A stretch of DNA of 63,984 bases, filler included, from Reclinomonas americana ATCC 50394 (Eukaryota), in NCBI GenBank assembly GCA_048213135.1. It is 10 parts of 5 records of this genome, joined end to end, with 100 filler letters (N's around TTAATTAATTAA, not from the genome) between each part and the next. Parts side by side here need not be neighbours in the genome. Positions count along the whole stretch, not along the records: positions 1 to 12,944 come from PS015360.1; positions 13,045 to 26,020 come from PS015360.1; positions 26,121 to 31,651 come from PS015363.1; positions 31,752 to 36,968 come from PS015364.1; positions 37,069 to 42,426 come from PS015364.1; positions 42,527 to 52,555 come from PS015364.1; positions 52,656 to 55,971 come from PS015364.1; positions 56,072 to 59,027 come from PS015365.1; 2 more parts are not named here. One strand, 5' to 3'. Below, piece by piece: positions 1-63,984 of the stretch. Positions within the stretch are counted from its first letter, which is position 1. Each line of letters opens with the position of its first letter. Under the pieces are notes generated by a model, which saw only the letters and a program-made list of their open reading frames with translations, did no database searches and was not told where the DNA came from. Both the position numbers and the translations under genes were made by a program.

Positions 1-15
1 GACCGGTCGGTAGCG

Positions 16-1975
16 GTGCGACGCAACGCCAAGGGCCGGGCCACGGAGGAGGTCGCTGTGCGCACCACGCGTGAGATTGTTCGTATCCAGAGTCGCTCAG
101 GGCTCAACTGGTTCCAGGCCGGCCGCAGTGTGACAGCCATGCATCTGTTTGAGCACGATGTGGCGACTACCGGCCGCCTTCACCGGCTGCTCAGCAAGAA
201 AGATAGTCTGGTGGAGAATCCTGCGGATGCGATGGGGAGTTCGGCGTCGACCACCGTTGTCAATCGTGTGCTGACTGGTGACCCGTGGGGCTTTGTTCGG
301 CTGTGGAAGCGCCGTGTGGAGAACTCGAACACGCGTGTGATTCGTGTGCGTGATGCTGTTTTCCTGCCCAACGCGGCAGTGCAGGCGCATGGCGCGGCGG
401 TGACTTGCATCGTTCGCCACCCGACAATGCCGGAAATTGTGTACACGGCTGGCATGGACGGCTCGCTGACGGTGTTGCACTTTGATGAACACGATGTGGC
501 CACGTGTCTGCAGGCGTTCACGGCGGAGGAGACCGAGTTCTCGCGATTGCATCACATTGACGTGCACCCTCACGGACGATCGTTGGTGCTCGCTGGCGCT
601 CAGCCGTTTGTGTACGTGATTGGACTCGATGCAAACACGGGCTGTCTCGACAGGTGGAGATGCAAGCTGCAGCACCGCGCAAACCTGCCTGTGGAGGCTG
701 TGGTGCAACAGTGCAAGTGGGACCCGGAGGGCTTCATGCTCGCTTGTGCGTACTCCACTGGACAAGTGGTGTTGTGGAAGGTGCTGGTGGACGACGAGAG
801 CAGCAAGGTTGACGAGGTGGAGTTTGGGGATGCGGACTCGTGGGTGATGGACGCTGAGCTGGAGTGCCATCCGTTGGAGTCGTTCCAGTGNNNNNNNNNN
901 NNNNNNNNNNNNNNNNNNNNNNNNNNNNNNNNNNNNNNNNNNNNNNNNNNNNNNNNNNNNNNNNNNNNNNNNNNNNNNNNNNNNNNNNNNNNNNNNNNNN
1001 NNNNNNNNNNNNNNNNNNNNNNNNNNNNNNNNNNNNNNNNNNNNNNNNNNNNNNNNNNNNNNNNNNNNNNNNNNNNNNNNNNNNNNNNNNNNNNNNNNNN
1101 NNNNNNNNNNNNNNNNNNNNNNNNNNNNNNNNNNNNNNNNNNNNNNNNNNNNNNNNNNNNNNNNNNNNNNNNNNNNNNNNNNNNNNNNNNNNNNNNNNNN
1201 NNNNNNNNNNNNNNNNNNNNNNNNNNNNNNNNNNNNNNNNNNNNNNNNNNNNNNNNNNNNNNNNNNNNNNNNNNNNNNNNNNNNNNNNNNNNNNNNNNNN
1301 NNNNNNNNNNNNNNNNNNTCTGTCGTGGTACCCAACGGGCGCCATGTTGGCCGCCGGAACTGGGGCCCCCGGATGCGCCGTGGTGATTTTCGATGTGCGA
1401 GCTCGCTCCGTGCTGTTGATGGCATCCGGCCACACCGGCTGTGTGAACTCTGTTGCGTTTATGAGCACCGGGCGCTTTCTGGTCAGCGGCAGCGACGACG
1501 GCACCATGATGGTGTGGAAGTTGTTGCGCGACACGACGCGAGCGCAAAAGATCTGGATGCACTGCCGTGGGCAGACCGTCTCCGACGGCACATACATGGT
1601 GAATCTGGAGACATTTACGACGTGTCCACTGGTGGTGGCGGCGTGTGCGAGTGGCCGTGTGACGTCGTACATGCTTCCCTATGGTGCGTCGGGTGTGGGA
1701 AGGGGCCACAACTTCTTTCTCTAATCGTGGTGGTTCACTGCACAGAGTTGCGATCCACTCTCTTTTGCGAGTGGAAGGAGACCCTCCAGGCGCTGCGAAC
1801 GGCCGAGTACATTCGCCTGCACAAACGCAACGACCACAATCTGTGTTTCTACCTGTGTTGTTGTTGTTGCTGCTTCACATGCTGTGGTGTGTCTCGCGAA
1901 GACAAAATCATCGACCTGGTGATGGAGATTATCATTCGCTTCATGGAACGCGTGCTCGATCGCATGCCTTACTGA
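16..1975 (+). CDS. WD40-repeat protein, 5' partial, interrupted by an N gap, spliced near the 3' end
   Basis: WD motifs: AHGAAVTCIVRHP...TAGMDGSLTV, CKWDPEGFMLACAYSTGQVVLWK, GHTGCVNSVAF...VSGSDDGTMMVWK; the terminal frame ends ...MERVLDRMPY* at 1975. Confidence 0.75.
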
Positions 1976-2029
1976 GTGTACGTACGCAACGACGGCATGT
2001 CATCATCATCTTCACACAATTACGTACAC

Positions 2030-4821
2030 TCATGATTTTACAGTGGTGGTCGAGGCAAACGAGTCCAAAATCGACTGCAACACCGACACTCGATAGTCGT
2101 ACTTGCCGGCCAACATGTCGCCAATGTCACACGTCACTGTCGACACCACCGGCGTACTCGTGCCGCATTCCTGCGCCGCCAAAGCCACACTGCAGTGAGA
2201 CACCAACACAAAAATTACACTCCATCTCAGCGCACCTCACACCAATGCCGCAGTCCGTGCTCCTTCTTCATCTCGTCTGTACATCGCTCACAGTATGTGT
2301 GTCCACACGGCACACATGTCAGCGGATTCGTAAACAGTTGCATGCAGTGCATGCACGTGAGGGCAGCCTGCATCTGCGTCAGCAAAAAACGCAAGACATT
2401 GGCACAAACGTGGTTTTTTCAAAGCAGCTAACTTTCGTGCCCTTCTCGGCCGCCAGCAAACGGGAGATCGTATTCGACAACTCCAGCTCGCGGCGTCGTA
2501 TTCTCTCCAGCGTTTCGTCGGTGGCCAGTTGCATGCGCAGATCGTCGACGAGACGTTGCAGTCCTGCAACAAGAATAAGCAAAAGGGGAACGGCGTCCGG
2601 CAAGTGCACGACATTACTTCACCTTGCACTCGCAGCTCGGCATCGGAACAGCGGCCAGTGAGCGTCGCGGCCTCCGATTTCAGTTTCTCGACGGTTGCGT
2701 CGCGTGCTGCACCAGAGGTGACGATTAATAACGAAGTATGCGGCGAATGCTCAGTATACACACACACCCTCCAGTTGCGCGGTCATCAGCTGCACCGTGC
2801 TGTTGGCATACTCGGCATCCTCTCGAGAGGCCTCCAGATCACGCCGACACTCTGCACACATATACAATAATCGCTTGCACAATAAAACAAAACTGACGCG
2901 CAGACCGACCTGCCCATCGCTCCTGCAAGTCGGCAGTCTCCTTTGTGGCCACCACCAAGTTCGCTGTGCAAGAGCATCACGCCACGATGAGACACGGCGC
3001 ATCCGCAGATCTATTGCGGCAACACCACCCACCTCGCAGTGTGGCAATCTCATCGCGTGATCGCCGCAATTCCGCCGCCAGCTCGTCACCCATGAGTCTG
3101 GCCGCTGCATGATTGGGAAGGCATGGCGCAGTCAGACACTCACCGCGTTGAATCAAGACCGTGCACAACATTCGCCGCTCACCGTCAGCACTCCTGTCGC
3201 GATCTGCTGCGGCCGCCTGCAATGCGACCAGCCGATCATTCAGGGCGGCGGCCTCGGCATGCAGCACATCGACAGTGTCCTGCAGCTGGCGCTTCTCTTC
3301 GAGCGCCGCACGCAGTTGTACGTGCAAATCCGCCAACTCCTGTTGCGCGTTGCGCGAGGCCAGATCCATGCGTGCACGCAGCGAAGTGTGATCTCGCTCC
3401 ATGGTCGACAGGCTCAACTTGGTCGCCGCCAATTCCTGCTCGAGTGCTGCACGTGCACTCTCGCTCTCTTGTCGCAACCGGAATTCGTTTCTGCAAGAAG
3501 AAACGCCGAGTGAGCAGGCAGGCAGGCGAGTCAAGACAGTTCACCCCACAGACTCCCCGTGCCGAAACTCAAACTTCACCCGCCACTCCTCCTTCCCGGC
3601 ATCGGCGGCACTCGCACGCTGCGCAGCCTGCCGCAACGAGTCGACCTCCTTCTGCAATCGGGCGACCTCAGCAGCACTGTCGTTCAATCGCTGCTGCACG
3701 AGGCGATGGTCGGCCTCCAGCCGCGACAGAGCCGTGCTCTTGCTGTCGAGGGCGACCTGTGCCTCGCGCAGCTGATCGGTGGCGCCAGCCAGTTTGGCGC
3801 CCAGCTCCGCCTTTTCTTGCTCGCACTGGCCGAGTGTGGATTGCAGGTTGGCGATCAGCGACTGGTCCTGTCGCCGTTGCGACTCGAGCAAGTCACACGA
3901 GTTGCGCCGCACTTCCAACTCGGCTTTCAGCGCCGTCTCCCGGGAGTGCCAGTCGCGCTCCTTGGCCTCACTCATGTCACGCAGCTTCTTCACGTGCTCC
4001 TCGAACTGCGCCTTGATCTCCTCGAAGCGCATTCTCTGTTGTGCCGCCTGTTTCTCCGCGGCCGCGAGCGACTGGCGTGCAGCGGCCAACTCGAGCTCCG
4101 TGGCCTCTGCCAGGGAGAACGATGAGGGAGGGAGGGAGGCAGGAGAGAGACAGGCAACTCACGTACCCTTCTGCTGGGCCATGGCTTGCCTTGCGGCCTC
4201 CAGCTCCTTCTGCGCCGCCTCCAGTTGCTCCTCCAGATTCTTGATGCGCTGCTTGGTGCTGGCGTAGATGCCAGACAAGTTGGAAAAGTTGCGCTGGATG
4301 CTACCAATGGTGTTGGTGCGTGACTCCAGCTCATCGCGCTGGTGCAAGAGACGCTCCTGCAGCGTGGCAATGATGGTCGAGTCGTCGTCCTCCAACAAGC
4401 GCGTCTTCAGATCACGAAGCGCGGATGCGCCACCGCTGTGTTGCATGTAGTGCGTAAGAGAGAGAAGGGGGCACAGAGAGTGAGAGAGAAGGAGTGCACA
4501 CCGAGAACTCGTTTTCCCTCCTGCCTGCTGCATGGCGCGCGCAGCCAACACATCGGGATCATCATCATCATCATCTTCATCCTGGCCATCCTCACCGCCT
4601 CCATCAACATCACCACTCTCTGCGTGATCTCTGCGAGCGACCGGCAGCTGCACAGCTGATGACAACGACGACGACGATGACTTGTGCGAGGCCGCGGGAG
4701 AGATGAGCGCAGCCGCAGTTGTACTTGTCGGCTGCGAGTTGGTGGTGGTGGTGGTGGGCGCTGACTCACGTCGTGCCTTGCCCACAATGTCGCGCAGATC
4801 GCGCACAGATCGTTGCGACAT
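2030..4821 (-). CDS. Long coiled-coil protein with a C-terminal C3HC4 RING finger (candidate E3 ligase), multi-exon
   Basis: Starts MSQRSVRDLRD; E/Q/L/A-rich heptad exons at 2400-4430; manual splicing gives LTCMHCMQLFTNPLTCVPCGHTYCERC...HWCE|ECGT, a complete C3HC4; stop TGA at 2030-2032. Confidence 0.7.
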
Positions 4822-4921
4822 CACCTCTCTGAACAAGAAAACGAAAGTGCGTCCGCCCACACAGAGGACACAGCGACTTCGTTCATTCTCCTCACTCCCT
4901 TGCCTCTTGCTCTATTCGCTT

Positions 4922-7900
4922 TCACAGCGTGCACAAGGCCAGGTTCCGCGCCACCTGCTCGATCGTGTCGAGGGGCCACTGCACGGTGGTGCAGGCGCGC
5001 ATCGCTCGCTGCCAGTGTTCGGGAATCCACCAACTCCCGTGCAGTGCTGTTCGAGAGACGTCAGCGTGTGGACAGGCACGAGCATGTGAAGGGGAAGAAG
5101 GCTGTCGTACCGCCGCACAGAGCTCCTGTGATGCCACCCATCGAGTCGGCATCGCCGCCGTAGTTGACGGCCTGCACCACAGCCTCTTCGGGATCGCGCC
5201 AGTGTCGCGAGAAGGCCAGGAANNNNNNNNNNNNNNNNNNNNNNNNNNNNNNNNNNNNNNNNNNNNNNNNNNNNNNNNNNNNNNNNNNNNNNNNNNNNNN
5301 NNNNNNNNNNNNNNNNNNNNNNNNNNNNNNNNNNNNNNNNNNNNNNNNNNNNNNNNNNNNNNNNNNNNNNNNNNNNNNNNNNNNNNNNNNNNNNNNNNNN
5401 NNNNNNNNNNNNNNNNNNNNNNNNNNNNNNNNNNNNNNNNNNNNNNNNNNNNNNNNNNNNNNNNNNNNNNNNNNNNNNNNNNNNNNNNNNNNNNNNNNNN
5501 NNNNNNNNNNNNNNNNNNNNNNNNNNNNNNNNNNNNNNNNNNNNNNNNNNNNNNNNNNNNNNNNNNNNNNNNNNNNNNNNNNNNNNNNNNNNNNNNNNNN
5601 NNNNNNNNNNNNNNNNNNNNNNNNNNNNNNNNNNNNNNNNNNNNNNNNNNNNNNNNNNNNNNNNNNNNNNNNNNNNNNNNNNNNNNNNNNNNNNNNNNNN
5701 NNNNNNNNNNNNNNNNNNNNNNNNNNNNNNNNNNNNNNNNNNNNNNNNNNNNNNNNNNNNNNNNNNNNNNNNNNNNNNNNNNNNNNNNNNNNNNNNNNNN
5801 NNNNNNNNNNNNNNNNNNNNNNNNNNNNNNNNNNNNNNNNNNNNNNNNNNNNNNNNNNNNNNNNNNNNNNNNNNNNNNNNNNNNNNNNNNNNNNNNNNNN
5901 NNNNNNNNNNNNNNNNNNNNNNNNNNNNNNNNNNNNNNNNNNNNNNNNNNNNNNNNNNNNNNNNNNNNNNNNNNNNNNNNNNNNNNNNNNNNNNNNNNNN
6001 NNNNNNNNNNNNNNNNNNNNNNNNNNNNNNNNNNNNNNNNNNNNNNNNNNNNNNNNNNNNNNNGGCACCGGCACTGCGAGTTTGACAGTGAGTGATAGCA
6101 CTCTGCATGTATCGCATCGCTTCTACAACATCACTCACACTGCATCTTCGGACTCGAGACCCGGCAGACGGCAATCTTGGTTGACCACGCGCATCATGAC
6201 TTCGATTTCACCGGCGCGCTGGTGCTCATCGATAATGAGCTGGATCTTGTCTCGCAGCGTCTCCTGCGCGCACTCGGCCGCCTGCCGCTGCAGCCAGGCG
6301 AGAACGTCGAATTCGGCCGCTCGCTGCACTTGCAGGAGCTCCCAGATGCCGTGGGCCAGCACGTATGCTGTGCATGGATGGGTGTGTGAGGTATGAAATG
6401 GCCGTCACCCCCTACGCGTGCATACCTGGTTCAATGGCTCGCGGATGCTGGTGTGTGGGCATCAGGCACTTCTGCACGACCTGGCGCCACTGATCGCGCG
6501 GCACACGAGTGAAAGCGAAGGCAGCCGGCGAAACGCGCATGACACCGCCATTGGTGGTGCGCGGTTGCTCCGGGTCGGCGGGTGGCGGTGGCTGGCCGTT
6601 GCGAATGGCCTCCAAGACAGCCCGCGTCCGCCGACTGTATCCGCGACCCGTGCAGTGGGTGACAAAGTGGCGCACAATGACTTCCTCTTCGACGTTGCCG
6701 TCGGCCTCGATGATGGCGAGGGCGAGGGCCACCGACCTGCAAGGTGGGAAAGGGGGAAGGGGTGGAAGGAGGGAGGAAGGGGGAGGGAGTAGAAGGGGGA
6801 AGGGGGAGGAAGGGGAAGGGGGAGGATGAGGGATGGAGGATAAGAGAAAGAAGTGAAGAAAGCGGGAGAGAGGAAGGGAGAGGAGGAGGGAGGGAGGATG
6901 AGGCAGAGAGAGGGAGGAAGGGAGAGGGGGAAGGGACGGAGAGGGGGAAGGGACGGAGAGGGGAGTGATGGAGGGAGGATGAAGGAGAAAGAAGTGAGGA
7001 AGGGGGAGAGCGAGAGAGAGGAAGGGAGGGAGGGAGGAAGGAAGAGGGGGAGGGATGGAGAGAAAGAGAGCGAAAGAAGTGAGGAAGATGAGAGGGAGAG
7101 GAGAGACTGCAAGGGGAGGAAGGGACGTGTGCAGAGGGAGAGGGAGAGAGAGACAGCGACGCAACATCTCCGTGTCATCGGTGTAGTGATTGGAGCGCTC
7201 CATGTCGCGATACTGCGTCAACAAAGCAGTGAGCAACCAACCATGGACAACTCGCTCTCTCTCTCTCTCTCTCTGCCTCTTGCTCTCTACCACTTCCTCC
7301 CTCTCTACCTCGTTCCCTCTCTCTTTCCCTGTCTACCTCTCTGGCTCTCTGCCTATTGCTCTCACCCAGTTGCTCCTCGCTCACCTCGCACCCTGTCTCT
7401 CTTTCTCTCTCTTCCTCTCTTGCTCTCTGTCCTTTCCTCTCTCCACTTCCTCCCCTCTCTGCCTCGTTCCCTCTCTCTTTCCCTGTCTACCTCTCTGGCT
7501 CTCTGCCTATTGCTCTCATCCAGTTGCTCCTCGCTCCCCTAGCTCCCTGTTTCTTTCTCTCTCTGCCTCTCTTGCTCTCTGTCAGTTCTCTCTCCCACTT
7601 CCGGCCTCCTCCTCTGTTCCCTCTCTCTTGCCCTCTCCCTCTTGCTCTCTCTTGGCCTCACGCTTCGTATTTCGTCTCACCAAATCGGGGTAGCGCTTGC
7701 GCAGATCATGGAAGAGCACGTGTTCGACGGCCGCACCGAGAGTGTCGCCACTGCAGACACCCCACAGGACGCCCACGGCACGGTCCATGCGTAGCTCGGT
7801 GAGGTCCACTTCGGCAGCTGCGCGAGTCACCGTCAGCACTTTCCGTGTCATAAACGCACACAGTCAGTCAGCACCACGCACAAGCAGCGTCGTCCGCGGG

Positions 7901-9974
7901 CGCCGCTGCCGACTTGACCGCCGACGCAGACGCATCACCGCCATCGGCAATCTCATCTGCCTCGGCCTCGAGTTCGTCCTCGCCTTCCAGATCCAACTCA
8001 ACGGCGACCTCAAGCGACACGCGAACCGCAGCCTCCGGGGACAGCACGGGCTCGCGCAGCAGCACCGACGGCGACGGCAGGAGTGCGTCGAGTGTCGGCC
8101 AGAATGCCGGCTGCAGCATGGCCGAGATCAGGCGTGGCATCAGCTGGTGTGTGGTCGGCGATGGACCCATGGTGGTCACCTGGGCGATGCTTGGTGAGAA
8201 GAAGGTGCGGAGGAAGAGAGAGTTGATGCGCACACGCAACGACGCCTTCTCCGGCCTCCAGAGCACGGTGCAGCTCAACAATCGGCACCATCACGATGGT
8301 GGGAATCTCCGTCATGCAACGCGACCTGAGCACGCATGAACAGAACGAGGGAGACGTTTAGCAATGGGAATGGATGAGCGTGCGCAGGGAAAGAGTGGCA
8401 ACGCACAATCCCTGCTGCTTGGCGGCCTCGTAGCGCTGGCGATGCGCCGCCGGGTCCATCGGCTCCGGCATGTGGTACATGTACATGCGGTACGACGCGT
8501 TGGCGCTGCTCTGCACATCGATATACGGCAGCTTCTCAATCTCCTCCACTCTGCACAGTGGGGAAGTGCGTTTGATTGTAAGCGAGAGACAAGCGAAAGT
8601 GCCTTGACAGTGGACGCAACGGGAGGCGCACTCCGCCGCACGTTTCTTCAAAGAACTCATTGCTGGCAGTCAGTGCAGCTCTGCGGTGGTGAATGAGTAA
8701 GCAGACATGAAGATATAAGAATAGTGCAAGGAACCTCACCCTGCGTACGACCGCGTCTCGGGAATCCAACTGCGCGTGCCGCCAAAGTCGCACAGCTGCC
8801 GATGCAAAACTAAATGAGCGTTGCGCCGAACAAGCAATGGGAGAACGTGATCACCTTGTTGCGACGGCGGCGTCCGCCTTCGACCGCCAGCGTCGCCACG
8901 CGCTGCCCATCGACCATGTGCAGCACAAACACACCCGCACCGGAGATTTGTCGCGGCGGCGGACTGACCATCACCTCCACAGAGACCGGACGGCGTCCCG
9001 ACGAAGACGACGACGACGACGACGACGACAACTGAGAGGCGTCGGCCTCACTCATGCAGGCACACAACGCCATCAGCAACTCGTGAGTGTGCACGTGCTG
9101 CAGCGCATTCTGCAGACGCTCGCTTAGCTGGAGCTCGCGAAAGTCGCCCAGCGACACGGATCGTGGCGGTGGCTTCTGCAGCAGCGCATGCAGCGGAACG
9201 TGGCAGAGGGATTCCATGCGGGTGTATCGCTGGCTGCGAGAAAAAAAAGGTGGGCAACAAGGACAGGAGTGCGTTACGGAAAGAGAGAGACGCAACTTTC
9301 CCTCGTAACACGCTCGGTTCACTGCACACCAGAGAAGGAGTGAGTGGACACTGCGGAACAAGAGACAGCAGGCACACACACACCTCGCGACTTGAATCGC
9401 CGACGAGACAGCGGCTGCTCCACGTTGAGATAAAAGTACATGCGATAGTACTCGCCACGACGCTCACTGCCGGGCACGAGCAGGTCCACGTGCGGCAACT
9501 CCGCCACATCCTTGTCTCTGTGAGAAGTGTGAGAGAACAGCAGAGACGCAGAGAGAGCACAGAGCGCACGAAACGAGAGTGTCAGCAGACGCGCAGTCTC
9601 CTCGTACAATTGTCGAGCGGCGTTCTCCCAGGGACTGCAGTGGGGTGAGTGAGAGGGGAGAGAGACAGTCTTTCTAGATCTGTCACTCTCTGACAGTAAA
9701 CGCAACGTGAGTCGTGCACTGGAGGGACTTGCAGCGTCATGTCGACGACGGACGATGCCGCCAAAGTCGTTGAGCTTGTTGCGTGAGCGGCCGCGACTCT
9801 CAATGCCCTTTTGTGTGTGTGTCAGTGTGTGAGAGAGAGAGAGTGTGTGTGTGTTCGTGATGCATGTGAGGAGCTCACCAGCACGGCGTAGGGCGTCTCT
9901 CCGTCGTAGTCAAACTCGACGATGAAGATGCCGGAGCCGACAATGAAGGACTCGGAGGAAGACGAGGTGCCCAT
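4922..9974 (-). CDS. Fusion protein: tandem Nudix-like domains plus ADP-ribosylglycohydrolase (ARH/DraG family); N gap inside the ARH part
   Basis: Domain 1: GSGIFIV...RNKLNDFGG...NAARQLYEETA. Domain 2: GAGVFVL...RNKLCDFGG...TASNEFFEETCG. A 64-nt GT-AG intron (7818-7881) joins ...DDAAS-AEVDL in frame. ARH motifs: GDTLGAAVE, YTDDTEM, GRGYS, NGGVMRVSP, PTHQHP, GGDADSMGGITGALCG, IPEHW. Confidence 0.8.
7290..7600. repeat. About 150-bp imperfect tandem duplication of CT-rich sequence inside an ARH intron
   Basis: ccacttcctccc...cctcgttccctctctctttccctgtctacctctctggctctctgcctattgctctca..ccagttgctcctcgctc occurs at about 7290 and about 7443. Confidence 0.8.
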
Positions 9975-10306
9975 GAGTGTGTGTGTGTGATTTGTTGTCC
10001 CCACCGGTTTCGTCCGTCGATATTGATGGATCGATTTTTCCGCGAGAGGGAAGGCGGGAGTGCGTTGTGAGTTGATTGGGGAGTGTTACCTCGAGCTATT
10101 CGCACACTATTACGCTGATACAAGTGGAGTCTTTGATGGGCAAGTGGCTGACTGGCCACGCATGTGGGAAGAAACCGTGTATTGTCACCCGAGCTCTGAG
10201 TACTGGCGCGTTGCGCGGTGTACTGCATTCAAACACAAATTCAGGAGCAACAGCTATTCCTTATCGGCATTACCTTCGTCGTCTGAGTCGTCTGCGGCTC
10301 CTACAG

Positions 10307-11472
10307 TCAGGCCGGAGTATCTGCTTCGTCAGGCTGCCCTACAGCGTACTCGGGGATGACTGTCTGCACGCCGGCCACCGTGCACTTGTTGGCTAAGCGG
10401 CCACACGCCGCGGGATACACGCCTTCCACCGCCACTGCCAAGCACACACGACAGAAATTCGCTCTGCAGCGTTTGCAGACAGTGTGCTGTGCAGATGTTG
10501 CTCAGCAACAGCACCGATCGTGCAAGCACCGGCACCCACACACCTTGCAGCCATTCTTTGTCTCAAAGATAAAACCACAGTGTGGGCAGGCTCGGCGAAC
10601 TGGAGCGCGGACGCCTGGCAGATGTGAGATGTTCTGAAACCAGAAGCATGAGAAACAGAAGTGAATAATTGCCGGCGACCAAGCGCTGACTGTTACCTCG
10701 TCGTAGGGGCTGGTGGTGAGCAACTCCACCAAGGGATCCATCGTGCACTTGCTGCCGCGCTGGCAGTCGGTGTACGTTTCACCGCACCAAAAGCAGAAGT
10801 CGTAATTGGCTGCAAAGTGGCACGATGAAGATCAGCCCCAAGACGCGATACGAAGCAAGCCAACAAAAGGCAAGCACACAACTTCCGCGTGCTGTCGAGC
10901 AGTTACCACAGCGGACATAACGATCTGCGAGCGGAAACAGTCAGTCTGTGAGGGCGTGTGCGTGGTCATCGTGATCAATTGTGCCCGCACCGGCGCGGTT
11001 CTCGCGACAGCATTCCAGCTTGCAGCCAGGGCATGCCTTCACTCGTCGCATCTGGTGAACGTAGAATCCGCTGATGTGGTCGTCATACTTGTGCCGCTGC
11101 GCGCGTGGAAGTGCTGCAAACACAATTGCATCCGGCAGTTCTTTGTCACAGCCTTTGGCGACACAGCGCACTCGCATGACGGTGACCTGTTACCATGAGG
11201 TTGAATACGTGATGCTGGAATTCGAAAGCATGTACACAACACGGAAGCGCACTTACAAACCTTCTCCACGTCGACCACTCGCACAACTTCAGAGCAGATT
11301 ACCTCCTCACACAGAAAATGACCACACGGGAGCTGCGGTGAACACAAAGTCAACACCTCAACGCTCGACACCAGTGATAGCACTTGTCACTCGCAACTGA
11401 GAAGCACTCCTGATTCTCTGTACACGAGCAGCACATTTTCTTGGAGAGCGATGTGTTCACGCGCGCCGCCAT
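10307..11472 (-). CDS. Compact RBR (RING1-IBR-RING2) E3 ligase, multi-exon
   Basis: Spliced: MAARVNTSLSKKMCCSCTENQECFS|LPCGHFLCEE...RVRCVAKGC (RING1); ACPGC...VRCGNC...FCFWCG (IBR); ACPHCGFIFETKNGCK|HTVCKRCRANFCRVCL (RING2, GCxHxxC with the catalytic Cys); stop TGA at 10307-10309. Confidence 0.8.
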
Positions 11473-11855
11473 GATGTCCGCTCCGTAGATTGCGTAAGAA
11501 AAGCAAGTGTCGTGTCTGTCGTGTACGACAACCCCCTGTCCAAAGACGGGAACAATGTGCACGCCAGTGGTGGCCGAACACCGCACGTGACACTCGTGCC
11601 CTTGTCGGTACCTGCACAATCGAACATTCGTCGACCGTGCCTGCTGCCAACACCAACACTGGAATTCAAAGACGCAAAGTCTCCTTCACGACGATTGGCC
11701 AGCGCGCCAAACTGACAACACCCCGAATGTCAGATGCACACTGCAAAGTCGTGTCACGGGATTATGCATGTTGTCTGCCGGATTCTGCACTGTCAGCCAG
11801 CATCCTTCGTATCACGCTCTGTCGAGCACGCACACACCACTCACATCAAAAAAAA

Positions 11856-12325
11856 ATGCCTGAAATCGGACTCCGCATTCGCTTCGGTGCCCAGGACCCA
11901 GTCGTCGGTTCGTATCGTGACAGCCGTCTCAGCAGAGTGTCGCTCGCAGAGAACTCAACAACGCTACAGTGATGGTTCCCGGTCCTGCCACCAAACTGCG
12001 TGAACTGAAGACTGGTGAGTTACGCATACAGGCGAAAAAACATGACAGACAGCGAGCTCACATAGTCCACACCGCCGCAGCCATTCTCCAGTCTGTGCCC
12101 GCCGCAAAGTATGTAAAACCGGAAGACATGCGCCTGTGCTTCAGAGGCCATGATCTGAGCGACGACGAGAAGACTCTCGCACAGCTCGGCATTGAGGAAG
12201 ACGCCTCCATCTTCTTGTTGCAGAGGTTTGACCAAGGGGAAGAGCTGATCGTGAGAGTGCACTGCCTGGCTCATTTTTCCGACTCGTCTTTCAGGGTTCG
12301 GGGAGGCTTCGGGGCTGCTGACTGA
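11856..12325 (+). CDS. Divergent ubiquitin-like protein (~90 aa) with C-terminal diglycine and a 5-aa tail; 4 exons
   Basis: Three GT-AG introns give MPEIGLRIRFGAQDPVVVMVPGPATKLRELKTAILQSVPAAKYVKPEDMRLCFRGHDLSDDEKTLAQLGIEEDASIFLLQRVRGGFGAAD*. This matches the ubiquitin pattern [36 protein letters not shown]. Confidence 0.8.
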
Positions 12326-12988
12326 GGAGGGGGAGGGCAGCCATGCCAAGATAAAATGTACACGACGACATCTACTTCCGATTCTGCTGGCATGATGGGA
12401 AAGAGTACCAGTGTTGAAGAGGGGGCTATAAAAGACAGCGACTCGACATTGGAAGAGAACGCAACAACTGACGGCAGGTGGCGACAGGAAACAGTGCGAC
12501 GGCGGTGCGATGCAAGCAGCTGGTGGCGTCGCCACGCACACAAACTGCAGCAGAAGCAGAGAGCGACAGTGTGTCGAGGTGGATGGTGGCATCACATTAA
12601 CGCAGAGAGTGAGAGCGAGAGCGAGAGCGAGAGGGAGAGAGAGAGGGAGGGAGGGAGAGAGAGAGAGAGATTCGCGCTTCCAGTGACTTGTCCCACCCAC
12701 TCCACCGCTGCCGGCTTGTCCGCGGAAAAACCATTGCTGCCCGCTCAATTGCGCTGAAGTGCATCATGTGTTGAAAGCCACGGCTGCAGCGGCTCGCGCG
12801 CAATCTCCTAGCCACCTGAAAGCGCGCAGTGCAGTTATATCCAAAAGTGATGTCGACGTCGAAGTCAATATTAATTGCAACGTCGTATAGCGTTTTTGCG
12901 TTGAGTATACCTGGGCCAGCCTCCCGGCCAACACGATCGCAGAANNNNNNNNNNNNNNNNNNNNNNNNNNNNNNNNNNNNNNNNNNNN

Positions 12989-13000
12989 TTAATTAATTAA
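12989..13000. other. Artificial scaffold-joining linker TTAATTAATTAA (also at 26065, 31696, 37013, 42471, 52600, 56016, 59072, 61471)
   Basis: Identical 12-mer with stops in all six frames, each time padded by N runs. Confidence 0.95.
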
Positions 13001-13164
13001 NNNNNNNNNNNNNNNNNNNNNNNNNNNNNNNNNNNNNNNNNNNNTTGTTAGACTTTCGTCGATCGAATTCGCCAAGGCGCAGCGCTGCAGCGTCGTTGCA
13101 TTTCACCCAGCACAACACGCTCCCGCCTTGCGTATTCATTCAAGTAAAATCTCGGTTCCCAACC

Positions 13165-13752
13165 TCACAGCAACACACAGCTACCCTTCTTTCTTCCGGA
13201 GGACTTTGCCATCGGCGCGGAGCGATCGCGGTCGCGAATGCGTACCAACTCAATTGTGATGTTTGCAATAATCACGAGAAGCATCCACGACGGAGGCTCC
13301 ACCCGTCTAACCCAGGCAGGCTCAAGGCATCCTGACAACACCCAGCGGGCGAAACACGCGTCAGTAACCGTGGCAGGAACAGGATCGTCGGTGAGTCGGC
13401 GCAACACAGTGCGATCCTTGTCGTGGGGGCTCACACTCATACAGACGATAATCCCTCGCGTAGTGCCGCCGCAGTTCCATGTATACAGCATCTCTCGATG
13501 GCAGAGGCTGTGAGTCGTGGCGAGGAGGGATCCCGAAGAGGGCTGGCGAGAGCGACTGCGAGATGATCTTGCGGGAGTCGTCGCCAAACGAGTGGCAGAG
13601 ATTGTCGACGACGTCGAGCACCATGTGTATGCCTATGCCATGGTCATCAGCATGGTGGGTAGAAAGGAGAAGGAAGCGCGGAGAGGCCATGGACGACGCA
13701 GCGCTACGCGTGTGTAAAACCGTGAATTCGAACAGCGGTCGTCGCGTTTGTC
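13165..13752 (-). pseudogene. Possible degenerate HHxxxDG acyltransferase/condensation-domain fragment
   Basis: RPLFEFTVL...LLLSTHHADDHGIG resembles PLFR..L...LLL..HHxxxDG but has H at the D position; a downstream frame carries TVTDACFA; no clean gene model. Confidence 0.25.
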
Positions 13753-14096
13753 CTGCAAGTGTATTCTTCCCGTTCGGATCGATTGTGCTGCGGTCCTCTT
13801 GTTCTCCATGTTCTCTGTTACCTGTATCAACGACAGAGAACTCTCGGCTTCATGGTGTTCTCAACCTTCACCACCTCCAGCAAGTTCGGGTTCACGATTG
13901 AAACTGGCCATGGAGCATTTCCCTTTCGCCAGTTTTGTGATCGGATTGTCGTGATGCAGTGCCTCGTCAGCAGCACTTTACTCCAAGTATATTCACGGCT
14001 GCCAGCCTCGAAAGCGCAAGCACAGCAGCGTTTCTGTAGTTCATCGCATTGTCCCGACCACCACTTACAGTATCCACATCAGACGTCGACGACATC

Positions 14097-14363
14097 ATGT
14101 CAAAGCCCGAGAGCGGCGGCAAAGACATCCTCACCGTCCGCAAGCGCCGCATCGCCGCTGCACAGAGCGTGGACAAGCCCCCGACCGCACGTTGCGTGTG
14201 GCACGCGCATTTCGCTTTGTTCTTGCGTCACTGCTGTATTGACCGCAGCGCGTCCCCACACGCACACATCCATTCTCGCGCGCCCGCCACAGGTGCTCTC
14301 TTTGAGGAGACTGAAGCGGAGATTGTGCGACAGGAGGTGCGTGACCTTGGCGTTGGCCTAGGC

Positions 14364-14397
<34 letters not shown>

Positions 14398-15041
14398 CTG
14401 CATTCATGTGCATGTGCATGCATGCACGTGCCCGCTGCGACCACCAGTGGCTTGCAAGCGAGGACGTGCCTCTGAGCCAGGCTTCCGACGCGAACGCCAT
14501 TGCCCGCGAGGTCAAGAAGCGCTGGGATGCACTCGTGGAAGATGAGAAAAAGGTACGTCCTTGTGTTGCTGTACAGCTGCACATATACCACTCCCTTACT
14601 CCACAGAGTGCGCAGCCGTGGACTGTGCTGTCTGAGCGCCGCAAAGCTCTCGACAAGGTGACCAAGGAGGTGACGGCCAAGATCGAGAAGTTGCCGGACG
14701 TGCTCGACCTGCAAGTCGACCCCAAGAAGGGAGCGCTGTACACGGTGCCGGAAGCCGGCTCGGCCGCCAAGAGAAAGCAATTTCCCATCTGGCAGCTCGA
14801 AAAGTACTACGAGATGCCACCGGCTCAGAAGCTGCTGCTCGACTCGCTGAAGGCCACTTCCACTGCGAACGCGAGCGCCAATCCGCCGACGCCCAAGTCG
14901 AAGAGCGCTGCCGCCACCAGCGCCGGCAATGCCAGCGGATCCGGACCCACTGCGCCCACTGACAAGAAGGACGGCGACAGCAGCCCAGATGCCGGTGCCG
15001 CCACCAGTGCAGCGGGGTCCTCGAATTGCTCTGTCATGTAG
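14097..15041 (+). CDS. HMG-box-like protein with C-terminal CaaX motif (CSVM), 4 exons
   Basis: Spliced: DKPPTARALFEETEAEIVRQE|WL...NAIAREVKKRWDALVEDEKK|PWTVLSERRK, fitting the HMG pattern P.sAf.lF...iak..g..Wk.l...eK.py; ends GSSNCSVM*. Confidence 0.6.
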
Positions 15042-15292
15042 TTGCACTGCAGCGCGGCGCGTATAAACCAGCAACAAGCATACTGTCCGATACCGGTATC
15101 TCCGACGTCGACGTTCTTTCTCTCACAATTGGCGTTTGTGCGTCACAACACTACACTCTCTCTCCGCATGCAACCATCACGCGCGTCGCACACAGACACA
15201 ACTCGAGCTCAACCACTTGTCCAGAGACGTTGAACCTCGCGCAGGACACTTCTCGTTCTTCTCTCTTCTCTCCTCTCGTGTGACGCACTGGG

Positions 15293-17191
15293 ATGGCCTC
15301 TGGATCCAACTCAGCAGAAGACTGGCGCCGCCGGCAAGTCAACAGTCTGCGACGAGACTTTCCCGATCTGACAGCCTCGGCCTCTGGAGACATTCTTCAA
15401 ATCCCTTTCCGATGCTCAGTCGCACCCGCTGCCGGTGTGCCGCCCGACGCCATGCGCACAGTCACACTCACACTCAACGTGTTGCGTACACACACACAGA
15501 GAGAAACAAACACACAAACAATGACAGACGCACAGAACACGCACTCTCCCTCTCTCTCTCACACTCTTTCTCATTCTCTCAGTCCCCTACACACACTCTC
15601 TCTCACACACTCTCTCTCACACACGATCTCTCTCTCTCTCTCTCATTCTCACCACTGTCTGTCATCACTCATTTCCTTTGCTCTCTCTCCCCTCTCACAA
15701 CAGCGCTCTCCCACCGGGGTTCCCCCAACATGCACCCGTGGTGACAGTGACACCACCATGCGCACAGCGTGTGTGTGATCGCGACCCACAAGGACGGGAT
15801 GTGGTCATGCGCTTTAATCCGGTGCGACACACTCACCCTGTGTGTGTGAGTGAGTGTGCGCTCACCCCCCTCCTCTCTCTCTCTGTGCAGCTTCTGCGCT
15901 GGGCCGCGCACTCGTCGCTGACAGAGACACTGAAGAATCTCATTGCGGAATTCAAGGCCTATCCGCCCATTCTGCTGTCGTCGCTGCCGCAGATTCAGCC
16001 GTCGATGCCGCCGCCGGCACCTGCTCGCTCTCCGGTACCGGTGCCTGGTGGAGTCGCAGCGCAGCCTGCTCCACCACAACCACAGCAGCTACAACCGCAG
16101 CAGCAGCAGCAGCAGCAGCAGCCGGGCCGGCGATCACTGCCACAGCGACCGGTGTTGCCACAGGTGGCCGAGTCGTACTCGGATCTGCAGGGACTGGATG
16201 TGCACATGCTTTTGGAGCTCGCCGTGTCGTCCAACTCGTACAAGAAGGAGCAGGCGGCGGAGCTGGAGCGGTATGCGACTGCCGAGTCGCCGTTCTTGTG
16301 TTTTGCGTGTGCGCTGGATGTGGTCGATCAGTCGAACCGGGTGGTGGAGCGCCTCACGAACTCGGTGCGGAGTTTGGCCGACGAGAACAGGCTGGTTATC
16401 GACAGGGTGGAGCAGGATCGGCGGGAGGTGTGTGTGCGATATGACAACAGCTCGCTCGTTCGCTCACACACACGCCCTCTGTCACTGTTTCTTCTCGCTT
16501 GTGTTTGTTTGTCACTCACTTCTCACTCTCAAGCGCTCTCTCCTCTCACTCGACCACTTGTTGTCTTCTTGGCTTATGTTTGTGAGACTCGCCGCGCTTT
16601 CTCAAACAGTCCCACTCTCTCTTCTCTGTCGCCTGTTTCTTCTCGCTTGTGTTTTATGTGTCATACCACGCTTTCTCAAGCAGTCTCTCTCTCTCTCTCT
16701 CATCCTCACCTGCTTCTCGGTAGTGTTTGTGTGTCACATGTGCGCTCTCATTGTCAAGTGTTCTGTCCTCCATCCGTTTCGCTGGGTTCAAGCGCCTCGC
16801 CCTTCTCTCTCTCTCTCTCTTTTTTTCTCTCTCCGCCCTCTCTTATCCTTCCCCCTCTTGCTGCCTCTCACCCCCTTCCCCCTTATTGCAGGTCGCCGCT
16901 CTCTACGAAGAATGCCTGGCCCAGGAGGCCGAGCTGCAGCGGTTAGTGGAGGCCCAGCGAGTCGCCGCACAACGCTACACCAAGGCCGGCATCCACGGCG
17001 CTCTCACCGCAGCCATCAAGCGTGTCGACGCACAGTCGCTGACGTCATGTCGCGCCCTTCAACAACGCGACACCACACCCGACGGCGGCGACGAGGCCGT
17101 GCGACAGTTCCTCACCGAGTTTTTGCCGACCCGCGCCCACTACCACGAGCTGAAGATCAAGCTCGACCTGGAGAGTCGAGCTGGTCAGTAG
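15293..17191 (+). CDS. VPS37: ESCRT-I subunit VPS37-like (UEV-like N-terminus, Pro/Gln linker, Mod(r)-like C-terminus)
   Basis: RRRQVNSLRR...LPPGFPQHAPVVTV...WAAHSSL (UEV-like); C-terminal VRQFLTEFLPTRAHYHELKIK. Confidence 0.7.
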
Positions 17192-17309
17192 GAGGCGAGT
17201 CGTCGGTGAGGGAAATGGTGAGGAAAAGTGAAGAAGCGGGAGCGACAACTGTTAGGTTACTGGCGGGGAGGAGGGGGGTGAAGAGCCAGGCGGGAAAGAG
17301 TGACCATCC

Positions 17310-17815
17310 CTTCATCGTTGACCACCGTGGGCAGGTTGACGTCGGTAAGATACGAAGCAGTGGGGCAGGTCAGCACTTCATCGTCGAACGCCGGTCTCGT
17401 CTGGCGAAAGGAGGCCACCTGCAGCGGAGGCTGTCGACACTTTATTTCCACTCGATTGGTGTGATGCGACGGGAGGTTACTTGCAGAGAGGCTGGCCAGC
17501 ACTTCATCGTCGAATAGCGTTGTCCACTGTCTTCGGTGGAGTTGTTCATCATCTAGCACGGTACCTAGGCATGCAAGAGGTCTCTGTTGGTGAAATGTAA
17601 AGGCAGGTTACTTGCAGTGAAGTACAGCTTCAGTTGAGAGACGACGGAAGGTTTCCAGCAGCTGTGATGGTTAGCGCTTCATCGTCGAACAGCGTGGCCA
17701 GGTTGACGTCGGTAACAGGAGAGGCAGCGGGGCAGATCTACACTTCATCGTCGAACATGGTGGCCAGCAGCAGGTTGATGTCGGTAAGCAGCGGGGCAGT
17801 GACGCCTTCTCGATG
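17310..17815. repeat. Degenerate ~63-66-bp repeat array with core CTTCATCGTCGAA
   Basis: Cores at 17310, 17376, 17502, 17677, 17743 (weak at 17806); shared CAGGTTGAYGTCGGTAA and GCAGYGGGGCAG elements. Confidence 0.75.
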
Positions 17816-17932
17816 ATTCAGTCGGGGAAAGGCGAAGAATACCCCCCTTCTACCCCCTTCTCCCCACCCACCCCCCCACCCCCTTCTCCAATATACCCCT
17901 TGTGCGATTGGCACCAAAGGTTGTTTTTATTG

Positions 17933-19312
17933 TCAGCGCTTCGGTTGATCCCACTTGGAGGAGGCAGACTTTTTCAGCGTCGCCGCCTGCTGCAGTTGTT
18001 CACTCGACGCGGCCTCGGCATTCTGCGAAATGCGATGCTGCAGGGCGGCAGTGGCTGCGGCCATGGCTGCGACCACGGCTTCGGAGGGTGCTGCTGCTGC
18101 TGCTGCTGCTGCTGCCGCCGCAGCCGCCGATGACGAAGACGACGACGACGATTCAGGGACGAATTCCATGCGCCCACGCTGCCGCCGCTCCTCCTCCTTT
18201 TGCGTGGCATACTTGTCTTGTCTCGCACCTACTCTGCGTGCCCATTGAGCACCACTCACTTTCCAGCGACCACGACACAGACACGCAACGCAGATTGTCG
18301 AATGCATCCTCCTGCGTGAACCGATCTGGGTTGTAGATCTCGGGCGGAAAGTTGGTGCCGCGTGAGTCCAACCGCATATCGCGCACGCCCTTGTCGAGCA
18401 TCTCGGGATTGCGGAAGTTCTTGCGCTTCTCCAGCGTGGCATTGAACGGGTGCTTCTCGGCCTTGGCCAGGAACTCACAGATACGATCCTGCACGCACCA
18501 TGAACAACAACTCGCCTCTCTCTCTCTCTCCCCCCCGCTTGCCTGTCTCTCGTCGCACCTGCAGTTTGGGATCGCACTGCGCGGCAGGCGCCGGCACCAA
18601 CTCATCGAGTGCTTTCCTGCGCTTCCTCGGCGGCGGCGACACCGACTTGCGCTGCTCACCCTCTCCCTCCCGCTCCTCATCCACATGCATCAGCTCACGC
18701 GGCGTGAACGGGTCCACTGCACTCTCCTCCGCCTCCACCGTAGCAGCAGCAGCCACTCGCTTCTCACCCAGCGGCCGCACCAGCACCGACAAACCATTCG
18801 CGCGCAATCGCTCAGGCACTGGTGGTGGCGGCGGCGGCGGTGGAGGTGCTGCCTCCTCTTCCTGCGCAGCCGAAGCCGCCGCCGCCGGTGGACTGACCAG
18901 TGGCGCATCGCTGTCGTTCCCGTCCTCGTTGTAGGCAAAGATCGACAGCAGTGAGCTGCTGTGTTGCATGCGGGCGCCACTGGCGGCGACAGCTGTGCGA
19001 CAAGGAGTGGCCAGGTCAGTGTCGACACTCTCTTTCTTTGCACACACACACATGCGCGCAACTCGTGGTGTCTGCGGCGACTACTGTTGCCTCTTGCTGC
19101 TGCTGCTGTGGTTCATCGTGGCGGCGATGATGGCGATCGCTGTCGTCGTCGTCGTCGTTGTGATGATGGTGGTGGTGGTGGTGATGATGGTGATGGCGAT
19201 GGTGGCGGTGGTGGTGATGGTGGTGGTGGTTGTGAGGATGTTGCGGGTGGTCCTCAGAGGACTCGTGCTCGTTGTCTTCGTCGTCGTCGCCGTACGCCGC
19301 CAGCAGATCCAT
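17933..19312 (-). CDS. SAP30BP: SAP30-binding protein / HCNGP-like, with an N-terminal poly-His tract
   Basis: MDLLAAYGDDDED start; FNATLEKRKNFRNPEMLDK...GTNFPPEIYNP...EDAFDNL; C-terminal SSKWDQ. Confidence 0.85.
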
Positions 19313-19666
19313 CTTTAGTGTTGCGATGTGTAGGATGAAATTTTGGCGCTCACTTTTCGTTCCTTCTTTGTCGTCAAATGTTTTCTTTTTTTTCAATGGT
19401 GGTTTGTGTGAATGTGGTTGAAGTGCAAAGTGTACGTGTGAGTGAGTGTATGTGAAAGGAGGAGTAGTTGGACAGGGGGGTTGGAAAGGAAAGGAGAGTA
19501 GGAGGGAGGGGGGGAAAGATCATGAGGAGGAGGAGGGCGCGGGATAGCTGGTGGGCTCGGTTGATCACCACACAGCCTCAGTCCGAGGGGGATAAAAGGA
19601 GCCTCCCAGGGACGTGGCAGTGCCGAGAAAAAACAACCGGAACCCTTCTCCACCCGTGCGTCTCGC

Positions 19667-21290
19667 TTATTCGTCGTCGTCGCCAGCCAGGTCCTCCACC
19701 TTTGCCTCGTCGTTGCCGTCGCCTGCACGCAGACACAAAGAAGGGTGAGCGCACGCAGATTCACACCCTGCCGTAAAACGCGAGCGCGAACGACTCACCA
19801 CCCTCTTGCATGTCGCTTGTCCACAGAGTGAGGTTGTCGCGCAACAGCTGCATGATCAATGTGCTGTCCTTGTACTGCTCCTCGGTCAGCGAGTCGAGCT
19901 CGGCAATGGCCTCGTCAAAGGCCGACTTGGCCAGATCGCAGGCGCGATCGGGTGAGTTCATGATCTCAAAGTAGAACACGGAGAAGTTGAGGGCGAGGCC
20001 AAGGCGGATGGGGTGCGTCGGCGGCAGCTGCAGCAGAGCCACGTCTGATGCGGCCTTGTACGCACTGAGAGCATCCTTCGAGGCAGTCTCGCGCACTTCG
20101 CCCGAGGCGAACTCGGCCATGTACCGGTGGTAGTCGCCCTTCATCTTGTTGTAGAAGACGACCGACTCGGCAGCCTGAGCGTTCTTGATCAGGTGCTGGT
20201 CGAGCAGCGCAAGCACGTCGCGGCAGATCTTGGCCAGCTCCTCCTCAATCTTGTTGCGGTACTGGCGGATGCGCTTGACGTTCTCCGCGTTGCCCTTGTG
20301 CTCCTCCTTGGCCTCAATCGACGACACAATGCGCCACGACGCACGGCGAGCTGGCACGCACTCAAAACGTCAGTCATCAATCAACACAAGACCCACCACC
20401 AACAGGAGCAGCAAACGCACCGCCAATGACGTTCTTGTATGCCACAGACAACAGGTTGCGCTCCTCCACCGTCAACTCGGTGTCGTTCCTGGCCACGTTC
20501 TGCGACAACAAAACAAAGTGTGAGGCGCGAAAAAAATCGAAACAGCAAAACCAATCATTCATCAAACACACCTTCATGAACTCGACCATCTCTGCGAAAC
20601 GAACAAGCACGCACGGGGTGTTGTCAGTGAGAGAGTGCATCCTCACAAAACAAACACAATTGGGGGGAATGATGCTCACCATCATAGCGCTCCGCCTGCT
20701 CGGCGATCTTGGCCATGAACACGTTTTCTTCCTGCGCGCATATGCCGCATGTGGTGAGCGGGCAGAGAGAGAGAGAGAGAGGAAGAGAGGAGAGAGAGCG
20801 AACTTGAACATGGCCATCTAACCCTCCACTGCAGCACGAGTGATGAAACGCAAGAGAGAACGAGCGAGCGACGAGACAGAGAGACTAGACGCGCACGTGC
20901 GTGTGCTGTGCGTGTGGAGAGAGAGAAAAGAGGGCACATCAATATCTCGCTGCAATTGAAGCTGTACGCGCGCGCCCACGTATTACAACGGTCAGTTGTC
21001 GCACACGCAAAAGAAAGAGAAAGTGACGCCCCACAACGAAACAAGCACATGCGGAGGTTGACAGACACACACTGCAGTGGCACAGTGAAAGGGCGTGCGC
21101 GTGTGAGTGTGTGCGTGCAAAAAAACGAGGTGGTGGCGTCACGGAAAATGCGCGCACACCAACACACTCACTCACACGCACACACACGCGCGCTCATTCC
21201 AAAGAGGAGCACACACGCACGCGCACACGCAGAGAAAAGAGAGAGAGAGAGTGTGTGTGAGTGAGAGAGGCCGCGACGAACCTTCGACAT
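19667..21290 (-). CDS. 14-3-3 protein, paralogue A (6 exons)
   Basis: [23 protein letters not shown]...[22 protein letters not shown]...[20 protein letters not shown]...[20 protein letters not shown]; all introns GT-AG. Confidence 0.97.
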
Positions 21291-21431
21291 TTTGCTGTGT
21301 GGAAAGTGTGGCGAGTGGGTTACGGGTGTCCGCCGGTGTAATTCCATTCAACGAACCGTAACCCCTGCAACACAAACAATCTTTTCTTGTGAGCACCCCT
21401 CGCGCGCGACACACCACACAACACATCCACA
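21291..21431. promoter_or_regulatory. Putative bidirectional promoter between the 14-3-3 genes, with a 9-bp inverted repeat
   Basis: Only 141 bp between the two ATGs; GGGTTACGG (21317-21325) and CCGTAACCC (21356-21364). Confidence 0.6.
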
Positions 21432-22904
21432 ATGTCAAAGGTGCGTTTGCATCGTGTTGTGTTTGCGTGTGAGGGTGTTTATTTTGTTGTCGCGCGCGCC
21501 ATTTCGTTGGTCGTCACACAACGCACCTCTCTCTCTCTGCTGCTGCTGCAACAGTGCATTTGTGTGTCTTGTTCTCTCTCTCTCTCTTTCTCTTCATTTG
21601 TGCGTGCGTGTGCTTGTGTGTTTTTTTGGTGGCGTTGGCGCGCACTTTTTTCTCGTCTTTTCTTTTTGCGCGCGACTTTTGTGTGTGCGCTGCTCACGTG
21701 CGCGTCTGTGTGTGTTTTCACAGGAAGAGAGCGTGTTCATGGCAAAGGTGGCCGAGCAGGCCGAGCGATACGATGGTGAGTGCTCAAACACGCACACACA
21801 CACATTCATTGCTTTTTTTGCTGTCTCTTTCTCTCCCTCTCTCCTTTCTCCCTCCAACGTCTGGTTGTGCCTACGTACGTCTGTGGCTGTGCGCGTCACA
21901 TACTTTTATGTGTTTTTTGTGTGACATGACGCTTTACACTACGCACACACTCACTTACTTTCCTCCGTTTTTCTTATAATACACAGAGATGGTCGACTAC
22001 ATGAAGAAGGTGTGTGCCACTTGCGCGACTCGGCGTGGCGTGTGTTGATATTTATTTTTTGTTGTTGAATGCAGGTGGCCAAGAGCGACCAGGAGTTGTC
22101 GGTCGAGGAGCGCAACCTGCTGTCTGTGGCCTACAAGAACGTCATTGGTGGTGCGTCTTCCCTCTCTTCCCCGCAACGCACCTCCCTCTGCATTGTGCGC
22201 AATCCACTCACCTTACACAGCTCGCCGCGCTTCGTGGCGCATTGTCACCTCGATCGAGGCCAAGGAGGAGCACAAGGGCAACGTTGCGTCGCTCTTCTGT
22301 GTGTCTTTTCGTTGCCCTCCCCTCCGCCGCTCACGTTTGTCTCGTGCGCGCGTGTGTGCAGGCCGCGAACGTGAAGCGCATCTCCGAGTACCGCGGCAAG
22401 ATCGAGACCGAGCTGAAGGGCATTTGCCGCGACGTGCTCGACGTGCTCGACCAGCACTTGATCAAGAACGCGCAGACACCCGAGTCGGTCGTCTTCTACA
22501 ACAAGATGAAGGGCGATTACTACCGCTACATGGCCGAGTTCACCAGCGGCGCCGAGCGCACGCAGGCGGCTGAGCAGTCATTGGTGGCCTACAAGGCGGC
22601 CTCGGATGTGGCCACGGTGCAGCTGACGCCGACACACCCCATCCGCCTCGGCCTCGCCCTCAACTTCTCCGTGTTCTACTTTGAGATCATGAACTCGCCC
22701 GACCGCGCATGCGAGCTGGCCAAGTCGGCCTTCGACGAGGCCATTGCCGAGCTGGACTCACTCTCCGAGGAGCAGTACAAGGACAGCACATTGATCATGC
22801 AGCTGCTGCGCGACAACCTCACCCTGTGGACGAGCGACATGCAAGAGGCGGCCGAGGCCAATGACCAGGCCAAGCTGGAGGATGTGGACCCGGACGATGA
22901 GTAA
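21432..22904 (+). CDS. 14-3-3 protein, paralogue B (6 exons)
   Basis: [31 protein letters not shown]...[22 protein letters not shown]...[10 protein letters not shown]; stop TAA at 22904. Confidence 0.97.
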
Positions 22905-23966
22905 TCCATCTGTCTCTCCGCTTTCTTTTTTTGCTTGTTGTTGTTGTTGTTGTTCCTCTTTTTTTTTTTCCTCCCTCCCTCCCTCCCTCCTTTCTCCGAC
23001 GTTCTTGCTGGCGGTTGTGTGGTGGTGATGAAACACCATCGCCGCACGGGCTGCTCCCCTCGTATGTGTTGCTGCTGCTGGTGCCTGCTTGCTTTTGTGT
23101 CGTCTCCATTATCATTATTACTCTCTCTCTCTCCCCCTTCTCTCTCTCTCTCACTCGGGTGCTCGTCAAGTTTGTGCCGGAGCGTCAATTGAGGCGCTTC
23201 ATGTGTGCGTGGGTCTCTTGTACGCTGCGTAATGGTCATAGTGCGTGTGTGTTGTCTTCCTGATTGTTTCCTGAGCAAGTGGCGGTGTCAATGGTTGAAA
23301 CTCTTGTATGTGTGTGTGTGTGCTCGTTTGTTTTCCCCTTCGCTCCCTCCCCCCTCCTCCCCCTCTGAAGAGAAGAAAAATATTAGGCTTTTTTTGGTGT
23401 GTTTTTGTGCCCTTTGCTGCTCTCTCTGGTTCGCGACGCGGCCGTGTCTTGTTTGCCTCCTCCATCTTGCCGTCCACACATGCGGTGGTGGGGTAGTTGG
23501 CGAACCGAGGCCTGCCGGTTGTGGAGAGGGTTGAATGGCACCCTTCTTGGTTTGTGTGTGTAAACGGATTTGCGGTGTGGATCATATTTTTTCCCCTTGT
23601 TTTTCCCAATAATGTTTTTTGTTTTCGCCTGCTTTACACTAAACCAGAAAGAACACACAACAGTATATGAACACACCACCGAGCGACCGACCGTGCCTGC
23701 GGCAACAGCAGCAGCAGCAGAAGCGACACAAGAGAAAAAGCGAGACAAAAGAAAGGAAAAATCCAAGCTCATTTTTTCTCCCTCACGCACTTCTACGCCA
23801 CACTCCAGTGCCCCGGGGCCCGTGCTCCACACACCATTACCGTCCTCACGCACACACACACCACACACATTCCGTCCGTAATATATCTCTTGTTGTTGTT
23901 GTTTTTTTGAGGGGGGGAGTGGGCACAAACGAGAGGGAGGGCGATGCGACTCGCCCACCCACCGTT

Positions 23967-25103
<1,137 letters not shown>

Positions 25104-25711
25104 TGTGACTGGTGTTGCTCGTTACGAGAAAAGAATGCAAAAAAGTGGAGGGGGGGAGGGTTTGGCGCTTGCCTGTGCAACAAAAAAGAAAACAAAAACG
25201 TCTCTGGACAGACCGTGACGTCACCGGTGGTGATGGGCGTTTGTGGGCCGTTTCCAACGGTCAACTTCACTCTGTGTCCGACGTTGTGGAGAGGACCGTG
25301 GGCGTTTACTTCGTGGTCATCCTCGCATTTCCCCCGATGCCAAATGCACAACGCGTGAATGGGAAGTGGGGAGAGGGATTGCAGGAGCGGATTTGGATCT
25401 GAATTCATGAATCCATGAACGTCGAGCTCATGCAGCTTGTGCCCCTTCCGGCGACGAACGCGGCTGCGCATGCATGTAACATGCACCGTCTCCATATGGT
25501 GCCTGTCGGGCTTGCAGCCAGCTGCAGATCCGGATGCGGATCCGGATCGGGATCCTGCCGACGTCGAAGTCGCGGCACAGATTGCAGGCATGTGCAGCTG
25601 CCACGTTGATCACCAGAACTTCAAAGTCACTGCTTCAGTACACTGCGTAGATGCCTTTCTCAGTCCATGCCCCCGAAAAGCTGTCCTGTTTGTGATATTT
25701 CTTTGTGAGCA

Positions 25712-25930
25712 ATGAGCGACAGAAGACCATTCCTTCGTCGTGGTGCGGCCTCGCTGTCCTCGTCAGCACGAGGCGGGCCGTCTCCCCGACGCAATGCTCC
25801 ACACACTGGCGGTGGAAGCGGTGGTCGTCCCAGAGGAGGAGGAGGAGGTCGCGGAGCATCCACACCCGACTCCTCACGCGGTCGCTACATTCCTCCCTCA
25901 CAACGCGTACCTTCCTCTGCAGCAGTGCAG
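25712..25930 (+). CDS. First exon of an RG/G-rich protein, truncated by the scaffold end
   Basis: MSDRRPF...GGRPRGGGGGRG...GRYIPPSQR followed by a G|GTGTGC donor. Confidence 0.4.
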
Positions 25931-25960
25931 GTGTGCTCTCTCTCTACCTTCCACTCTCTC

Positions 25961-26011
<51 letters not shown>

Positions 26012-26120
26012 ACTACTACTNNNNNNNNNNNNNNNNNNNNNNNNNNNNNNNNNNNNNNNNNNNNTTAATTAATTAANNNNNNNNNNNNNNNNNNNNNNNN
26101 NNNNNNNNNNNNNNNNNNNN

Positions 26121-26783
26121 GGAGATCAATGAGGATCTGGAGGATGCCAACATGACCGCCGATTCGGTGGCGGCCATTGTCACCCGCGCCTTCAAGCAGC
26201 TGCTCAAACTGCCGCTGCTCAAGCCCGGTGTGCCTGAAATCACGGCCGCGGTGCTGCAGCAGCAGTACAACATTCCCAAGGACATTCTGGCGGCCTTCAC
26301 CGGCAACTTCACCGGCGGTGAGATGAAGTGGTCAGCCACTCCGCGCGCCACCGCCTGCTCCAATGGCTCAGGCAGCGCCGCGCTGCCGGCTCCCACCATG
26401 TCGTCGTCGTCGTCGTCGTCGCCGTCGGCGTCGCAGCACCAGCCCAACGCGCTGTCGCACTTGTATCTGTGGTGCCCGATGGCGTACCCGCTGATGCCGG
26501 AGCAGAAGACGGCGTCGTCGATGCACGCGGACATTGACACGAGTGGGGTGAGTGGGGAATCGAGAAGAGAGAGAGAGAAAACAGCTTGTGGATTTCTTAA
26601 GTGATCACTCATTCTCATTCTTGGTCTCTCTTGCAGCCACTCACACTGTCGATCCTTGTGCCGGCCACACTGGTCGACGAGGCGCTGAAGACGCTGGCCC
26701 CCGATCGCCAGTTGTCTGTGGACCCGGAGACACTGCTGGGACCGCCGTCGGCGCAGTTCCTGGAGGTCAAATTCACCGTGTCG
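26121..26783 (+). CDS. Hypothetical protein fragment (two exons visible)
   Basis: Strong GC3 coding bias; donor GTGAGT near 26548 and acceptor TTGCAG near 26636; no family recognised. Confidence 0.55.
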
Positions 26784-27060
26784 NNNNNNNNNNNNNNNNN
26801 NNNGCACACGCACGCACGCAGAGAAAGAGAGAGAAGAGAGAGAGAGAGTGTGTGGTGAGCAATCACCCTCGTCTCAGCTGACTCCTCTTTTTCCCCTTTC
26901 TTTCTCTCTCATCACACTCCGTTCGCTGACATGCGCTTTCTCCTTCACACAGAGTCACCGCCAACTGAGTGCGTGCGCACAAGACGAAAGGAGCGTGTGT
27001 GCGAGTGTGGATCACTCGCACACTCACTCTCTCCCCACTCACTCACTGATGCAAGTCGAT

Positions 27061-30000
27061 ATGGATGCGTACGAGGAGGTGCGACTGCCCTCTCGCCCTC
27101 TCTCTCTCTCTCACGCACTCTTTCTCACACACATGTGCACACACACAGGTGACAGTGGCGGAACTAAAGGGCCGCCTTCGATCACGCGGACTGCGTGTGT
27201 CGGGCACCAAGCGGGAGCTCATTGTGAGATTGCTGGAGGCTGGAGACACGCAGGAGGTGAGCACACACACACACACACACACAGAGGCCATGTTGTCTTT
27301 CTCTCTCTCTCTCTCTCGTCCTCTTTGTGGAGTAGAGAGCAAAGGCAAGCCGGGGAATATATGCAGTGTGAGAACGCGTTTGCTGCGTGCGTGCGCGTGT
27401 GTGTACATGTGGGCACATGCGGTCTCTGTGCGTGTCGTGTCATCAGTGTGAGGGAGGGAGGGAGAGAGAGAGAGCGAGAACATTTATGCGGGATCTTTTG
27501 CCTCATTCGTTTTCCCTTGCGCATTCGTCTCTCTTCTCCCCTCTTTCTTGCACTCTATGTGTGTATGTGGGGCTGTTGGTGTGCATGCGTGTATATGCGT
27601 CACTTTATTCTTCTTGCGGCGGCGAGGAGACACCTTGTTGTGGCACAATGACGAGTACATCAATAGTGTTGTTTTGGCGATGTGGCTCCGAGGCGGCATC
27701 TCACTCTCTCTCCTATCCCCGCTTGTCTCGTCTCCCCTGCTGTGTCTCGTTCGGCATGCAGCGTGAGCGCTTCTTGATTCCGTGTGCGCGTGAGGCGGAG
27801 AGGAAGTGCAAGAGAGTGAGAACTGTATGTTCGCGATGTGTTAAGCTTTTGTTTTTCCTTTTGTGACGCACTCGGTGTTGTCTCGCGCTGTCTGTTTGTG
27901 AGCGAGTGTGGCGGTAGGTGTGAGGCGCAGAAGAATTGTTGCACGCGCGCACACGCAGGTGTCAGAGAAGCGGCCTGTGGGGCAGCACGCGAGTGTTGCG
28001 GCCGCTGAAAACGCACTTCCTACCATAGATGGAAGGCAGTGAGCGAAAGTCGGCAACCATTTCTTTTCTCCTCACTTGCCCTCGTTGTGCCGTGGCTGTG
28101 CCTGCGTGCGCACACGTACATGCATGTGCCGTTACTCATCTGTGATGCACTCTTGCGCAGGCCATTGTGGCATCTGGAGGAACCAGATGGAAATCATGGT
28201 TTGTTTGCTCATCATTTTGCCTCCTTCTGGCGCCCGCCCTCGTGCTGTTTGTTCCTTTTCATATGTGTATGTGTGTGTGTTGTCGCTGTGTGTTCATGCA
28301 TGTTGTTGGTGTGGTGGCTGTGCACGCTGCAGTGTCCTGCACGCTGCCTTGCAATTATTCGCTTCCTTTTGTCGCCTCATGTATTCCCTTTCGTGCTGTA
28401 TGTGTATGTTATGCGCGTGATGTGGACGCCTCTTCTCCCCCGCTTCTCTCTCTATGTGCACACCTCATGTGACGTAACCCACCTCGCGGCGGCGGGGAGT
28501 GGAGGGTGGGCTTTACGCAAGCATTTCCGGCGCACGCTCCCGCCTTTCGCGGTTTTGCGCATGGCGAATGCACACGCATCCTTTTCGTTTTCTTGCATGA
28601 CTCTGGTCTCTTTGTGTTTGTGTGTGGCACATCCTCTCTGTGGAACGTGTCGTGCCGTCGGCTAATCCCCCTCTGTCCCTCTCCCTCCCCGCAGTGAGAC
28701 GGATGGCAGTGGTGGAACAATGGTGACGGTGACCAAGACACCGGGATCAGGAAATGGCAGTGGAACGGGATCGCCGCCCGGCCAGGAGTCGCCGCCAACG
28801 ACGAAGATAGAAGGCGGCGGGAAGTTGACGCCGCGAAAGAACAGTGGAAGTGCGGCTTCGATCACCATCTCCATTACTGCCTCGCCAAATGGTGCTGCTG
28901 CTGCGACAAACGCATCGGCAGCAGCCACTGGCTCAAGCGGCGAGACCATGGCGCAGCGGATGACCAGCGTGGGAGGCAGGCGAGAGAACTTTACTGCACA
29001 CTTCCAGATCAGCGGCAACAGCACGAGTAGCACAGTTGTGTGGTGTTTTTTTTCCTTTTTCAGTCCTGTATCCGATGACGATTGGGCTTTTGTTTCTCAC
29101 TTTTTTGCGTGATGTGCAGCCCGGTGAACCGCCATCGAAGATGCGCAAGACTTCGCCGACATCCACTGCCGTTGACCCGGCCATTACTGGCGTGTCGCCC
29201 GGGCAGTCGTTCATGGGGCGCATTCCGCAGGCGGTGCCGCACGCTGCCCCCAAACAACAACAGCAGCATCAACACCACCAACAAGTACCAGTCGTCATAC
29301 CGCCCTCCACGCGCACGCCATCCCCATTCATGGTGGCGGCCAACCTTGGTCTCACTCCCCCGGGCTCTCCGAGCCAGGCGCCCAGTGTCCATCGCCACAA
29401 CATGCGTTCACGGCAGGTGGCACCCCTAATTGATCAATCGTCGCCTCTGGGAACACCGTTGCCGGGCGTCGTGGGTGCCATTGGAGGTGGTGTGGGTGGT
29501 GCCAGCGGTGGTGTCAGTGGCATTGTTGGTGAGTGCATGTAGGCAGCGGTCTGTGGTGTTTGTGGACCACCCTCACAGTTGTCTGTGTGCAGGCTCGAGG
29601 CATGCGTTTGGTATGCCGCCGGTTTCCACACTCACTCCACCACCTTCACTGCTGCAACGATCTGCTCGAAGCGAGGTATGTGCTTGCGTTGTGCTCTTGT
29701 TCCTCTCGCCGCGTGTGTGTCACACGTGTTTACCGTGCACTCCAGCAGCAGCAGCAGCAACAGCTGCCGGCCTTGGCGCAACTGGCTGCGTTTGCTGCGG
29801 CCGAGAACGCCACATCCACCTCCTCTTCAATGCCAGCTGCAACACTAGGCAATGGGCCAGCAGCGGCGGCAGCGGCAGCTGCAGCGGGCATTAGTGTGGC
29901 TCCGACGCTGGCCAGCATTCCAAGTCTGGTGGCCGGTGCCGGTGTCGCCGGTGGCATCCTTCCTCCGTTGACATCGGCTGTGTCAGCTGGGTCGATCGAC

Positions 30001-31492
30001 CCGAGCTCACTGTCGCTGCTGATGGATCAAAGAGCATTCCGCAGCAACGACAGCCTCTCAGCATTGTTCGTTCCCCTTCGGTCGCGCGGCGGCAGCGGCG
30101 ATCTGTCGTCGTACGCCATGTCGCGATCGCATCAGTCACGTGGCGGTTCCGGCGACCTGTCGGCATTTGCATTGTCGTCCACTGCTGTGCGTCCCGTGCA
30201 CGGCAGCAGCGAATTTGCTTTGTTTCCACGGTCGCAAGGCGAGAGTGGTGACTGGAGTCAGTTGATGCTTCGAACTGGGCGTGGTAACAGCGGCGATTTC
30301 ACCGGCGTCTTCAATCCGACCACGCTCAGGCCGAGTCGCGGTGGCAGTGGAGATTTGTTGGGTGTGAGCGGCACGCTGGGTCGCACACCACGTGGTGGCA
30401 GTGGCGACCTCTTCCCCAGCAACTTCTCACCGGTGCTGCTGCCCAACTCGGGCAACTCGTCTCCACCACCGCCATTCTCGGCCGCCAACCCTCTCGATGC
30501 TCAACAACAGGCCGCGCTGCAACTGGCTCAGTCGCAGGCGGCCCTTGGTGCAAATGCGTCGATCGTGCCGGTGTCACAGGGCAAGGGTGCGCCTCCACCC
30601 GTCGCCGCCGCCGCTGTCGGTGGCGGTGTCGAGTTGAATGCCTGTGCTCGGTGTGCAAGACGGTGGGGCTTGACTGTGACCGACGAGTTTGCCAAGAGCC
30701 CGTTGTGGGAGGCCTACGAGACGGAGAGAAGAGCACTCGACGAGCAGCCGCCGAGCCAGACGTCGCAGTTCTACTTGGAGATTATTCGTGAGGCTGTGTT
30801 GCTGGCGTTGCGGGAGACGAGTTGCGTGCTGCGCAGGTCTATTGTCACGCTCTCGCTTGCGCGTCCTCACGTGTGCACTGTCGCGCGCAGCCCTGGATCA
30901 CAGCACGCAACAAGCAGTGAGTCAGTCACTGTACCTGCTGTCGGTGCACATCGAGTCGGACGAGCAGCGCACGGTGGCCAATGTGGTGACATGTCGCTTC
31001 CGTCTGTACTCGCTGCACTCGCCCAACTCGGCCGACATTGAGTGGCACTTTGAGCAGCAGTCGGCCAAGCCGGCGCTGCAGAGACTCCGTGTTCTCTTGC
31101 GTGTCCCTGAGGATGAATCACCGGCGGCCGAGCCACAAATGCTGGAGTTTGTGAGCCTGCCGGACTCGTCCAAGCTGGCCGACATTCGCATGCTGGACCT
31201 CGTGGGCCAGCACGTGTTTGGCAGTCGAACGTCGTCGCCCACTTCACGCATGCCATACATTGGTCTTGTCGGTCTGTTGGTGGCTGTCACTGGCACCGTC
31301 AATTGCGACGTGTATCCTGCGGAGGCGTGCTCGCACATGGCTCGTGAACTGGTGGTAAGTGTGCACGCCAATGATGATGAAGATGATGATGTTAGTGTGT
31401 TGCTCACATTCGTTGCGTGCCATGCAGTTGGCACAAACACAACTAAGAGCTGTGAACTAGCCGTGACGGATGGCCGTGGTGGGGTGGTGTGA
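27061..31492 (+). CDS. SAP-domain protein with a long low-complexity region and repeated RGGSGDL motifs; exon linkage partly uncertain
   Basis: MDAYEE|VTVAELKGRLRSRGLRVSGTKRELIVRLLE is a SAP motif; downstream exons 28695-31492; joining needs a phase 0-to-2 exon (candidates near 27959 or 28161). Confidence 0.55.
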
Positions 31493-31784
31493 AAAAATGT
31501 GTGTTCAGTGATGTGTTGTGTTGTTGTTGTTGCAGAGAAAAAAGGCGAGGATCCCAGCAAGTGGTGATTGATAATTATTTGTCATCGAGGGTTTGCTGTC
31601 TCTTATTTTTTCTTTCTTTCTCCCCTAATGTGAATGCGTATCCCGTGCCGANNNNNNNNNNNNNNNNNNNNNNNNNNNNNNNNNNNNNNNNNNNNTTAAT
31701 TAATTAANNNNNNNNNNNNNNNNNNNNNNNNNNNNNNNNNNNNNNNNNNNNTCTCTCCCTCGCTCTCTCTCTTCTTTCGCCTAC

Positions 31785-32021
31785 CTCGGTGATCACTTGC
31801 ATGCCATTGGCCAGATCGGTGACACGCACACGACCGGCCTCCGACAGACTGTCGAGCACAGCTGCATCGTCCCACACCACAGACGACGAGGTCGCGTGCG
31901 ATGGCGCTGCAGTGGCGGGTTTCGACAATGGTGGCAGACTTGTGCCGCTGCTGTTGGTGCTAATGTTGCTGAACAGACGTGCTGGCGGTCGCAGCAGCCG
32001 TAGCGCTGATCGCAACAGCAT
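31785..32021 (-). CDS. N-terminal exon of a mitochondrial processing peptidase / M16 family protein
   Basis: Presequence MLLRSALRLLRPPARLFS followed by RVRVTDLANGMQVITE; truncated by the scaffold end. Confidence 0.65.
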
Positions 32022-32064
32022 TTTTCTCAATCAGCAATTGATGGGACACGCAGCGAGGACTTCA

Positions 32065-32987
32065 TTACATTATTAATGTGGTGGTGCTGGCGTGTTGGAA
32101 CCAGCTGCTGCTGGTGGTGGTGGTGGAGGAGGAGGATGCGATGTGTATGAAAGCATGCGAAGGACCTCGTCGATTTCGTGCAACTCTGCATGAGCGCGCG
32201 ATGAGACAAGTGGTGATTCGTTGTGAAAGAAGCACGGCGACGCTGCTCACCAGTGGCCGACGCCTGCAGCAACTGCAACTCGGCATGTGCGCTGTCGTGT
32301 ACACCAAGAAGCATAAGCATAAGAGAATACGCGAGGAAGCATCGACGTGCACGTACATGGCGGCAAACAGTCGAGCTGCGCTGGACACTGAGCGGCGTTT
32401 GCGGCTCGGTTGCAACTCTTCTTCCTCCTCCTCTTCCTCCTCGTCCTCGCCCTCGTCCTCTTCTTCTTGTTCGCCTCGCCTCCTCTTGCGCACACCGAAA
32501 TGCGAACGCACCTCGTCCTCTTCGCCTTCCTCCTCATCGGCCTCACTCACATCCTTCTCCTCCTCACCGACACGCAACGTACGCGCCACCCGCATGCTCT
32601 GCATCGCGTCGCGAACAAGCAGCGGCACAAACGCCGCCAACGCACCACGCACGTGCGCCAATCGCACACTCATTGCCGCGCGTTGCGTCTCCAACACGCG
32701 CAACGCCGACGCTGACAGTGACAGAGGACGACTGGTGCGCAGCGAAGCCACACCCAGTGAGGCACTGCGCAGTAGCCGCGTGTACGCTGCGCCCGCTTGC
32801 ACCAGCGCGTCCACTCGAACGCACAAGCTCACTGTATACATGTCAATCATTGAGAGTGAGATGACAAGTGACAGGTCTCTTCCCCGTTCCCTGCCAGACC
32901 GCTGCTGCTGGTGGCATCGACAGAGTCGGCGCGGCCGGTGGGCGGTGCGAGGTGAGCGCGCGAAAGCGTGGCCGCCCACTCTCTCAT
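32065..32987 (-). CDS. Hypothetical protein with acidic tracts and NLS-like motifs
   Basis: Long open frame with poly-E, RKRRR and SRKRR; exon structure not resolved. Confidence 0.35.
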
Positions 32988-33383
32988 TTTTTTAGTCAAT
33001 GTCGAGGGACAGTCGGAGCTGAACCCCGAAACTCCTTACCACACTTTCGTTTTCACCGGAACGCGAAGGTTGGTCGCACTGCCTGCTTTGCCTGTCTGTC
33101 TATCTCTTTGTCTCCCTCTCCGCGCCATCTCTTTTTGTGTGTGTGTGTATGTGTGTGGGGTGGATCATGAACGCATATGCATGCAAAGATGCAAAGATGC
33201 GGCGACTTGTCGTCTCCCTTGTCTCCGCCTCTCTGCCTGCGTGTCTGTGTGTGCGTCTCTCTTGTAAAGAAGCGAGGGCGTCTCTTCTTCTTCTTCGTCT
33301 TCATTCGTGTGCGCGTGCTTGCTTGCGTAATGTCCCGCATGTCGACTCACACGCGCTCTTCGCAGACTCTCCCTCCAACACCA

Positions 33384-34352
33384 ATGTCTGCTCACCCGAA
33401 GATCTTCTACTGGTACGTGCGCTCTCTGTGTGTTGCCATGCATTGATGATTGCGTTGCTCACGTCCGATACACAAAACAGGGGCATCAAGGCGTTGCGTC
33501 ACTTGTCTTGCTGACGTGTGCACACACACACTCTCACCTCACGCTTGCACATGCGCAACAGTCGCGCCCAGCTCCCCATCCTCATCCTCGCCGCTGGCGG
33601 TATTGAGTACGAGTGGTGCGTGGAGATCTGCAGCTTCTGTTTTCTTTGTGTTCCGGCACGCATGCTCACCGTTCATTCGTGCAGGGACCAGTCTGGTGGC
33701 AACTGGCCGGAGCTGAAGCCGCAGACGTTGCGTCTGCAGCTGCTGTTGCTTGCTCTCTCACCCACCTGCATGTCTCACTCACTATGCGCTCCCTGCGACA
33801 ACAACTACAGTCACTTTGGACAGCTGCCGTACATGGAGCACGGCAGCATCCGCGTGTCGCAGTCGATGGTTTGTGTGTATATGCCTCACTCGCCTCCACG
33901 TCTCCATCGTCACTCATTCCCCATATGTGCGCGTGCAGGCCATTGCCCGCTACTGCGCTCGCCTGGCGGGCCTGGAGGGCGGCAGCGACTCTGACTTTGC
34001 GCTGTCGGAGATGCTGATTGAGGAGCAGAACGACTTCTACAACAAGCTGGCCGGCGCCATGTACGCGCCCGAGGCCACCAAGGCCGAGGCATGGGCCAAG
34101 TTCCTCGACGAGTGGGTCCCGGCTCAGCTGGCCAGCCTCGAGAAGATGCTGCCGGAGGGCCAGGACTGGTTCGGCTCGCGCCTGACCGCTGGCGACCTCG
34201 CCATCTTCAACGCCTTCAACCTGACCCTCGACATCAAGGGCGACATCCTCGACCACTCGCCCAAGCTCAAGGCTCACTACGAGCGCGTGCGCGCCCTGCC
34301 CCAGCTGCAGGCCTACTTCGACATGGGTGTGCAGCCGTACTTCCACAAGTAA
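33384..34352 (+). CDS. Glutathione S-transferase (sigma/alpha-like), 6 exons
   Basis: Spliced: MSAHPKIFYWGIKARAQLPILIL...WPELKPQTHFGQLPYMEHGSIRVSQSMAIARYCARLAGLEG...LTAGDLAIF. Confidence 0.92.
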
Positions 34353-34507
34353 GCCAAGAAGGAAAAGGGAGAGTGGCAGCGAGTGCTCTCTCGCCTCCAC
34401 CACCTCGCGTCTTTGTGTGAATAAACGATGATGCAACAAAAACAAAAAAACCCAACAACGACGGAACGTAGAAGGACAGCGTGAAATCAAAGCCGTTCGC
34501 CTCTTCC

Positions 34508-36968
34508 ATGAGCACAGGTGGTGCTGGTGCGTGCGCCGCCTTCTCTGTGCACAGTCGCCGTCACCCCGCTCGTGGTGCTGAACGTGAGTGAAAAACACAC
34601 AGGAGGCTTCAAAGGCTTTGGTGCCAGCGGTGGCTTCAAGCCACCTGGTGCCGCCGCAGCGGGAGGAGCACCGGCAGCAGGAGGTGCACCGGCAGCCACA
34701 GGCGGTTTGTCTCTCTGTGTGCACACGCGCCTGGTGCGCGCGCATTCGAAATTCATGTTGGTGTTGTCGCACACAGGGTTTGGTGCTGGTGGCTTCAAGC
34801 CTGCTGGCGCAGCGGGTGCTGGCACAGCTGGTGCCACAGGTGGTGCTGCTGCTGCAGCGCCTGCTGGAGGAGCAGCAGCAGCAGCAACAGGAGGTGCTGC
34901 AGGTGGGGGATTCAAACCACCAGGTGCGTGATTGCAGTGGTCGTGCGTGTGTGCGTGTGTGTGCGTGTGTGCGTGTGTGCATGCAGGCGAGAGTGTGTTG
35001 TGTGTGTGCAGCGTGCGCGCGCGTTGTCAGGGTCAGGGCAACTCTGAATGTGATTGTCATTCATTCATTCGCATTCGTTTCCCTTCGTGTCTTGTGTCTC
35101 TTCACAGGCACCGCTGCCGCTGGCACTGGTGGCGCTACTGGAGCTGCTGGTGTGCATGGTTTCATATCGCACGTGCGTGTGTGTCTCTTTCTCTCTTTCT
35201 CATTGTGTACCGATAGGTGGAGGCTTTGGTGCTGGTCGTGGTTTTGCTGGCTTTGGCAAGCCGCCGGGCACGGCAGGTGCTGCCGCGGGGACAGGCGCTG
35301 CTGCCACTGGTGCGCCGGCTGCTGGTGCTGCTGGAGCGGCGGGAGGCGCAGCGGTGCGACACGAGTGATGCGAGTGAGTCGGGTTGCAGTGCGTCTCACC
35401 AATCTCTGCAGGGCACAACGGCAGGAGCGGCGGCTGGCACAGCAGCAGCAGGAGGGGTGCGTCACTCACTCTCTCACTCTCTCCTTCTTTCTCTCGTGTC
35501 CTTTGTTGATGCTGACCCTGATCCTTCCCGTGTAGGCACCAAAGATTGGCGCCGGCGTGGTTTGTTGACAAGTGCACGGAGCTTTTCGATGTCACTCCCT
35601 CATGCCTTGCGTCGCGCACAGGCACCGGCGGCTCCACAAGTGCAGCTGCCCATGTACTTTGGCGAACCGTTGTACACGGCGGCGTGGCAGTCGGTCAACA
35701 ACGACACGAAGCTGAAGGAGATCAAGAGCGCCGAGTTGATGTCGCTGTTCAAGCATCTCGGGTCAGTGGCCCGCTCCCAGACCGTGTGTGCACTCTTTCT
35801 CACGCGCGCACCGCCACACCACAGCAACCACATCGACACGCAAGAGCAGGCGCGGCATGCGTTGGATCGTGAGATTCAGGACTTTGAGGTGGAGCTGAGC
35901 GAGATGGTGGAGCTGCGCGACCGCGTGCAAAAGGCATGTACTTGTTGTTGTTGTCTTTCTTCTGGCTGCTGCTGCTGTGGCATCTCACGCGCGGTGACGC
36001 AGGATGCCAAGCTGCTGTCGCACGAAGTGAGCAAAGAGCAGTTCACCGTCGACGCCTTGCACAAGGCCACCAAGATGTGTCTGGACGAGACCGATCGTGC
36101 CGTGCTGCAGCTCGGCCTCGTCAAGGACAACCAACCCGTGTCGTTCCGCTCACCGTCACCGTTGCGTTCAAGGGGAAGGAAGGGAAGGGGAAGTGAGCGA
36201 CTGCTGATCATGTTGTGTGTGGCGAACAGGTTCTTCAAGAATCTCGTCTCCGAGTTTGAGCAGCGCATGAGCTCGACGTGGCAGCAGATTGAAGAGGTGG
36301 GTGCGCAGCTGCAACCGACGTCGTCGGTCGCTGGTGGCGCCCCCGAATCGAACGGTGGTTTCACACCGCAAAGTGCGTGGTTTTTTCGTGCGCACACGGT
36401 CTTGTCTGTCGGCTCACACCCTGTGTTGCAGTGCTGAAGGAGATGCTGCTGGAGTTGCACCGCGTGATGATTGACCGCGCAGGCGAAGTCGATTTGCTGC
36501 ACGAGGACGTGCAGAAGCTCAAGGTTATCCTCTGCTGCGCGCTGGTCGCACCTGCAGTGAGCGTCGCTGACGGTGTGGTATACAGGATCAATTTGTGGTG
36601 TTCCGACGCGCGCACTTTGGCAACCCGGGAGTGGTGTTTTACAAGGATAGGCCAGCACGGCGCAGTCAGCGGCGCGCGGAGAGCGCCCGCACCATGGAGG
36701 AGCAGATGATGATGTACGGCATGATGCAACAGCAGCAGCAGCAAATGGGCATGCAGCAAATGGGTATGCAGCAGCAGGGACAGGGGCAGGGCCAAATGGG
36801 TGCATACGGTCGCGGAACTGGCACATTTGGGTATGTGCAACCGTGTTTCTCCATTGTGCGCGTGAACACCCACCCACCCACGCACTCCCAATCTGTGTGC
36901 AGTCGCGGCACTGGCTTTGGTGCTGGCGGTGGTTTCGGTCAGGGCGCAGCAGCAGGTGGTGGCGGATT
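34508..36968 (+). CDS. NUP58: FG-nucleoporin Nup58/Nup49-like; runs off the scaffold end
   Basis: N-terminal GGFKPPG/FG repeats; coiled-coil core SPSP|FFKNLVSEFEQRMSSTWQQIEEV...TPQ..LHRVMIDRAGEVDLLHEDVQ; C-terminal FG repeats. Confidence 0.75.
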
Positions 36969-37068
36969 NNNNNNNNNNNNNNNNNNNNNNNNNNNNNNNN
37001 NNNNNNNNNNNNTTAATTAATTAANNNNNNNNNNNNNNNNNNNNNNNNNNNNNNNNNNNNNNNNNNNN

Positions 37069-37839
37069 CGGTCGCGGCTTTGGCCAGCAAGGGGCGGCGG
37101 CAGGCGGCGGTGGGTTCGGTCGTGGATTCGGTCAGCAGGGCGCGGCGGCCGGTGGTGGCGGCTTCGGTCGCGGCTTTGGTCAGCAAGCGACAGGTGCAGG
37201 CGCGGGCTTTGGTCGTGGCACCACTGGCGGTGGATTCGGGCAGCAGGGTGCGGCAGCGGGTGGCTTTGGTCGGGGTACCGGTGGATTCGGAGCTGGCGCC
37301 ANNNNNNNNNNNNNNNNNNNNNNNNNNNNNNNNNNNNNNNNNNNNNNNNNNNNNNNNNNNNNNNNNNNNNNNNNNNNNNNNNNNNNNNNNNNNNNNNNNN
37401 NNNNNNNNNNNNNNNNNNNNNNNNNNNNNNNNNNNNNNNNNNNNNNNNNNNNNNNNNNNNNNNNNNNNNNNNNNNNNNNNNNNNNNNNNNNNNNNNNNNN
37501 NNNNNNNNNNNNNNNNNNNNNNNNNNNNNNNNNNNNNNNNNNNNNNNNNNNNNNNNNNNNNNNNNNNNNNNNNNNNNNNNNNNNNNNNNNNNNNNNNNNN
37601 NNNNNNNNNNNNNNNNNNNNNNNNNNNNNNNNNNNNNNNNNNNNNNNNNNNNNNNNNNNNNNNNNNCTGGCGGCTTTGGTCGTGGCTTTGGCGCGGCAGC
37701 TGGAACGGCGGGACGCGGCTTTGGTGCGTTTGGGGAGTGTCTTTTCCCCCCAGTTCCTTGATTCTTATGTGTGTGTTTGTATGCAGGTGCACCGGCGGCA
37801 CCACCAGCCGGTCAGCCACCACCAGGCTTCCGGGTGTGA
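37069..37839 (+). CDS. C-terminal FGRG/FG repeat exons, probably the 3' end of the Nup58-like gene
   Basis: GRGFGQQGAAAGGGGFGRGFG... in the same style as 36900-36968; last exon APAAPPAGQPPPGFRV*. Confidence 0.55.
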
Positions 37840-38045
37840 GTCGACGACGCAAGACGGAGAGCAAAGAAGAGGGCAAGGAAGAAAGATTGAGAGAGAAATA
37901 GGCGAGAATGAATGTGACGACGACGATGTCCATCTATGCAAGTCTCCTCTGCGTCTTCGTCTTCACCTTCCTTACTTTTTCTATACTTGTTGTTGTTGTT
38001 GGACACTCGATGAAGAAAAAAATGGAAAAAAATGCAAAAATGTAA

Positions 38046-38118
38046 TGCCTTCGGCCGGGATCGAACCAGCGACCTTACGATCTTCAGTCGTACGCTCTCC
38101 CAATTGAGCTACGAAGGC
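38046..38118 (-). tRNA. tRNA-Phe(GAA), intronless
   Basis: GCCTTCG TAGCTCAATTGGGAGAGC G TACGA CTGAAGA TCGTA AGGTC GCTG GTTCGATC CCGGC CGAAGGC A; 73 nt, full cloverleaf, T-runs downstream. Confidence 0.95.
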
Positions 38119-38308
38119 ACCGTTGTATAACCATGAAGAATCGACCAGGCCCGCGCTGCTCCGCCACGGCGTACACGCTGTGGTGAGCTCCGGCCACTGC
38201 GCCGCCGCCGCCGACACGCCGATGATGCAGCATTCACAGTGGACTAACAAGGGCACCAACAAGAGGTGCCAGTGGGGGCTTCTACGATGCCAAGTTTACT
38301 GCTTTCTC

Positions 38309-40606
38309 TCATCGAGCGACACTTGCAGCAGATCCAGCCGCCGCGCCGCTCAGCTCGGGTCGCCACAAGCGTGCGGTTCCATCAAAACTCGCGGTGACAA
38401 GGGTGGACGTGCCACGATCGAAGCGCATGTCGCGCTGTGAGCGACACGAAATGAGCAACTTGGACATCAGACTTTTTCTCTCTGCGTCTCTCTGCGCATC
38501 GCACGCACCACTTGCTTTGTGTGACCCTCGAGGCGCGTCACTTGCTTTTGTGTCGCCGTGTCCCACACGTACACGTAGCTGCATCGTGGCGCAGCGTGTG
38601 TCAGAGCACAGAGTACAGAAACTGACGGAAACTGCATGCAAGAAAAAATGAACCTGTCGAGCGCTGTGGCGTACACGCAGCGCGAGCCGGCACTGAGCGC
38701 ACACCGCGGCTGGCCGGTGACCTCGTGGTTGTGCACGCCGAAAAAGTTGCGCACCTGGTTGGGGCTGCCGGACTCGAAGAGCACCAGTCGGCCCTTGTCT
38801 GTGGGACGCAATGAGCGAGAGAAAACCATGTGCATATGTGAGCGATAACACGAACCAGTGTTGACCAGCAGCATGCGGCCATCGTCGCTAAACTGCGTGT
38901 CCATGGCCGAGAAGCTCACGTGGTGATCACCGTTGGCGTTCATGTTCACATCCGAGGTCTGCAGCGTCTCCAGGTCCACATAGTGCAACAGATTGTCGTT
39001 GAGACAGGTCACCACGGCGCGCCGTCCGTCCTGCACGACACGCACGGGTGAGGGGTGCGAGGAAACAACGAAATGCAGGCCATAGGGAAGACGCACCGGG
39101 GAAAAGTCAAGAGACTCCACGTTGCTGGCGAATGGGTAGGTCTTGACCAGCGACGCAACGCCTGTGACGGGGTCGAACCTGCAGAGAAGGGGGAAAGGGA
39201 GAGGGGGGGAGGGAGGGAGAAGGGGGAGGGTGAGTGGCTGCAGCAAGAGAAGAAGGGGTGCACGGGAAAGGCAGAAAAGGAAAGGGGAAGAAATACGAGA
39301 CGAGGGAGAGGCAACACGGGAAGAGGGCGAAGCAGCAAGGGAAGAGGTGGAAGCAGCACGGGAAGCGAAGAAAGCGTGGGAAGAGGGAGAAGCTCCACCG
39401 GAAGACAGGAAACAGCGTGGGAAAGGGGGGAGCGGCAGGGGGAGAGGAGGAAGTAACAGGAGGGAGAACGAAAGCAGCGTGTGAGGAAGCAGCAAGGGAA
39501 GCCGTGCTGCTCCTCAAACTTCTTTTGTTGTCGCGCTCCCTCGTCTTCTTCTTTCTCCCCTTCTCCTCCTCCTTTTCCTCGTCTCCCTTTCCCCTTATCC
39601 CCCCACGCAACTCGTACAACTTGCACGACTTGTCATACGAGGCCGTGCCAAACATGCGCCCATTCGGCGACCACCGCACTCGCACCACGAAGCGCGAGTG
39701 ATCCCTCCACCGCGTCAACGACGCCTGTCGCTCCACATGCAGCAGCTGGTGCGAGAAGTCCATGGACGAGGCCAGCACAAACGATCTACACGACGTACAG
39801 TCAGCGACATGGGGGTTGCCGCATGGCTGCGCGGTCGCCCAACGCAACGGATACACGGGATTAATGTCCACCGAGACCACGCCAGCGGAGAAGAGCGCAG
39901 GGAAGGAGGCAATGTTCGCGCCAGTGACAGCATCGGTCACCTGCACCGACTTGTCCACACCACCCGTGGCAAGGTAGCTCACGCCGTGCCCTGTTGCGGA
40001 GAACGCGCGCGCGCGCGTGAGAGGAGAAGCGACAAGGGCGGGTAGGGAGGCAGTCATCCACACCATTGTCGGGGCAGTAGGCCACCGACAGCGGATTGGT
40101 GAGGTGCAACGCGGAGAACTCGCGCACGCATGTGTCTGCATGCACCGGAGGTCCGGTCGCACTCGGATCAGCAGCACGAGTCTGCGCGTGTGAGAAAACG
40201 GAGAGACGAAGAGCATAGACACTATGCACACACACCAGTGCCAGGTCGAGCTCGCGGGCCACAGCACGCGTGTCGTCCAGCTCCCGCATCAGAGTGCTCT
40301 CATAGTGATCAGTCTGCTCACACACGCACACAGTGTCACACAGATGCGCCTCTGCGCTCTCTCTCACACACAGCACTCACGCACCAGTGCAGTCAGCAAC
40401 TCACTGCCACGCGGCAATGCATCCTCCGTGTAGTCGACGCCTCTGTGTGTGTGTGTAAGAGACAAGTGTGTGAGAATAAAAAAAAGAGTGGACGAGGATG
40501 CCGCGTGTTGCATGCACCCTTCCTCCTGGAACGTGCGCAGAGTACGCGAGTAGCCGTTCTCGGAGAGGTACTGCAGCACGTACAGCTTGATCCGCTTGTC
40601 GTCCAT
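38309..40606 (-). CDS. LisH + WD40-repeat protein, multi-exon
   Basis: IKLYVLQYLSENGYSRTLRTFQEE (LisH); YLATGGVDKSVQV, VRWSPNGRMFGTASYDKSCKLY, LEGHTKQV, VTASFDGTARLW. Confidence 0.85.
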
Positions 40607-40650
40607 TTCTCACTCACAAGGAAAATGAATCTTTGTTGGTTTCGTTTTCA

Positions 40651-41821
40651 TTATGTGGGCGACGACGGTCCTTCCTCTGTACCGCCGACACCACCACCAC
40701 TACTACTACCGCTTCCCTCGCCTCCGATCATGTAGTCTGGAGGCAGTGGGAAGGAGGCGGAGGACGACTCGGCCACGGCCAACCAATCGGCATCCACGTC
40801 CGAATCATCGCTGTCGCCGTCGCCTCCATCGTCACCCGCCGCCACTGCTGCCTGGTTCCGCAGTTGCCATCGCTCCATCACCAGCATGGTCTGCGCTCGT
40901 ACGAGTGCATGTGTCAGGAAACAACACGCTGCAAAAAACAAAGATGACAATCGCGGAGATACAAGACCTTAAAGTACTCGTACACGCGCTCCGGCGCCAT
41001 CTGTAACCTCGCCGCCAAGCGCAGCCGTCGTCGCTGCGAGGGTCGTCGTGGTTTGCGTCGGAACGCGGCCTCCAGCAGCAACATCTGCACGCGCGCGAGA
41101 GAGATAGAGATAGAGATTCGTCAAAAGACGGGGTCCACAAACGGCAATACAAGTGAGGCACAGAGAGGGATACGCACTTGCACGTCTCGCCGCATGCGCG
41201 GTCGCCCTCGTGCCAGCCGCCGCTCCGCCCCACGTATTCTCGTCTGCATGCACAGGGAAGACAGGTGTCAGAAAACGATACAAAAAGACAAGCGGAAAAA
41301 TGCTGCAGCAGTGCATACCAGACGACGAAGAGGTTCTCTTGTCAACTGCCACCACGACAAACATGTGAGCACCCAGCCACGCACACACAGTGTGAGTGAG
41401 AGAGAGAGATGCGCGACACACACCGTTTGTTGATCGCAGACAACTGAATCCTCCTGCATGGCCTCCACTGCCACTGCACTCCCCTCCGCCTCTCTTCTCT
41501 CCACTGACTGTTGTTGTTGTTGCTGCGCGTGTTTGCGACACACAGACTCCTCGCCCGCCTGTCCGCTGTGGCACCCACAAACGCACGCCACCTTCTCACA
41601 CACACATGAGAGTCACAGCACAGGCAGTGTGAGAGAGAGACAAGTGTGCGCTGACCTCTGAGATGCGCATGGTGGCCACTGCACTTTGCAGTGCATTCAC
41701 CTCCTCAGCCTTCTCCTCTCCCGACTCCGCCTCAACCGCACTCAACACTTGTTGTTGTTGTTGCTCCCAGTGCACCACACGTGGAGGTCGCATGGTCACT
41801 GCGCTGCCCTCTTGTTGCATG
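40651..41821 (-). CDS. Hypothetical multi-exon protein
   Basis: Coding-like segments (VLSAVEAESGEEKAEEVNAL; LVMERWQLRNQ...DYMIGG) separated by microsatellite introns. Confidence 0.35.
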
Positions 41822-42266
41822 TGTCCACCACACAGAGAGAGAGAACGTGTGTGTGTGCGTTGAGAGAGAGTTGTGAAATTATTCCGCACACTCCGTACGC
41901 TCTCTTCCGTCTCTCTTGTTAATATGTGTGCGTGCACACTCGCCACTCACTTGCGAGTGCGTGCGTACACGGAGAGAGAGAGTGTGTGTGTGGGTGCGTG
42001 CGTGTGCTCTCTGTCAAAAAACGAGTGCGCGTGAGGTCGCAAATCGTTCGGGTAAAAGGCAACTTGAGGGCGTGTTGCATGAAAATGGCAATTTCTGCGT
42101 CTTCACATTCCGCTCACTCTCTGCACCACTGCGTCTCTCTCTCCCTCCCTCCCTCCGTCTCTGACATGGTGTTATACATGCCCGCAAACCCCCACGTGTT
42201 TGTACTCCACAACTTCGGTATCTTCCTGCTTTCCTTTTCCTCCTTGGCCAATTATCCCGACTCTCT

Positions 42267-42426
42267 TCACGTCTGCATCACTGTGGCGTTCTCCAGCTGA
42301 GCTTGTGAGATGGTCAGCGAGTTGTCGGTGAGCAGCTCGCGAGTGGCTCCGTTAAGCAATTGGAACGCCTGGCCTGGCGACGACAGCGAGGCGGCGTAGA
42401 GACGCAAGTCGCCTACCGTGTGGCGA
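42267..42426 (-). CDS. C-terminus of a UBX-domain protein (p47/Shp1-like)
   Basis: HTVGDLRLYAASLSSPGQAFQLLNGATRELLTDNSLTISQAQLENATVMQT*. Confidence 0.6.
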
Positions 42427-42526
42427 NNNNNNNNNNNNNNNNNNNNNNNNNNNNNNNNNNNNNNNNNNNNTTAATTAATTAANNNNNNNNNNNNNNNNNN
42501 NNNNNNNNNNNNNNNNNNNNNNNNNN

Positions 42527-42813
42527 CCAGCGGTCCCAACAGTCGAGTTGAGTCGCCGCTGCCGAGTGCTTTGCACCGCTGCTATAGCGTGCCTGTCTCA
42601 TCGTGGCGCACTTTCACACAGGGCATTCTCAACGGCGGCTACGGCTACGTCGGCCTCACTGGTGCCGTCGGACAAGTCACCAGCACCATTGACATAATAT
42701 CCTGGGCCGTGTGCGATAAACCGTTGCGTGTGCCACTGCTGCTGCTGCTTTGCTGTATGGCGACGGTGCTCACTGTGGCCTCCAATGTCTCACAGCGGCT
42801 GTGTAGCATACTA
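42527..42813 (+). CDS. C-terminus of an L-type (legume/ConA-like) lectin-domain protein
   Basis: GYGYVGLTGAVGQVTSTIDIISWAV resembles the YVGFTAATG...HDILSW terminal strands. Confidence 0.55.
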
Positions 42814-42921
42814 AGTAAACTGCAAGATGATCGATCCATCGCGTCCGTTGTCCTCTCGCTCCTCGCTGCGTTCATTCCCTGTGTGTGTTTGCTTGGGCGA
42901 GTGTGCGTCCGTGCCGTCGGC

Positions 42922-45900
42922 ATGTACCCCGCACTCAACTCCCTCGCCGACGCGTACTGCTGTCCGGGGTATCTCACAAAACCACCAGCTCGTCTCTCCC
43001 TCCAGTGAATCCGTGCATCATTCTGCGTGTGTGCAGGTGCTTCACCTTTGTTGGCGACTCGTTCCGTCTGTGCCCCAGCGGAACACACACTGTATGCCAA
43101 CAGGTGTGGCGGTGAAAACAACGTGTGTGTGTGTGTGATCGCACATTGTCGACTGATGAGACGATCCAACGCAGTGCTTCCGTGCGTGCAAGCGCAAGCC
43201 GCAGGATCTGTGTGGCTGTGGAAAGTTGACGGGCGAGAACGCCGCCCGCCCGCCAGCCTTCCTTGTGCGTCAGCACATTGATGTGGCGGCGTACTACTCA
43301 CAGTGGGGATGCGAATGGCGCGGATTCTCCGGCGGCGATCTCGAGTCGCACATCACGTCGTGTCCGTACGCTCGCATGGGCATGTTTGTGCGTGACGTGC
43401 AGGCCGAGGTGCGCTCCGTGTAACTCTGCGACAGCGAGTGTGTTTTGGTTTGCTGAGGGTCGATCAGATATCGAAACTGGGCAAGGTGATCTTTGCGGAG
43501 CGTCGTGCCCGCCAGCGCATGAAGCCGGTGCTGTGCAAGATGGCGCGTCGTGTGTCCAACATGAAGAAACAGATGGGCGGCGGGGGTGGAGGTGGCGGTG
43601 CGCATCGTGCGAGCGCAGCTGCAGCAGCAGCACCACCACCACCACATTCGCCGGCTGCACCGTTGTCGGCGACTGCGAACGGTGAGCCGGCTGCAGACCT
43701 CGGTGCTGCTGCTGTTGCTGCTGCGACGCCTGCCTCGGCCACTCCATACATGGACGACGACGACGATGACTTGGACATGCTGGCAGAGGCGTCGGACGAC
43801 GAGCAGATGGACGAGCGCCTGTTTGGCGGCATGGCCATGGAGTATCACGTGGGTGACGATGACGACGATGGCGGTGGCGGTGCTGGCGATCAAGCGGATG
43901 GCGACGATGGAGATGAGGAGGTGGATGAGGATGAAGGAGAGGAGGAGCACGGATCGGCGCCGATGTCCAAGTCGGAGATGGACGCGCTGTTCTCCATCAA
44001 GGACGAGACCATCCCCAGCGCCACTGCAGCGCAACGGACGCCGGAATCACTGGCTGCTGCGGCCGCGGCGGCACTCAAGCGTGTGGACTCGACGCAGGAC
44101 ACCACCGATCCACACGCCAACGAGGTGGATGCCGACTTTTCTGATGTGCTGGAAGCGGAACGACGGGAGAACGTGCATCGCATGGAGGCGGAGCGGAAGC
44201 GTCTTTCGTCGTCAGCATCGATGCGTTCTGTTTCCACGGCAGCCTCCAGTGTGCCACCACCACCACTTCCGCTGGCCTCCCGACCGCCGGCGACTCGCAA
44301 GGCTGGCACTCAAGGCGCAGCTGCAGGCGGAGGAGCCGCGGCCAAGCCGAAGCGCAAGGGCAAGAAGACCAAGACTGCCGCTGCGGCCGGCAAGACCACC
44401 ACCACCACCGCTGCCGCTGCTACTGCAGCAGATGGGGGAGCGGTGGGAGATGGTCGTAAGAAGAAGACAAGCACGGCAGTCGGCGGTGCTGCCAGTGGCA
44501 GTCGTCTCGCTGGCAAACGAGTGGGTATTGTGCAACCGCCGCTTCATTCGCCGCCCAAGTCGTCCACCGGCACACCCATGCCGAAACTGCCGTCGTCGCC
44601 CACCGTGCGACCGTCGTCTGCGCTCTCGCAGTCGTCGGTCAGTTCGCTGACCACCAGCGTGCGGAGTTCGCAGGTATGTATGGCTTGCATTTCACTCACG
44701 TGATCTTTCCTAATTCCTCCATCTCGTCCTGCATCAGCGACTGCCACCACTGGAATCACCGCCGTCGTCGCGACCGGTACAGCTGTGGGATCTGCACGAT
44801 CCCGCTGTGCTTCTTGGGCAGGCACTGGTTCCGTGCCCGACCTTGTCCGATGTTACCTTTGGAGTGGTCGTGGAGGCCATTGGGCAGGTGCTTGAGTGGC
44901 CACCCGACCGCATCCGCCTCACGCTGCCTGCACTGTTGCGTCGGCAGTGTGCCTGTGCATGTCTATGGTAACGTGTCAGCGAACCATTAATGATTGTTTG
45001 GCGTGCGCAGGAATAGCCAAGGACCTCGAAGACTTGCTGTCAAGAGCACAGATCACCAGGCACTTCGCGACCTGTTTGGTCGCAGTGTCGAGGCGCGCCG
45101 TCTCTTTGTTGAGCGACTGGAGCGACCACTGAACGAGCTGGAGAATCGTCGTGAGTTCGTGGTCCAATTCTTCAACTCTGCCGCCGAGCCCGAGGTACGC
45201 TGTGCACGACGAGTTATTATGCGCATCATCATTCCGCGTTGTATATCTCAACGGCATGCTGGCGACGCAGAGTCAAGTGAGTGCTCTGGTGAGTGACGAG
45301 GGCACCGTGGAGGACCTGCTGCTTGAGGTTGTGCGGCAGTTGGGACTGGACGCAGAGGCGCATCAGCTGCGCTTGATGGGCGTGCAGGATGGCCGACTCA
45401 CGCGAGTCTACAATCTGGGCGACGTGCTCGAGTGGGTGCTGGAGAGCGACCTGCGGGTGGAGGTGCGATTACTGTGTCTGCACACATCTCCACACACCGC
45501 AACTGCTCACGAACACCTCGCACGTACACGCAGGCAATTCCAGAGAGCGAGAGACCGGAGAACAGAGCAGAAGGCGACCAGTTGCTGGAAGTCCGACGCT
45601 ATCACAACAACGCAGCGGAGGGTGCTCCTGTAGAGCCGTCGTTCTTTGGGCACAGCTTCCTGCTGCTGGTCAATCCAAATGAGTCGTTTGCCGACATGTG
45701 GCTCCGCGTGCAAGACAAGCTCGCTCCGCAGTCCGAAATGTTCAAGCTCTCGGTGCTGGTCGGCAAGCGTGCATATCACTTCCCACCAGGTGCGTGCCCA
45801 TGGTCCAAGCTGTGTGTGATTCCCCCTCCACCTCATCCTGTCCTCTCCCCACGCACAGCCGAACAGGTGCTGGCCAGCTTGGACGCCGTGCGCCAGCAAG

Positions 45901-46007
45901 CTGAATCACCGTCGGCATCTCAGCCGAGCCGGCCTGCAATGCAGCCGGTAATCGGTCTGGAATACGGCCCGACAGCCTCCTCACGCAGCCTAATACCGCC
46001 ACTGTAG
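42922..46007 (+). CDS. RING-like + TRAF/SIAH-type Zn finger + acidic/low-complexity linker + USP7-like C-terminal UBL domains
   Basis: CCPGC...LCPSGTHTVCQQ|C; WGCEWRG...LESHITSCPY; PLNELENRREFVVQFFN, LRVE|AIPESE, FFGHSFLLLVNPNESFADMWLRVQDKL, IGLEY; the junctions checked are in frame. Confidence 0.7.
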
Positions 46008-46143
46008 GAACACAGATGTGCTGCGGAAAAAAAGTGACAATACCTTTGAATGGAGTGTGGCCAACATTTTCGCCAATGATGCATTCCCTTTGCTTCGACC
46101 TCCACATTCCTCGTCAATGCGATTGTGTAAAAAATTTTCGCTA

Positions 46144-48245
46144 CTACTGCTCGCCTTCCTCGGGTATTGGTGCGGCGCCGGTCTTGTAGTGCTGGAACGA
46201 CTCGACTTTTGTCATGCCACGCCCAGAGCCGACCACGCCCACCTGCACGAGCAACAGCACATGGTGAGACAACACTTCTTGGCGCGGCATTGACAGACGC
46301 TCGCACCTTGCCGTCAACCGTGTCAGGTGACTTGAATATGCTCTCGCGTCCAGTGACCTTTTTGCCAGGCTTCTTGCCTGTGGCATGCGATGAGAACAGA
46401 CTCCACACACGCAATCATTCGGACCACACACAGACACGTACCAAGGAACTTCTTCCACGACTCCTGCTTCTTCTTGACCTCCTTGTCCTTCTCCTCGTCT
46501 CGCTTGACACGCTTCTCCTTCTTCTTCTGCTTCTTGAGCTTCTCCAATCGCTCCTCCTGTCATCGTCGACATCACGTGAGCACAGAGAAGGGGCAGACAG
46601 ATGCATGGTGGAACGCAACATCCACATTGCCGGGTCGCTTCTTGCCCGAGAGTCCTGGCATGGTGATGCTGGGTGCCTCGGCACCACGCGCCCCCACCGA
46701 CAGAATGCCCAACTCATCGATCGGCCGAATCGAGTGCTCGTCCACCTGCCAGCGTTCAGTGAGTGAACATGCACACACACAACGATCACGCACAGTGCAC
46801 CGACAGACCTCTTGCAATCCGCCGCCCTTGGGGAACGTGACCCAGTATGTGTGACCGTCCTTTGATGGTGCATCCACCGTCTGCCGACACACAAAAGTGA
46901 GGTCNNNNNNNNNNNNNNNNNNNNNNNNNNNNNNNNNNNNNNNNNNNNNNNNNNNNNNNNNNNNNNNNNNNNNNNNNNNNNNNNNNNNNNNNNNNNNNNN
47001 NNNNNNNNNNNNNNNNNNNNNNNNNNNNNNNNNNNNNNNNNNNNNNNNNNNNNNNNNNNNNNNNNNNNNNNNNNNNNNNNNNNNNNNNNNNNNNNNNNNN
47101 NNNNNNNNNNNNNNNNNNNNNNNNNNNNNNNNNNNNNNNNNNNNNNNNNNNNNNNNNNNNNNNNNNNNNNNNNNNNNNNNNNNNNNNNNNNNNNNNNNNN
47201 NNNNNNNNNNNNNNNNNNNNNNNNNNNNNNNNNNNNNNNNNNNNNNNNNNNNNNNNNNNNNNNNNNNNNNNNNNNNNNNNNNNNNNNNNNNNNNNNNNNN
47301 NNNNNNNNNNNNNNNNNNNNNNNNNNNNNNNNNNNNNNNNNNNNNNNNNNNNNNNNNNNNNNNNNNNNNNNNNNNNNNNNNNNNNNNNNNNNNNNNNNNN
47401 NNNNNNNNNNNNNNNNNNNNNNNNNNNNNNNNNNNNNNNNNNNNNNNNNNNNNNNNNNNNNNNNNNNNNNNNNNNNNNNNNNNNNNNNNNNNNNNNNNNN
47501 NNNNNNNNNNNNNNNNNNNNNNNNNNNNNNNNNNNNNNNNNNNNNNNNNNNNNNNNNNNNNNNNNNNNNNNNNNNNNNNNNNNNNNNNNNNNNNNNNNNN
47601 NNNNNNNNNNNNNNNNNNNNNNNNNNNNNNNNNNNNNNNNNNNNNNNNNNNNNNNNNNNNNNNNNNNNNNNNNNNNNNNNNNNGGTGGCGGAATACCAAG
47701 ACACAGATCACCACCACGCACCGCCGTGGTGAATGTGCCGTAGCGCTCATCAACCGCGTAGCACGCCGCACCAGCCTGTAGCCGGGTGACATCGGGTGGC
47801 GCCCAGGCATGCAAGCGGTTCACCTGCAGCCTCACTGGCTTCTGATCAAAGCCGTGATACCTGGGCGTGGACAGCAGCGTGTCAGCCACAGTGCAGGAGA
47901 GAGACAGACAGCGTGTTGTGCACGCAACTCCACTGTGTACTCCAGTTTGCTGTGCTTCTCAGTGACGCGCGCCGTGTACCATCGCTTGTCTCTCTCGTAG
48001 TACGCCAGCACCCAGTCGCTGATACCATACTCGGCCGCATTGGCCTCCTGCACTCGCCCCCAACACAACGCTCAGATCACTGTAACACACACAGAGAGAG
48101 GAAGAGAGGGAGAGAGAGAGTGACTGACCAGCTCGGCCAGACGCACTGCCTCCGCCTCTGCTTGCCGCGCTGCTGCCTGCGCCGCCAACACCTCCTCTTG
48201 CTGCTTGACTGCAATCACTTGCCGTGTAATGGTAATGTACTTGAC
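46144..48245 (-). CDS. SMNDC1: SPF30/SMNDC1-like Tudor splicing factor, central and C-terminal part
   Basis: Tudor-like WVLAYYERDKRWYTARV; C-terminal KQESWKKF...RESIFKSPDTVDGK|VGVVGSGRGMT. Confidence 0.85.
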
Positions 48246-48283
48246 NNNNNNNNNNNNNNNNNNNNTTGCCCTCACGCACTCAC

Positions 48284-49704
48284 TCATGCATGTGTGTGCT
48301 CGCCTGGACCGTGGTTGCACGCGTCAGTGTGCACGTGCTCTGTCAAACCGTACATCTCCAACACTCGTGACCTCCAGTAGAAATGGAAGGCGTCCCGTTG
48401 GCCCGACAGTCGAGCGTGAATGGCGTGCACGGCGTCCACAGAGATGACCACAAAGTCGGCCTTCAGCAGCGAATACACATTGAGGCCATCAACCTCCAGC
48501 CAGTCGACGCCCACCAGATTCTGAGAGGCGCGCTGCACTTGCAACTGCAACCGGAGGGAGGACAAAATGAGCAAACCACCGACACTGACGCACACACAAG
48601 AGACGCAACGCCAACAAATGGAGCTCCGATAAACAGCACCGAGTTCAGCGTGGTCTTGCCGCCGTGTACTTGCGACGGCAGTTTCAGGTTGGACGGAAGG
48701 GAGGAGGGCTCGTCGTCTGCAGCGGCCTCTCCGGGCTCGCTCTTACTCGTGGCAGCCATTTCGGCAAGAGGTGGCGCCTGCAACGCCTCCGGCAACAACA
48801 GCGGTCCCCTGACGGTCAGACCCCAGTTCTCCAATGTCTGCCGCACCTCCTTGGTCTTGATGATCTCCTCTTCTGCCACACACACACTCCATGAATCACC
48901 GCCCTGCGTGCACACACTGCGAGCGAGAGACGCAACGCTTGAAGTTGTTGACGAACGCTGCGTCGGCAAGCGAATCCACAATCACCAAGCGACCCTGCTG
49001 CAAGCGCGCCGACAGCGCGTGTGCCAAGCCGAGTGCGCGCACCTTTCTAGGTAGTGAGTAGTCGTAGCTGCGTGCACGCGGTCCGTGCGCCTTGCCACCA
49101 CCGCGAAACAGCGGCGCCTTGCGATTTCCGTGACTGTGACACTTCCCCGAGTCAGCAGAGGCGGGAGAGAGGAGGCGTGAAGCGAGGGTAGGAGGCGACA
49201 CACGCACCGAGCATTGCCCGATCCCTTCTGCGGCTGGAACTTCTTGCTGGTACCAATGACCTCGCTTCTCGTCTTTGATTGCGCAGATCCCTGTGCGATA
49301 CGACACACACACAGTCAATCACCTGCTCGCCCACATGAACGATAGGTGGCGCAATGGGGGCCACAGAACTGCACGCTTCTTGGCCAACTGCCACACGACG
49401 ACTCGTTGCAGAATGTCGGGTCGCACTGGATCACGCAGAAACACATCCGGGTCCAGCACAATCTCTCCCGTTCGTGACTTGCTCAGCAAGTTGAACACAG
49501 GGAACACAACGCCATCGCTCAGTGCTGCTCGTGCAACGAGCGCGTGAGTACGAGGAGAAGAGGAGAAACGCCATGTCGCACATGTGTGTGCACTTAAAAC
49601 GACGCACCAAATGGATTGGGGACCGCAGCCGCTGGTATGTCAGTGGCCGCCACTGTAGGCACCTTGTGCACCACAGTGGAGAACAACCGGCGCAGCCACA
49701 GCAT
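48284..49704 (-). CDS. MRPL4: Mitochondrial ribosomal protein uL4m, copy 1
   Basis: Presequence [83 protein letters not shown]. Confidence 0.9.
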
Positions 49705-49770
49705 CGAGGGATACAAACACACTGCACACGTCATCATCGCAACTGTCCCTTCACACACTCACACGTCGAC

Positions 49771-49961
49771 ATGGACGAGTACTCACTCGAGCAGCTGGAG
49801 CAGACACTGCGTGACTATGAAGGGCAGCTGGCCACAGTGGAGGCACTGCTGCAGCAGGTGCGTATGCGCACGCCCACCATGCACAGCAGTCCACACTCAA
49901 GTTGAATGTGCGCGCGCAGAGTCCAGGCAACCCGCAGGCACTGAGCCTCCACGAGCAGATT
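49771..49961 (+). CDS. SMNDC1: N-terminal exons of the SPF30-like gene (copy 1; copy 2 at 52353-52555)
   Basis: MDEYSLEQLEQTLRDYEGQLATVEALLQQ|SPGNPQALSLHEQI matches the SPF30 N-terminal helix pattern. Confidence 0.7.
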
Positions 49962-50828
49962 NNNNNNNNNNNNNNNNNNNNNNNNNNNNNNNNNNNNNNN
50001 NNNNNNNNNNNNNNNNNNNNNNNNNNNNNNNNNNNNNNNNNNNNNNNNNNNNNNNNNNNNNNNNNNNNNNNNNNNNNNNNNNNNNNNNNNNNNNNNNNNN
50101 NNNNNNNNNNNNNNNNNNNNNNNNNNNNNNNNNNNNNNNNNNNNNNNNNNNNNNNNNNNNNNNNNNNNNNNNNNNNNNNNNNNNNNNNNNNNNNNNNNNN
50201 NNNNNNNNNNNNNNNNNNNNNNNNNNNNNNNNNNNNNNNNNNNNNNNNNNNNNNNNNNNNNNNNNNNNNNNNNNNNNNNNNNNNNNNNNNNNNNNNNNNN
50301 NNNNNNNNNNNNNNNNNNNNNNNNNNNNNNNNNNNNNNNNNNNNNNNNNNNNNNNNNNNNNNNNNNNNNNNNNNNNNNNNNNNNNNNNNNNNNNNNNNNN
50401 NNNNNNNNNNNNNNNNNNNNNNNNNNNNNNNNNNNNNNNNNNNNNNNNNNNNNNNNNNNNNNNNNNNNNNNNNNNNNNNNNNNNNNNNNNNNNNNNNNNN
50501 NNNNNNNNNNNNNNNNNNNNNNNNNNNNNNNNNNNNNNNNNNNNNNNNNNNNNNNNNNNNNNNNNNNNNNNNNNNNNNNNNNNNNNNNNNNNNNNNNNNN
50601 NNNNNNNNNNNNNNNNNNNNNNNNNNNNNNNNNNNNNNNNNNNNNNNNNNNNNNNNNNNNNNNNNNNNNNNNNNNNNNNNNNNNNNNNNNNNNNNNNNNN
50701 NNNNNNNNNNNNNNNNNNNNNNNNNNNNNNNNNNNNNNNNNNNNNNNNNNNNNNNNNNNNNNNNNNNNNNNNNNNNNNNNNNNNNNNNNNNNNNNNNNNN
50801 NNNNNNNNNCTTGCCCTCACGCACTCAC

Positions 50829-51429
50829 TCATGCATGTGTGTGCTCGCCTGGACCGTGGTTGCACGCGTCAGTGTGCACGTGCTCTGTCAAACCGTACAT
50901 CTCCAACACTCGTGACCTCCAGTAGAAATGGAAGGCGTCCCGTTGGCCTGACAGTCGAGCGTGAATGGCGTGCACGGCGTCCACAGAGATGACCACAAAG
51001 TCGGCCTTCAGCAGCGAATACACATTGAGGCCATCAACCTCCAGCCAGTCGACGCCCACCAGATTCTGAGAGGCGCGCTGCACTTGCAACTGCAACCGGG
51101 AGGGAGGACGAATGAGCAAACGCACATACACACCGACACCGACGCACACACAAGAGACGCAACGCCAACAAATGGAGCTCCGATAAACAGCACCGAGTTC
51201 AGCGTGGTCTTGCCGCCGTGTACTTGCGACGGCAGCTTCAGGTTGGACGGAAGGGAGGAGGACTCGTCGTCTGCAGCGGCCTCTCCGGGCTCGCTCTTAC
51301 TCGTGGCAGCCATTTCGGCAAGAGGTGGCGCCTGCAACGCCTCCGGCAACAACAGCGGTCCCCTGACGGTCAGACCCCAGTTCTCCAATGTCTGCCGCAC
51401 CTCCTTGGTCTTGATGATCTCCTCTTCTG

Positions 51430-51463
<34 letters not shown>

Positions 51464-52283
51464 CATGAATCACCGCCCTGCGTGCACACACTGCGAGCGA
51501 GAGACGCAACGCTTGAAGTTGTTGACGAACGCTGCGTCGGCAAGCGAATCCACAATCACCAAGCGACCCTGCTGCAAGCGCGCCGACAGCGCGTGTGCCA
51601 AGCCGAGTGCGCGCACCTTTCTAGGTAGTGAGTAGTCGTAGCTGCGTGCACGCGGTCCGTGCGCCTTGCCACCACCGCGAAACAATGGCGCCTTGCGATT
51701 TCCGTGACTGTGACACTTCCCCGAGTCAGCAGAGGCGGGAGGGAGGAGGCGTGAAGCGAGGGTAGGAGGCGACACACGCACCGAGCATTGCCCGATCCCT
51801 TCTGCGGCTGGAACTTCTTGCTGGTACCAATGACCTCGCTTCTCGTCTTTGATTGCGCAGATCCCTGTGCGATACGACACACACACACACACAGTCAATC
51901 ACCTGCTCGCCCACATGAACGATAGGTGGCGCACTGGGGGCCACAGAACTGCACGCTTCTTGGCCAACTGCCACACGACGACTCGTTGCAGAATGTCGGG
52001 TCGCACTGGATCACGCAGAAACACATCCGGGTCCAGCACAATCTCTCCCGTTCGTGACTTGCTCAGCAAGTTGAACACAGGGAACACAACGCCATCGCTC
52101 AGTGCTGCTCGTGCAACGAGTGAGTGAGTACGAGGAGAAGAGGAGCAACGCCATGTCGCACATGTGTGTGCACTTAAACGACGCACCAAATGGATTGGGG
52201 ACCGCAGCCGCTGGTATGTCAGTGGCCGCCACTGTAGGCACCTTGTGCACCACAGTGGAGAACAACCGGCGCAGCCACAGCAT
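50829..52283 (-). CDS. MRPL4: Mitochondrial ribosomal protein uL4m, copy 2 (probably allelic)
   Basis: Same motifs as copy 1, with a few substitutions (DEPSS versus DESSS). Confidence 0.85.
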
Positions 52284-52713
52284 CGAGGGATACAAACGTT
52301 TAAACACACTGCACACGTCATCGTAACTGTCCCTTCACAATCACACGTCGACATGGACGAGTACTCACTCGAGCAGCTGGAGCAGACACTGCGTGACTAT
52401 GAAGGGCAGCTGGCCACAGTGGAGGCACTGCTGCAACAGGTGCGTGTGCGCACGCCCATCTTCTGTCTCTGTATGCACAGCAGTCCACACTCAAGTTGAA
52501 TGTGCGCGCGCAGAGTCCAGGCAACCCGCAGGCGCTGAGCCTCCACGAGCAGATTNNNNNNNNNNNNNNNNNNNNNNNNNNNNNNNNNNNNNNNNNNNNT
52601 TAATTAATTAANNNNNNNNNNNNNNNNNNNNNNNNNNNNNNNNNNNNNNNNNNNNTCTCTCTCAAGCACAAGCACAAGCAGCAGGACACCACGAGGACTG
52701 CAAGTGATTGACG

Positions 52714-53334
52714 ATGGCCGACGAGCACGAATGGTCGGCCTCCGACGACGACGGCGAAGAGAAGAAAGAGGAGGAGGAGGAGGAAGAGGAGGACGACGGG
52801 CTTCCGAAGTGGATCGAGGGCGACTCGTTTGCTCCGTACGTTCCCTGCTCATCGGCCTGTGTCAACACCATTCTTCGCGTGGCGGAGGTGTCGCCTGCGG
52901 ATGTGGTGTTTGATCTCGGCTGCGGCGATGCACGAGTGCTCATTGCCGCGTGTGTGGCACGAGGGGTGCGCAAGGCAGTGGGCATTGAGTGCGATCCACG
53001 AGTGGTGCGTCTGGCGCGCAGGCGTGTCGAGCGACGTGCGTTGCATGTCGATGGGAGAGTGGAGATTGTGGAGGGCGACTTGTTGGAGGCGGATCTGCGC
53101 GAGGCCACGGTGGTGTGTGTGTATCTGCTGCCGGACAGTGCCGACAGCGTGTGTGCGCTGCTTGAGCCGTTTTTGCGGGGCGACGACGACGCGAGGCGAC
53201 GTGTGGTGTCGATGTTGTGGCCGTTGCCTGGGTGGACGCCGCTGCAGAGTGTGTCGTACAGAGAGGATGGTGCACATATGATACACTTGTACACCAAGGC
53301 GTCGCTTCCCCACAGGCACGGCGACGACGAATAA
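52714..53334 (+). CDS. Class I SAM-dependent methyltransferase (FAM173/DOT1-like), intronless
   Basis: APYVP, VVFDLGCGDARVLIAA, VGIECDP, EGDLLEADLREATVVCVYLLP. Confidence 0.85.
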   Translation: MADEHEWSASDDDGEEKKEEEEEEEEDDGLPKWIEGDSFAPYVPCSSACVNTILRVAEVSPADVVFDLGCGDARVLIAACVARGVRKAVGIECDPRVVRLARRRVERRALHVDGRVEIVEGDLLEADLREATVVCVYLLPDSADSVCALLEPFLRGDDDARRRVVSMLWPLPGWTPLQSVSYREDGAHMIHLYTKASLPHRHGDDE

Positions 53335-53389
53335 AACCACGCTGTACAGACTATGTAGTCACCACTTGGCCTCTTCCCCCTTGGCCTCT

Positions 53390-54823
53390 TCACGCGCCCG
53401 GACCCAGGTTCTGCGGGGAGCCGTCGTCCTTCTTCATGTCGCGGCCGCGCATGCCGGTCGGATCCTGCGAGCTGCCGGTGATGCCGGCCGGATTGGCGGC
53501 GCCGGTGAGAGGCTCGGCCGCCGTGTCGCGAGTGACTCCGGCGTTGCCCAGGGAGCCGGTGCCGCCGAGCGTGCCAGTGCCGATACCGCCGGCGCCTTCC
53601 GTGCGGTTGGCGTCGCTCTTGCCGGTGCCGATGCTGCTGACGCTGGCCGCCGGACCGGTGCCGTTCTCCACGCCCCACGCGCGATCCTTGTTGTAGGTGC
53701 TGGTTGGGCGGCCGCCGGTCCAGCTTTCGGTGCTCTTCTCGCGGGTGCGTGGCGGGCTGGTGCCAGTGTTGAGGTTGTCGATGCCAGCCGCCGTCGCGCC
53801 GCCGCTGATCGGCGCCCCCTCGGTGCCGACCGTCGACACGGTGCCGGCGGCATGCTCGCCGGGCATGTTGCTGGTGGTGTGTGCCGGATTGTTGATGCTC
53901 ATGGTGCCGCCGGTGCCGATGCTGCTGTCGGTGCCCATGTAGCTGGCGGCGGCGCCACCCGTGCCCGTACTTACGTCGGTGCGCGCATCCGGCGGCGTCT
54001 TGTGACCGCCGTGGCCGAGAGTGGCAACTCCCAGTGCGTCCTCGGCCGTGCCGGCTGTCGAAGAATCTTCGTCCGCCGCCGCCCCGCTGCTCACCGTCTG
54101 CGGCCGGCTCGCCGTGCGCCCACTGCTGCCAGTGGGAGTGCGTGTCGACATCTTCCTCGTCGTCTCACGCGCAGGCTTTCCCGTACTGCTGCTGCCGCTG
54201 CCCGCACCCGTCATTCCCGGAGTCAGGCGGTCGGCGTTCGACGGCTTCACGCCTTGCGTGGTGGTGTCGCCACCGACGCCACCGGGGCTCTCGCCAAACG
54301 CACTGCTGCTGGTGTTGCTAATGCCGCCAGTGCCAGTGCCGGTGCCGCTGCTGCTCGACACGGAATCATTCTTGCCTCCTCCCGACGGTTTCTTCTCCTT
54401 GCGGTATTGCTGCTGCGGCGGGGCGGAGGGATTGGCGCGCGTGCCCTGCTCGTCGGTGCCCACTGTGCCGAGGCCGAGGCCGGTGGCCGTCAGGTCCGTG
54501 CGGGGATACTGCGCAGTCGTTGACGTGCTGGTGGCGCTGTCACTCGAACCCGTGGGGTTGCGATCGAGATGCTTGTCCAGATTGGCTCCCCGCTCCGTGC
54601 CGCCTGCCGAGGAAACCGAGGCCTTCTTGTCGCTGCCGCCCGTGGGGTTGTTGTCCACATGCTTGTTGCGGTTGCTCGTGCCCGGTGTGGCATTCGCCTC
54701 GCCGCTGGTGCGCGCACTGCTACCGCGCGTGGCGAATTCCTGCAGACGCATGCCGATGCCGGCCGGCGTGGTCAGCCTGCCGGCAAAGAGCCCACGATGA
54801 TTCGCTGCAAGACGACTGAACAT
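53390..54823 (-). CDS. 477-aa G/T/S-rich hydrophilic disordered protein with a mitochondrial-presequence-like N-terminus, intronless
   Basis: ATG-initiated ORF with coding GC3 bias; MFSRLAANHRGLFAGRL; internal repeats KH[VL]D.NPTG.SD. Confidence 0.65.
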   Translation of the reverse strand: MFSRLAANHRGLFAGRLTTPAGIGMRLQEFATRGSSARTSGEANATPGTSNRNKHVDNNPTGGSDKKASVSSAGGTERGANLDKHLDRNPTGSSDSATSTSTTAQYPRTDLTATGLGLGTVGTDEQGTRANPSAPPQQQYRKEKKPSGGGKNDSVSSSSGTGTGTGGISNTSSSAFGESPGGVGGDTTTQGVKPSNADRLTPGMTGAGSGSSSTGKPARETTRKMSTRTPTGSSGRTASRPQTVSSGAAADEDSSTAGTAEDALGVATLGHGGHKTPPDARTDVSTGTGGAAASYMGTDSSIGTGGTMSINNPAHTTSNMPGEHAAGTVSTVGTEGAPISGGATAAGIDNLNTGTSPPRTREKSTESWTGGRPTSTYNKDRAWGVENGTGPAASVSSIGTGKSDANRTEGAGGIGTGTLGGTGSLGNAGVTRDTAAEPLTGAANPAGITGSSQDPTGMRGRDMKKDDGSPQNLGPGA

Positions 54824-54981
54824 GGTGCAAGTGGAACGACGGAGAAGTGCGAGCGCTCAAGGAAGGGACGACGAAGAGGGGCAGGAGAAAGTGTCGAAAA
54901 CCGCAAAGAATCTCGGAGCATTCTCTCGCGGCAAGCTGTCCAGGCATGCACGCACTTGCCTTTCCAGGGCATGCCGTCCGG

Positions 54982-55971
54982 CTAGTGATAGTGAGAGAGC
55001 ACGGTGGTGAGAGCGGTGGGAGGCGACAAGCCGTTCTCGAAGATATCGATCTGGCGGTGAATAAAGTCGACGCCGGTGTTGCTGGGATGCGAAGCGATGC
55101 TCACTGGTTATCCGGGATGCCATGATCATGGTGGCGAGTTGCGCATACGTCTCCGCAGCGCAGATGGCGCTCGAAGCGACTGAAACCGACCGAGTGCGCG
55201 GGAAGAGATCGCGAGTCCNNNNNNNNNNNNNNNNNNNNNNNNNNNNNNNNNNNNNNNNNNNNNNNNNNNNNNNNNNNNNNNNNNNNNNNNNNNNNNNNNN
55301 NNNNNNNNNNNNNNNNNNNNNNNNNNNNNNNNNNNNNNNNNNNNNNNNNNNNNNNNNNNNNNNNNNNNNNNNNNNNNNNNNNNNNNNNNNNNNNNNNNNN
55401 NNNNNNNNNNNNNNNNNNNNNNNNNNNNNNNNNNNNNNNNNNNNNNNNNNNNNNNNNNNNNNNNNNNNNNNNNNNNNNNNNNNNNNNNNNNNNNNNNNNN
55501 NNNNNNNNNNNNNNNNNNNNNNNNNNNNNNNNNNNNNNNNNNNNNNNNNNNNNNNNNNNNNNNNNNNNNNNNNNNNNNNNNNNNNNNNNNNNNNNNNNNN
55601 NNNNNNNNNNNNNNNNNNNNNNNNNNNNNNNNNNNNCGATGGTCTCTTGGGCGAGGCGGCAATGGGCACGGGTGGTGAGTCGCTGCCGAGTCCCTCGTCC
55701 TCTCCGCCGTCGCCGTCGTCGCTCATCCACTCGCTCTCTTCGTTTGTGTCGGCGGCGGAGGAGGGGTTGCCGTAGGGGCCGGGCAGTGGTGAGGTGCCGA
55801 GCGCGACAATGTTGTTGGAGAAGAGAGGCACCAGCCATTTGGAGCGGCGCAGACTGAAGCCCTGTGGGAGTGGTGAGTGAGGGGGGAGAGAGGGTGGAGA
55901 GAGGGGAGAGGGAGAGACGAACCCACGTGAAGAGCGGGCTGATCTCACGCACAGACATCGCAGAGAGATCC
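54982..55971 (-). CDS. 3' part of a hypothetical multi-exon gene, gapped
   Basis: Acceptor CCACAG then GFSLRRSKWLVPLFSNNIVAL...; possible final exon ...DFIHRQIDIFENG...HYH*. Confidence 0.3.
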
Positions 55972-56071
55972 NNNNNNNNNNNNNNNNNNNNNNNNNNNNN
56001 NNNNNNNNNNNNNNNTTAATTAATTAANNNNNNNNNNNNNNNNNNNNNNNNNNNNNNNNNNNNNNNNNNNN

Positions 56072-56525
56072 GAGTTCAATCACAAGCGCTGGTTCGACAA
56101 GGATGCCGTGGAGAAGAAGCGCTGGGCGTATCTGTCGTTCTCCGGCGGACCACGAGCATGCATCGGTGCTCGTTTCTCCATGTGCGTTTTCCGTAAGCAC
56201 GCCGGATAATGAGTGCAGCATCGCTGATTTCCTTCTCTGCCGTCACCAGCATGGAGCAGCGTCTGTTCATGCTTCGCGTGCTGCACAAGTACGACGTCCA
56301 CTGCCACTCGGAGCTTCGTCCCCGACCGGTAAGCATCCCTTTGCAACACCCAGCCTCCGCAATCCTACTCACACTGCCTGAATGTCGCCCGTGCGCAGCA
56401 ATTCACCCTCCGTAATGAAGGTCCGTGTGTCGGCTGCGAATCTGTGCTTCTCTCACACTCTCTAACACTCTCTCTTCTCCCGTCGCACAGGAGGCATGCG
56501 CGTGTCGTTCACGCGTCGTCGTTGA
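56072..56525 (+). CDS. Cytochrome P450 C-terminal fragment
   Basis: EFNHKRWF (PERF-like) and heme motif FSGGPRACIG (FxxGxRxCxG); spliced end QFTLRNEGGMRVSFTRRR*. Confidence 0.88.
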
Positions 56526-56568
56526 AGAGCGATGGCGCATGGCGAACAACTGCAAATCACTTCTCCCC

Positions 56569-59027
56569 TTACATGAATACCATTACAAACACTGTGGCCA
56601 GTGTCACCACCGCCATGCTCAGCAGCGAGACCTGTGCGTGGCAGAGGATTAGANNNNNNNNNNNNNNNNNNNNNNNNNNNNNNNNNNNNNNNNNNNNNNN
56701 NNNNNNNNNNNNNNNNNNNNNNNNNNNNNNNNNNNNNNNNNNNNNNNNNNNNNNNNNNNNNNNNNNNNNNNNNNNNNNNNNNNNNNNNNNNNNNNNNNNN
56801 NNNNNNNNNNNNNNNNNNNNNNNNNNNNNNNNNNNNNNNNNNNNNNNNNNNNNNNNNNNNNNNNNNNNNNNNNNNNNNNNNNNNNNNNNNNNNNNNNNNN
56901 NNNNNNNNNNNNGGGCAAAGAACACGCACGGTTTTGTTTTCGCAGGAGAGTGCAAACGCAACTGCTGAGGCGACGGCAGGTGCACTGTTGACAAAGAAGA
57001 ATGGATAGAGAATGTCGGGAGGCACACGCGGCAGCAGTGGTGGCACGGGTTTCACAGTCGATGTGCGACCTGGATCGGACGTCAGCACTTGGTCGACCGA
57101 CGCCCTGCGCGTGACACGAATCAGTGACAAAATCAGCACCAGGAGATCAGTCGCATCGCGCCACTCACCGCAGCTGGAAGGTGGTGGTAGTGACACCGGT
57201 CGGGAAGCTCCACGTGCCAGTCACGTACTGCACTCGCACGCCGGCGATCTTCTCCTGCGGGTTGGCCGTGGCACCCTGCCGAGCCACCGCAATCGACACA
57301 CTCATGCCGACGACCAGATTCGTGCACCGATTGCTGGTGGCATCCCACAACTGAGCGCACCAGTAAGTCACATGGCATCCACCCCATTTCTCTCGGCGAG
57401 GTGCACGCAACCGGAGTTGGCACCGAGCCGAATTCCATGGCAAACCACTCGTCGGCGTTCTGCGGCGACGCATTGCCGAAACGCCCGACGAGTGTCGAAT
57501 CGAACTTGAAGGCGTCCCACAACTGGAACCCTGCGCAGATACCACAAAATGAGTGGGCGGACAGCAGGCCAAGATACAGCAACTCGCACGATCGCACCTT
57601 GGCATTTGGTGGCAAGATCCGTCACCGACAGCGTCACACCACAAGTGTATACACCCGAGTTGCCGTACAGCACTTGAGTGGTGCGGATCAGCGAGCCAGC
57701 CAGCTGCGTGTCTGGGCAGCTGCCGCCGGCCACCTTGAGCTGCAGGCCGAGTCGCAGTTCGTTGACGGCCGACCTGGAATGCCACTCCCCTCTTTTAGCA
57801 CACATGCGACACCACTCAGAAATGCACACACACGCACACACGCACCCCGACTTCGAGCCGGCCAGAATTGGATACCCAAGCTGGTAGCCCGGATTGCCGC
57901 TGCGATACAGTGGAGTGCCGGTGGCCTGCGCTCATCACCGTCAGTGCTTGGATAGCTGAGGGCGCAAGAAGGAGAGAGCACACCTTGACAAAACGAATGG
58001 AGAACTCTTGCTGGAGATACGCTGTCGTGGCTGGCGACACCAGCGCCACATCGGTCAACACCACTTCCGCCGACACGCTCTGCACCGTTCCAGCCCCGTC
58101 GTGTGTCACAATGTACGTGACGGCGTGCACCGCATTGTTGCACCGATTGTAGACGACGCTGTCGATGGTGGCCGTCTCCGATGCCGCTGCACGAATGAAC
58201 ACAACAGTGTGAGCATTCTCGACGATTGCATGCACCAGCGGCAAAGTGGGAGGGAGCTCTCACCAGTGTCCACATAGGTGATCGATGACGCCGAGGTCCA
58301 CACGTTGGGACTGCCCTGCCAGCTGACAGACTTGTGCGTCGCCGTGACGTTGATGGCCGACAGCGTGGAGCCAAATGGTTTCTGGTGGCGGCGCAAGCAT
58401 GACATTATTGACGACGCAAGCAGGGACAGACTGTTTTCTCTCGCCGCCACTACGAACCTGGTTCACTGTGTACGCGGCAATGTAGTTGCTGCCGCTGAGT
58501 GCAGCGCATGTCGAGAGTACGTTGACAAACACGGTGCAGGCGTGAGCACCCGACAAGTCAGGCCGTGCCGGCGAGTCGATCATGTACGCTACGATGGGGG
58601 TGAGAAGACGCAAGAAAATCTCCACAGTCACACTCTCTCTCTCCAAATCTCACCAGTCTTCAGCCCGAGGCCACACGTGCTGTCGACCGTCGGTCCCGGC
58701 AGCGTGAGCACACCGCCATTGGGAAACTGCGGCGACACACCGCGCAGCGAGTCCCCAATGGCATACACCGCGGTTGCCGAGTTGGACGGAGCCGTGTTGT
58801 CTTTCGTCGCCAGATTGCGCGCGTAGTTGAACGGCTGCGTGTCGACCACCGCCGACGTCTGCGAGCCCGTGAGATCCGACACGGCGTTGTACAGATCGCC
58901 AGAGAGTGGGCCTGTCGAATCGACAGTGAGCTCTCCCTGCAAATCGCTGCTCGATACGCAAAAAACAACGAAACTGTTGTCGAGGAACACACAGAAGATG
59001 CCGTTGAAGGCCGAGCCCACAGTGATG
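56569..59027 (-). CDS. TCTN1: Tectonic (ciliary transition zone), 5' partial
   Basis: IFCVFLDN, NAVHAVTYIV, YLQQEFSIRFV, RSGNPGYQLGYPILAG, PPDILYPF; hydrophobic tail. Confidence 0.82.
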
Positions 59028-59127
59028 NNNNNNNNNNNNNNNNNNNNNNNNNNNNNNNNNNNNNNNNNNNNTTAATTAATTAANNNNNNNNNNNNNNNNN
59101 NNNNNNNNNNNNNNNNNNNNNNNNNNN

Positions 59128-61426
59128 CGCGATTTTGAAATGCAGGCCTTTGAGCGCGCCCTGATTGACATGATGGATGGCCGGTTGGACAAGCCCGACA
59201 TCAAGTTGCTGGAGCGCGTCATCCCGAAGGAGCCGTGGATGCTCGAGAAGCCGGTGGAGGAGTGGTCCGACGACGAGAAGCGCCAGCATAAGGAGTGGGA
59301 GGAGAAGGAGAAGAAGCTGCAGGAGGAGAAGGACCGGTACCGCAAGCTGTTGGAGTCGGAGGCGCGCAAGCTGCGACAGGATATTGCCGATTTGATTGCG
59401 GCCTTTGACAAGAAGCTGCTGGCGTTGCTGAACGACAAGATTACCACCGACGAGGAGATTTACCGCATGGAGTTGCTCGTCATCAAGCTCGTGCAGGCCA
59501 TTGTGGCCGAGAAGGAGCTGATTGAGCGCGAACAGCAGCTCAAGGTGCGGTTGCCNNNNNNNNNNNNNNNNNNNNNNNNNNNNNNNNNNNNNNNNNNNNN
59601 NNNNNNNNNNNNNNNNNNNNNNNNNNNNNNNNNNNNNNNNNNNNNNNNNNNNNNNNNNNNNNNNNNNNNNNNNNNNNNNNNNNNNNNNNNNNNNNNNNNN
59701 NNNNNNNNNNNNNNNNNNNNNNNNNNNNNNNNNNNNNNNNNNNNNNNNNNNNNNNNNNNNNNNNNNNNNNNNNNNNNNNNNNNNNNNNNNNNNNNNNNNN
59801 NNNNNNNNNNNNNNNNNNNNNNNNNNNNNNNNNNNNNNNNNNNNNNNNNNNNNNNNNNNNNNNNNNNNNNNNNNNNNNNNNNNNNNNNNNNNNNNNNNNN
59901 NNNNNNNNNNNNNNNNNNNNNNNNNNNNNNNNNNNNNNNNNNNNNNNNNNNNNNNNNNNNNNNNNNNNNNNNNNNNNNNNNNNNNNNNNNNNNNNNNNNN
60001 NNNNNNNNNNNNNNNNNNNNNNNNNNNNNNNNNNNNNNNNNNNNNNNNNNNNNNNNNNNNNNNNNNNNNNNATTCATGGCGGCAGACTAGCTTCGTTGTG
60101 CGACTGTGCTGACACGCCCTTGTCTCCTCCTCCCCCCACAGGTGACACTCGATGAGCTGAAGCAGCAGGCGTCGCAGACGTCAACAGAGGTGGCGCAGTT
60201 CCGCCGTGAGGTGGTGGCGGCGCAGAGCGAGTTTGAGGAGATGAAGGCGGAGGAGCGCGAAATGGCGGCCGAGAAGAACTTCAAGCTCAAGTTTGCCGAC
60301 GCACCCGATCACGTCGATCATTTGTGGAAGTTGTTCCGAAGGAGACCAAAGGTGCGAGGCGGGGAGAGAAGGGCGAGTATGACATGCGTTCCAAATGTCT
60401 CACCATCTTGTGCCTTGTTTGTCGAGCAGCCGCTGGTCGCCCAACAGCGACCACCATCGTCGTCGGGGGTGGCGGCCACCGCCGCGGATCCGTTTGGCGG
60501 CGTGGAGAGTTCACCGTCGATGATTGCCACCGAGGCACCGGCGGAGCCACCGGATGTGTTGGATGTCATTCGCGATCGACCAGAAGGCATCAGCGACGTG
60601 GTGTGGGAGCGCTTCTGGGAGTGGCGAAAGTACAAGATGGCTAAGGAGCGCGACATCAAGTTTGCGGCGGAGCGTCTTGCCGAGATGGAGGCTCACTTGC
60701 AGAAGCAGGAGGCCGACGAGGCCACTTACAACCGCGAGGTATGGAACTTATTCGTGGACGCAACAGAGTGCGTGACTCTCACCACTCACCTTGTCTGTGT
60801 GAATGCAGATGATGTCGGCCTCGGCGCTGGTGAAGGAGTTGCATCAGGAGCGCATCGACTCGGCCTACAACACCGATTGCATCCTCACGCTCAGGCAAGG
60901 CCAGGTGGAGGTGGAGCAGGCGGCTGTCGTCACCGACTACGGCAACTCGGTGCTCATCAACAACAAGATTGTGCGCGGCCTCAACGACGAAATCCTGCGT
61001 GCTGCCAATGAGAACATTGAGTGCCTGAAGCAAATTCGCGACTTCCGCAAGCAAGTGCGCCAGCTGGAATGGTGCGTGACAGCCGCCGCCCCCCATGAAT
61101 TGACAAGCAACTGTACTCATCGTGAGTGTGATGTGCAGGAATTTGGACAAGTTGGACCTGGATGCGGAGCACTTTGCGGTGCTGAAGAACGAGTTCTACT
61201 TGCTGCGCATGACCAAGAACATGCAAGAGTTCATCAAGGGTGGCGAGAATGCGTCGCAGGACGCCGTCAAGACGGAGCTGCTCGGCAAGAAGGAGTCGAT
61301 GCGCAAGATGTTCGAGGCCAAGATCAAGGAGAAGGACAACCAGATCCGCAAGCTGCGGCGTCAGATTCGACAGCGTGTCGAGGAGAACCACATGCTGGAT
61401 CAGCGTATCCGCGAGCACACGGTGAT
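59128..61426 (+). CDS. CFAP43: CFAP43 (WDR96) C-terminal coiled-coil region, partial
   Basis: ERALIDMMDGRLDK; LRQGQVEVEQAAVVTDYGNSVLINNKIVRGLNDEI; QIRDFRKQVRQLEW. Confidence 0.85.
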
Positions 61427-61526
61427 NNNNNNNNNNNNNNNNNNNNNNNNNNNNNNNNNNNNNNNNNNNNTTAATTAATTAANNNNNNNNNNNNNNNNNN
61501 NNNNNNNNNNNNNNNNNNNNNNNNNN

Positions 61527-61572
<46 letters not shown>
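61527..61572. repeat. (GA)n microsatellite, representative of many CT/GA/CA/GT tracts in introns
   Basis: Directly visible run of GA units. Confidence 0.95.
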
Positions 61573-61574
<2 letters not shown>

Positions 61575-61659
61575 TGGGAGACTGACCACGGAGAAAGGAG
61601 GAAAGAGTGCTGTCTTTCACGTCCGTTGCTCATCGCTCACGGTGTTTTCTATATCGCAG

Positions 61660-63984
61660 GTGGAGGCCAGTCGGCGGACGCTGCAGGAGCGCGAGGATCG
61701 TCTCGAGGCCATGGAGCGGCGCCTCAAACACTTTGAACAACATAATCGTTGCGTGGCCTGCGTTGCTCATCTGCTTCGTGAAGTATGTGCTCACCTTTCT
61801 CGCCCCCCGCACACGCTCACAAATCGCAGGCTCAAGCCCTCACGTTGAGTCGCTCGTTTCCGTGCACTTTGCTAATAATTCGTGTCTCACAATCATTCGT
61901 GTCACACAGCTGCGGTACACACCGACGGCGGAGATGGAGAGTGGCCGTCATCCCATGGACCGCCGCTCGTCCGTGCAGAATCTCGATTTGGCGCACGGAA
62001 CACGGCCGACGCGCGACTCTGTGAGTCGTGTCGAGTCGGCAGTCAGCATGCTAGAGCAGGAGCTGGCGGATAGCATGGATCGCGCCTCGGGCTACAAGCA
62101 GGCGCTGGACGAGTCGCGGTCGGCGCTGGAGAAAACGCGTGCACAGGTCTCTGAGTTGCAGGAGCGATTGCACGACGCGCAGGAGGCGCTGGCCAGTGCG
62201 CGTGAGGAGGCGTCGCTGGCCACGGAGCAGAAATTCATGGCGATGCGCGAGCGTGAGGATGCATTGCGGCGACTCGATGCGCGGCACACGTCGCCGCCGC
62301 CGGAGGAGCTCTATCGGCACCTGCACATGCAGTTGGAGACCGCGGAGCACGAGTCGCACGAGGCACAGTCGCTGCTGAAGAAGCGCGTGGACGAGTTGGA
62401 GAGGACGCTGTCGAAGCGAGAAGACGAGTGGCGGCAACACATGTCGTCGATGACGGTGGAACTGGTTTGTATCACTTGACGTGTATTTGTATGTGTGTCT
62501 TGTGTCTGTCGTTGCTCACCATGAGTTTGCAGGCGGCGGCACGCACAGAAAAGGCGTTGCTGGAGGAGGAGAGTGAGCGAGTGACGCGCGAATTGCTCGT
62601 CGTGCGCGATGACTTGCTGCAAACGCAGCAGACTGCGTCACGCGCGGTGGAGCCGACGGACGGCGAGGGCGACGACCTCATGTCGAGGAGTGCAGATCTG
62701 GCGCTGCGACGGTTCGGGCAACTCTCGTGAAGGCACTTGCTTTGCAGACTGATTTGTCGTGACCTATTGCTGCGCAGGCCCGGAACTCTGGTACGCGACA
62801 TTGCCTCTGTCGCTGTGCGGTTGGATTCGACCGTGGCGATGCTCGTGCGCAGTGTTGTGAGCGCGCAGAGTTGAGTGCCTGTGTGTGCATGCCAAAGTGA
62901 GTCTCTGGCCTTGCTTCTCACTGTGGCAACAGGTGCCGTGTCGGTGGCCGATGCGGCGGCCGTGATTGCCGCGCAACGCAAGGTTGCCGAAGCGGAGTCG
63001 CTGGCCAAAAGGCAGCGCGAGGATATGCAGTCGGTTGCGGAGGAGTTGCGGTCGCGCTTGCGCGACACGGAGGCACGCAACGAGACACTGGTGGCATCGT
63101 TGCAGTCGGCTACAGCGGCGCTGGATCGCAGCAAGGAGGAGCTGACGCGAAGGAGAGATTCGGAGACAGCGCTCAAGGGACAGGCGTCGGCAGCATCAAG
63201 CGCCGCCGAGCAGCTGTCCACTCTGCTGCAGGATGCCAACGCACGCGCAGAAGCGCTCGAGTCGGAGGCCAGCAATTTGCGACAGCAACTGCTGCATCGG
63301 CAGCAACAGCAGGTGACACTGGAGACGGAGCGCCTGTCGTTGCAGGCGAGGCTGTCGGAGCGCGAGCGAGCCGACACCGACAAGGCCGCGCAGCTCATTG
63401 ATACTCGCAATGAGGTAGCCGTGCTCAACCAGTCGCTCATGGAGCTGCGGACGGAGCTCGCGGCGCGCACCGCCAAGCTGGAGCTGAGTGAGGCGGCGGT
63501 GGCCAAGTCTGCGCAGCAGATGCTGGCGCTGGAGATGTCGCTGACGGAGACGCGGCAGGGGGCTGCTGGCGACCGCCAGCGTGTGGCCGAGTTGACTGGC
63601 GCCCTGCAGTCGGCGCAAACCGTCGTGCACGAGCTGCGGTCGCGTCTGTCGGAGCAGTCGAGCAAGGCTCAACTGGGCTCCGAGGAACTGGCCTCCACCA
63701 TTGGCGTGCTGCGTGCGCAACTGGAGGAGCGCGACAAGTCGGTGACCGAGTGGCAAGGACGGGCGGCGTCACACGAGCGGAGTGCAAAGGAGGCTGAGGC
63801 CTTGGTGAATTCGCTGCGAACGCAACTGGCGGTACAGTCGAACAAGGCGCAGCAGGGTGTGGAGGAGCGCGACAAGGCTGTGGCAGAGTGGCAGGGACGA
63901 GCGGCGTCGCACGAGCGGAGTGCCAAGGAGGCTGAGACGTTGGTGAACTCGCTGCGTTCGCAACTGGCGGAGCAGTCGAACAAC
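61660..63984 (+). CDS. Long coiled-coil protein fragment with 46-aa tandem repeats
   Basis: E/A/L/R/Q-rich exons; GAGGAGCGCGACAAG recurs at 63724 and 63862 (138-bp period). Confidence 0.7.

Follow-up and report, generated by a model that had tools for sequence, protein, structure and literature searches.

A shifted (+1) register between the 5' splice site and U1 was reportedly described by Roca and Krainer in 2009 for atypical human 5' splice sites, and a register of human 5' splice sites with a bulge at +2/+3 is said to have been described by Roca et al. in 2012. The U12-type 5' splice site has the consensus /RTATCCTT (a slash marks the splice junction throughout). In the part of PMC4856993 drawn on here, shifted and bulged 5' splice site/U1 registers are proven at a small minority of human sites, the validated noncanonical registers amounting to 1.5% of 201,541 sites. 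A framework of two 5' splice site classes is given for animals, plants and fission yeast in the corresponding parts of PMC11732430, PMC9803359 and PMC11842720.

We analyzed one 64-kb window of Reclinomonas americana, that is, the whole stretch of DNA at hand, itself a chain of joined contigs. The source sequence is GC-rich. The main donor form in the window is G/GUGCGU and the second form is N/GUUGCGU. As at human sites in the +1 register, the cut is at N/GU, the U1-complementary stretch sits one nucleotide deeper in the intron, G+1 would stand at the usual pairing place of G-1, and the -1 base is, with the one exception described below, not G. In contrast to that register, which is rare in humans, the second form accounts for about 12-20% of the introns in this window. 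Each human noncanonical register is a suboptimal variant of GUAAGU, whereas the class in the window has a tight consensus of its own; moreover, it is preferred after C, where pairing with standard U1 would make it the weaker form.

Junctions were placed by homology and gene parsing. All 23 GTTGCG positions listed in the preliminary description are present on the strand given there, 20 of them with T at +7 (GTTGCGT), the exceptions being 11397 (GTTGCGA), 19062 and 24157 (both GTTGCGC). Counting both strands, the window has 90 copies of the GTTGCG hexamer; dinucleotide-shuffled sequences had 63.2 ± 7.6, and 0 of 100 shuffles attained 90. Inside predicted gene spans, GTTGCGT (42 copies) was found 25 times in sense and 8 times in antisense orientation, while GTTGCG followed by A, C or G was found 9 and 24 times respectively. 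When the parser demanded just GT at the donor (110 introns), 12 introns had GTTGCG as their donor hexamer versus 1.28 expected, about ninefold more (binomial p=7.4e-9), on par with GTGCGT at 13. The shifted class made up 13/110 introns in this donor-agnostic parse and 19/125 in a two-class parse, which also gave 53 canonical donors and 53 'other' donors, the latter surely including false calls. The second class claimed previously is therefore real and frequent in the window, accounting for some 12-15% of the introns predicted and, once curated, for about 20%. It is uniform as well (GTTGCGT in 17/19, +4 G in 19/19, +5 C in 17/19), and its intron side from +3 equals the main consensus from +2, just the one-base displacement that had been proposed.

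Among the 23 listed sites, seven were checked by homology (7165, 22283, 24157, 33493, 33727, 48609 and 48936). With one site beyond that list, 57411, this makes eight homology-backed junctions, in genes for 14-3-3, LC8, GST (two), mitochondrial uL4 (uL4m, two), an ADP-ribosylglycohydrolase and a Tectonic-like protein. The introns concerned, with the copies at a second uL4m locus, are as follows.

22283..22361, plus strand: 14-3-3 intron AAC/GTTGCGTCG...CAG/GC, 79 nt, chosen in all parses
24091..24157, minus strand: LC8 dynein light chain intron GAA/GTTGCGCCT...CAG/GT, 67 nt
33493..33561, plus strand: GST intron GGC/GTTGCGTCA...CAG/TC, 69 nt
33727..33810, plus strand: GST intron GAC/GTTGCGTCT...CAG/TC, 84 nt
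48545..48609, minus strand: mitochondrial uL4 intron GGC/GTTGCGTCT...CAG/TT, 65 nt
48873..48936, minus strand: mitochondrial uL4 intron AGC/GTTGCGTCT...CAG/AA, 64 nt, chosen in all parses
51090..51163, minus strand: second uL4m locus, copy of the 48609 intron, from gene parses
51427..51510, minus strand: second uL4m locus, copy of the 48936 intron, from gene parses
6737..7165, minus strand: ADP-ribosylglycohydrolase intron GAT/GTTGCGTCG...CAG/GT, 429 nt, CT-rich, in frame
57351..57411, minus strand: Tectonic-like gene intron CCG/GTTGCGTGC...CAG/TT, 61 nt

The preliminary description had held that 14-3-3, LC8, GST and uL4m fix the frames, and the junctions in these genes do match homologues or solved structures. 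The 14-3-3 junction KGN/AANVKR aligns without gaps to an intron-less paralogue in the window and to six homologues. Exons 2 and 3 of LC8 correspond to residues 21-48 and 50-89 of PDB 3brl_A and 1rhw_A, with a single split codon between the matched ranges. A 12-nt micro-exon (33481-33492) precedes the 33493 intron of GST; the spliced product YWGIKARAQLP there, like LKPQT/HFGQLP at 33727, shows no gaps against five GST homologues. The uL4m junction at 48609 shows none against nine bacterial L4 proteins, and the exon 3' of this intron matches Pfam Ribosomal_L4; at the 48936 position the nearest relative, P0121, has a 30-residue read-through insertion. The second uL4m locus is nearly identical, and each intron copy and its twin were tallied as one. 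At 7165 the exon ends ..HYTDDTE plus AT, and G from the next exon completes ATG (Met); the Pfam ADP_ribosyl_GH match runs up to position 44 (about 7641) and picks up at position 56 (about 6732). The Tectonic-like linker has at least 12 residues in 17/17 aligned homologues and is predicted to have 12 with the 57411 donor but 8 with the in-frame alternative 57423, which favours 57411.

Eleven further listed sites were chosen by at least one parse or fitted to open frames by eye (8240, 8620, 9296, 9706, 18289, 30821, 36161, 39611, 39848, 44935 and 61748). Apart from 57411, sites beyond the earlier list are 46619, 47928 and the duplicate copies 51163 and 51510. The GTTGAGT noted near 61844 was found, and shifted forms of other cores occur as GTTGAGT at 61844 and 62870, GTTGTGT at 29035 and GTTTCGT at 9574.

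8180..8240, minus strand: intron GTC/GTTGCGTGT, 61 nt, two parses
8551..8620, minus strand: intron CCC/GTTGCGTCC, 70 nt, one parse
9234..9296, minus strand: intron AAA/GTTGCGTCT, 63 nt, two parses
9518..9574, minus strand: intron CTC/GTTTCGTGC, shifted G/GTTCGT, 57 nt, one parse and internal repeat
9635..9706, minus strand: intron CAC/GTTGCGTTT, 72 nt, one parse
18217..18289, minus strand: intron TGC/GTTGCGTGT, 73 nt, all parses
29035..29119, plus strand: intron ACA/GTTGTGTGG, shifted G/GTGTGT, 85 nt, all parses
30821..30890, plus strand: intron CGA/GTTGCGTGC, 70 nt, all parses
36161..36229, plus strand: intron ACC/GTTGCGTTC, 69 nt, all parses
39179..39611, minus strand: probable long intron CGA/GTTGCGTGG of a LisH/WD40 gene, putative acceptor, 433 nt, purine-rich, two parses; directly ahead of the donor, at about 39614, is the end of a Pfam WD40 repeat
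39786..39848, minus strand: intron TCC/GTTGCGTTG of the LisH/WD40 gene, 63 nt, one parse
44935..45010, plus strand: intron ACT/GTTGCGTCG of a USP7_C2-domain gene, 76 nt, two parses
46557..46619, minus strand: intron GAT/GTTGCGTTC, newly listed, 63 nt, all parses
47861..47928, minus strand: intron GGA/GTTGCGTGC, newly listed, 68 nt, all parses
61748..61829, plus strand: intron ATC/GTTGCGTGG, 82 nt, frames by eye, followed by a 14-nt micro-exon; skipped by the parsers owing to a contig-join linker directly upstream
61844..61909, plus strand: intron CAC/GTTGAGTCG, shifted G/GTGAGT, 66 nt, frames by eye
62870..62932, plus strand: intron AGA/GTTGAGTGC, 63 nt, two parses

The remaining five listed sites, possibly donors of UTR introns, are not in recognisable coding sequence.

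11391..11397, minus strand: TCA/GTTGCGA, donor candidate, sequence present
14191..14197, plus strand: CAC/GTTGCGT, possible 5'-UTR intron donor, sequence present
15481..15487, plus strand: CGT/GTTGCGT, donor candidate, sequence present
18993..19062, minus strand: CGA/GTTGCGCGC...CAG, possible 5'-UTR intron, 70 nt, with an ATG at 18969 just downstream
42723..42729, plus strand: ACC/GTTGCGT, donor candidate, sequence present; no threshold-passing acceptor within 200 nt

At the 23 listed sites the -1 base is never G (C 14, A 6, T 3), as had been reported. The contingency test suggested at that time was run on donors in the window and gave G at -1 in 0/13 GTTRNGT versus 31/37 GTNNGT donors (Fisher 7.6e-8); the corresponding figures of the two-class parse were 1/19 shifted and 45/53 canonical (p=6e-10). 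C at -1 was seen in 0/53 canonical donors (exonic background 0.29, p=1.3e-8) and in 11/19 shifted donors, and 11 of 16 exons ending in C use the shifted class. The strong tie to non-G exon ends thus stands, but as an absolute rule it does not, since 57411, the sole shifted donor with G at -1, reads G/GTTGCGT. Over the curated set, G precedes 1/26 shifted sites versus 85% of canonical donors; this is lower than the 26% ahead of exonic GT (p=0.004) and not significantly lower than the 14% ahead of exonic GTT (p=0.09). It suggests that G is not selected at -1, rather than proving that it is avoided. The rule is one-way, as described before, because H/GTGCGT donors do occur; 7881 was chosen in all parses. 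Furthermore, G at -1 and T at +3 coexist when +4 to +6 keep the normal register, as at the following positions.

33869, 34705 and 62465: G/GTTTGT donors, normal register
38855 and 58457: G/GTTCGT donors, normal register

Taken together, the shifted form is almost confined to non-G exon ends, chiefly after C, where the canonical form was not seen. The composition at -2 of canonical donors (A19 T19 C7 G8, n=53) differs from that at -1 of shifted donors (C11 A5 T2 G1, n=19), which indicates that the exon side does not shift along with the register.

The core UGCGU may be read by the snRNAs in a register displaced 1 nt into the intron, a reading from sequence that we judge evenly balanced between right and wrong. 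Intron G+1 would then occupy the usual place of exon G-1, opposite C9 of U1, with U+2 left unpaired, and cleavage would still fall 5' of GU, set by the catalytic core (U6/U5). The -1 base would lie outside the helix, so that G would no longer be selected there and the remaining motif would have to be near-perfect, in keeping with its constancy at +4 and +5. Duplexes with the standard U1 5' end were computed with RNAduplex as -3.3 kcal/mol for C/GUGCGU, -1.4 for C/GUUGCGU and -6.7 for G/GUUGCGU, a predicted preference opposite to that observed. As C/GUUGCGU is weaker than C/GUGCGU, shifted pairing with an ordinary U1 fails to explain the preference for non-G ends, and an extra factor beyond standard U1 pairing energy would have to favour the shifted form after them. 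snRNA genes were sought in the 64-kb window and none was found.

A weak exon end might instead be compensated by a strong intron side, through U5 together with U6 or a protein, while U1 stays unshifted. Exons that do not pair with U5 loop 1, chiefly those ending in C, would need a better motif for U6 ACAGA or for factor binding, and in this organism the motif would happen to be GUUGCGU. That -1 G and the intron side are strongly anti-correlated agrees with such a mechanism, and C, the end that so often goes with the class, is the poorest partner of the U-rich U5 loop; standard-U1 energies leave the class unexplained, and a two-class framework is already established elsewhere, as far as the portions of the reports named at the outset go. 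That framework likewise has anti-correlated sub-classes, of which one depends on the exon end while its counterpart depends on the intron side. Its intron motif, however, keeps one register, whereas in the window the exon-independent class has its intron motif one base further in, and a strong intron motif is also kept here by the class that depends on the exon. Because canonical donors combine -1 G with a strong intron side, there is no simple see-saw. In the normal register GUUGCGU would be expected to give no pairs to the ACA of U6 at +4 to +6, so U6 itself would need to shift, and we know of no factor binding UGCGU. We therefore regard compensation as unlikely. Decidedly less credit goes to a variant U1, or an altered U1 5' end, fully complementary to GUUGCGU, with standard U1 reading G/GUGCGU. 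It would account for the unusual uniformity of the class and for a preference that is not derivable from the standard U1 5' end, and animals have U1 variant genes. To our knowledge, however, the U1 5' end is almost invariant in eukaryotes, and a perfect match would still favour some -1 base via the next nucleotide, while -1 shows no evident preference for a pairing base apart from C.

G+1 and U+2 might also pair normally, with one U bulged and GCGU pairing like +3 to +6. This bulge register has been proven in humans, where Table 3 of PMC4856993 counts 68 predicted sites and 54 curated ones. The human sites and those in the window both start with GUU and continue with a core matching U1 if one U is omitted, and RNAduplex folds G/GUUGCGU as an internal-loop/bulge duplex (the -6.7 kcal/mol above). 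With a bulge, however, G+1 stays opposite C8 and G at -1 would add a G:C pair (-6.7 vs -1.4), so that G/GTTGCGT would be expected at no less than the canonical 85%; the human bulge profits from -1 G, and the window class is nearly without it (0/13, 1/19 and 1/26). A bulged register is for this reason very improbable, and we infer that the -1 pattern fits the shifted register better. There is hardly any chance that the class is an artefact of random GTTGCG hexamers or of junctions misplaced in GC-rich frames with few stops. Long open frames do occur in all six frames, the local coding-score test is coarser than nucleotide resolution, and five listed sites have no recognisable coding context; but the eight homology-backed junctions are residue-exact, the GTTGCGT strand bias is 25 to 8, and the roughly ninefold enrichment arose in the donor-agnostic parse.

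Apart from the donor, shifted and canonical introns look alike. Both classes have a median length of 69 nt; CAG acceptors are present in 17/19 shifted and 50/53 canonical introns, and a CTNAY branch-like motif in 12/19 and 34/53 respectively. The shifted introns do not form a repeat family. U12-type introns likewise form a second 5' splice site class with a rigid consensus, but theirs is unrelated to GTTGCGT, and the shifted class shares its 3' ends and branch motifs with the main class. The GTTGCGT donors belong to introns of the ordinary U2-type GT-AG kind that differ at the 5' splice site. Within one gene, internal repeats pair 9706 C/GTTGCGT with 8739 G/GTGAGGT (AGG/GTGAGGT), 9296 A/GTTGCGT with 8406 T/GTGCGTT (ATT/GTGCGTT), and 9574 C/GTTTCGT with 8620 C/GTTGCGT. 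These pairs show that, at paralogous intron positions, one junction may bear either donor form.

Each of the 23 donors in the preliminary description was said to read GTTGCG and to follow an A, C or T as last exon base (position −1, the first intron base being +1). The sequence agrees: GTTGCG is present at all 23 sites on the strand claimed, with T as the next base in 20/23, and the −1 base is C at 14, A at 6 and T at 3. Below, a slash marks the exon/intron cut and a site is numbered by its donor position; donors of the form GTNNGT, such as G/GTGCGT, are called canonical, and those resembling GTTGCGT (GTTRNGT) are called shifted. GTTGCG occurs 90 times in the window, against 63.2 +/- 7.6 in shuffled sequences. 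This modest excess conceals a sharp strand asymmetry that depends on the next base: within predicted gene spans, GTTGCGT (42 copies) is found 25 times in sense and 8 times in antisense orientation, whereas GTTGCG with A, C or G as the next base is found 9 times in sense and 24 times in antisense orientation.

The window is GC-rich, at 46% to 59% in 4-kb steps, and 5,286 positions are N. Long microsatellite runs of (GA)n, (CA)n and (GT)n are seen, for example at 61527-61572 and in many introns, often at contig ends and in intron interiors. Rfam, searched with the whole window at the gathering threshold, returned no snRNA gene and a single match, a tRNA. The linkers and the tRNA are as follows.

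12945-13044, 26021-26120, 31652-31751, 36969-37068, 42427-42526, 52556-52655, 55972-56071, 59028-59127 and 61427-61526: nine identical linkers, each 44 N + TTAATTAATTAA + 44 N
38045-38119, minus strand: tRNA-Phe (GAA), called by ARAGORN, near the 3' end of a LisH/WD40 gene

The TTAATTAATTAA linker is a six-frame stop spacer of the type used for chaining contigs, which makes the window a pseudo-scaffold; adjacency or gene contiguity over the linker points is uncertain.

Introns were predicted with a Viterbi gene parser that scored coding sequence by a three-periodic model, acceptors by a matrix and introns by a length prior, and for donors used GT alone. This donor-agnostic parse gave 110 introns with a median length of 74 nt. 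The commonest donor hexamers were GTGCGT (13) and GTTGCG (12), while 1.9 and 1.3, respectively, were expected from their share among 7,751 GT dinucleotides (p=6e-8 and p=7e-9). When the parser was iterated with a single donor matrix, it either diverged, at low penalties, or progressively lost the GTTGCG donors, from 8 in iteration 2 to 3 in iteration 5. A mixture of canonical and shifted donor matrices (the two-class parse) retained GTTGCG at 17 among 113 introns; with introns limited to 170 nt, it gave 19 GTTRNGT donors among 125 introns. The shifted class makes up about 12-20% of the introns in the window, roughly one in six. In an open-frame test, which is weak in GC-rich sequence and whose phase sometimes differs from that of the parse, 17/25 introns could not be read through, owing to a length not divisible by 3 or to an in-frame stop. 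A local coding-score test with decoy dinucleotides did not separate GT from the decoys (75 GT sites versus 49 expected at a threshold of 25); it was dropped because every position in frame with a true donor receives a similar score. Judged from the window and from homologous proteins, a GTTGCGT donor class very probably exists.

Among the 23 sites, seven are fixed by homology and a further 11 were picked by at least one parse or were compatible with open frames by eye. The remaining five (11397, 14191, 15481, 19062 and 42723) fall where no coding sequence is recognisable and may belong to UTR introns. Additional sites of the same kind were found at 46619, 47928 and 57411, and also at 51163 and 51510 in the near-identical second copy of the gene for mitochondrial uL4 (uL4m), each of the latter two being counted once together with its twin. 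Shifted versions of other cores occur as well: GTTGAGT at 61844 and 62870, GTTGTGT at 29035 and GTTTCGT at 9574.

At eight junctions (14-3-3, LC8, two in GST, two in uL4m, ADP-ribosylglycohydrolase or ADPRH, and a Tectonic-like gene), removal of the intron restores a conserved protein without a gap. The features concerned, together with a second micro-exon, are listed here.

19667-20716, minus strand, and 21739-22904, plus strand: 14-3-3 paralogues placed head to head, with two common intron positions and one private intron each
22283-22361, plus strand: 14-3-3 intron between KGN and AANVKR; the minus-strand paralogue is intronless there
33481-33492, plus strand: micro-exon of 12 nt in GST, ending at shifted-class donor 33493
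61830-61843, plus strand: micro-exon of 14 nt, ending at a shifted-class donor
47684-49704, minus strand, and 50829-52283, minus strand: near-identical uL4m copies with five introns in common (intron identities 95-100%) and an 848-N gap between them
6737-7165, minus strand: ADPRH intron of 429 nt, CT-rich, in frame and stop-free

The spliced 14-3-3 protein aligns gap-free with its paralogue in the window and with six homologues; its closest matches come from fungi or aphelids and do not exceed 76% identity, with no near-identical protein among them. In LC8, the exon before 24157 corresponds to residues 21-48 of solved dynein light chains and the exon after the intron to residues 50-89, so that exactly one split codon lies between them. 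The GST with junctions 33493 and 33727 is gap-free against five homologues over YWGIKARAQLP and LKPQTHFGQLP. Both micro-exons were overlooked by the parsers. Junction 48609 of uL4m is gap-free against nine bacterial L4 proteins. The nearest database relative of the uL4m exon (P0121, 72% identity, from a 901-nt contig) carries a 30-residue insertion at the place of the 48936 intron, apparently an intron that was read through; a related organism is therefore present in public data. Back-translation of the P0121 donor gave nothing firm. The paired uL4m copies may have arisen by tandem duplication, or they may represent allelic or redundant contigs. In ADPRH, the exon before 7165 ends in ..HYTDDTE plus two bases; the Pfam profile is left at position 44 and resumes at 56 directly after acceptor 6737. 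If retained, the 429-nt intron would read as a low-complexity insertion. In the Tectonic-like gene, the linker is at least 12 residues long in 17/17 aligned homologues, which fits the donor CCG/GTTGCGTGC at 57411, unlike the in-frame alternative at 57423.

The choice between the two donor forms is linked to the base that ends the exon. G stands at −1 in 31/37 GTNNGT donors versus 0/13 GTTRNGT donors of the donor-agnostic parse (Fisher 7.6e-8); in the two-class parse, the numbers are 45/53 canonical versus 1/19 shifted (6e-10). The difference is more marked still for C, which stands at −1 in 0/53 canonical donors versus an exonic background of 0.29 before GT (p=1.3e-8), and it precedes 11/19 shifted donors of the two-class parse. 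The claim that GTTGCG always follows a non-G exon end survives as a strong tendency, with G at 1/26 curated unique sites versus 85% of canonical donors, but it is not absolute, because donor 57411 has G at −1. The frequency of 1/26 is clearly lower than the 26% before exonic GT (p=0.004) and marginally lower than the 14% before exonic GTT (p=0.09). This suggests that selection for G is lost, rather than that avoidance of G is demonstrated. The rule had also been described as one-way, and this was borne out: T and A ends take either form, as at 7881 (CTT/GTGCGT) and 8406 (ATT/GTGCGT). The canonical class varies more than the shifted class, which has C at +5 in 17/19 and G at +4 in 19/19, although A or G at +4 was demanded by the class definition itself. 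The equivalent canonical positions carry G in 35/53 and C in 27/53, C being the most frequent base at canonical +4; GTAAGT is scarce (7 copies on both strands of the window). T at +3 does not by itself define the class: G/GTTTGT and G/GTTCGT keep the −1 G and the normal register.

Both forms can be compared at homologous junctions within one gene, which contains an internal duplication.

9974-7582, minus strand: gene with an internally duplicated domain of about 170 residues (local alignment score 148)
9706 C/GTTGCGT versus 8739 G/GTGAGGT, minus strand: homologous intron pair
9574 C/GTTTCGT versus 8620 C/GTTGCGT, minus strand: homologous intron pair
9296 A/GTTGCGT versus 8406 T/GTGCGTT, minus strand: homologous intron pair

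The repeated domain has the motifs NKLxDFGG, EET and YRMYxY and gave no match in Pfam. Three intron positions are homologous between the halves, with identical phase. These pairs indicate that canonical and shifted forms swap while the junction stays unmoved. In the sole pair whose copies differ as C versus G at −1 (9706/8739), the class goes with the base.

U12-type introns have the 5' consensus RTATCCTT and a distinct branch site. GTTGCGT is unrelated to RTATCCTT, and at the 3' side shifted and canonical introns are built alike: CAG predominates among the acceptors, a CTNAY branch-like motif is seen in both, and the median length is 69 nt in each class. All listed shifted-class sites begin with GT. 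The 19 shifted-class acceptors comprise 17 CAG, 1 TAG and 1 AAG. The motif CT[ACG]A[CT], 7-50 nt before AG, is present in 12/19 shifted introns (3.6 expected from shuffles) and in 34/53 canonical introns (9.9 expected). A U12-type origin was rejected on sequence; the GT start, the AG end, the gap-free removal at the eight junctions and the branch-like motif agree with U2-type GT-AG spliceosomal introns. If the class had been spread by an introner, a mobile element that creates introns, its copies should match along their length. All-against-all blastn of 125 predicted introns gave 14 pairs at E<=1e-3: five join corresponding introns of the two uL4m copies, and the other nine are short matches, 15-31 nt long, that lie mostly in simple repeats. 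Shifted introns matched each other only as 51510/48936 and 51163/48609, both uL4m duplicates. Since the pairs are limited to these duplicates and short matches, the shifted class is no introner family.

GUUGCGU read from +3 is the same as GUGCGU read from +2, which is most naturally taken as pairing displaced by one nucleotide. Human 5' splice sites are known to use two such schemes, a shifted register and a bulge at +2/+3 (PMC4856993). In the bulged register, −1 would lie opposite C9 of U1 and G would be favoured there, while the observed G was 0/13, 1/19 and 1/26. The near absence of −1 G argues for the shifted scheme, with −1 outside the helix. By hand count, a GUUGCGU site forms 7 pairs with 2 mismatches in the shifted register versus 4 weak pairs in the canonical one, the reference U1 being possibly not the organism's own. 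With the same proviso, RNAduplex gave −1.4 to −1.5 kcal/mol for shifted sites and folded the shifted register for A/GUUGCGU, not for C/GUUGCGU. Against the standard U1 5' end, which may differ from that of the organism, the predicted duplex was −6.7 kcal/mol for G/GUUGCGU versus −1.4 kcal/mol for C/GUUGCGU; C/GUGCGU (−3.3 kcal/mol) also binds this U1 better than C/GUUGCGU. Moreover, the exon-side bias of the canonical class at −2 (A/T) is not repeated at −1 of the shifted class (C). Because C/GUGCGU is the stronger and the exon bias does not move, the energy of pairing with an ordinary U1 fails to explain the preference for the shifted form after non-G ends.

Taken together, we regard the shifted-register reading as evenly balanced between right and wrong. 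The missing factor might be a G required opposite C9, a hand-over to U6 that is itself shifted, a variant U1, or weak contacts of C ends with U5 loop 1 that would need compensation, following the logic of two known 5' splice site classes (PMC11732430). A wider proposal is that 5' splice sites shifted by one nucleotide are, in this organism, a mainstream mode under selection rather than a tolerated oddity. Introns after non-G ends, C above all, would be read by a dedicated route: a further U1 whose 5' end is altered, a G:C9 contact that is obligatory and can be supplied by intron G+1, or a shifted hand-over to U6. Pairing register and cut would in that case be uncoupled genome-wide. This proposal is tentative, and we consider it rather doubtful.

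No description of a GTTGCG/GUUGCG donor class was found in the open-access main texts searched. Noncanonical registers themselves are known; what appears new is a frequent shifted class. In humans, 1.5% of 5' splice sites use noncanonical registers (PMC4856993), compared with the 12-20% of introns in the window. The class described here has a narrow consensus of its own and depends on which base ends the exon. Gene finders with a single donor matrix would drop this class, as the single-matrix run did here, and a sizeable share of genes, micro-exons included, would be mis-annotated. To our knowledge, the choice of cut site under out-of-register snRNA pairing has been studied on only a few rare human sites. 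If about one in six introns of an organism is shifted, that organism would offer a natural experiment on the scale of a genome, since the form used goes with the base that ends the exon and paralogues show one form replacing the other at a fixed junction. Such a system could tell apart what U1, U5 and U6 each contribute to the choice of 5' splice site.

Follow-up and report, generated by a model that had tools for sequence, protein, structure and literature searches.

Ubiquitin is almost invariant throughout eukaryotes, and its precursor, like those of NEDD8 and ISG15, carries a short extension after the GG. Over the full length, ubiquitin itself is near-identical between species, and NEDD8 is more than half identical to it. 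Modifiers of the ISG15/FAT10 type are lineage-restricted, have an RxRGG-type tail and are also made with a precursor extension. A tail after the GG typifies conjugated modifiers as opposed to regulatory ubiquitin-like (Ubl) domains, and many ubiquitin-fold domains are N-terminal modules in larger proteins. For the RBR ligases, the definition and the catalytic Cys/His used here were taken from PMC9834252, where parkin and HOIL-1 are described as regulated by ubiquitin or UBL binding, and where such binding at the RING1–IBR interface is given as a common regulatory feature that activates RBRs. In the literature searched, mostly titles and openings of abstracts, we found no description of an RBR gene that has a stand-alone Ubl gene as its partner.

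Here we describe a Ubl gene and an RBR gene located at 10307..12325 of a 63,984-nucleotide stretch of DNA (the window, along which all positions are counted) from Reclinomonas americana ATCC 50394, an intron-rich flagellated eukaryote. More likely than not, the locus holds two distinct and genuine protein-coding genes, both of the ubiquitin system, that diverge across a 383-nt spacer, the Ubl being lineage-specific and the RBR minimal. For now, what is gained is an annotation and a lead rather than a new system.

The Ubl gene was rebuilt from the window as four exons on the plus strand, from the ATG at 11856 to the stop at 12325, encoding 90 aa. All three introns (62, 66 and 69 nt) are of the GT..AG type, and the product terminates in LLQRVRGG, followed by FGAAD and the stop. 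This is the gene that a sequence-only reading of the same DNA had proposed, with three GT-AG introns, about 90 aa and a LLQRVRGG-FGAAD end. Its features are the following:

11856..11907, plus strand: exon 1, residues 1–17; ATG with A-rich context, alternating hydrophobic pattern, codon log-odds +5.0
11908..11969, plus strand: intron 1, 62 nt, GTTCGTAT...CTACAG; no homology support across the junction
11970..12014, plus strand: exon 2, residues 18–32; codon log-odds −4.5 over 15 codons (uninformative)
12015..12080, plus strand: intron 2, 66 nt, GTGAGTTA...CCGCAG; in frame and stop-free, read-through codon log-odds −6.3
12081..12225, plus strand: exon 3, residues 33–80; ubiquitin-homologous core, codon log-odds +25.9
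12226..12294, plus strand: intron 3, 69 nt, GTTTGACC...TCTTTCAG; in frame and stop-free
12295..12325, plus strand: exon 4, completing R81, then VRGG, the FGAAD tail and a TGA stop; codon log-odds negative

Intron 1 must be spliced out because the frame from the ATG at 11856 is otherwise lost. Further, introns 1 and 2 were placed by splice grammar and frame only, since residues 1–38 lack ubiquitin similarity, and when one intron was varied at a time other splice pairs came within 2 bits of the model, several of them equal in profile score. Because introns 2 and 3 are both in frame and stop-free, the unspliced ORF 11921-12322 (134 aa) already terminates in ...FRVRGGFGAAD. The earlier suggestion that the LxRxRGG terminus forms only after removal of the last intron thus stands with regard to register, as splicing of intron 3 joins the last strand to the tail to give LxRxRGG in ubiquitin register, but not with regard to the RVRGG end itself. 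In line with this, the ubiquitin-profile score was 21.1 bits with intron 3 retained vs. 24.8 bits when spliced, and splicing lengthened the match to the GG. The read-through frame of intron 3 is mildly coding by codon log-odds (+6.5), and an isoform keeping this intron may exist.

An in-frame ATG at 11727, upstream of the Ubl start, would add 43 codons with a log-odds of −31.4, so this extension is unlikely to be coding. For the whole Ubl CDS, codon log-odds were +16.4 in the modelled frame vs. −19.0 and −115.5 in the others; per codon, the value was modest (0.18) compared to that of the RBR gene (0.34). The intron sizes of both genes (57–74 nt) agree with those of homology-mapped introns in conserved genes of the same window, namely 14-3-3 (70 nt) and the dynein light chain LC8 (67 nt).

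Residues 41–85 of the Ubl aligned with ubiquitin profile positions 33–76, up to the GG, with a score of 24.8 bits against a narrow profile of 155 unique ubiquitin units. With this profile, the match terminated at the GG and none of 5000 shuffles reached the same score (best shuffle, 7.3). A diverse profile (211 units, <60% identity) gave 26.7 bits, again with 0 of 5000 shuffles as high (best, 7.7). Over the only part that can be aligned, the Ubl is identical to ubiquitin at 15 of 44 positions, with one 1-residue gap; these include the positions aligned to R42, L43, F45, G47, R72, R74, G75 and G76; at ubiquitin I44, K48, K63, H68 and L71, the Ubl has C, H, E, F and Q, respectively. The diglycine tail that had been read from the sequence is found as G84-G85 at profile positions 75–76, with five residues and the stop after it. 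The Ubl therefore lacks the full-length high identity of ubiquitin proper or NEDD8, and the view that it is none of the familiar modifiers (ubiquitin, NEDD8, SUMO, Atg8, Urm1 or Ufm1) agrees with an alignment to ubiquitin that is confined to the C-terminal half.

Pfam PF00240 aligned to the unspliced ORF (E 3.4e-5, 23.9 bits) and to exon 3 alone (E 1.5e-5, 25.1 bits), both scores being just under the gathering cut-off of 25.4. The nearest solved structures in a PDB search were ubiquitins, a single 76-aa ubiquitin chain reaching an E value of only 0.12–0.4. In the protein atlas, exon 3 fell near ubiquitin/SUMO-type clusters, all below 0.9, which we treat as a lead only. Judged by sequence similarity, the Ubl probably belongs to the ubiquitin family as a lineage-specific member, with homology to ubiquitin in the C-terminal half.

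This was in contrast with the N-terminal half. Residues 1–38 showed no similarity to the ubiquitin profile (z 0.2; 758 of 2000 shuffles scored as well), nor to the diverse profile, and they are unalignable with ubiquitin. Of the beta-grasp protein of about 90 aa proposed earlier, then, it is residues 41–85 that match ubiquitin, and not residues 1–38. Inspected by eye, the N-terminus shows strand-turn-strand-helix succession, and its length is about right. With homology present in exon 3 only, exons 2 and 4 negative in codon log-odds and several other splice pairs equal in profile score, the Ubl model could be wrong or non-functional, i.e., a decaying ubiquitin-derived fragment, or a gene with mis-assigned 5' exons and no stable beta-grasp. 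A tblastn search with the canonical ubiquitin unit did not match the locus at E 10 or below, the libraries searched contained no such protein, and AlphaFold2 gave an unconfident model (mean pLDDT 42) of the unspliced 134-aa ORF, which differs from the proposed spliced product. However, the four exons keep one open frame between ATG and stop, their splice sites are canonical and their introns fall in the local size class, the tail comes into exact register with the last strand of ubiquitin after splicing only, the modelled frame is the only one with positive log-odds over the whole CDS, and the N-terminal pattern and length are about right. We therefore regard an erroneous or decayed model as quite unlikely. 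Since the frame is intact and the R-x-R-G-G tail has been kept despite only 15 of 44 identities, the Ubl appears to have been under selection rather than in decay.

The 3' context of the Ubl gene is short, as 619 nt separate its stop from the N44-TTAATTAATTAA-N44 contig linker. The Ubl exons might thus open a larger gene whose remainder lies past the contig end, encoding an N-terminal Ubl domain, as is often the case for ubiquitin-fold domains, rather than a stand-alone modifier. We consider this highly improbable: the in-frame stop lies five codons past the GG, where ubiquitin-type precursors end, no Pfam-recognisable ORF was detected in 12326-12944, and no longer protein carrying the Ubl sequence was found among the matches listed from an exhaustive search.

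In that search (phmmer with the unspliced ORF), no close relative of the Ubl was found among 1.84 billion representative proteins. A total of 214 proteins matched at E 0.001 or below, and the best 150 of these all had at least three matched stretches in 237–1619 aa, i.e., they were ubiquitin-repeat proteins, which rank because scores sum over repeats. None of the 12 proteins checked with Pfam among these 150 matches contained an IBR. In the PDB search, the phmmer alignments to polyubiquitin ran on into the next repeat; the intron-3 read-through was considered as a remnant second ubiquitin unit, an idea rejected because a unit would need a longer segment and splicing gives the better score. A word-index protein search returned nothing for the Ubl ORF (near lengths) or the RBR ORF 10502-10831 (longer lengths). 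These blanks say little, because a control from the same contig, an ADP-ribosylglycohydrolase ORF (Pfam E 2.1e-14), was also without a match. Metagenome collections scanned with the Ubl ORF and RBR exon 3, and viral contig scans, likewise gave no relative, and no paralogue of either gene was found in the window.

The short extension after the GG places the Ubl beside the precursors of ubiquitin, NEDD8 and ISG15. By functional analogy, it further resembles ISG15 and FAT10 in being taxonomically restricted, in its RxRGG-type tail and in its precursor extension. It differs from them in having a single domain instead of the tandem di-ubiquitin-like architecture; no homology was found other than to the ubiquitin family at large, nor was a dedicated E1 or E2 identified nearby. 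By analogy with known modifiers, the Ubl would most likely start as a precursor in which five residues follow the GG, a deubiquitinase-type protease would take off FGAAD, an E1 would adenylate the exposed Gly, and the Ubl would move via an E2 to its targets. His and Glu stand in place of the lysines at ubiquitin K48 and K63, and the Ubl would probably act as a mono-tag or cap chains, not form K48 or K63 chains. Because it keeps Arg at the positions of ubiquitin R42 and R72, which we take to be contacts of the general ubiquitin E1, a dedicated E1 seems less needed, although this argues only mildly against one. Should the Ubl be expressed and conjugated, it would represent a new lineage-restricted, ubiquitin-derived modifier.

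The RBR gene runs in seven exons from 11472 to 10307 on the minus strand and encodes a 255-aa product. All six introns (65, 74, 66, 73, 63 and 57 nt) are of the GT..AG type, and the first donor must be at 11397, as a donor at 11356 destroys the frame. Codon log-odds for the whole CDS were +87.9 in the modelled frame vs. −98.0 and −182.5 in the others. The exons, and the region between the two genes, are the following:

11473..11855, no strand: divergent intergenic region of 383 nt, flanked by the two ATGs (11856 and 11472, 384 bp apart) and containing several upstream ATGs; putative shared promoter and 5' UTRs of the pair
11398..11472, minus strand: exon 1, residues 1–25; first RING1 Cys pair (C14/C15 and C17), codon log-odds +17.4
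11261..11332, minus strand: exon 2, residues 26–49; RING1 C28-G-H30 and the following Cys
10991..11186, minus strand: exon 3; last RING1 Cys pair (C57/C62), RING1–IBR linker, start of the IBR (C101/C104)
10883..10924, minus strand: exon 4; IBR C120/C123, codon log-odds −9.8 over 14 codons
10697..10809, minus strand: exon 5; IBR C134, C137, C144 and C150, codon log-odds +38.5
10544..10633, minus strand: exon 6; RING2 C182/C185 and putative catalytic C195, codon log-odds +13.1
10307..10486, minus strand: exon 7; H197, C200, C203, C208, C211, C224 and C231, acidic tail and a TGA stop

The Cys/His spacing of the product is collinear with RING1-IBR-RING2. The putative RING1 ligands follow in the order C14/15, C17, C28, H30, C33, C38, C57 and C62, the fifth and sixth with a C-x4-C spacing where C-x2-C is usual. 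After the linker, eight Cys in IBR-like order extend from C101 to C150, with a Cys at a position normally occupied by His. RING2 comprises C182, C185, C195-K-H197, C200, C203, C208 and C211, and the GCxHxxC catalytic motif that the sequence-only reading had noted is present as G194-C195-K-H197-T-V-C200, formed only across the exon 6/7 junction. The same reading had called the ligase little more than RING1-IBR-RING2, which describes it well: 13 residues precede the first RING1 Cys and 24 follow the last Cys. By the mechanism of its family, the RBR would accept on Cys195 a ubiquitin-type protein delivered by an E2, and then hand it over.

At the level of single exons, all matches of the RBR were weak (E 0.005 to 1.3), and those of RING2 are weak because intron 6 splits the domain. 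Pfam IBR_1 matched exon 7 with E 0.0056 and 0.027 in separate searches, and zf-RING_UBOX matched exon 2 over profile positions 14–25 (E 0.079, not significant). The protein atlas neighbours of exon 3 were IBR/RBR clusters at 0.87, again a lead only. ARIH2/TRIAD1 and ARIH1/HHARI were the only solved structures matched: exon 3 returned ARIH2 only (3 distinct sequences; residues 180–232, E 0.0049), and exon 7 aligned to the RING2 of ARIH1 from its first residue (E 1.3). The RBR resembles Ariadne-type enzymes in RING1-IBR-RING2 order and catalytic Cys-x-His, while differing from ARIH1 RING2 in having C-x2-C instead of C-x4-C after the catalytic motif. It does not belong to the Ariadne subfamily: with 255 aa, of which 13 lie before and 24 after the Cys series, it is too short for the UBA-like/acidic N-terminal region or the autoinhibitory Ariadne domain.

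As in parkin and HOIL-1, a ubiquitin-fold module is associated here with an RBR core. It is not fused to it, however: the Ubl has its own gene on the other strand, with the 5' ends facing, and a free GG-plus-tail terminus. In parallel with parkin, HOIP, HOIL-1, RNF216 and HHARI, which are activated by ubiquitin or UBL binding, the Ubl might act on the RBR non-covalently, as a trans-acting allosteric activator or regulator that the RBR does not conjugate. The RBR itself contains neither a Ubl nor a UBA-like or Ariadne domain, and the Ubl gene immediately adjoins it, which would fit such a role; yet the tail after the GG is that of conjugated modifiers and not of regulatory Ubl domains, and the adjacency is a single instance. 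We consider this alternative, which is drawn by analogy, improbable.

The two genes lie head-to-head, their ATGs (11856 and 11472) being separated by 383 nt, close to the 380 bp given in the sequence-only reading, which had proposed a dedicated conjugation system. According to that proposal, the Ubl and the RBR would form a dedicated, co-regulated module in which the RBR makes a Ubl-specific thioester and attaches the Ubl to targets, possibly in stress or defence. The arrangement itself, the conjugation-type tail of the Ubl, the intact catalytic Cys-x-His of the RBR and its lack of accessory domains linking it to some other pathway are in line with such a module, and the absence of a close relative of either gene from the libraries searched would fit a lineage-specific pair. 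Against it, the adjacency is known from this one instance, and no E1, E2 or deubiquitinase domain was detected in the 259 stop-to-stop ORFs of at least 60 aa over window positions 1-26000. Further, the Arg residues at the R42 and R72 positions suggest use of the general E1. Each eukaryotic genome has tens of RBR and ubiquitin-fold genes, and, by an estimate rather than a measurement, chance neighbours of the two kinds would not be rare across many windows. Head-to-head pairs are also ordinary here, since the window has two 14-3-3 genes that diverge in the same way. A dedicated, co-regulated conjugation module is therefore possible, albeit unlikely.

We hold in similarly low expectation a compact bidirectional modifier/ligase cassette, in which an orphan tag derived from ubiquitin would either be loaded onto its own domain-free RBR or activate it allosterically. 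If it were true, a lineage-specific conjugation pathway would have evolved from ubiquitin independently of ISG15 or FAT10. If the minimal RBR were a Ubl-specific ligase or regulated partner, it would offer a small, tractable model of how RBRs choose or sense ubiquitin-like proteins. The adjacency is a lead, and a coincidental or loosely co-expressed pair is more likely than a dedicated one. For the two separate genes that we favour, the locus would also illustrate that short, in-frame, stop-free introns can hide small genes such as the Ubl from ORF-based views.

A sigma-70 promoter/terminator scan of the intergenic region gave nothing of note, this model being irrelevant to a eukaryote. An Rfam scan of the window returned one tRNA and nothing else.

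Both gene models and the spacing between their ATGs were rebuilt from the window, so the coordinates of the finding are exact, and the two models confirmed the gene pair described in the sequence-only reading:

11856-11907, 11970-12014, 12081-12225, 12295-12325, + strand: exons of the ubiquitin-like gene (Ubl)
11472 (ATG) to 10307-10309 (stop), - strand: RING1-IBR-RING2 ligase gene (RBR), seven exons, 255-aa product

The genes stand head-to-head with 383 nt between ATG 11856 and ATG 11472, in line with the ~380 bp originally noted. Likewise, the described ~90-aa product was reproduced, since removal of three GT..AG introns (62, 66 and 69 nt) yields a 90-aa protein with the C-terminus LLQRVRGG, followed by FGAAD and a stop. 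The proposal that the GG terminus is formed by the last splice held only in part: removal of the last intron does bring the final strand next to the RVRGGFGAAD tail, but this end is already present in the unspliced ORF P0001 (11921-12322, 134 aa), which runs through introns 2 and 3 because both are divisible by three in length and free of stops.

With 2277 nt of Pfam-matched window exons as the training set, codon usage gave the Ubl coding sequence +16.4 bits in frame vs. -19.0 and -115.5 out of frame, and that of RBR +87.9 vs. -98.0 and -182.5. Three short exons scored negative (Ubl 2 and 4, RBR 4), exons of this size being individually uninformative. ATG 11856 appears the likelier Ubl start, as the 43 extra codons added from the in-frame upstream ATG 11727 scored -31.4. 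When the Ubl introns were varied singly, several alternatives differed from the model by no more than 2 bits, and two scored slightly higher; since, in addition, residues 1-38 are unlike ubiquitin, the case for introns 1 and 2 comes from reading frame, splice grammar and a strand-turn-strand-helix pattern recognized by eye. AlphaFold2, run on the unspliced Ubl ORF rather than on the spliced product, gave a low-confidence model (mean pLDDT 42).

Read in frame, Ubl intron 3 (12226-12294, +) showed mildly coding-like codon usage (+6.5 bits), and an isoform retaining it, with a 23-residue insert ahead of RVRGG, is therefore possible. Keeping the intron lowered the ubiquitin-profile score from 24.8 to 21.1 bits. 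In phmmer alignments, the intron translation is placed opposite the beginning of the following ubiquitin repeat. Its coding-like, repeat-aligned look is probably due to chance.

The six RBR introns are GT..AG and 57-74 nt long; the first donor was set at 11397 because the neighbouring donor 11356 destroys the frame. In the PDB, exon 3 matched solely ARIH2, with three distinct sequences at E 0.0049, aligning to residues 180-232, i.e., the RING1 end, the linker and the IBR start. The alignment of exon 7 to the ARIH1 RING2 (E 1.3) begins at the first exon residue, and the exon also matched Pfam IBR_1 (E 0.0056 and 0.027). These weak scores are explained by introns splitting every zinc domain. The Cys and His residues follow one another in RING1-IBR-RING2 order. 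As previously read, the RING2 catalytic motif is kept: G194-C195-K-H197-T-V-C200, which arises solely on removal of intron 6. By sequence, the nearest RBR type is Ariadne; however, Ariadne-type RBRs carry UBA-like and Ariadne domains, and the 255 aa leave space for neither, which agrees with the description of a ligase that is little more than RING1-IBR-RING2.

Pfam ubiquitin (PF00240) scored 25.1 bits on Ubl exon 3 (E 1.5e-5) and 23.9 bits on the unspliced ORF (E 3.4e-5), each falling slightly short of the 25.4-bit cut-off. A narrow profile, built from 155 unique ubiquitin units of proteins from the exhaustive search, aligned spliced Ubl residues 41-85 to positions 33-76, up to the GG, at 24.8 bits (0/5000 shuffled controls above 7.3 bits), and a diverse profile (211 units, <60% identity) gave 26.7 bits across residues 41-82. 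Neither local profile reached into residues 1-38, where global profile alignment found no measurable similarity to ubiquitin (z 0.2; 758 of 2000 shuffles doing as well). Over the half that can be aligned, Ubl shares 15 of 44 residues with the ubiquitin consensus. R42, L43, F45, G47, R72, R74, G75 and G76 are retained, whereas I44, K48, K63, H68 and L71 are replaced by C, H, E, F and Q, respectively. Ubiquitin, its variants and its fusions made up the best 60 of 238 PDB matches, and chains of one 76-aa ubiquitin reached only E 0.12-0.4; the very low polyubiquitin E-values reflect scores summed over repeats. With a ubiquitin unit as tblastn query, the Ubl locus was not found at E 10 or below. 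The half-length alignment, PDB matches and tblastn blank place Ubl, on sequence grounds, in the broad ubiquitin family, distinct from ubiquitin and every named modifier, as had been judged by eye.

No close relative of Ubl (phmmer) or of either gene (word-index, metagenome and viral scans) was found. Exhaustive phmmer with the unspliced Ubl ORF against 1,835,955,588 representatives yielded 214 proteins with E values up to 0.001. The best 150 of these were all multi-repeat, 237-1619 aa long and with at least 3 matched stretches each, and included no short single-domain relative; the 12 matches inspected were all ubiquitin-repeat proteins lacking IBR. The word-index blanks carry little weight, because a control search with a genuine ADP-ribosylglycohydrolase exon, from the contig that carries Ubl and RBR, was blank too.

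The Ubl and RBR introns are of the size class of those mapped by protein homology alone in two conserved genes of the window, 14-3-3 (70 nt, GTGCGTTT..CCAG) and LC8 dynein light chain (67 nt, GTTGCGCC..GCAG). Two 14-3-3 genes, at 19764-20817 (-) and 22069-22901 (+), lie head-to-head ~1.25 kb apart (Pfam E 4.5e-82 and 4.4e-73) and are a divergent paralogue pair, showing that such an arrangement is nothing unusual in this genome.

Ubl and RBR are most likely two ordinary, highly diverged ubiquitin-system genes. From the original interpretation, a divergent Ubl with GG and an RBR with its catalytic motif stand; that they form a dedicated module is unlikely, given that head-to-head pairs are ordinary here and that a single adjacency carries little weight when picked out of a very large scan. 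Ubl would probably be cut after GG and then conjugated. The Arg residues that it retains sit at contact positions of the general ubiquitin E1, which suggests that this E1 could serve Ubl. Because the lysines corresponding to K48 and K63 are missing, Ubl may act as a mono-tag or chain cap. Going by how its family works, RBR would accept a ubiquitin-type protein from an E2 on Cys195; the RBR definition and Cys/His active site follow passages of PMC9834252. Ubl might instead regulate RBR through binding, a possibility in keeping with allosteric activation by ubiquitin or UBLs, reported as common among RBRs in the same passages (PMC9834252).

Both genes lie within one unbroken block (6064-12944), the Ubl stop being 619 nt from a linker. 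The window consists of contigs concatenated at nine identical linkers (N44-TTAATTAATTAA-N44, with stops in all six frames), so gene neighbourhood across them is meaningless. Bigger N blocks (e.g., 891-1318, 5223-6063, 46905-47683) represent gaps or masking.

12945-13044, 26021-26120, 31652-31751, 36969-37068, 42427-42526, 52556-52655, 55972-56071, 59028-59127, 61427-61526: linkers
2230-2418, - strand: RING finger exon, C3HC4-type (zf-RING_UBOX, E 5.8e-7)
6415-7332, - strand: ADP-ribosylglycohydrolase domain exon (Pfam E 2.1e-14)
9825-10085, - strand: ORF with MG... N-terminus, in the RBR orientation, beginning ~330 nt past the RBR stop
23970-24260, - strand: LC8 dynein light chain exons
38046-38118, - strand: tRNA gene, the only one (Rfam, 68 bits)
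60091-61011, + strand: CFAP43 coiled-coil exon

Pfam detected no E1 (ThiF), E2 (UBC) or deubiquitinase domains in window 1-26000, where 259 stop-to-stop ORFs with a minimum length of 60 aa were scanned; other Pfam genes there were Mod(r), HCNGP-like, the two divergent 14-3-3 and LC8. The RING finger exon shows that the first contig block has a second E3-type gene; an N gap lies between it and the Ubl-RBR pair. The ORF at 9825-10085, which had no Pfam match, is probably the next gene after RBR. The ADP-ribosylglycohydrolase exon lies on the same contig, ~3 kb past the RBR 3' end, and a tie between ADP-ribose and ubiquitin-type signalling is conceivable. Beyond 26000, a WD40 gene and CFAP43 were found; LC8 and CFAP43 point to an organism with cilia or flagella, and the source of the window is thus a flagellated, intron-rich eukaryote.
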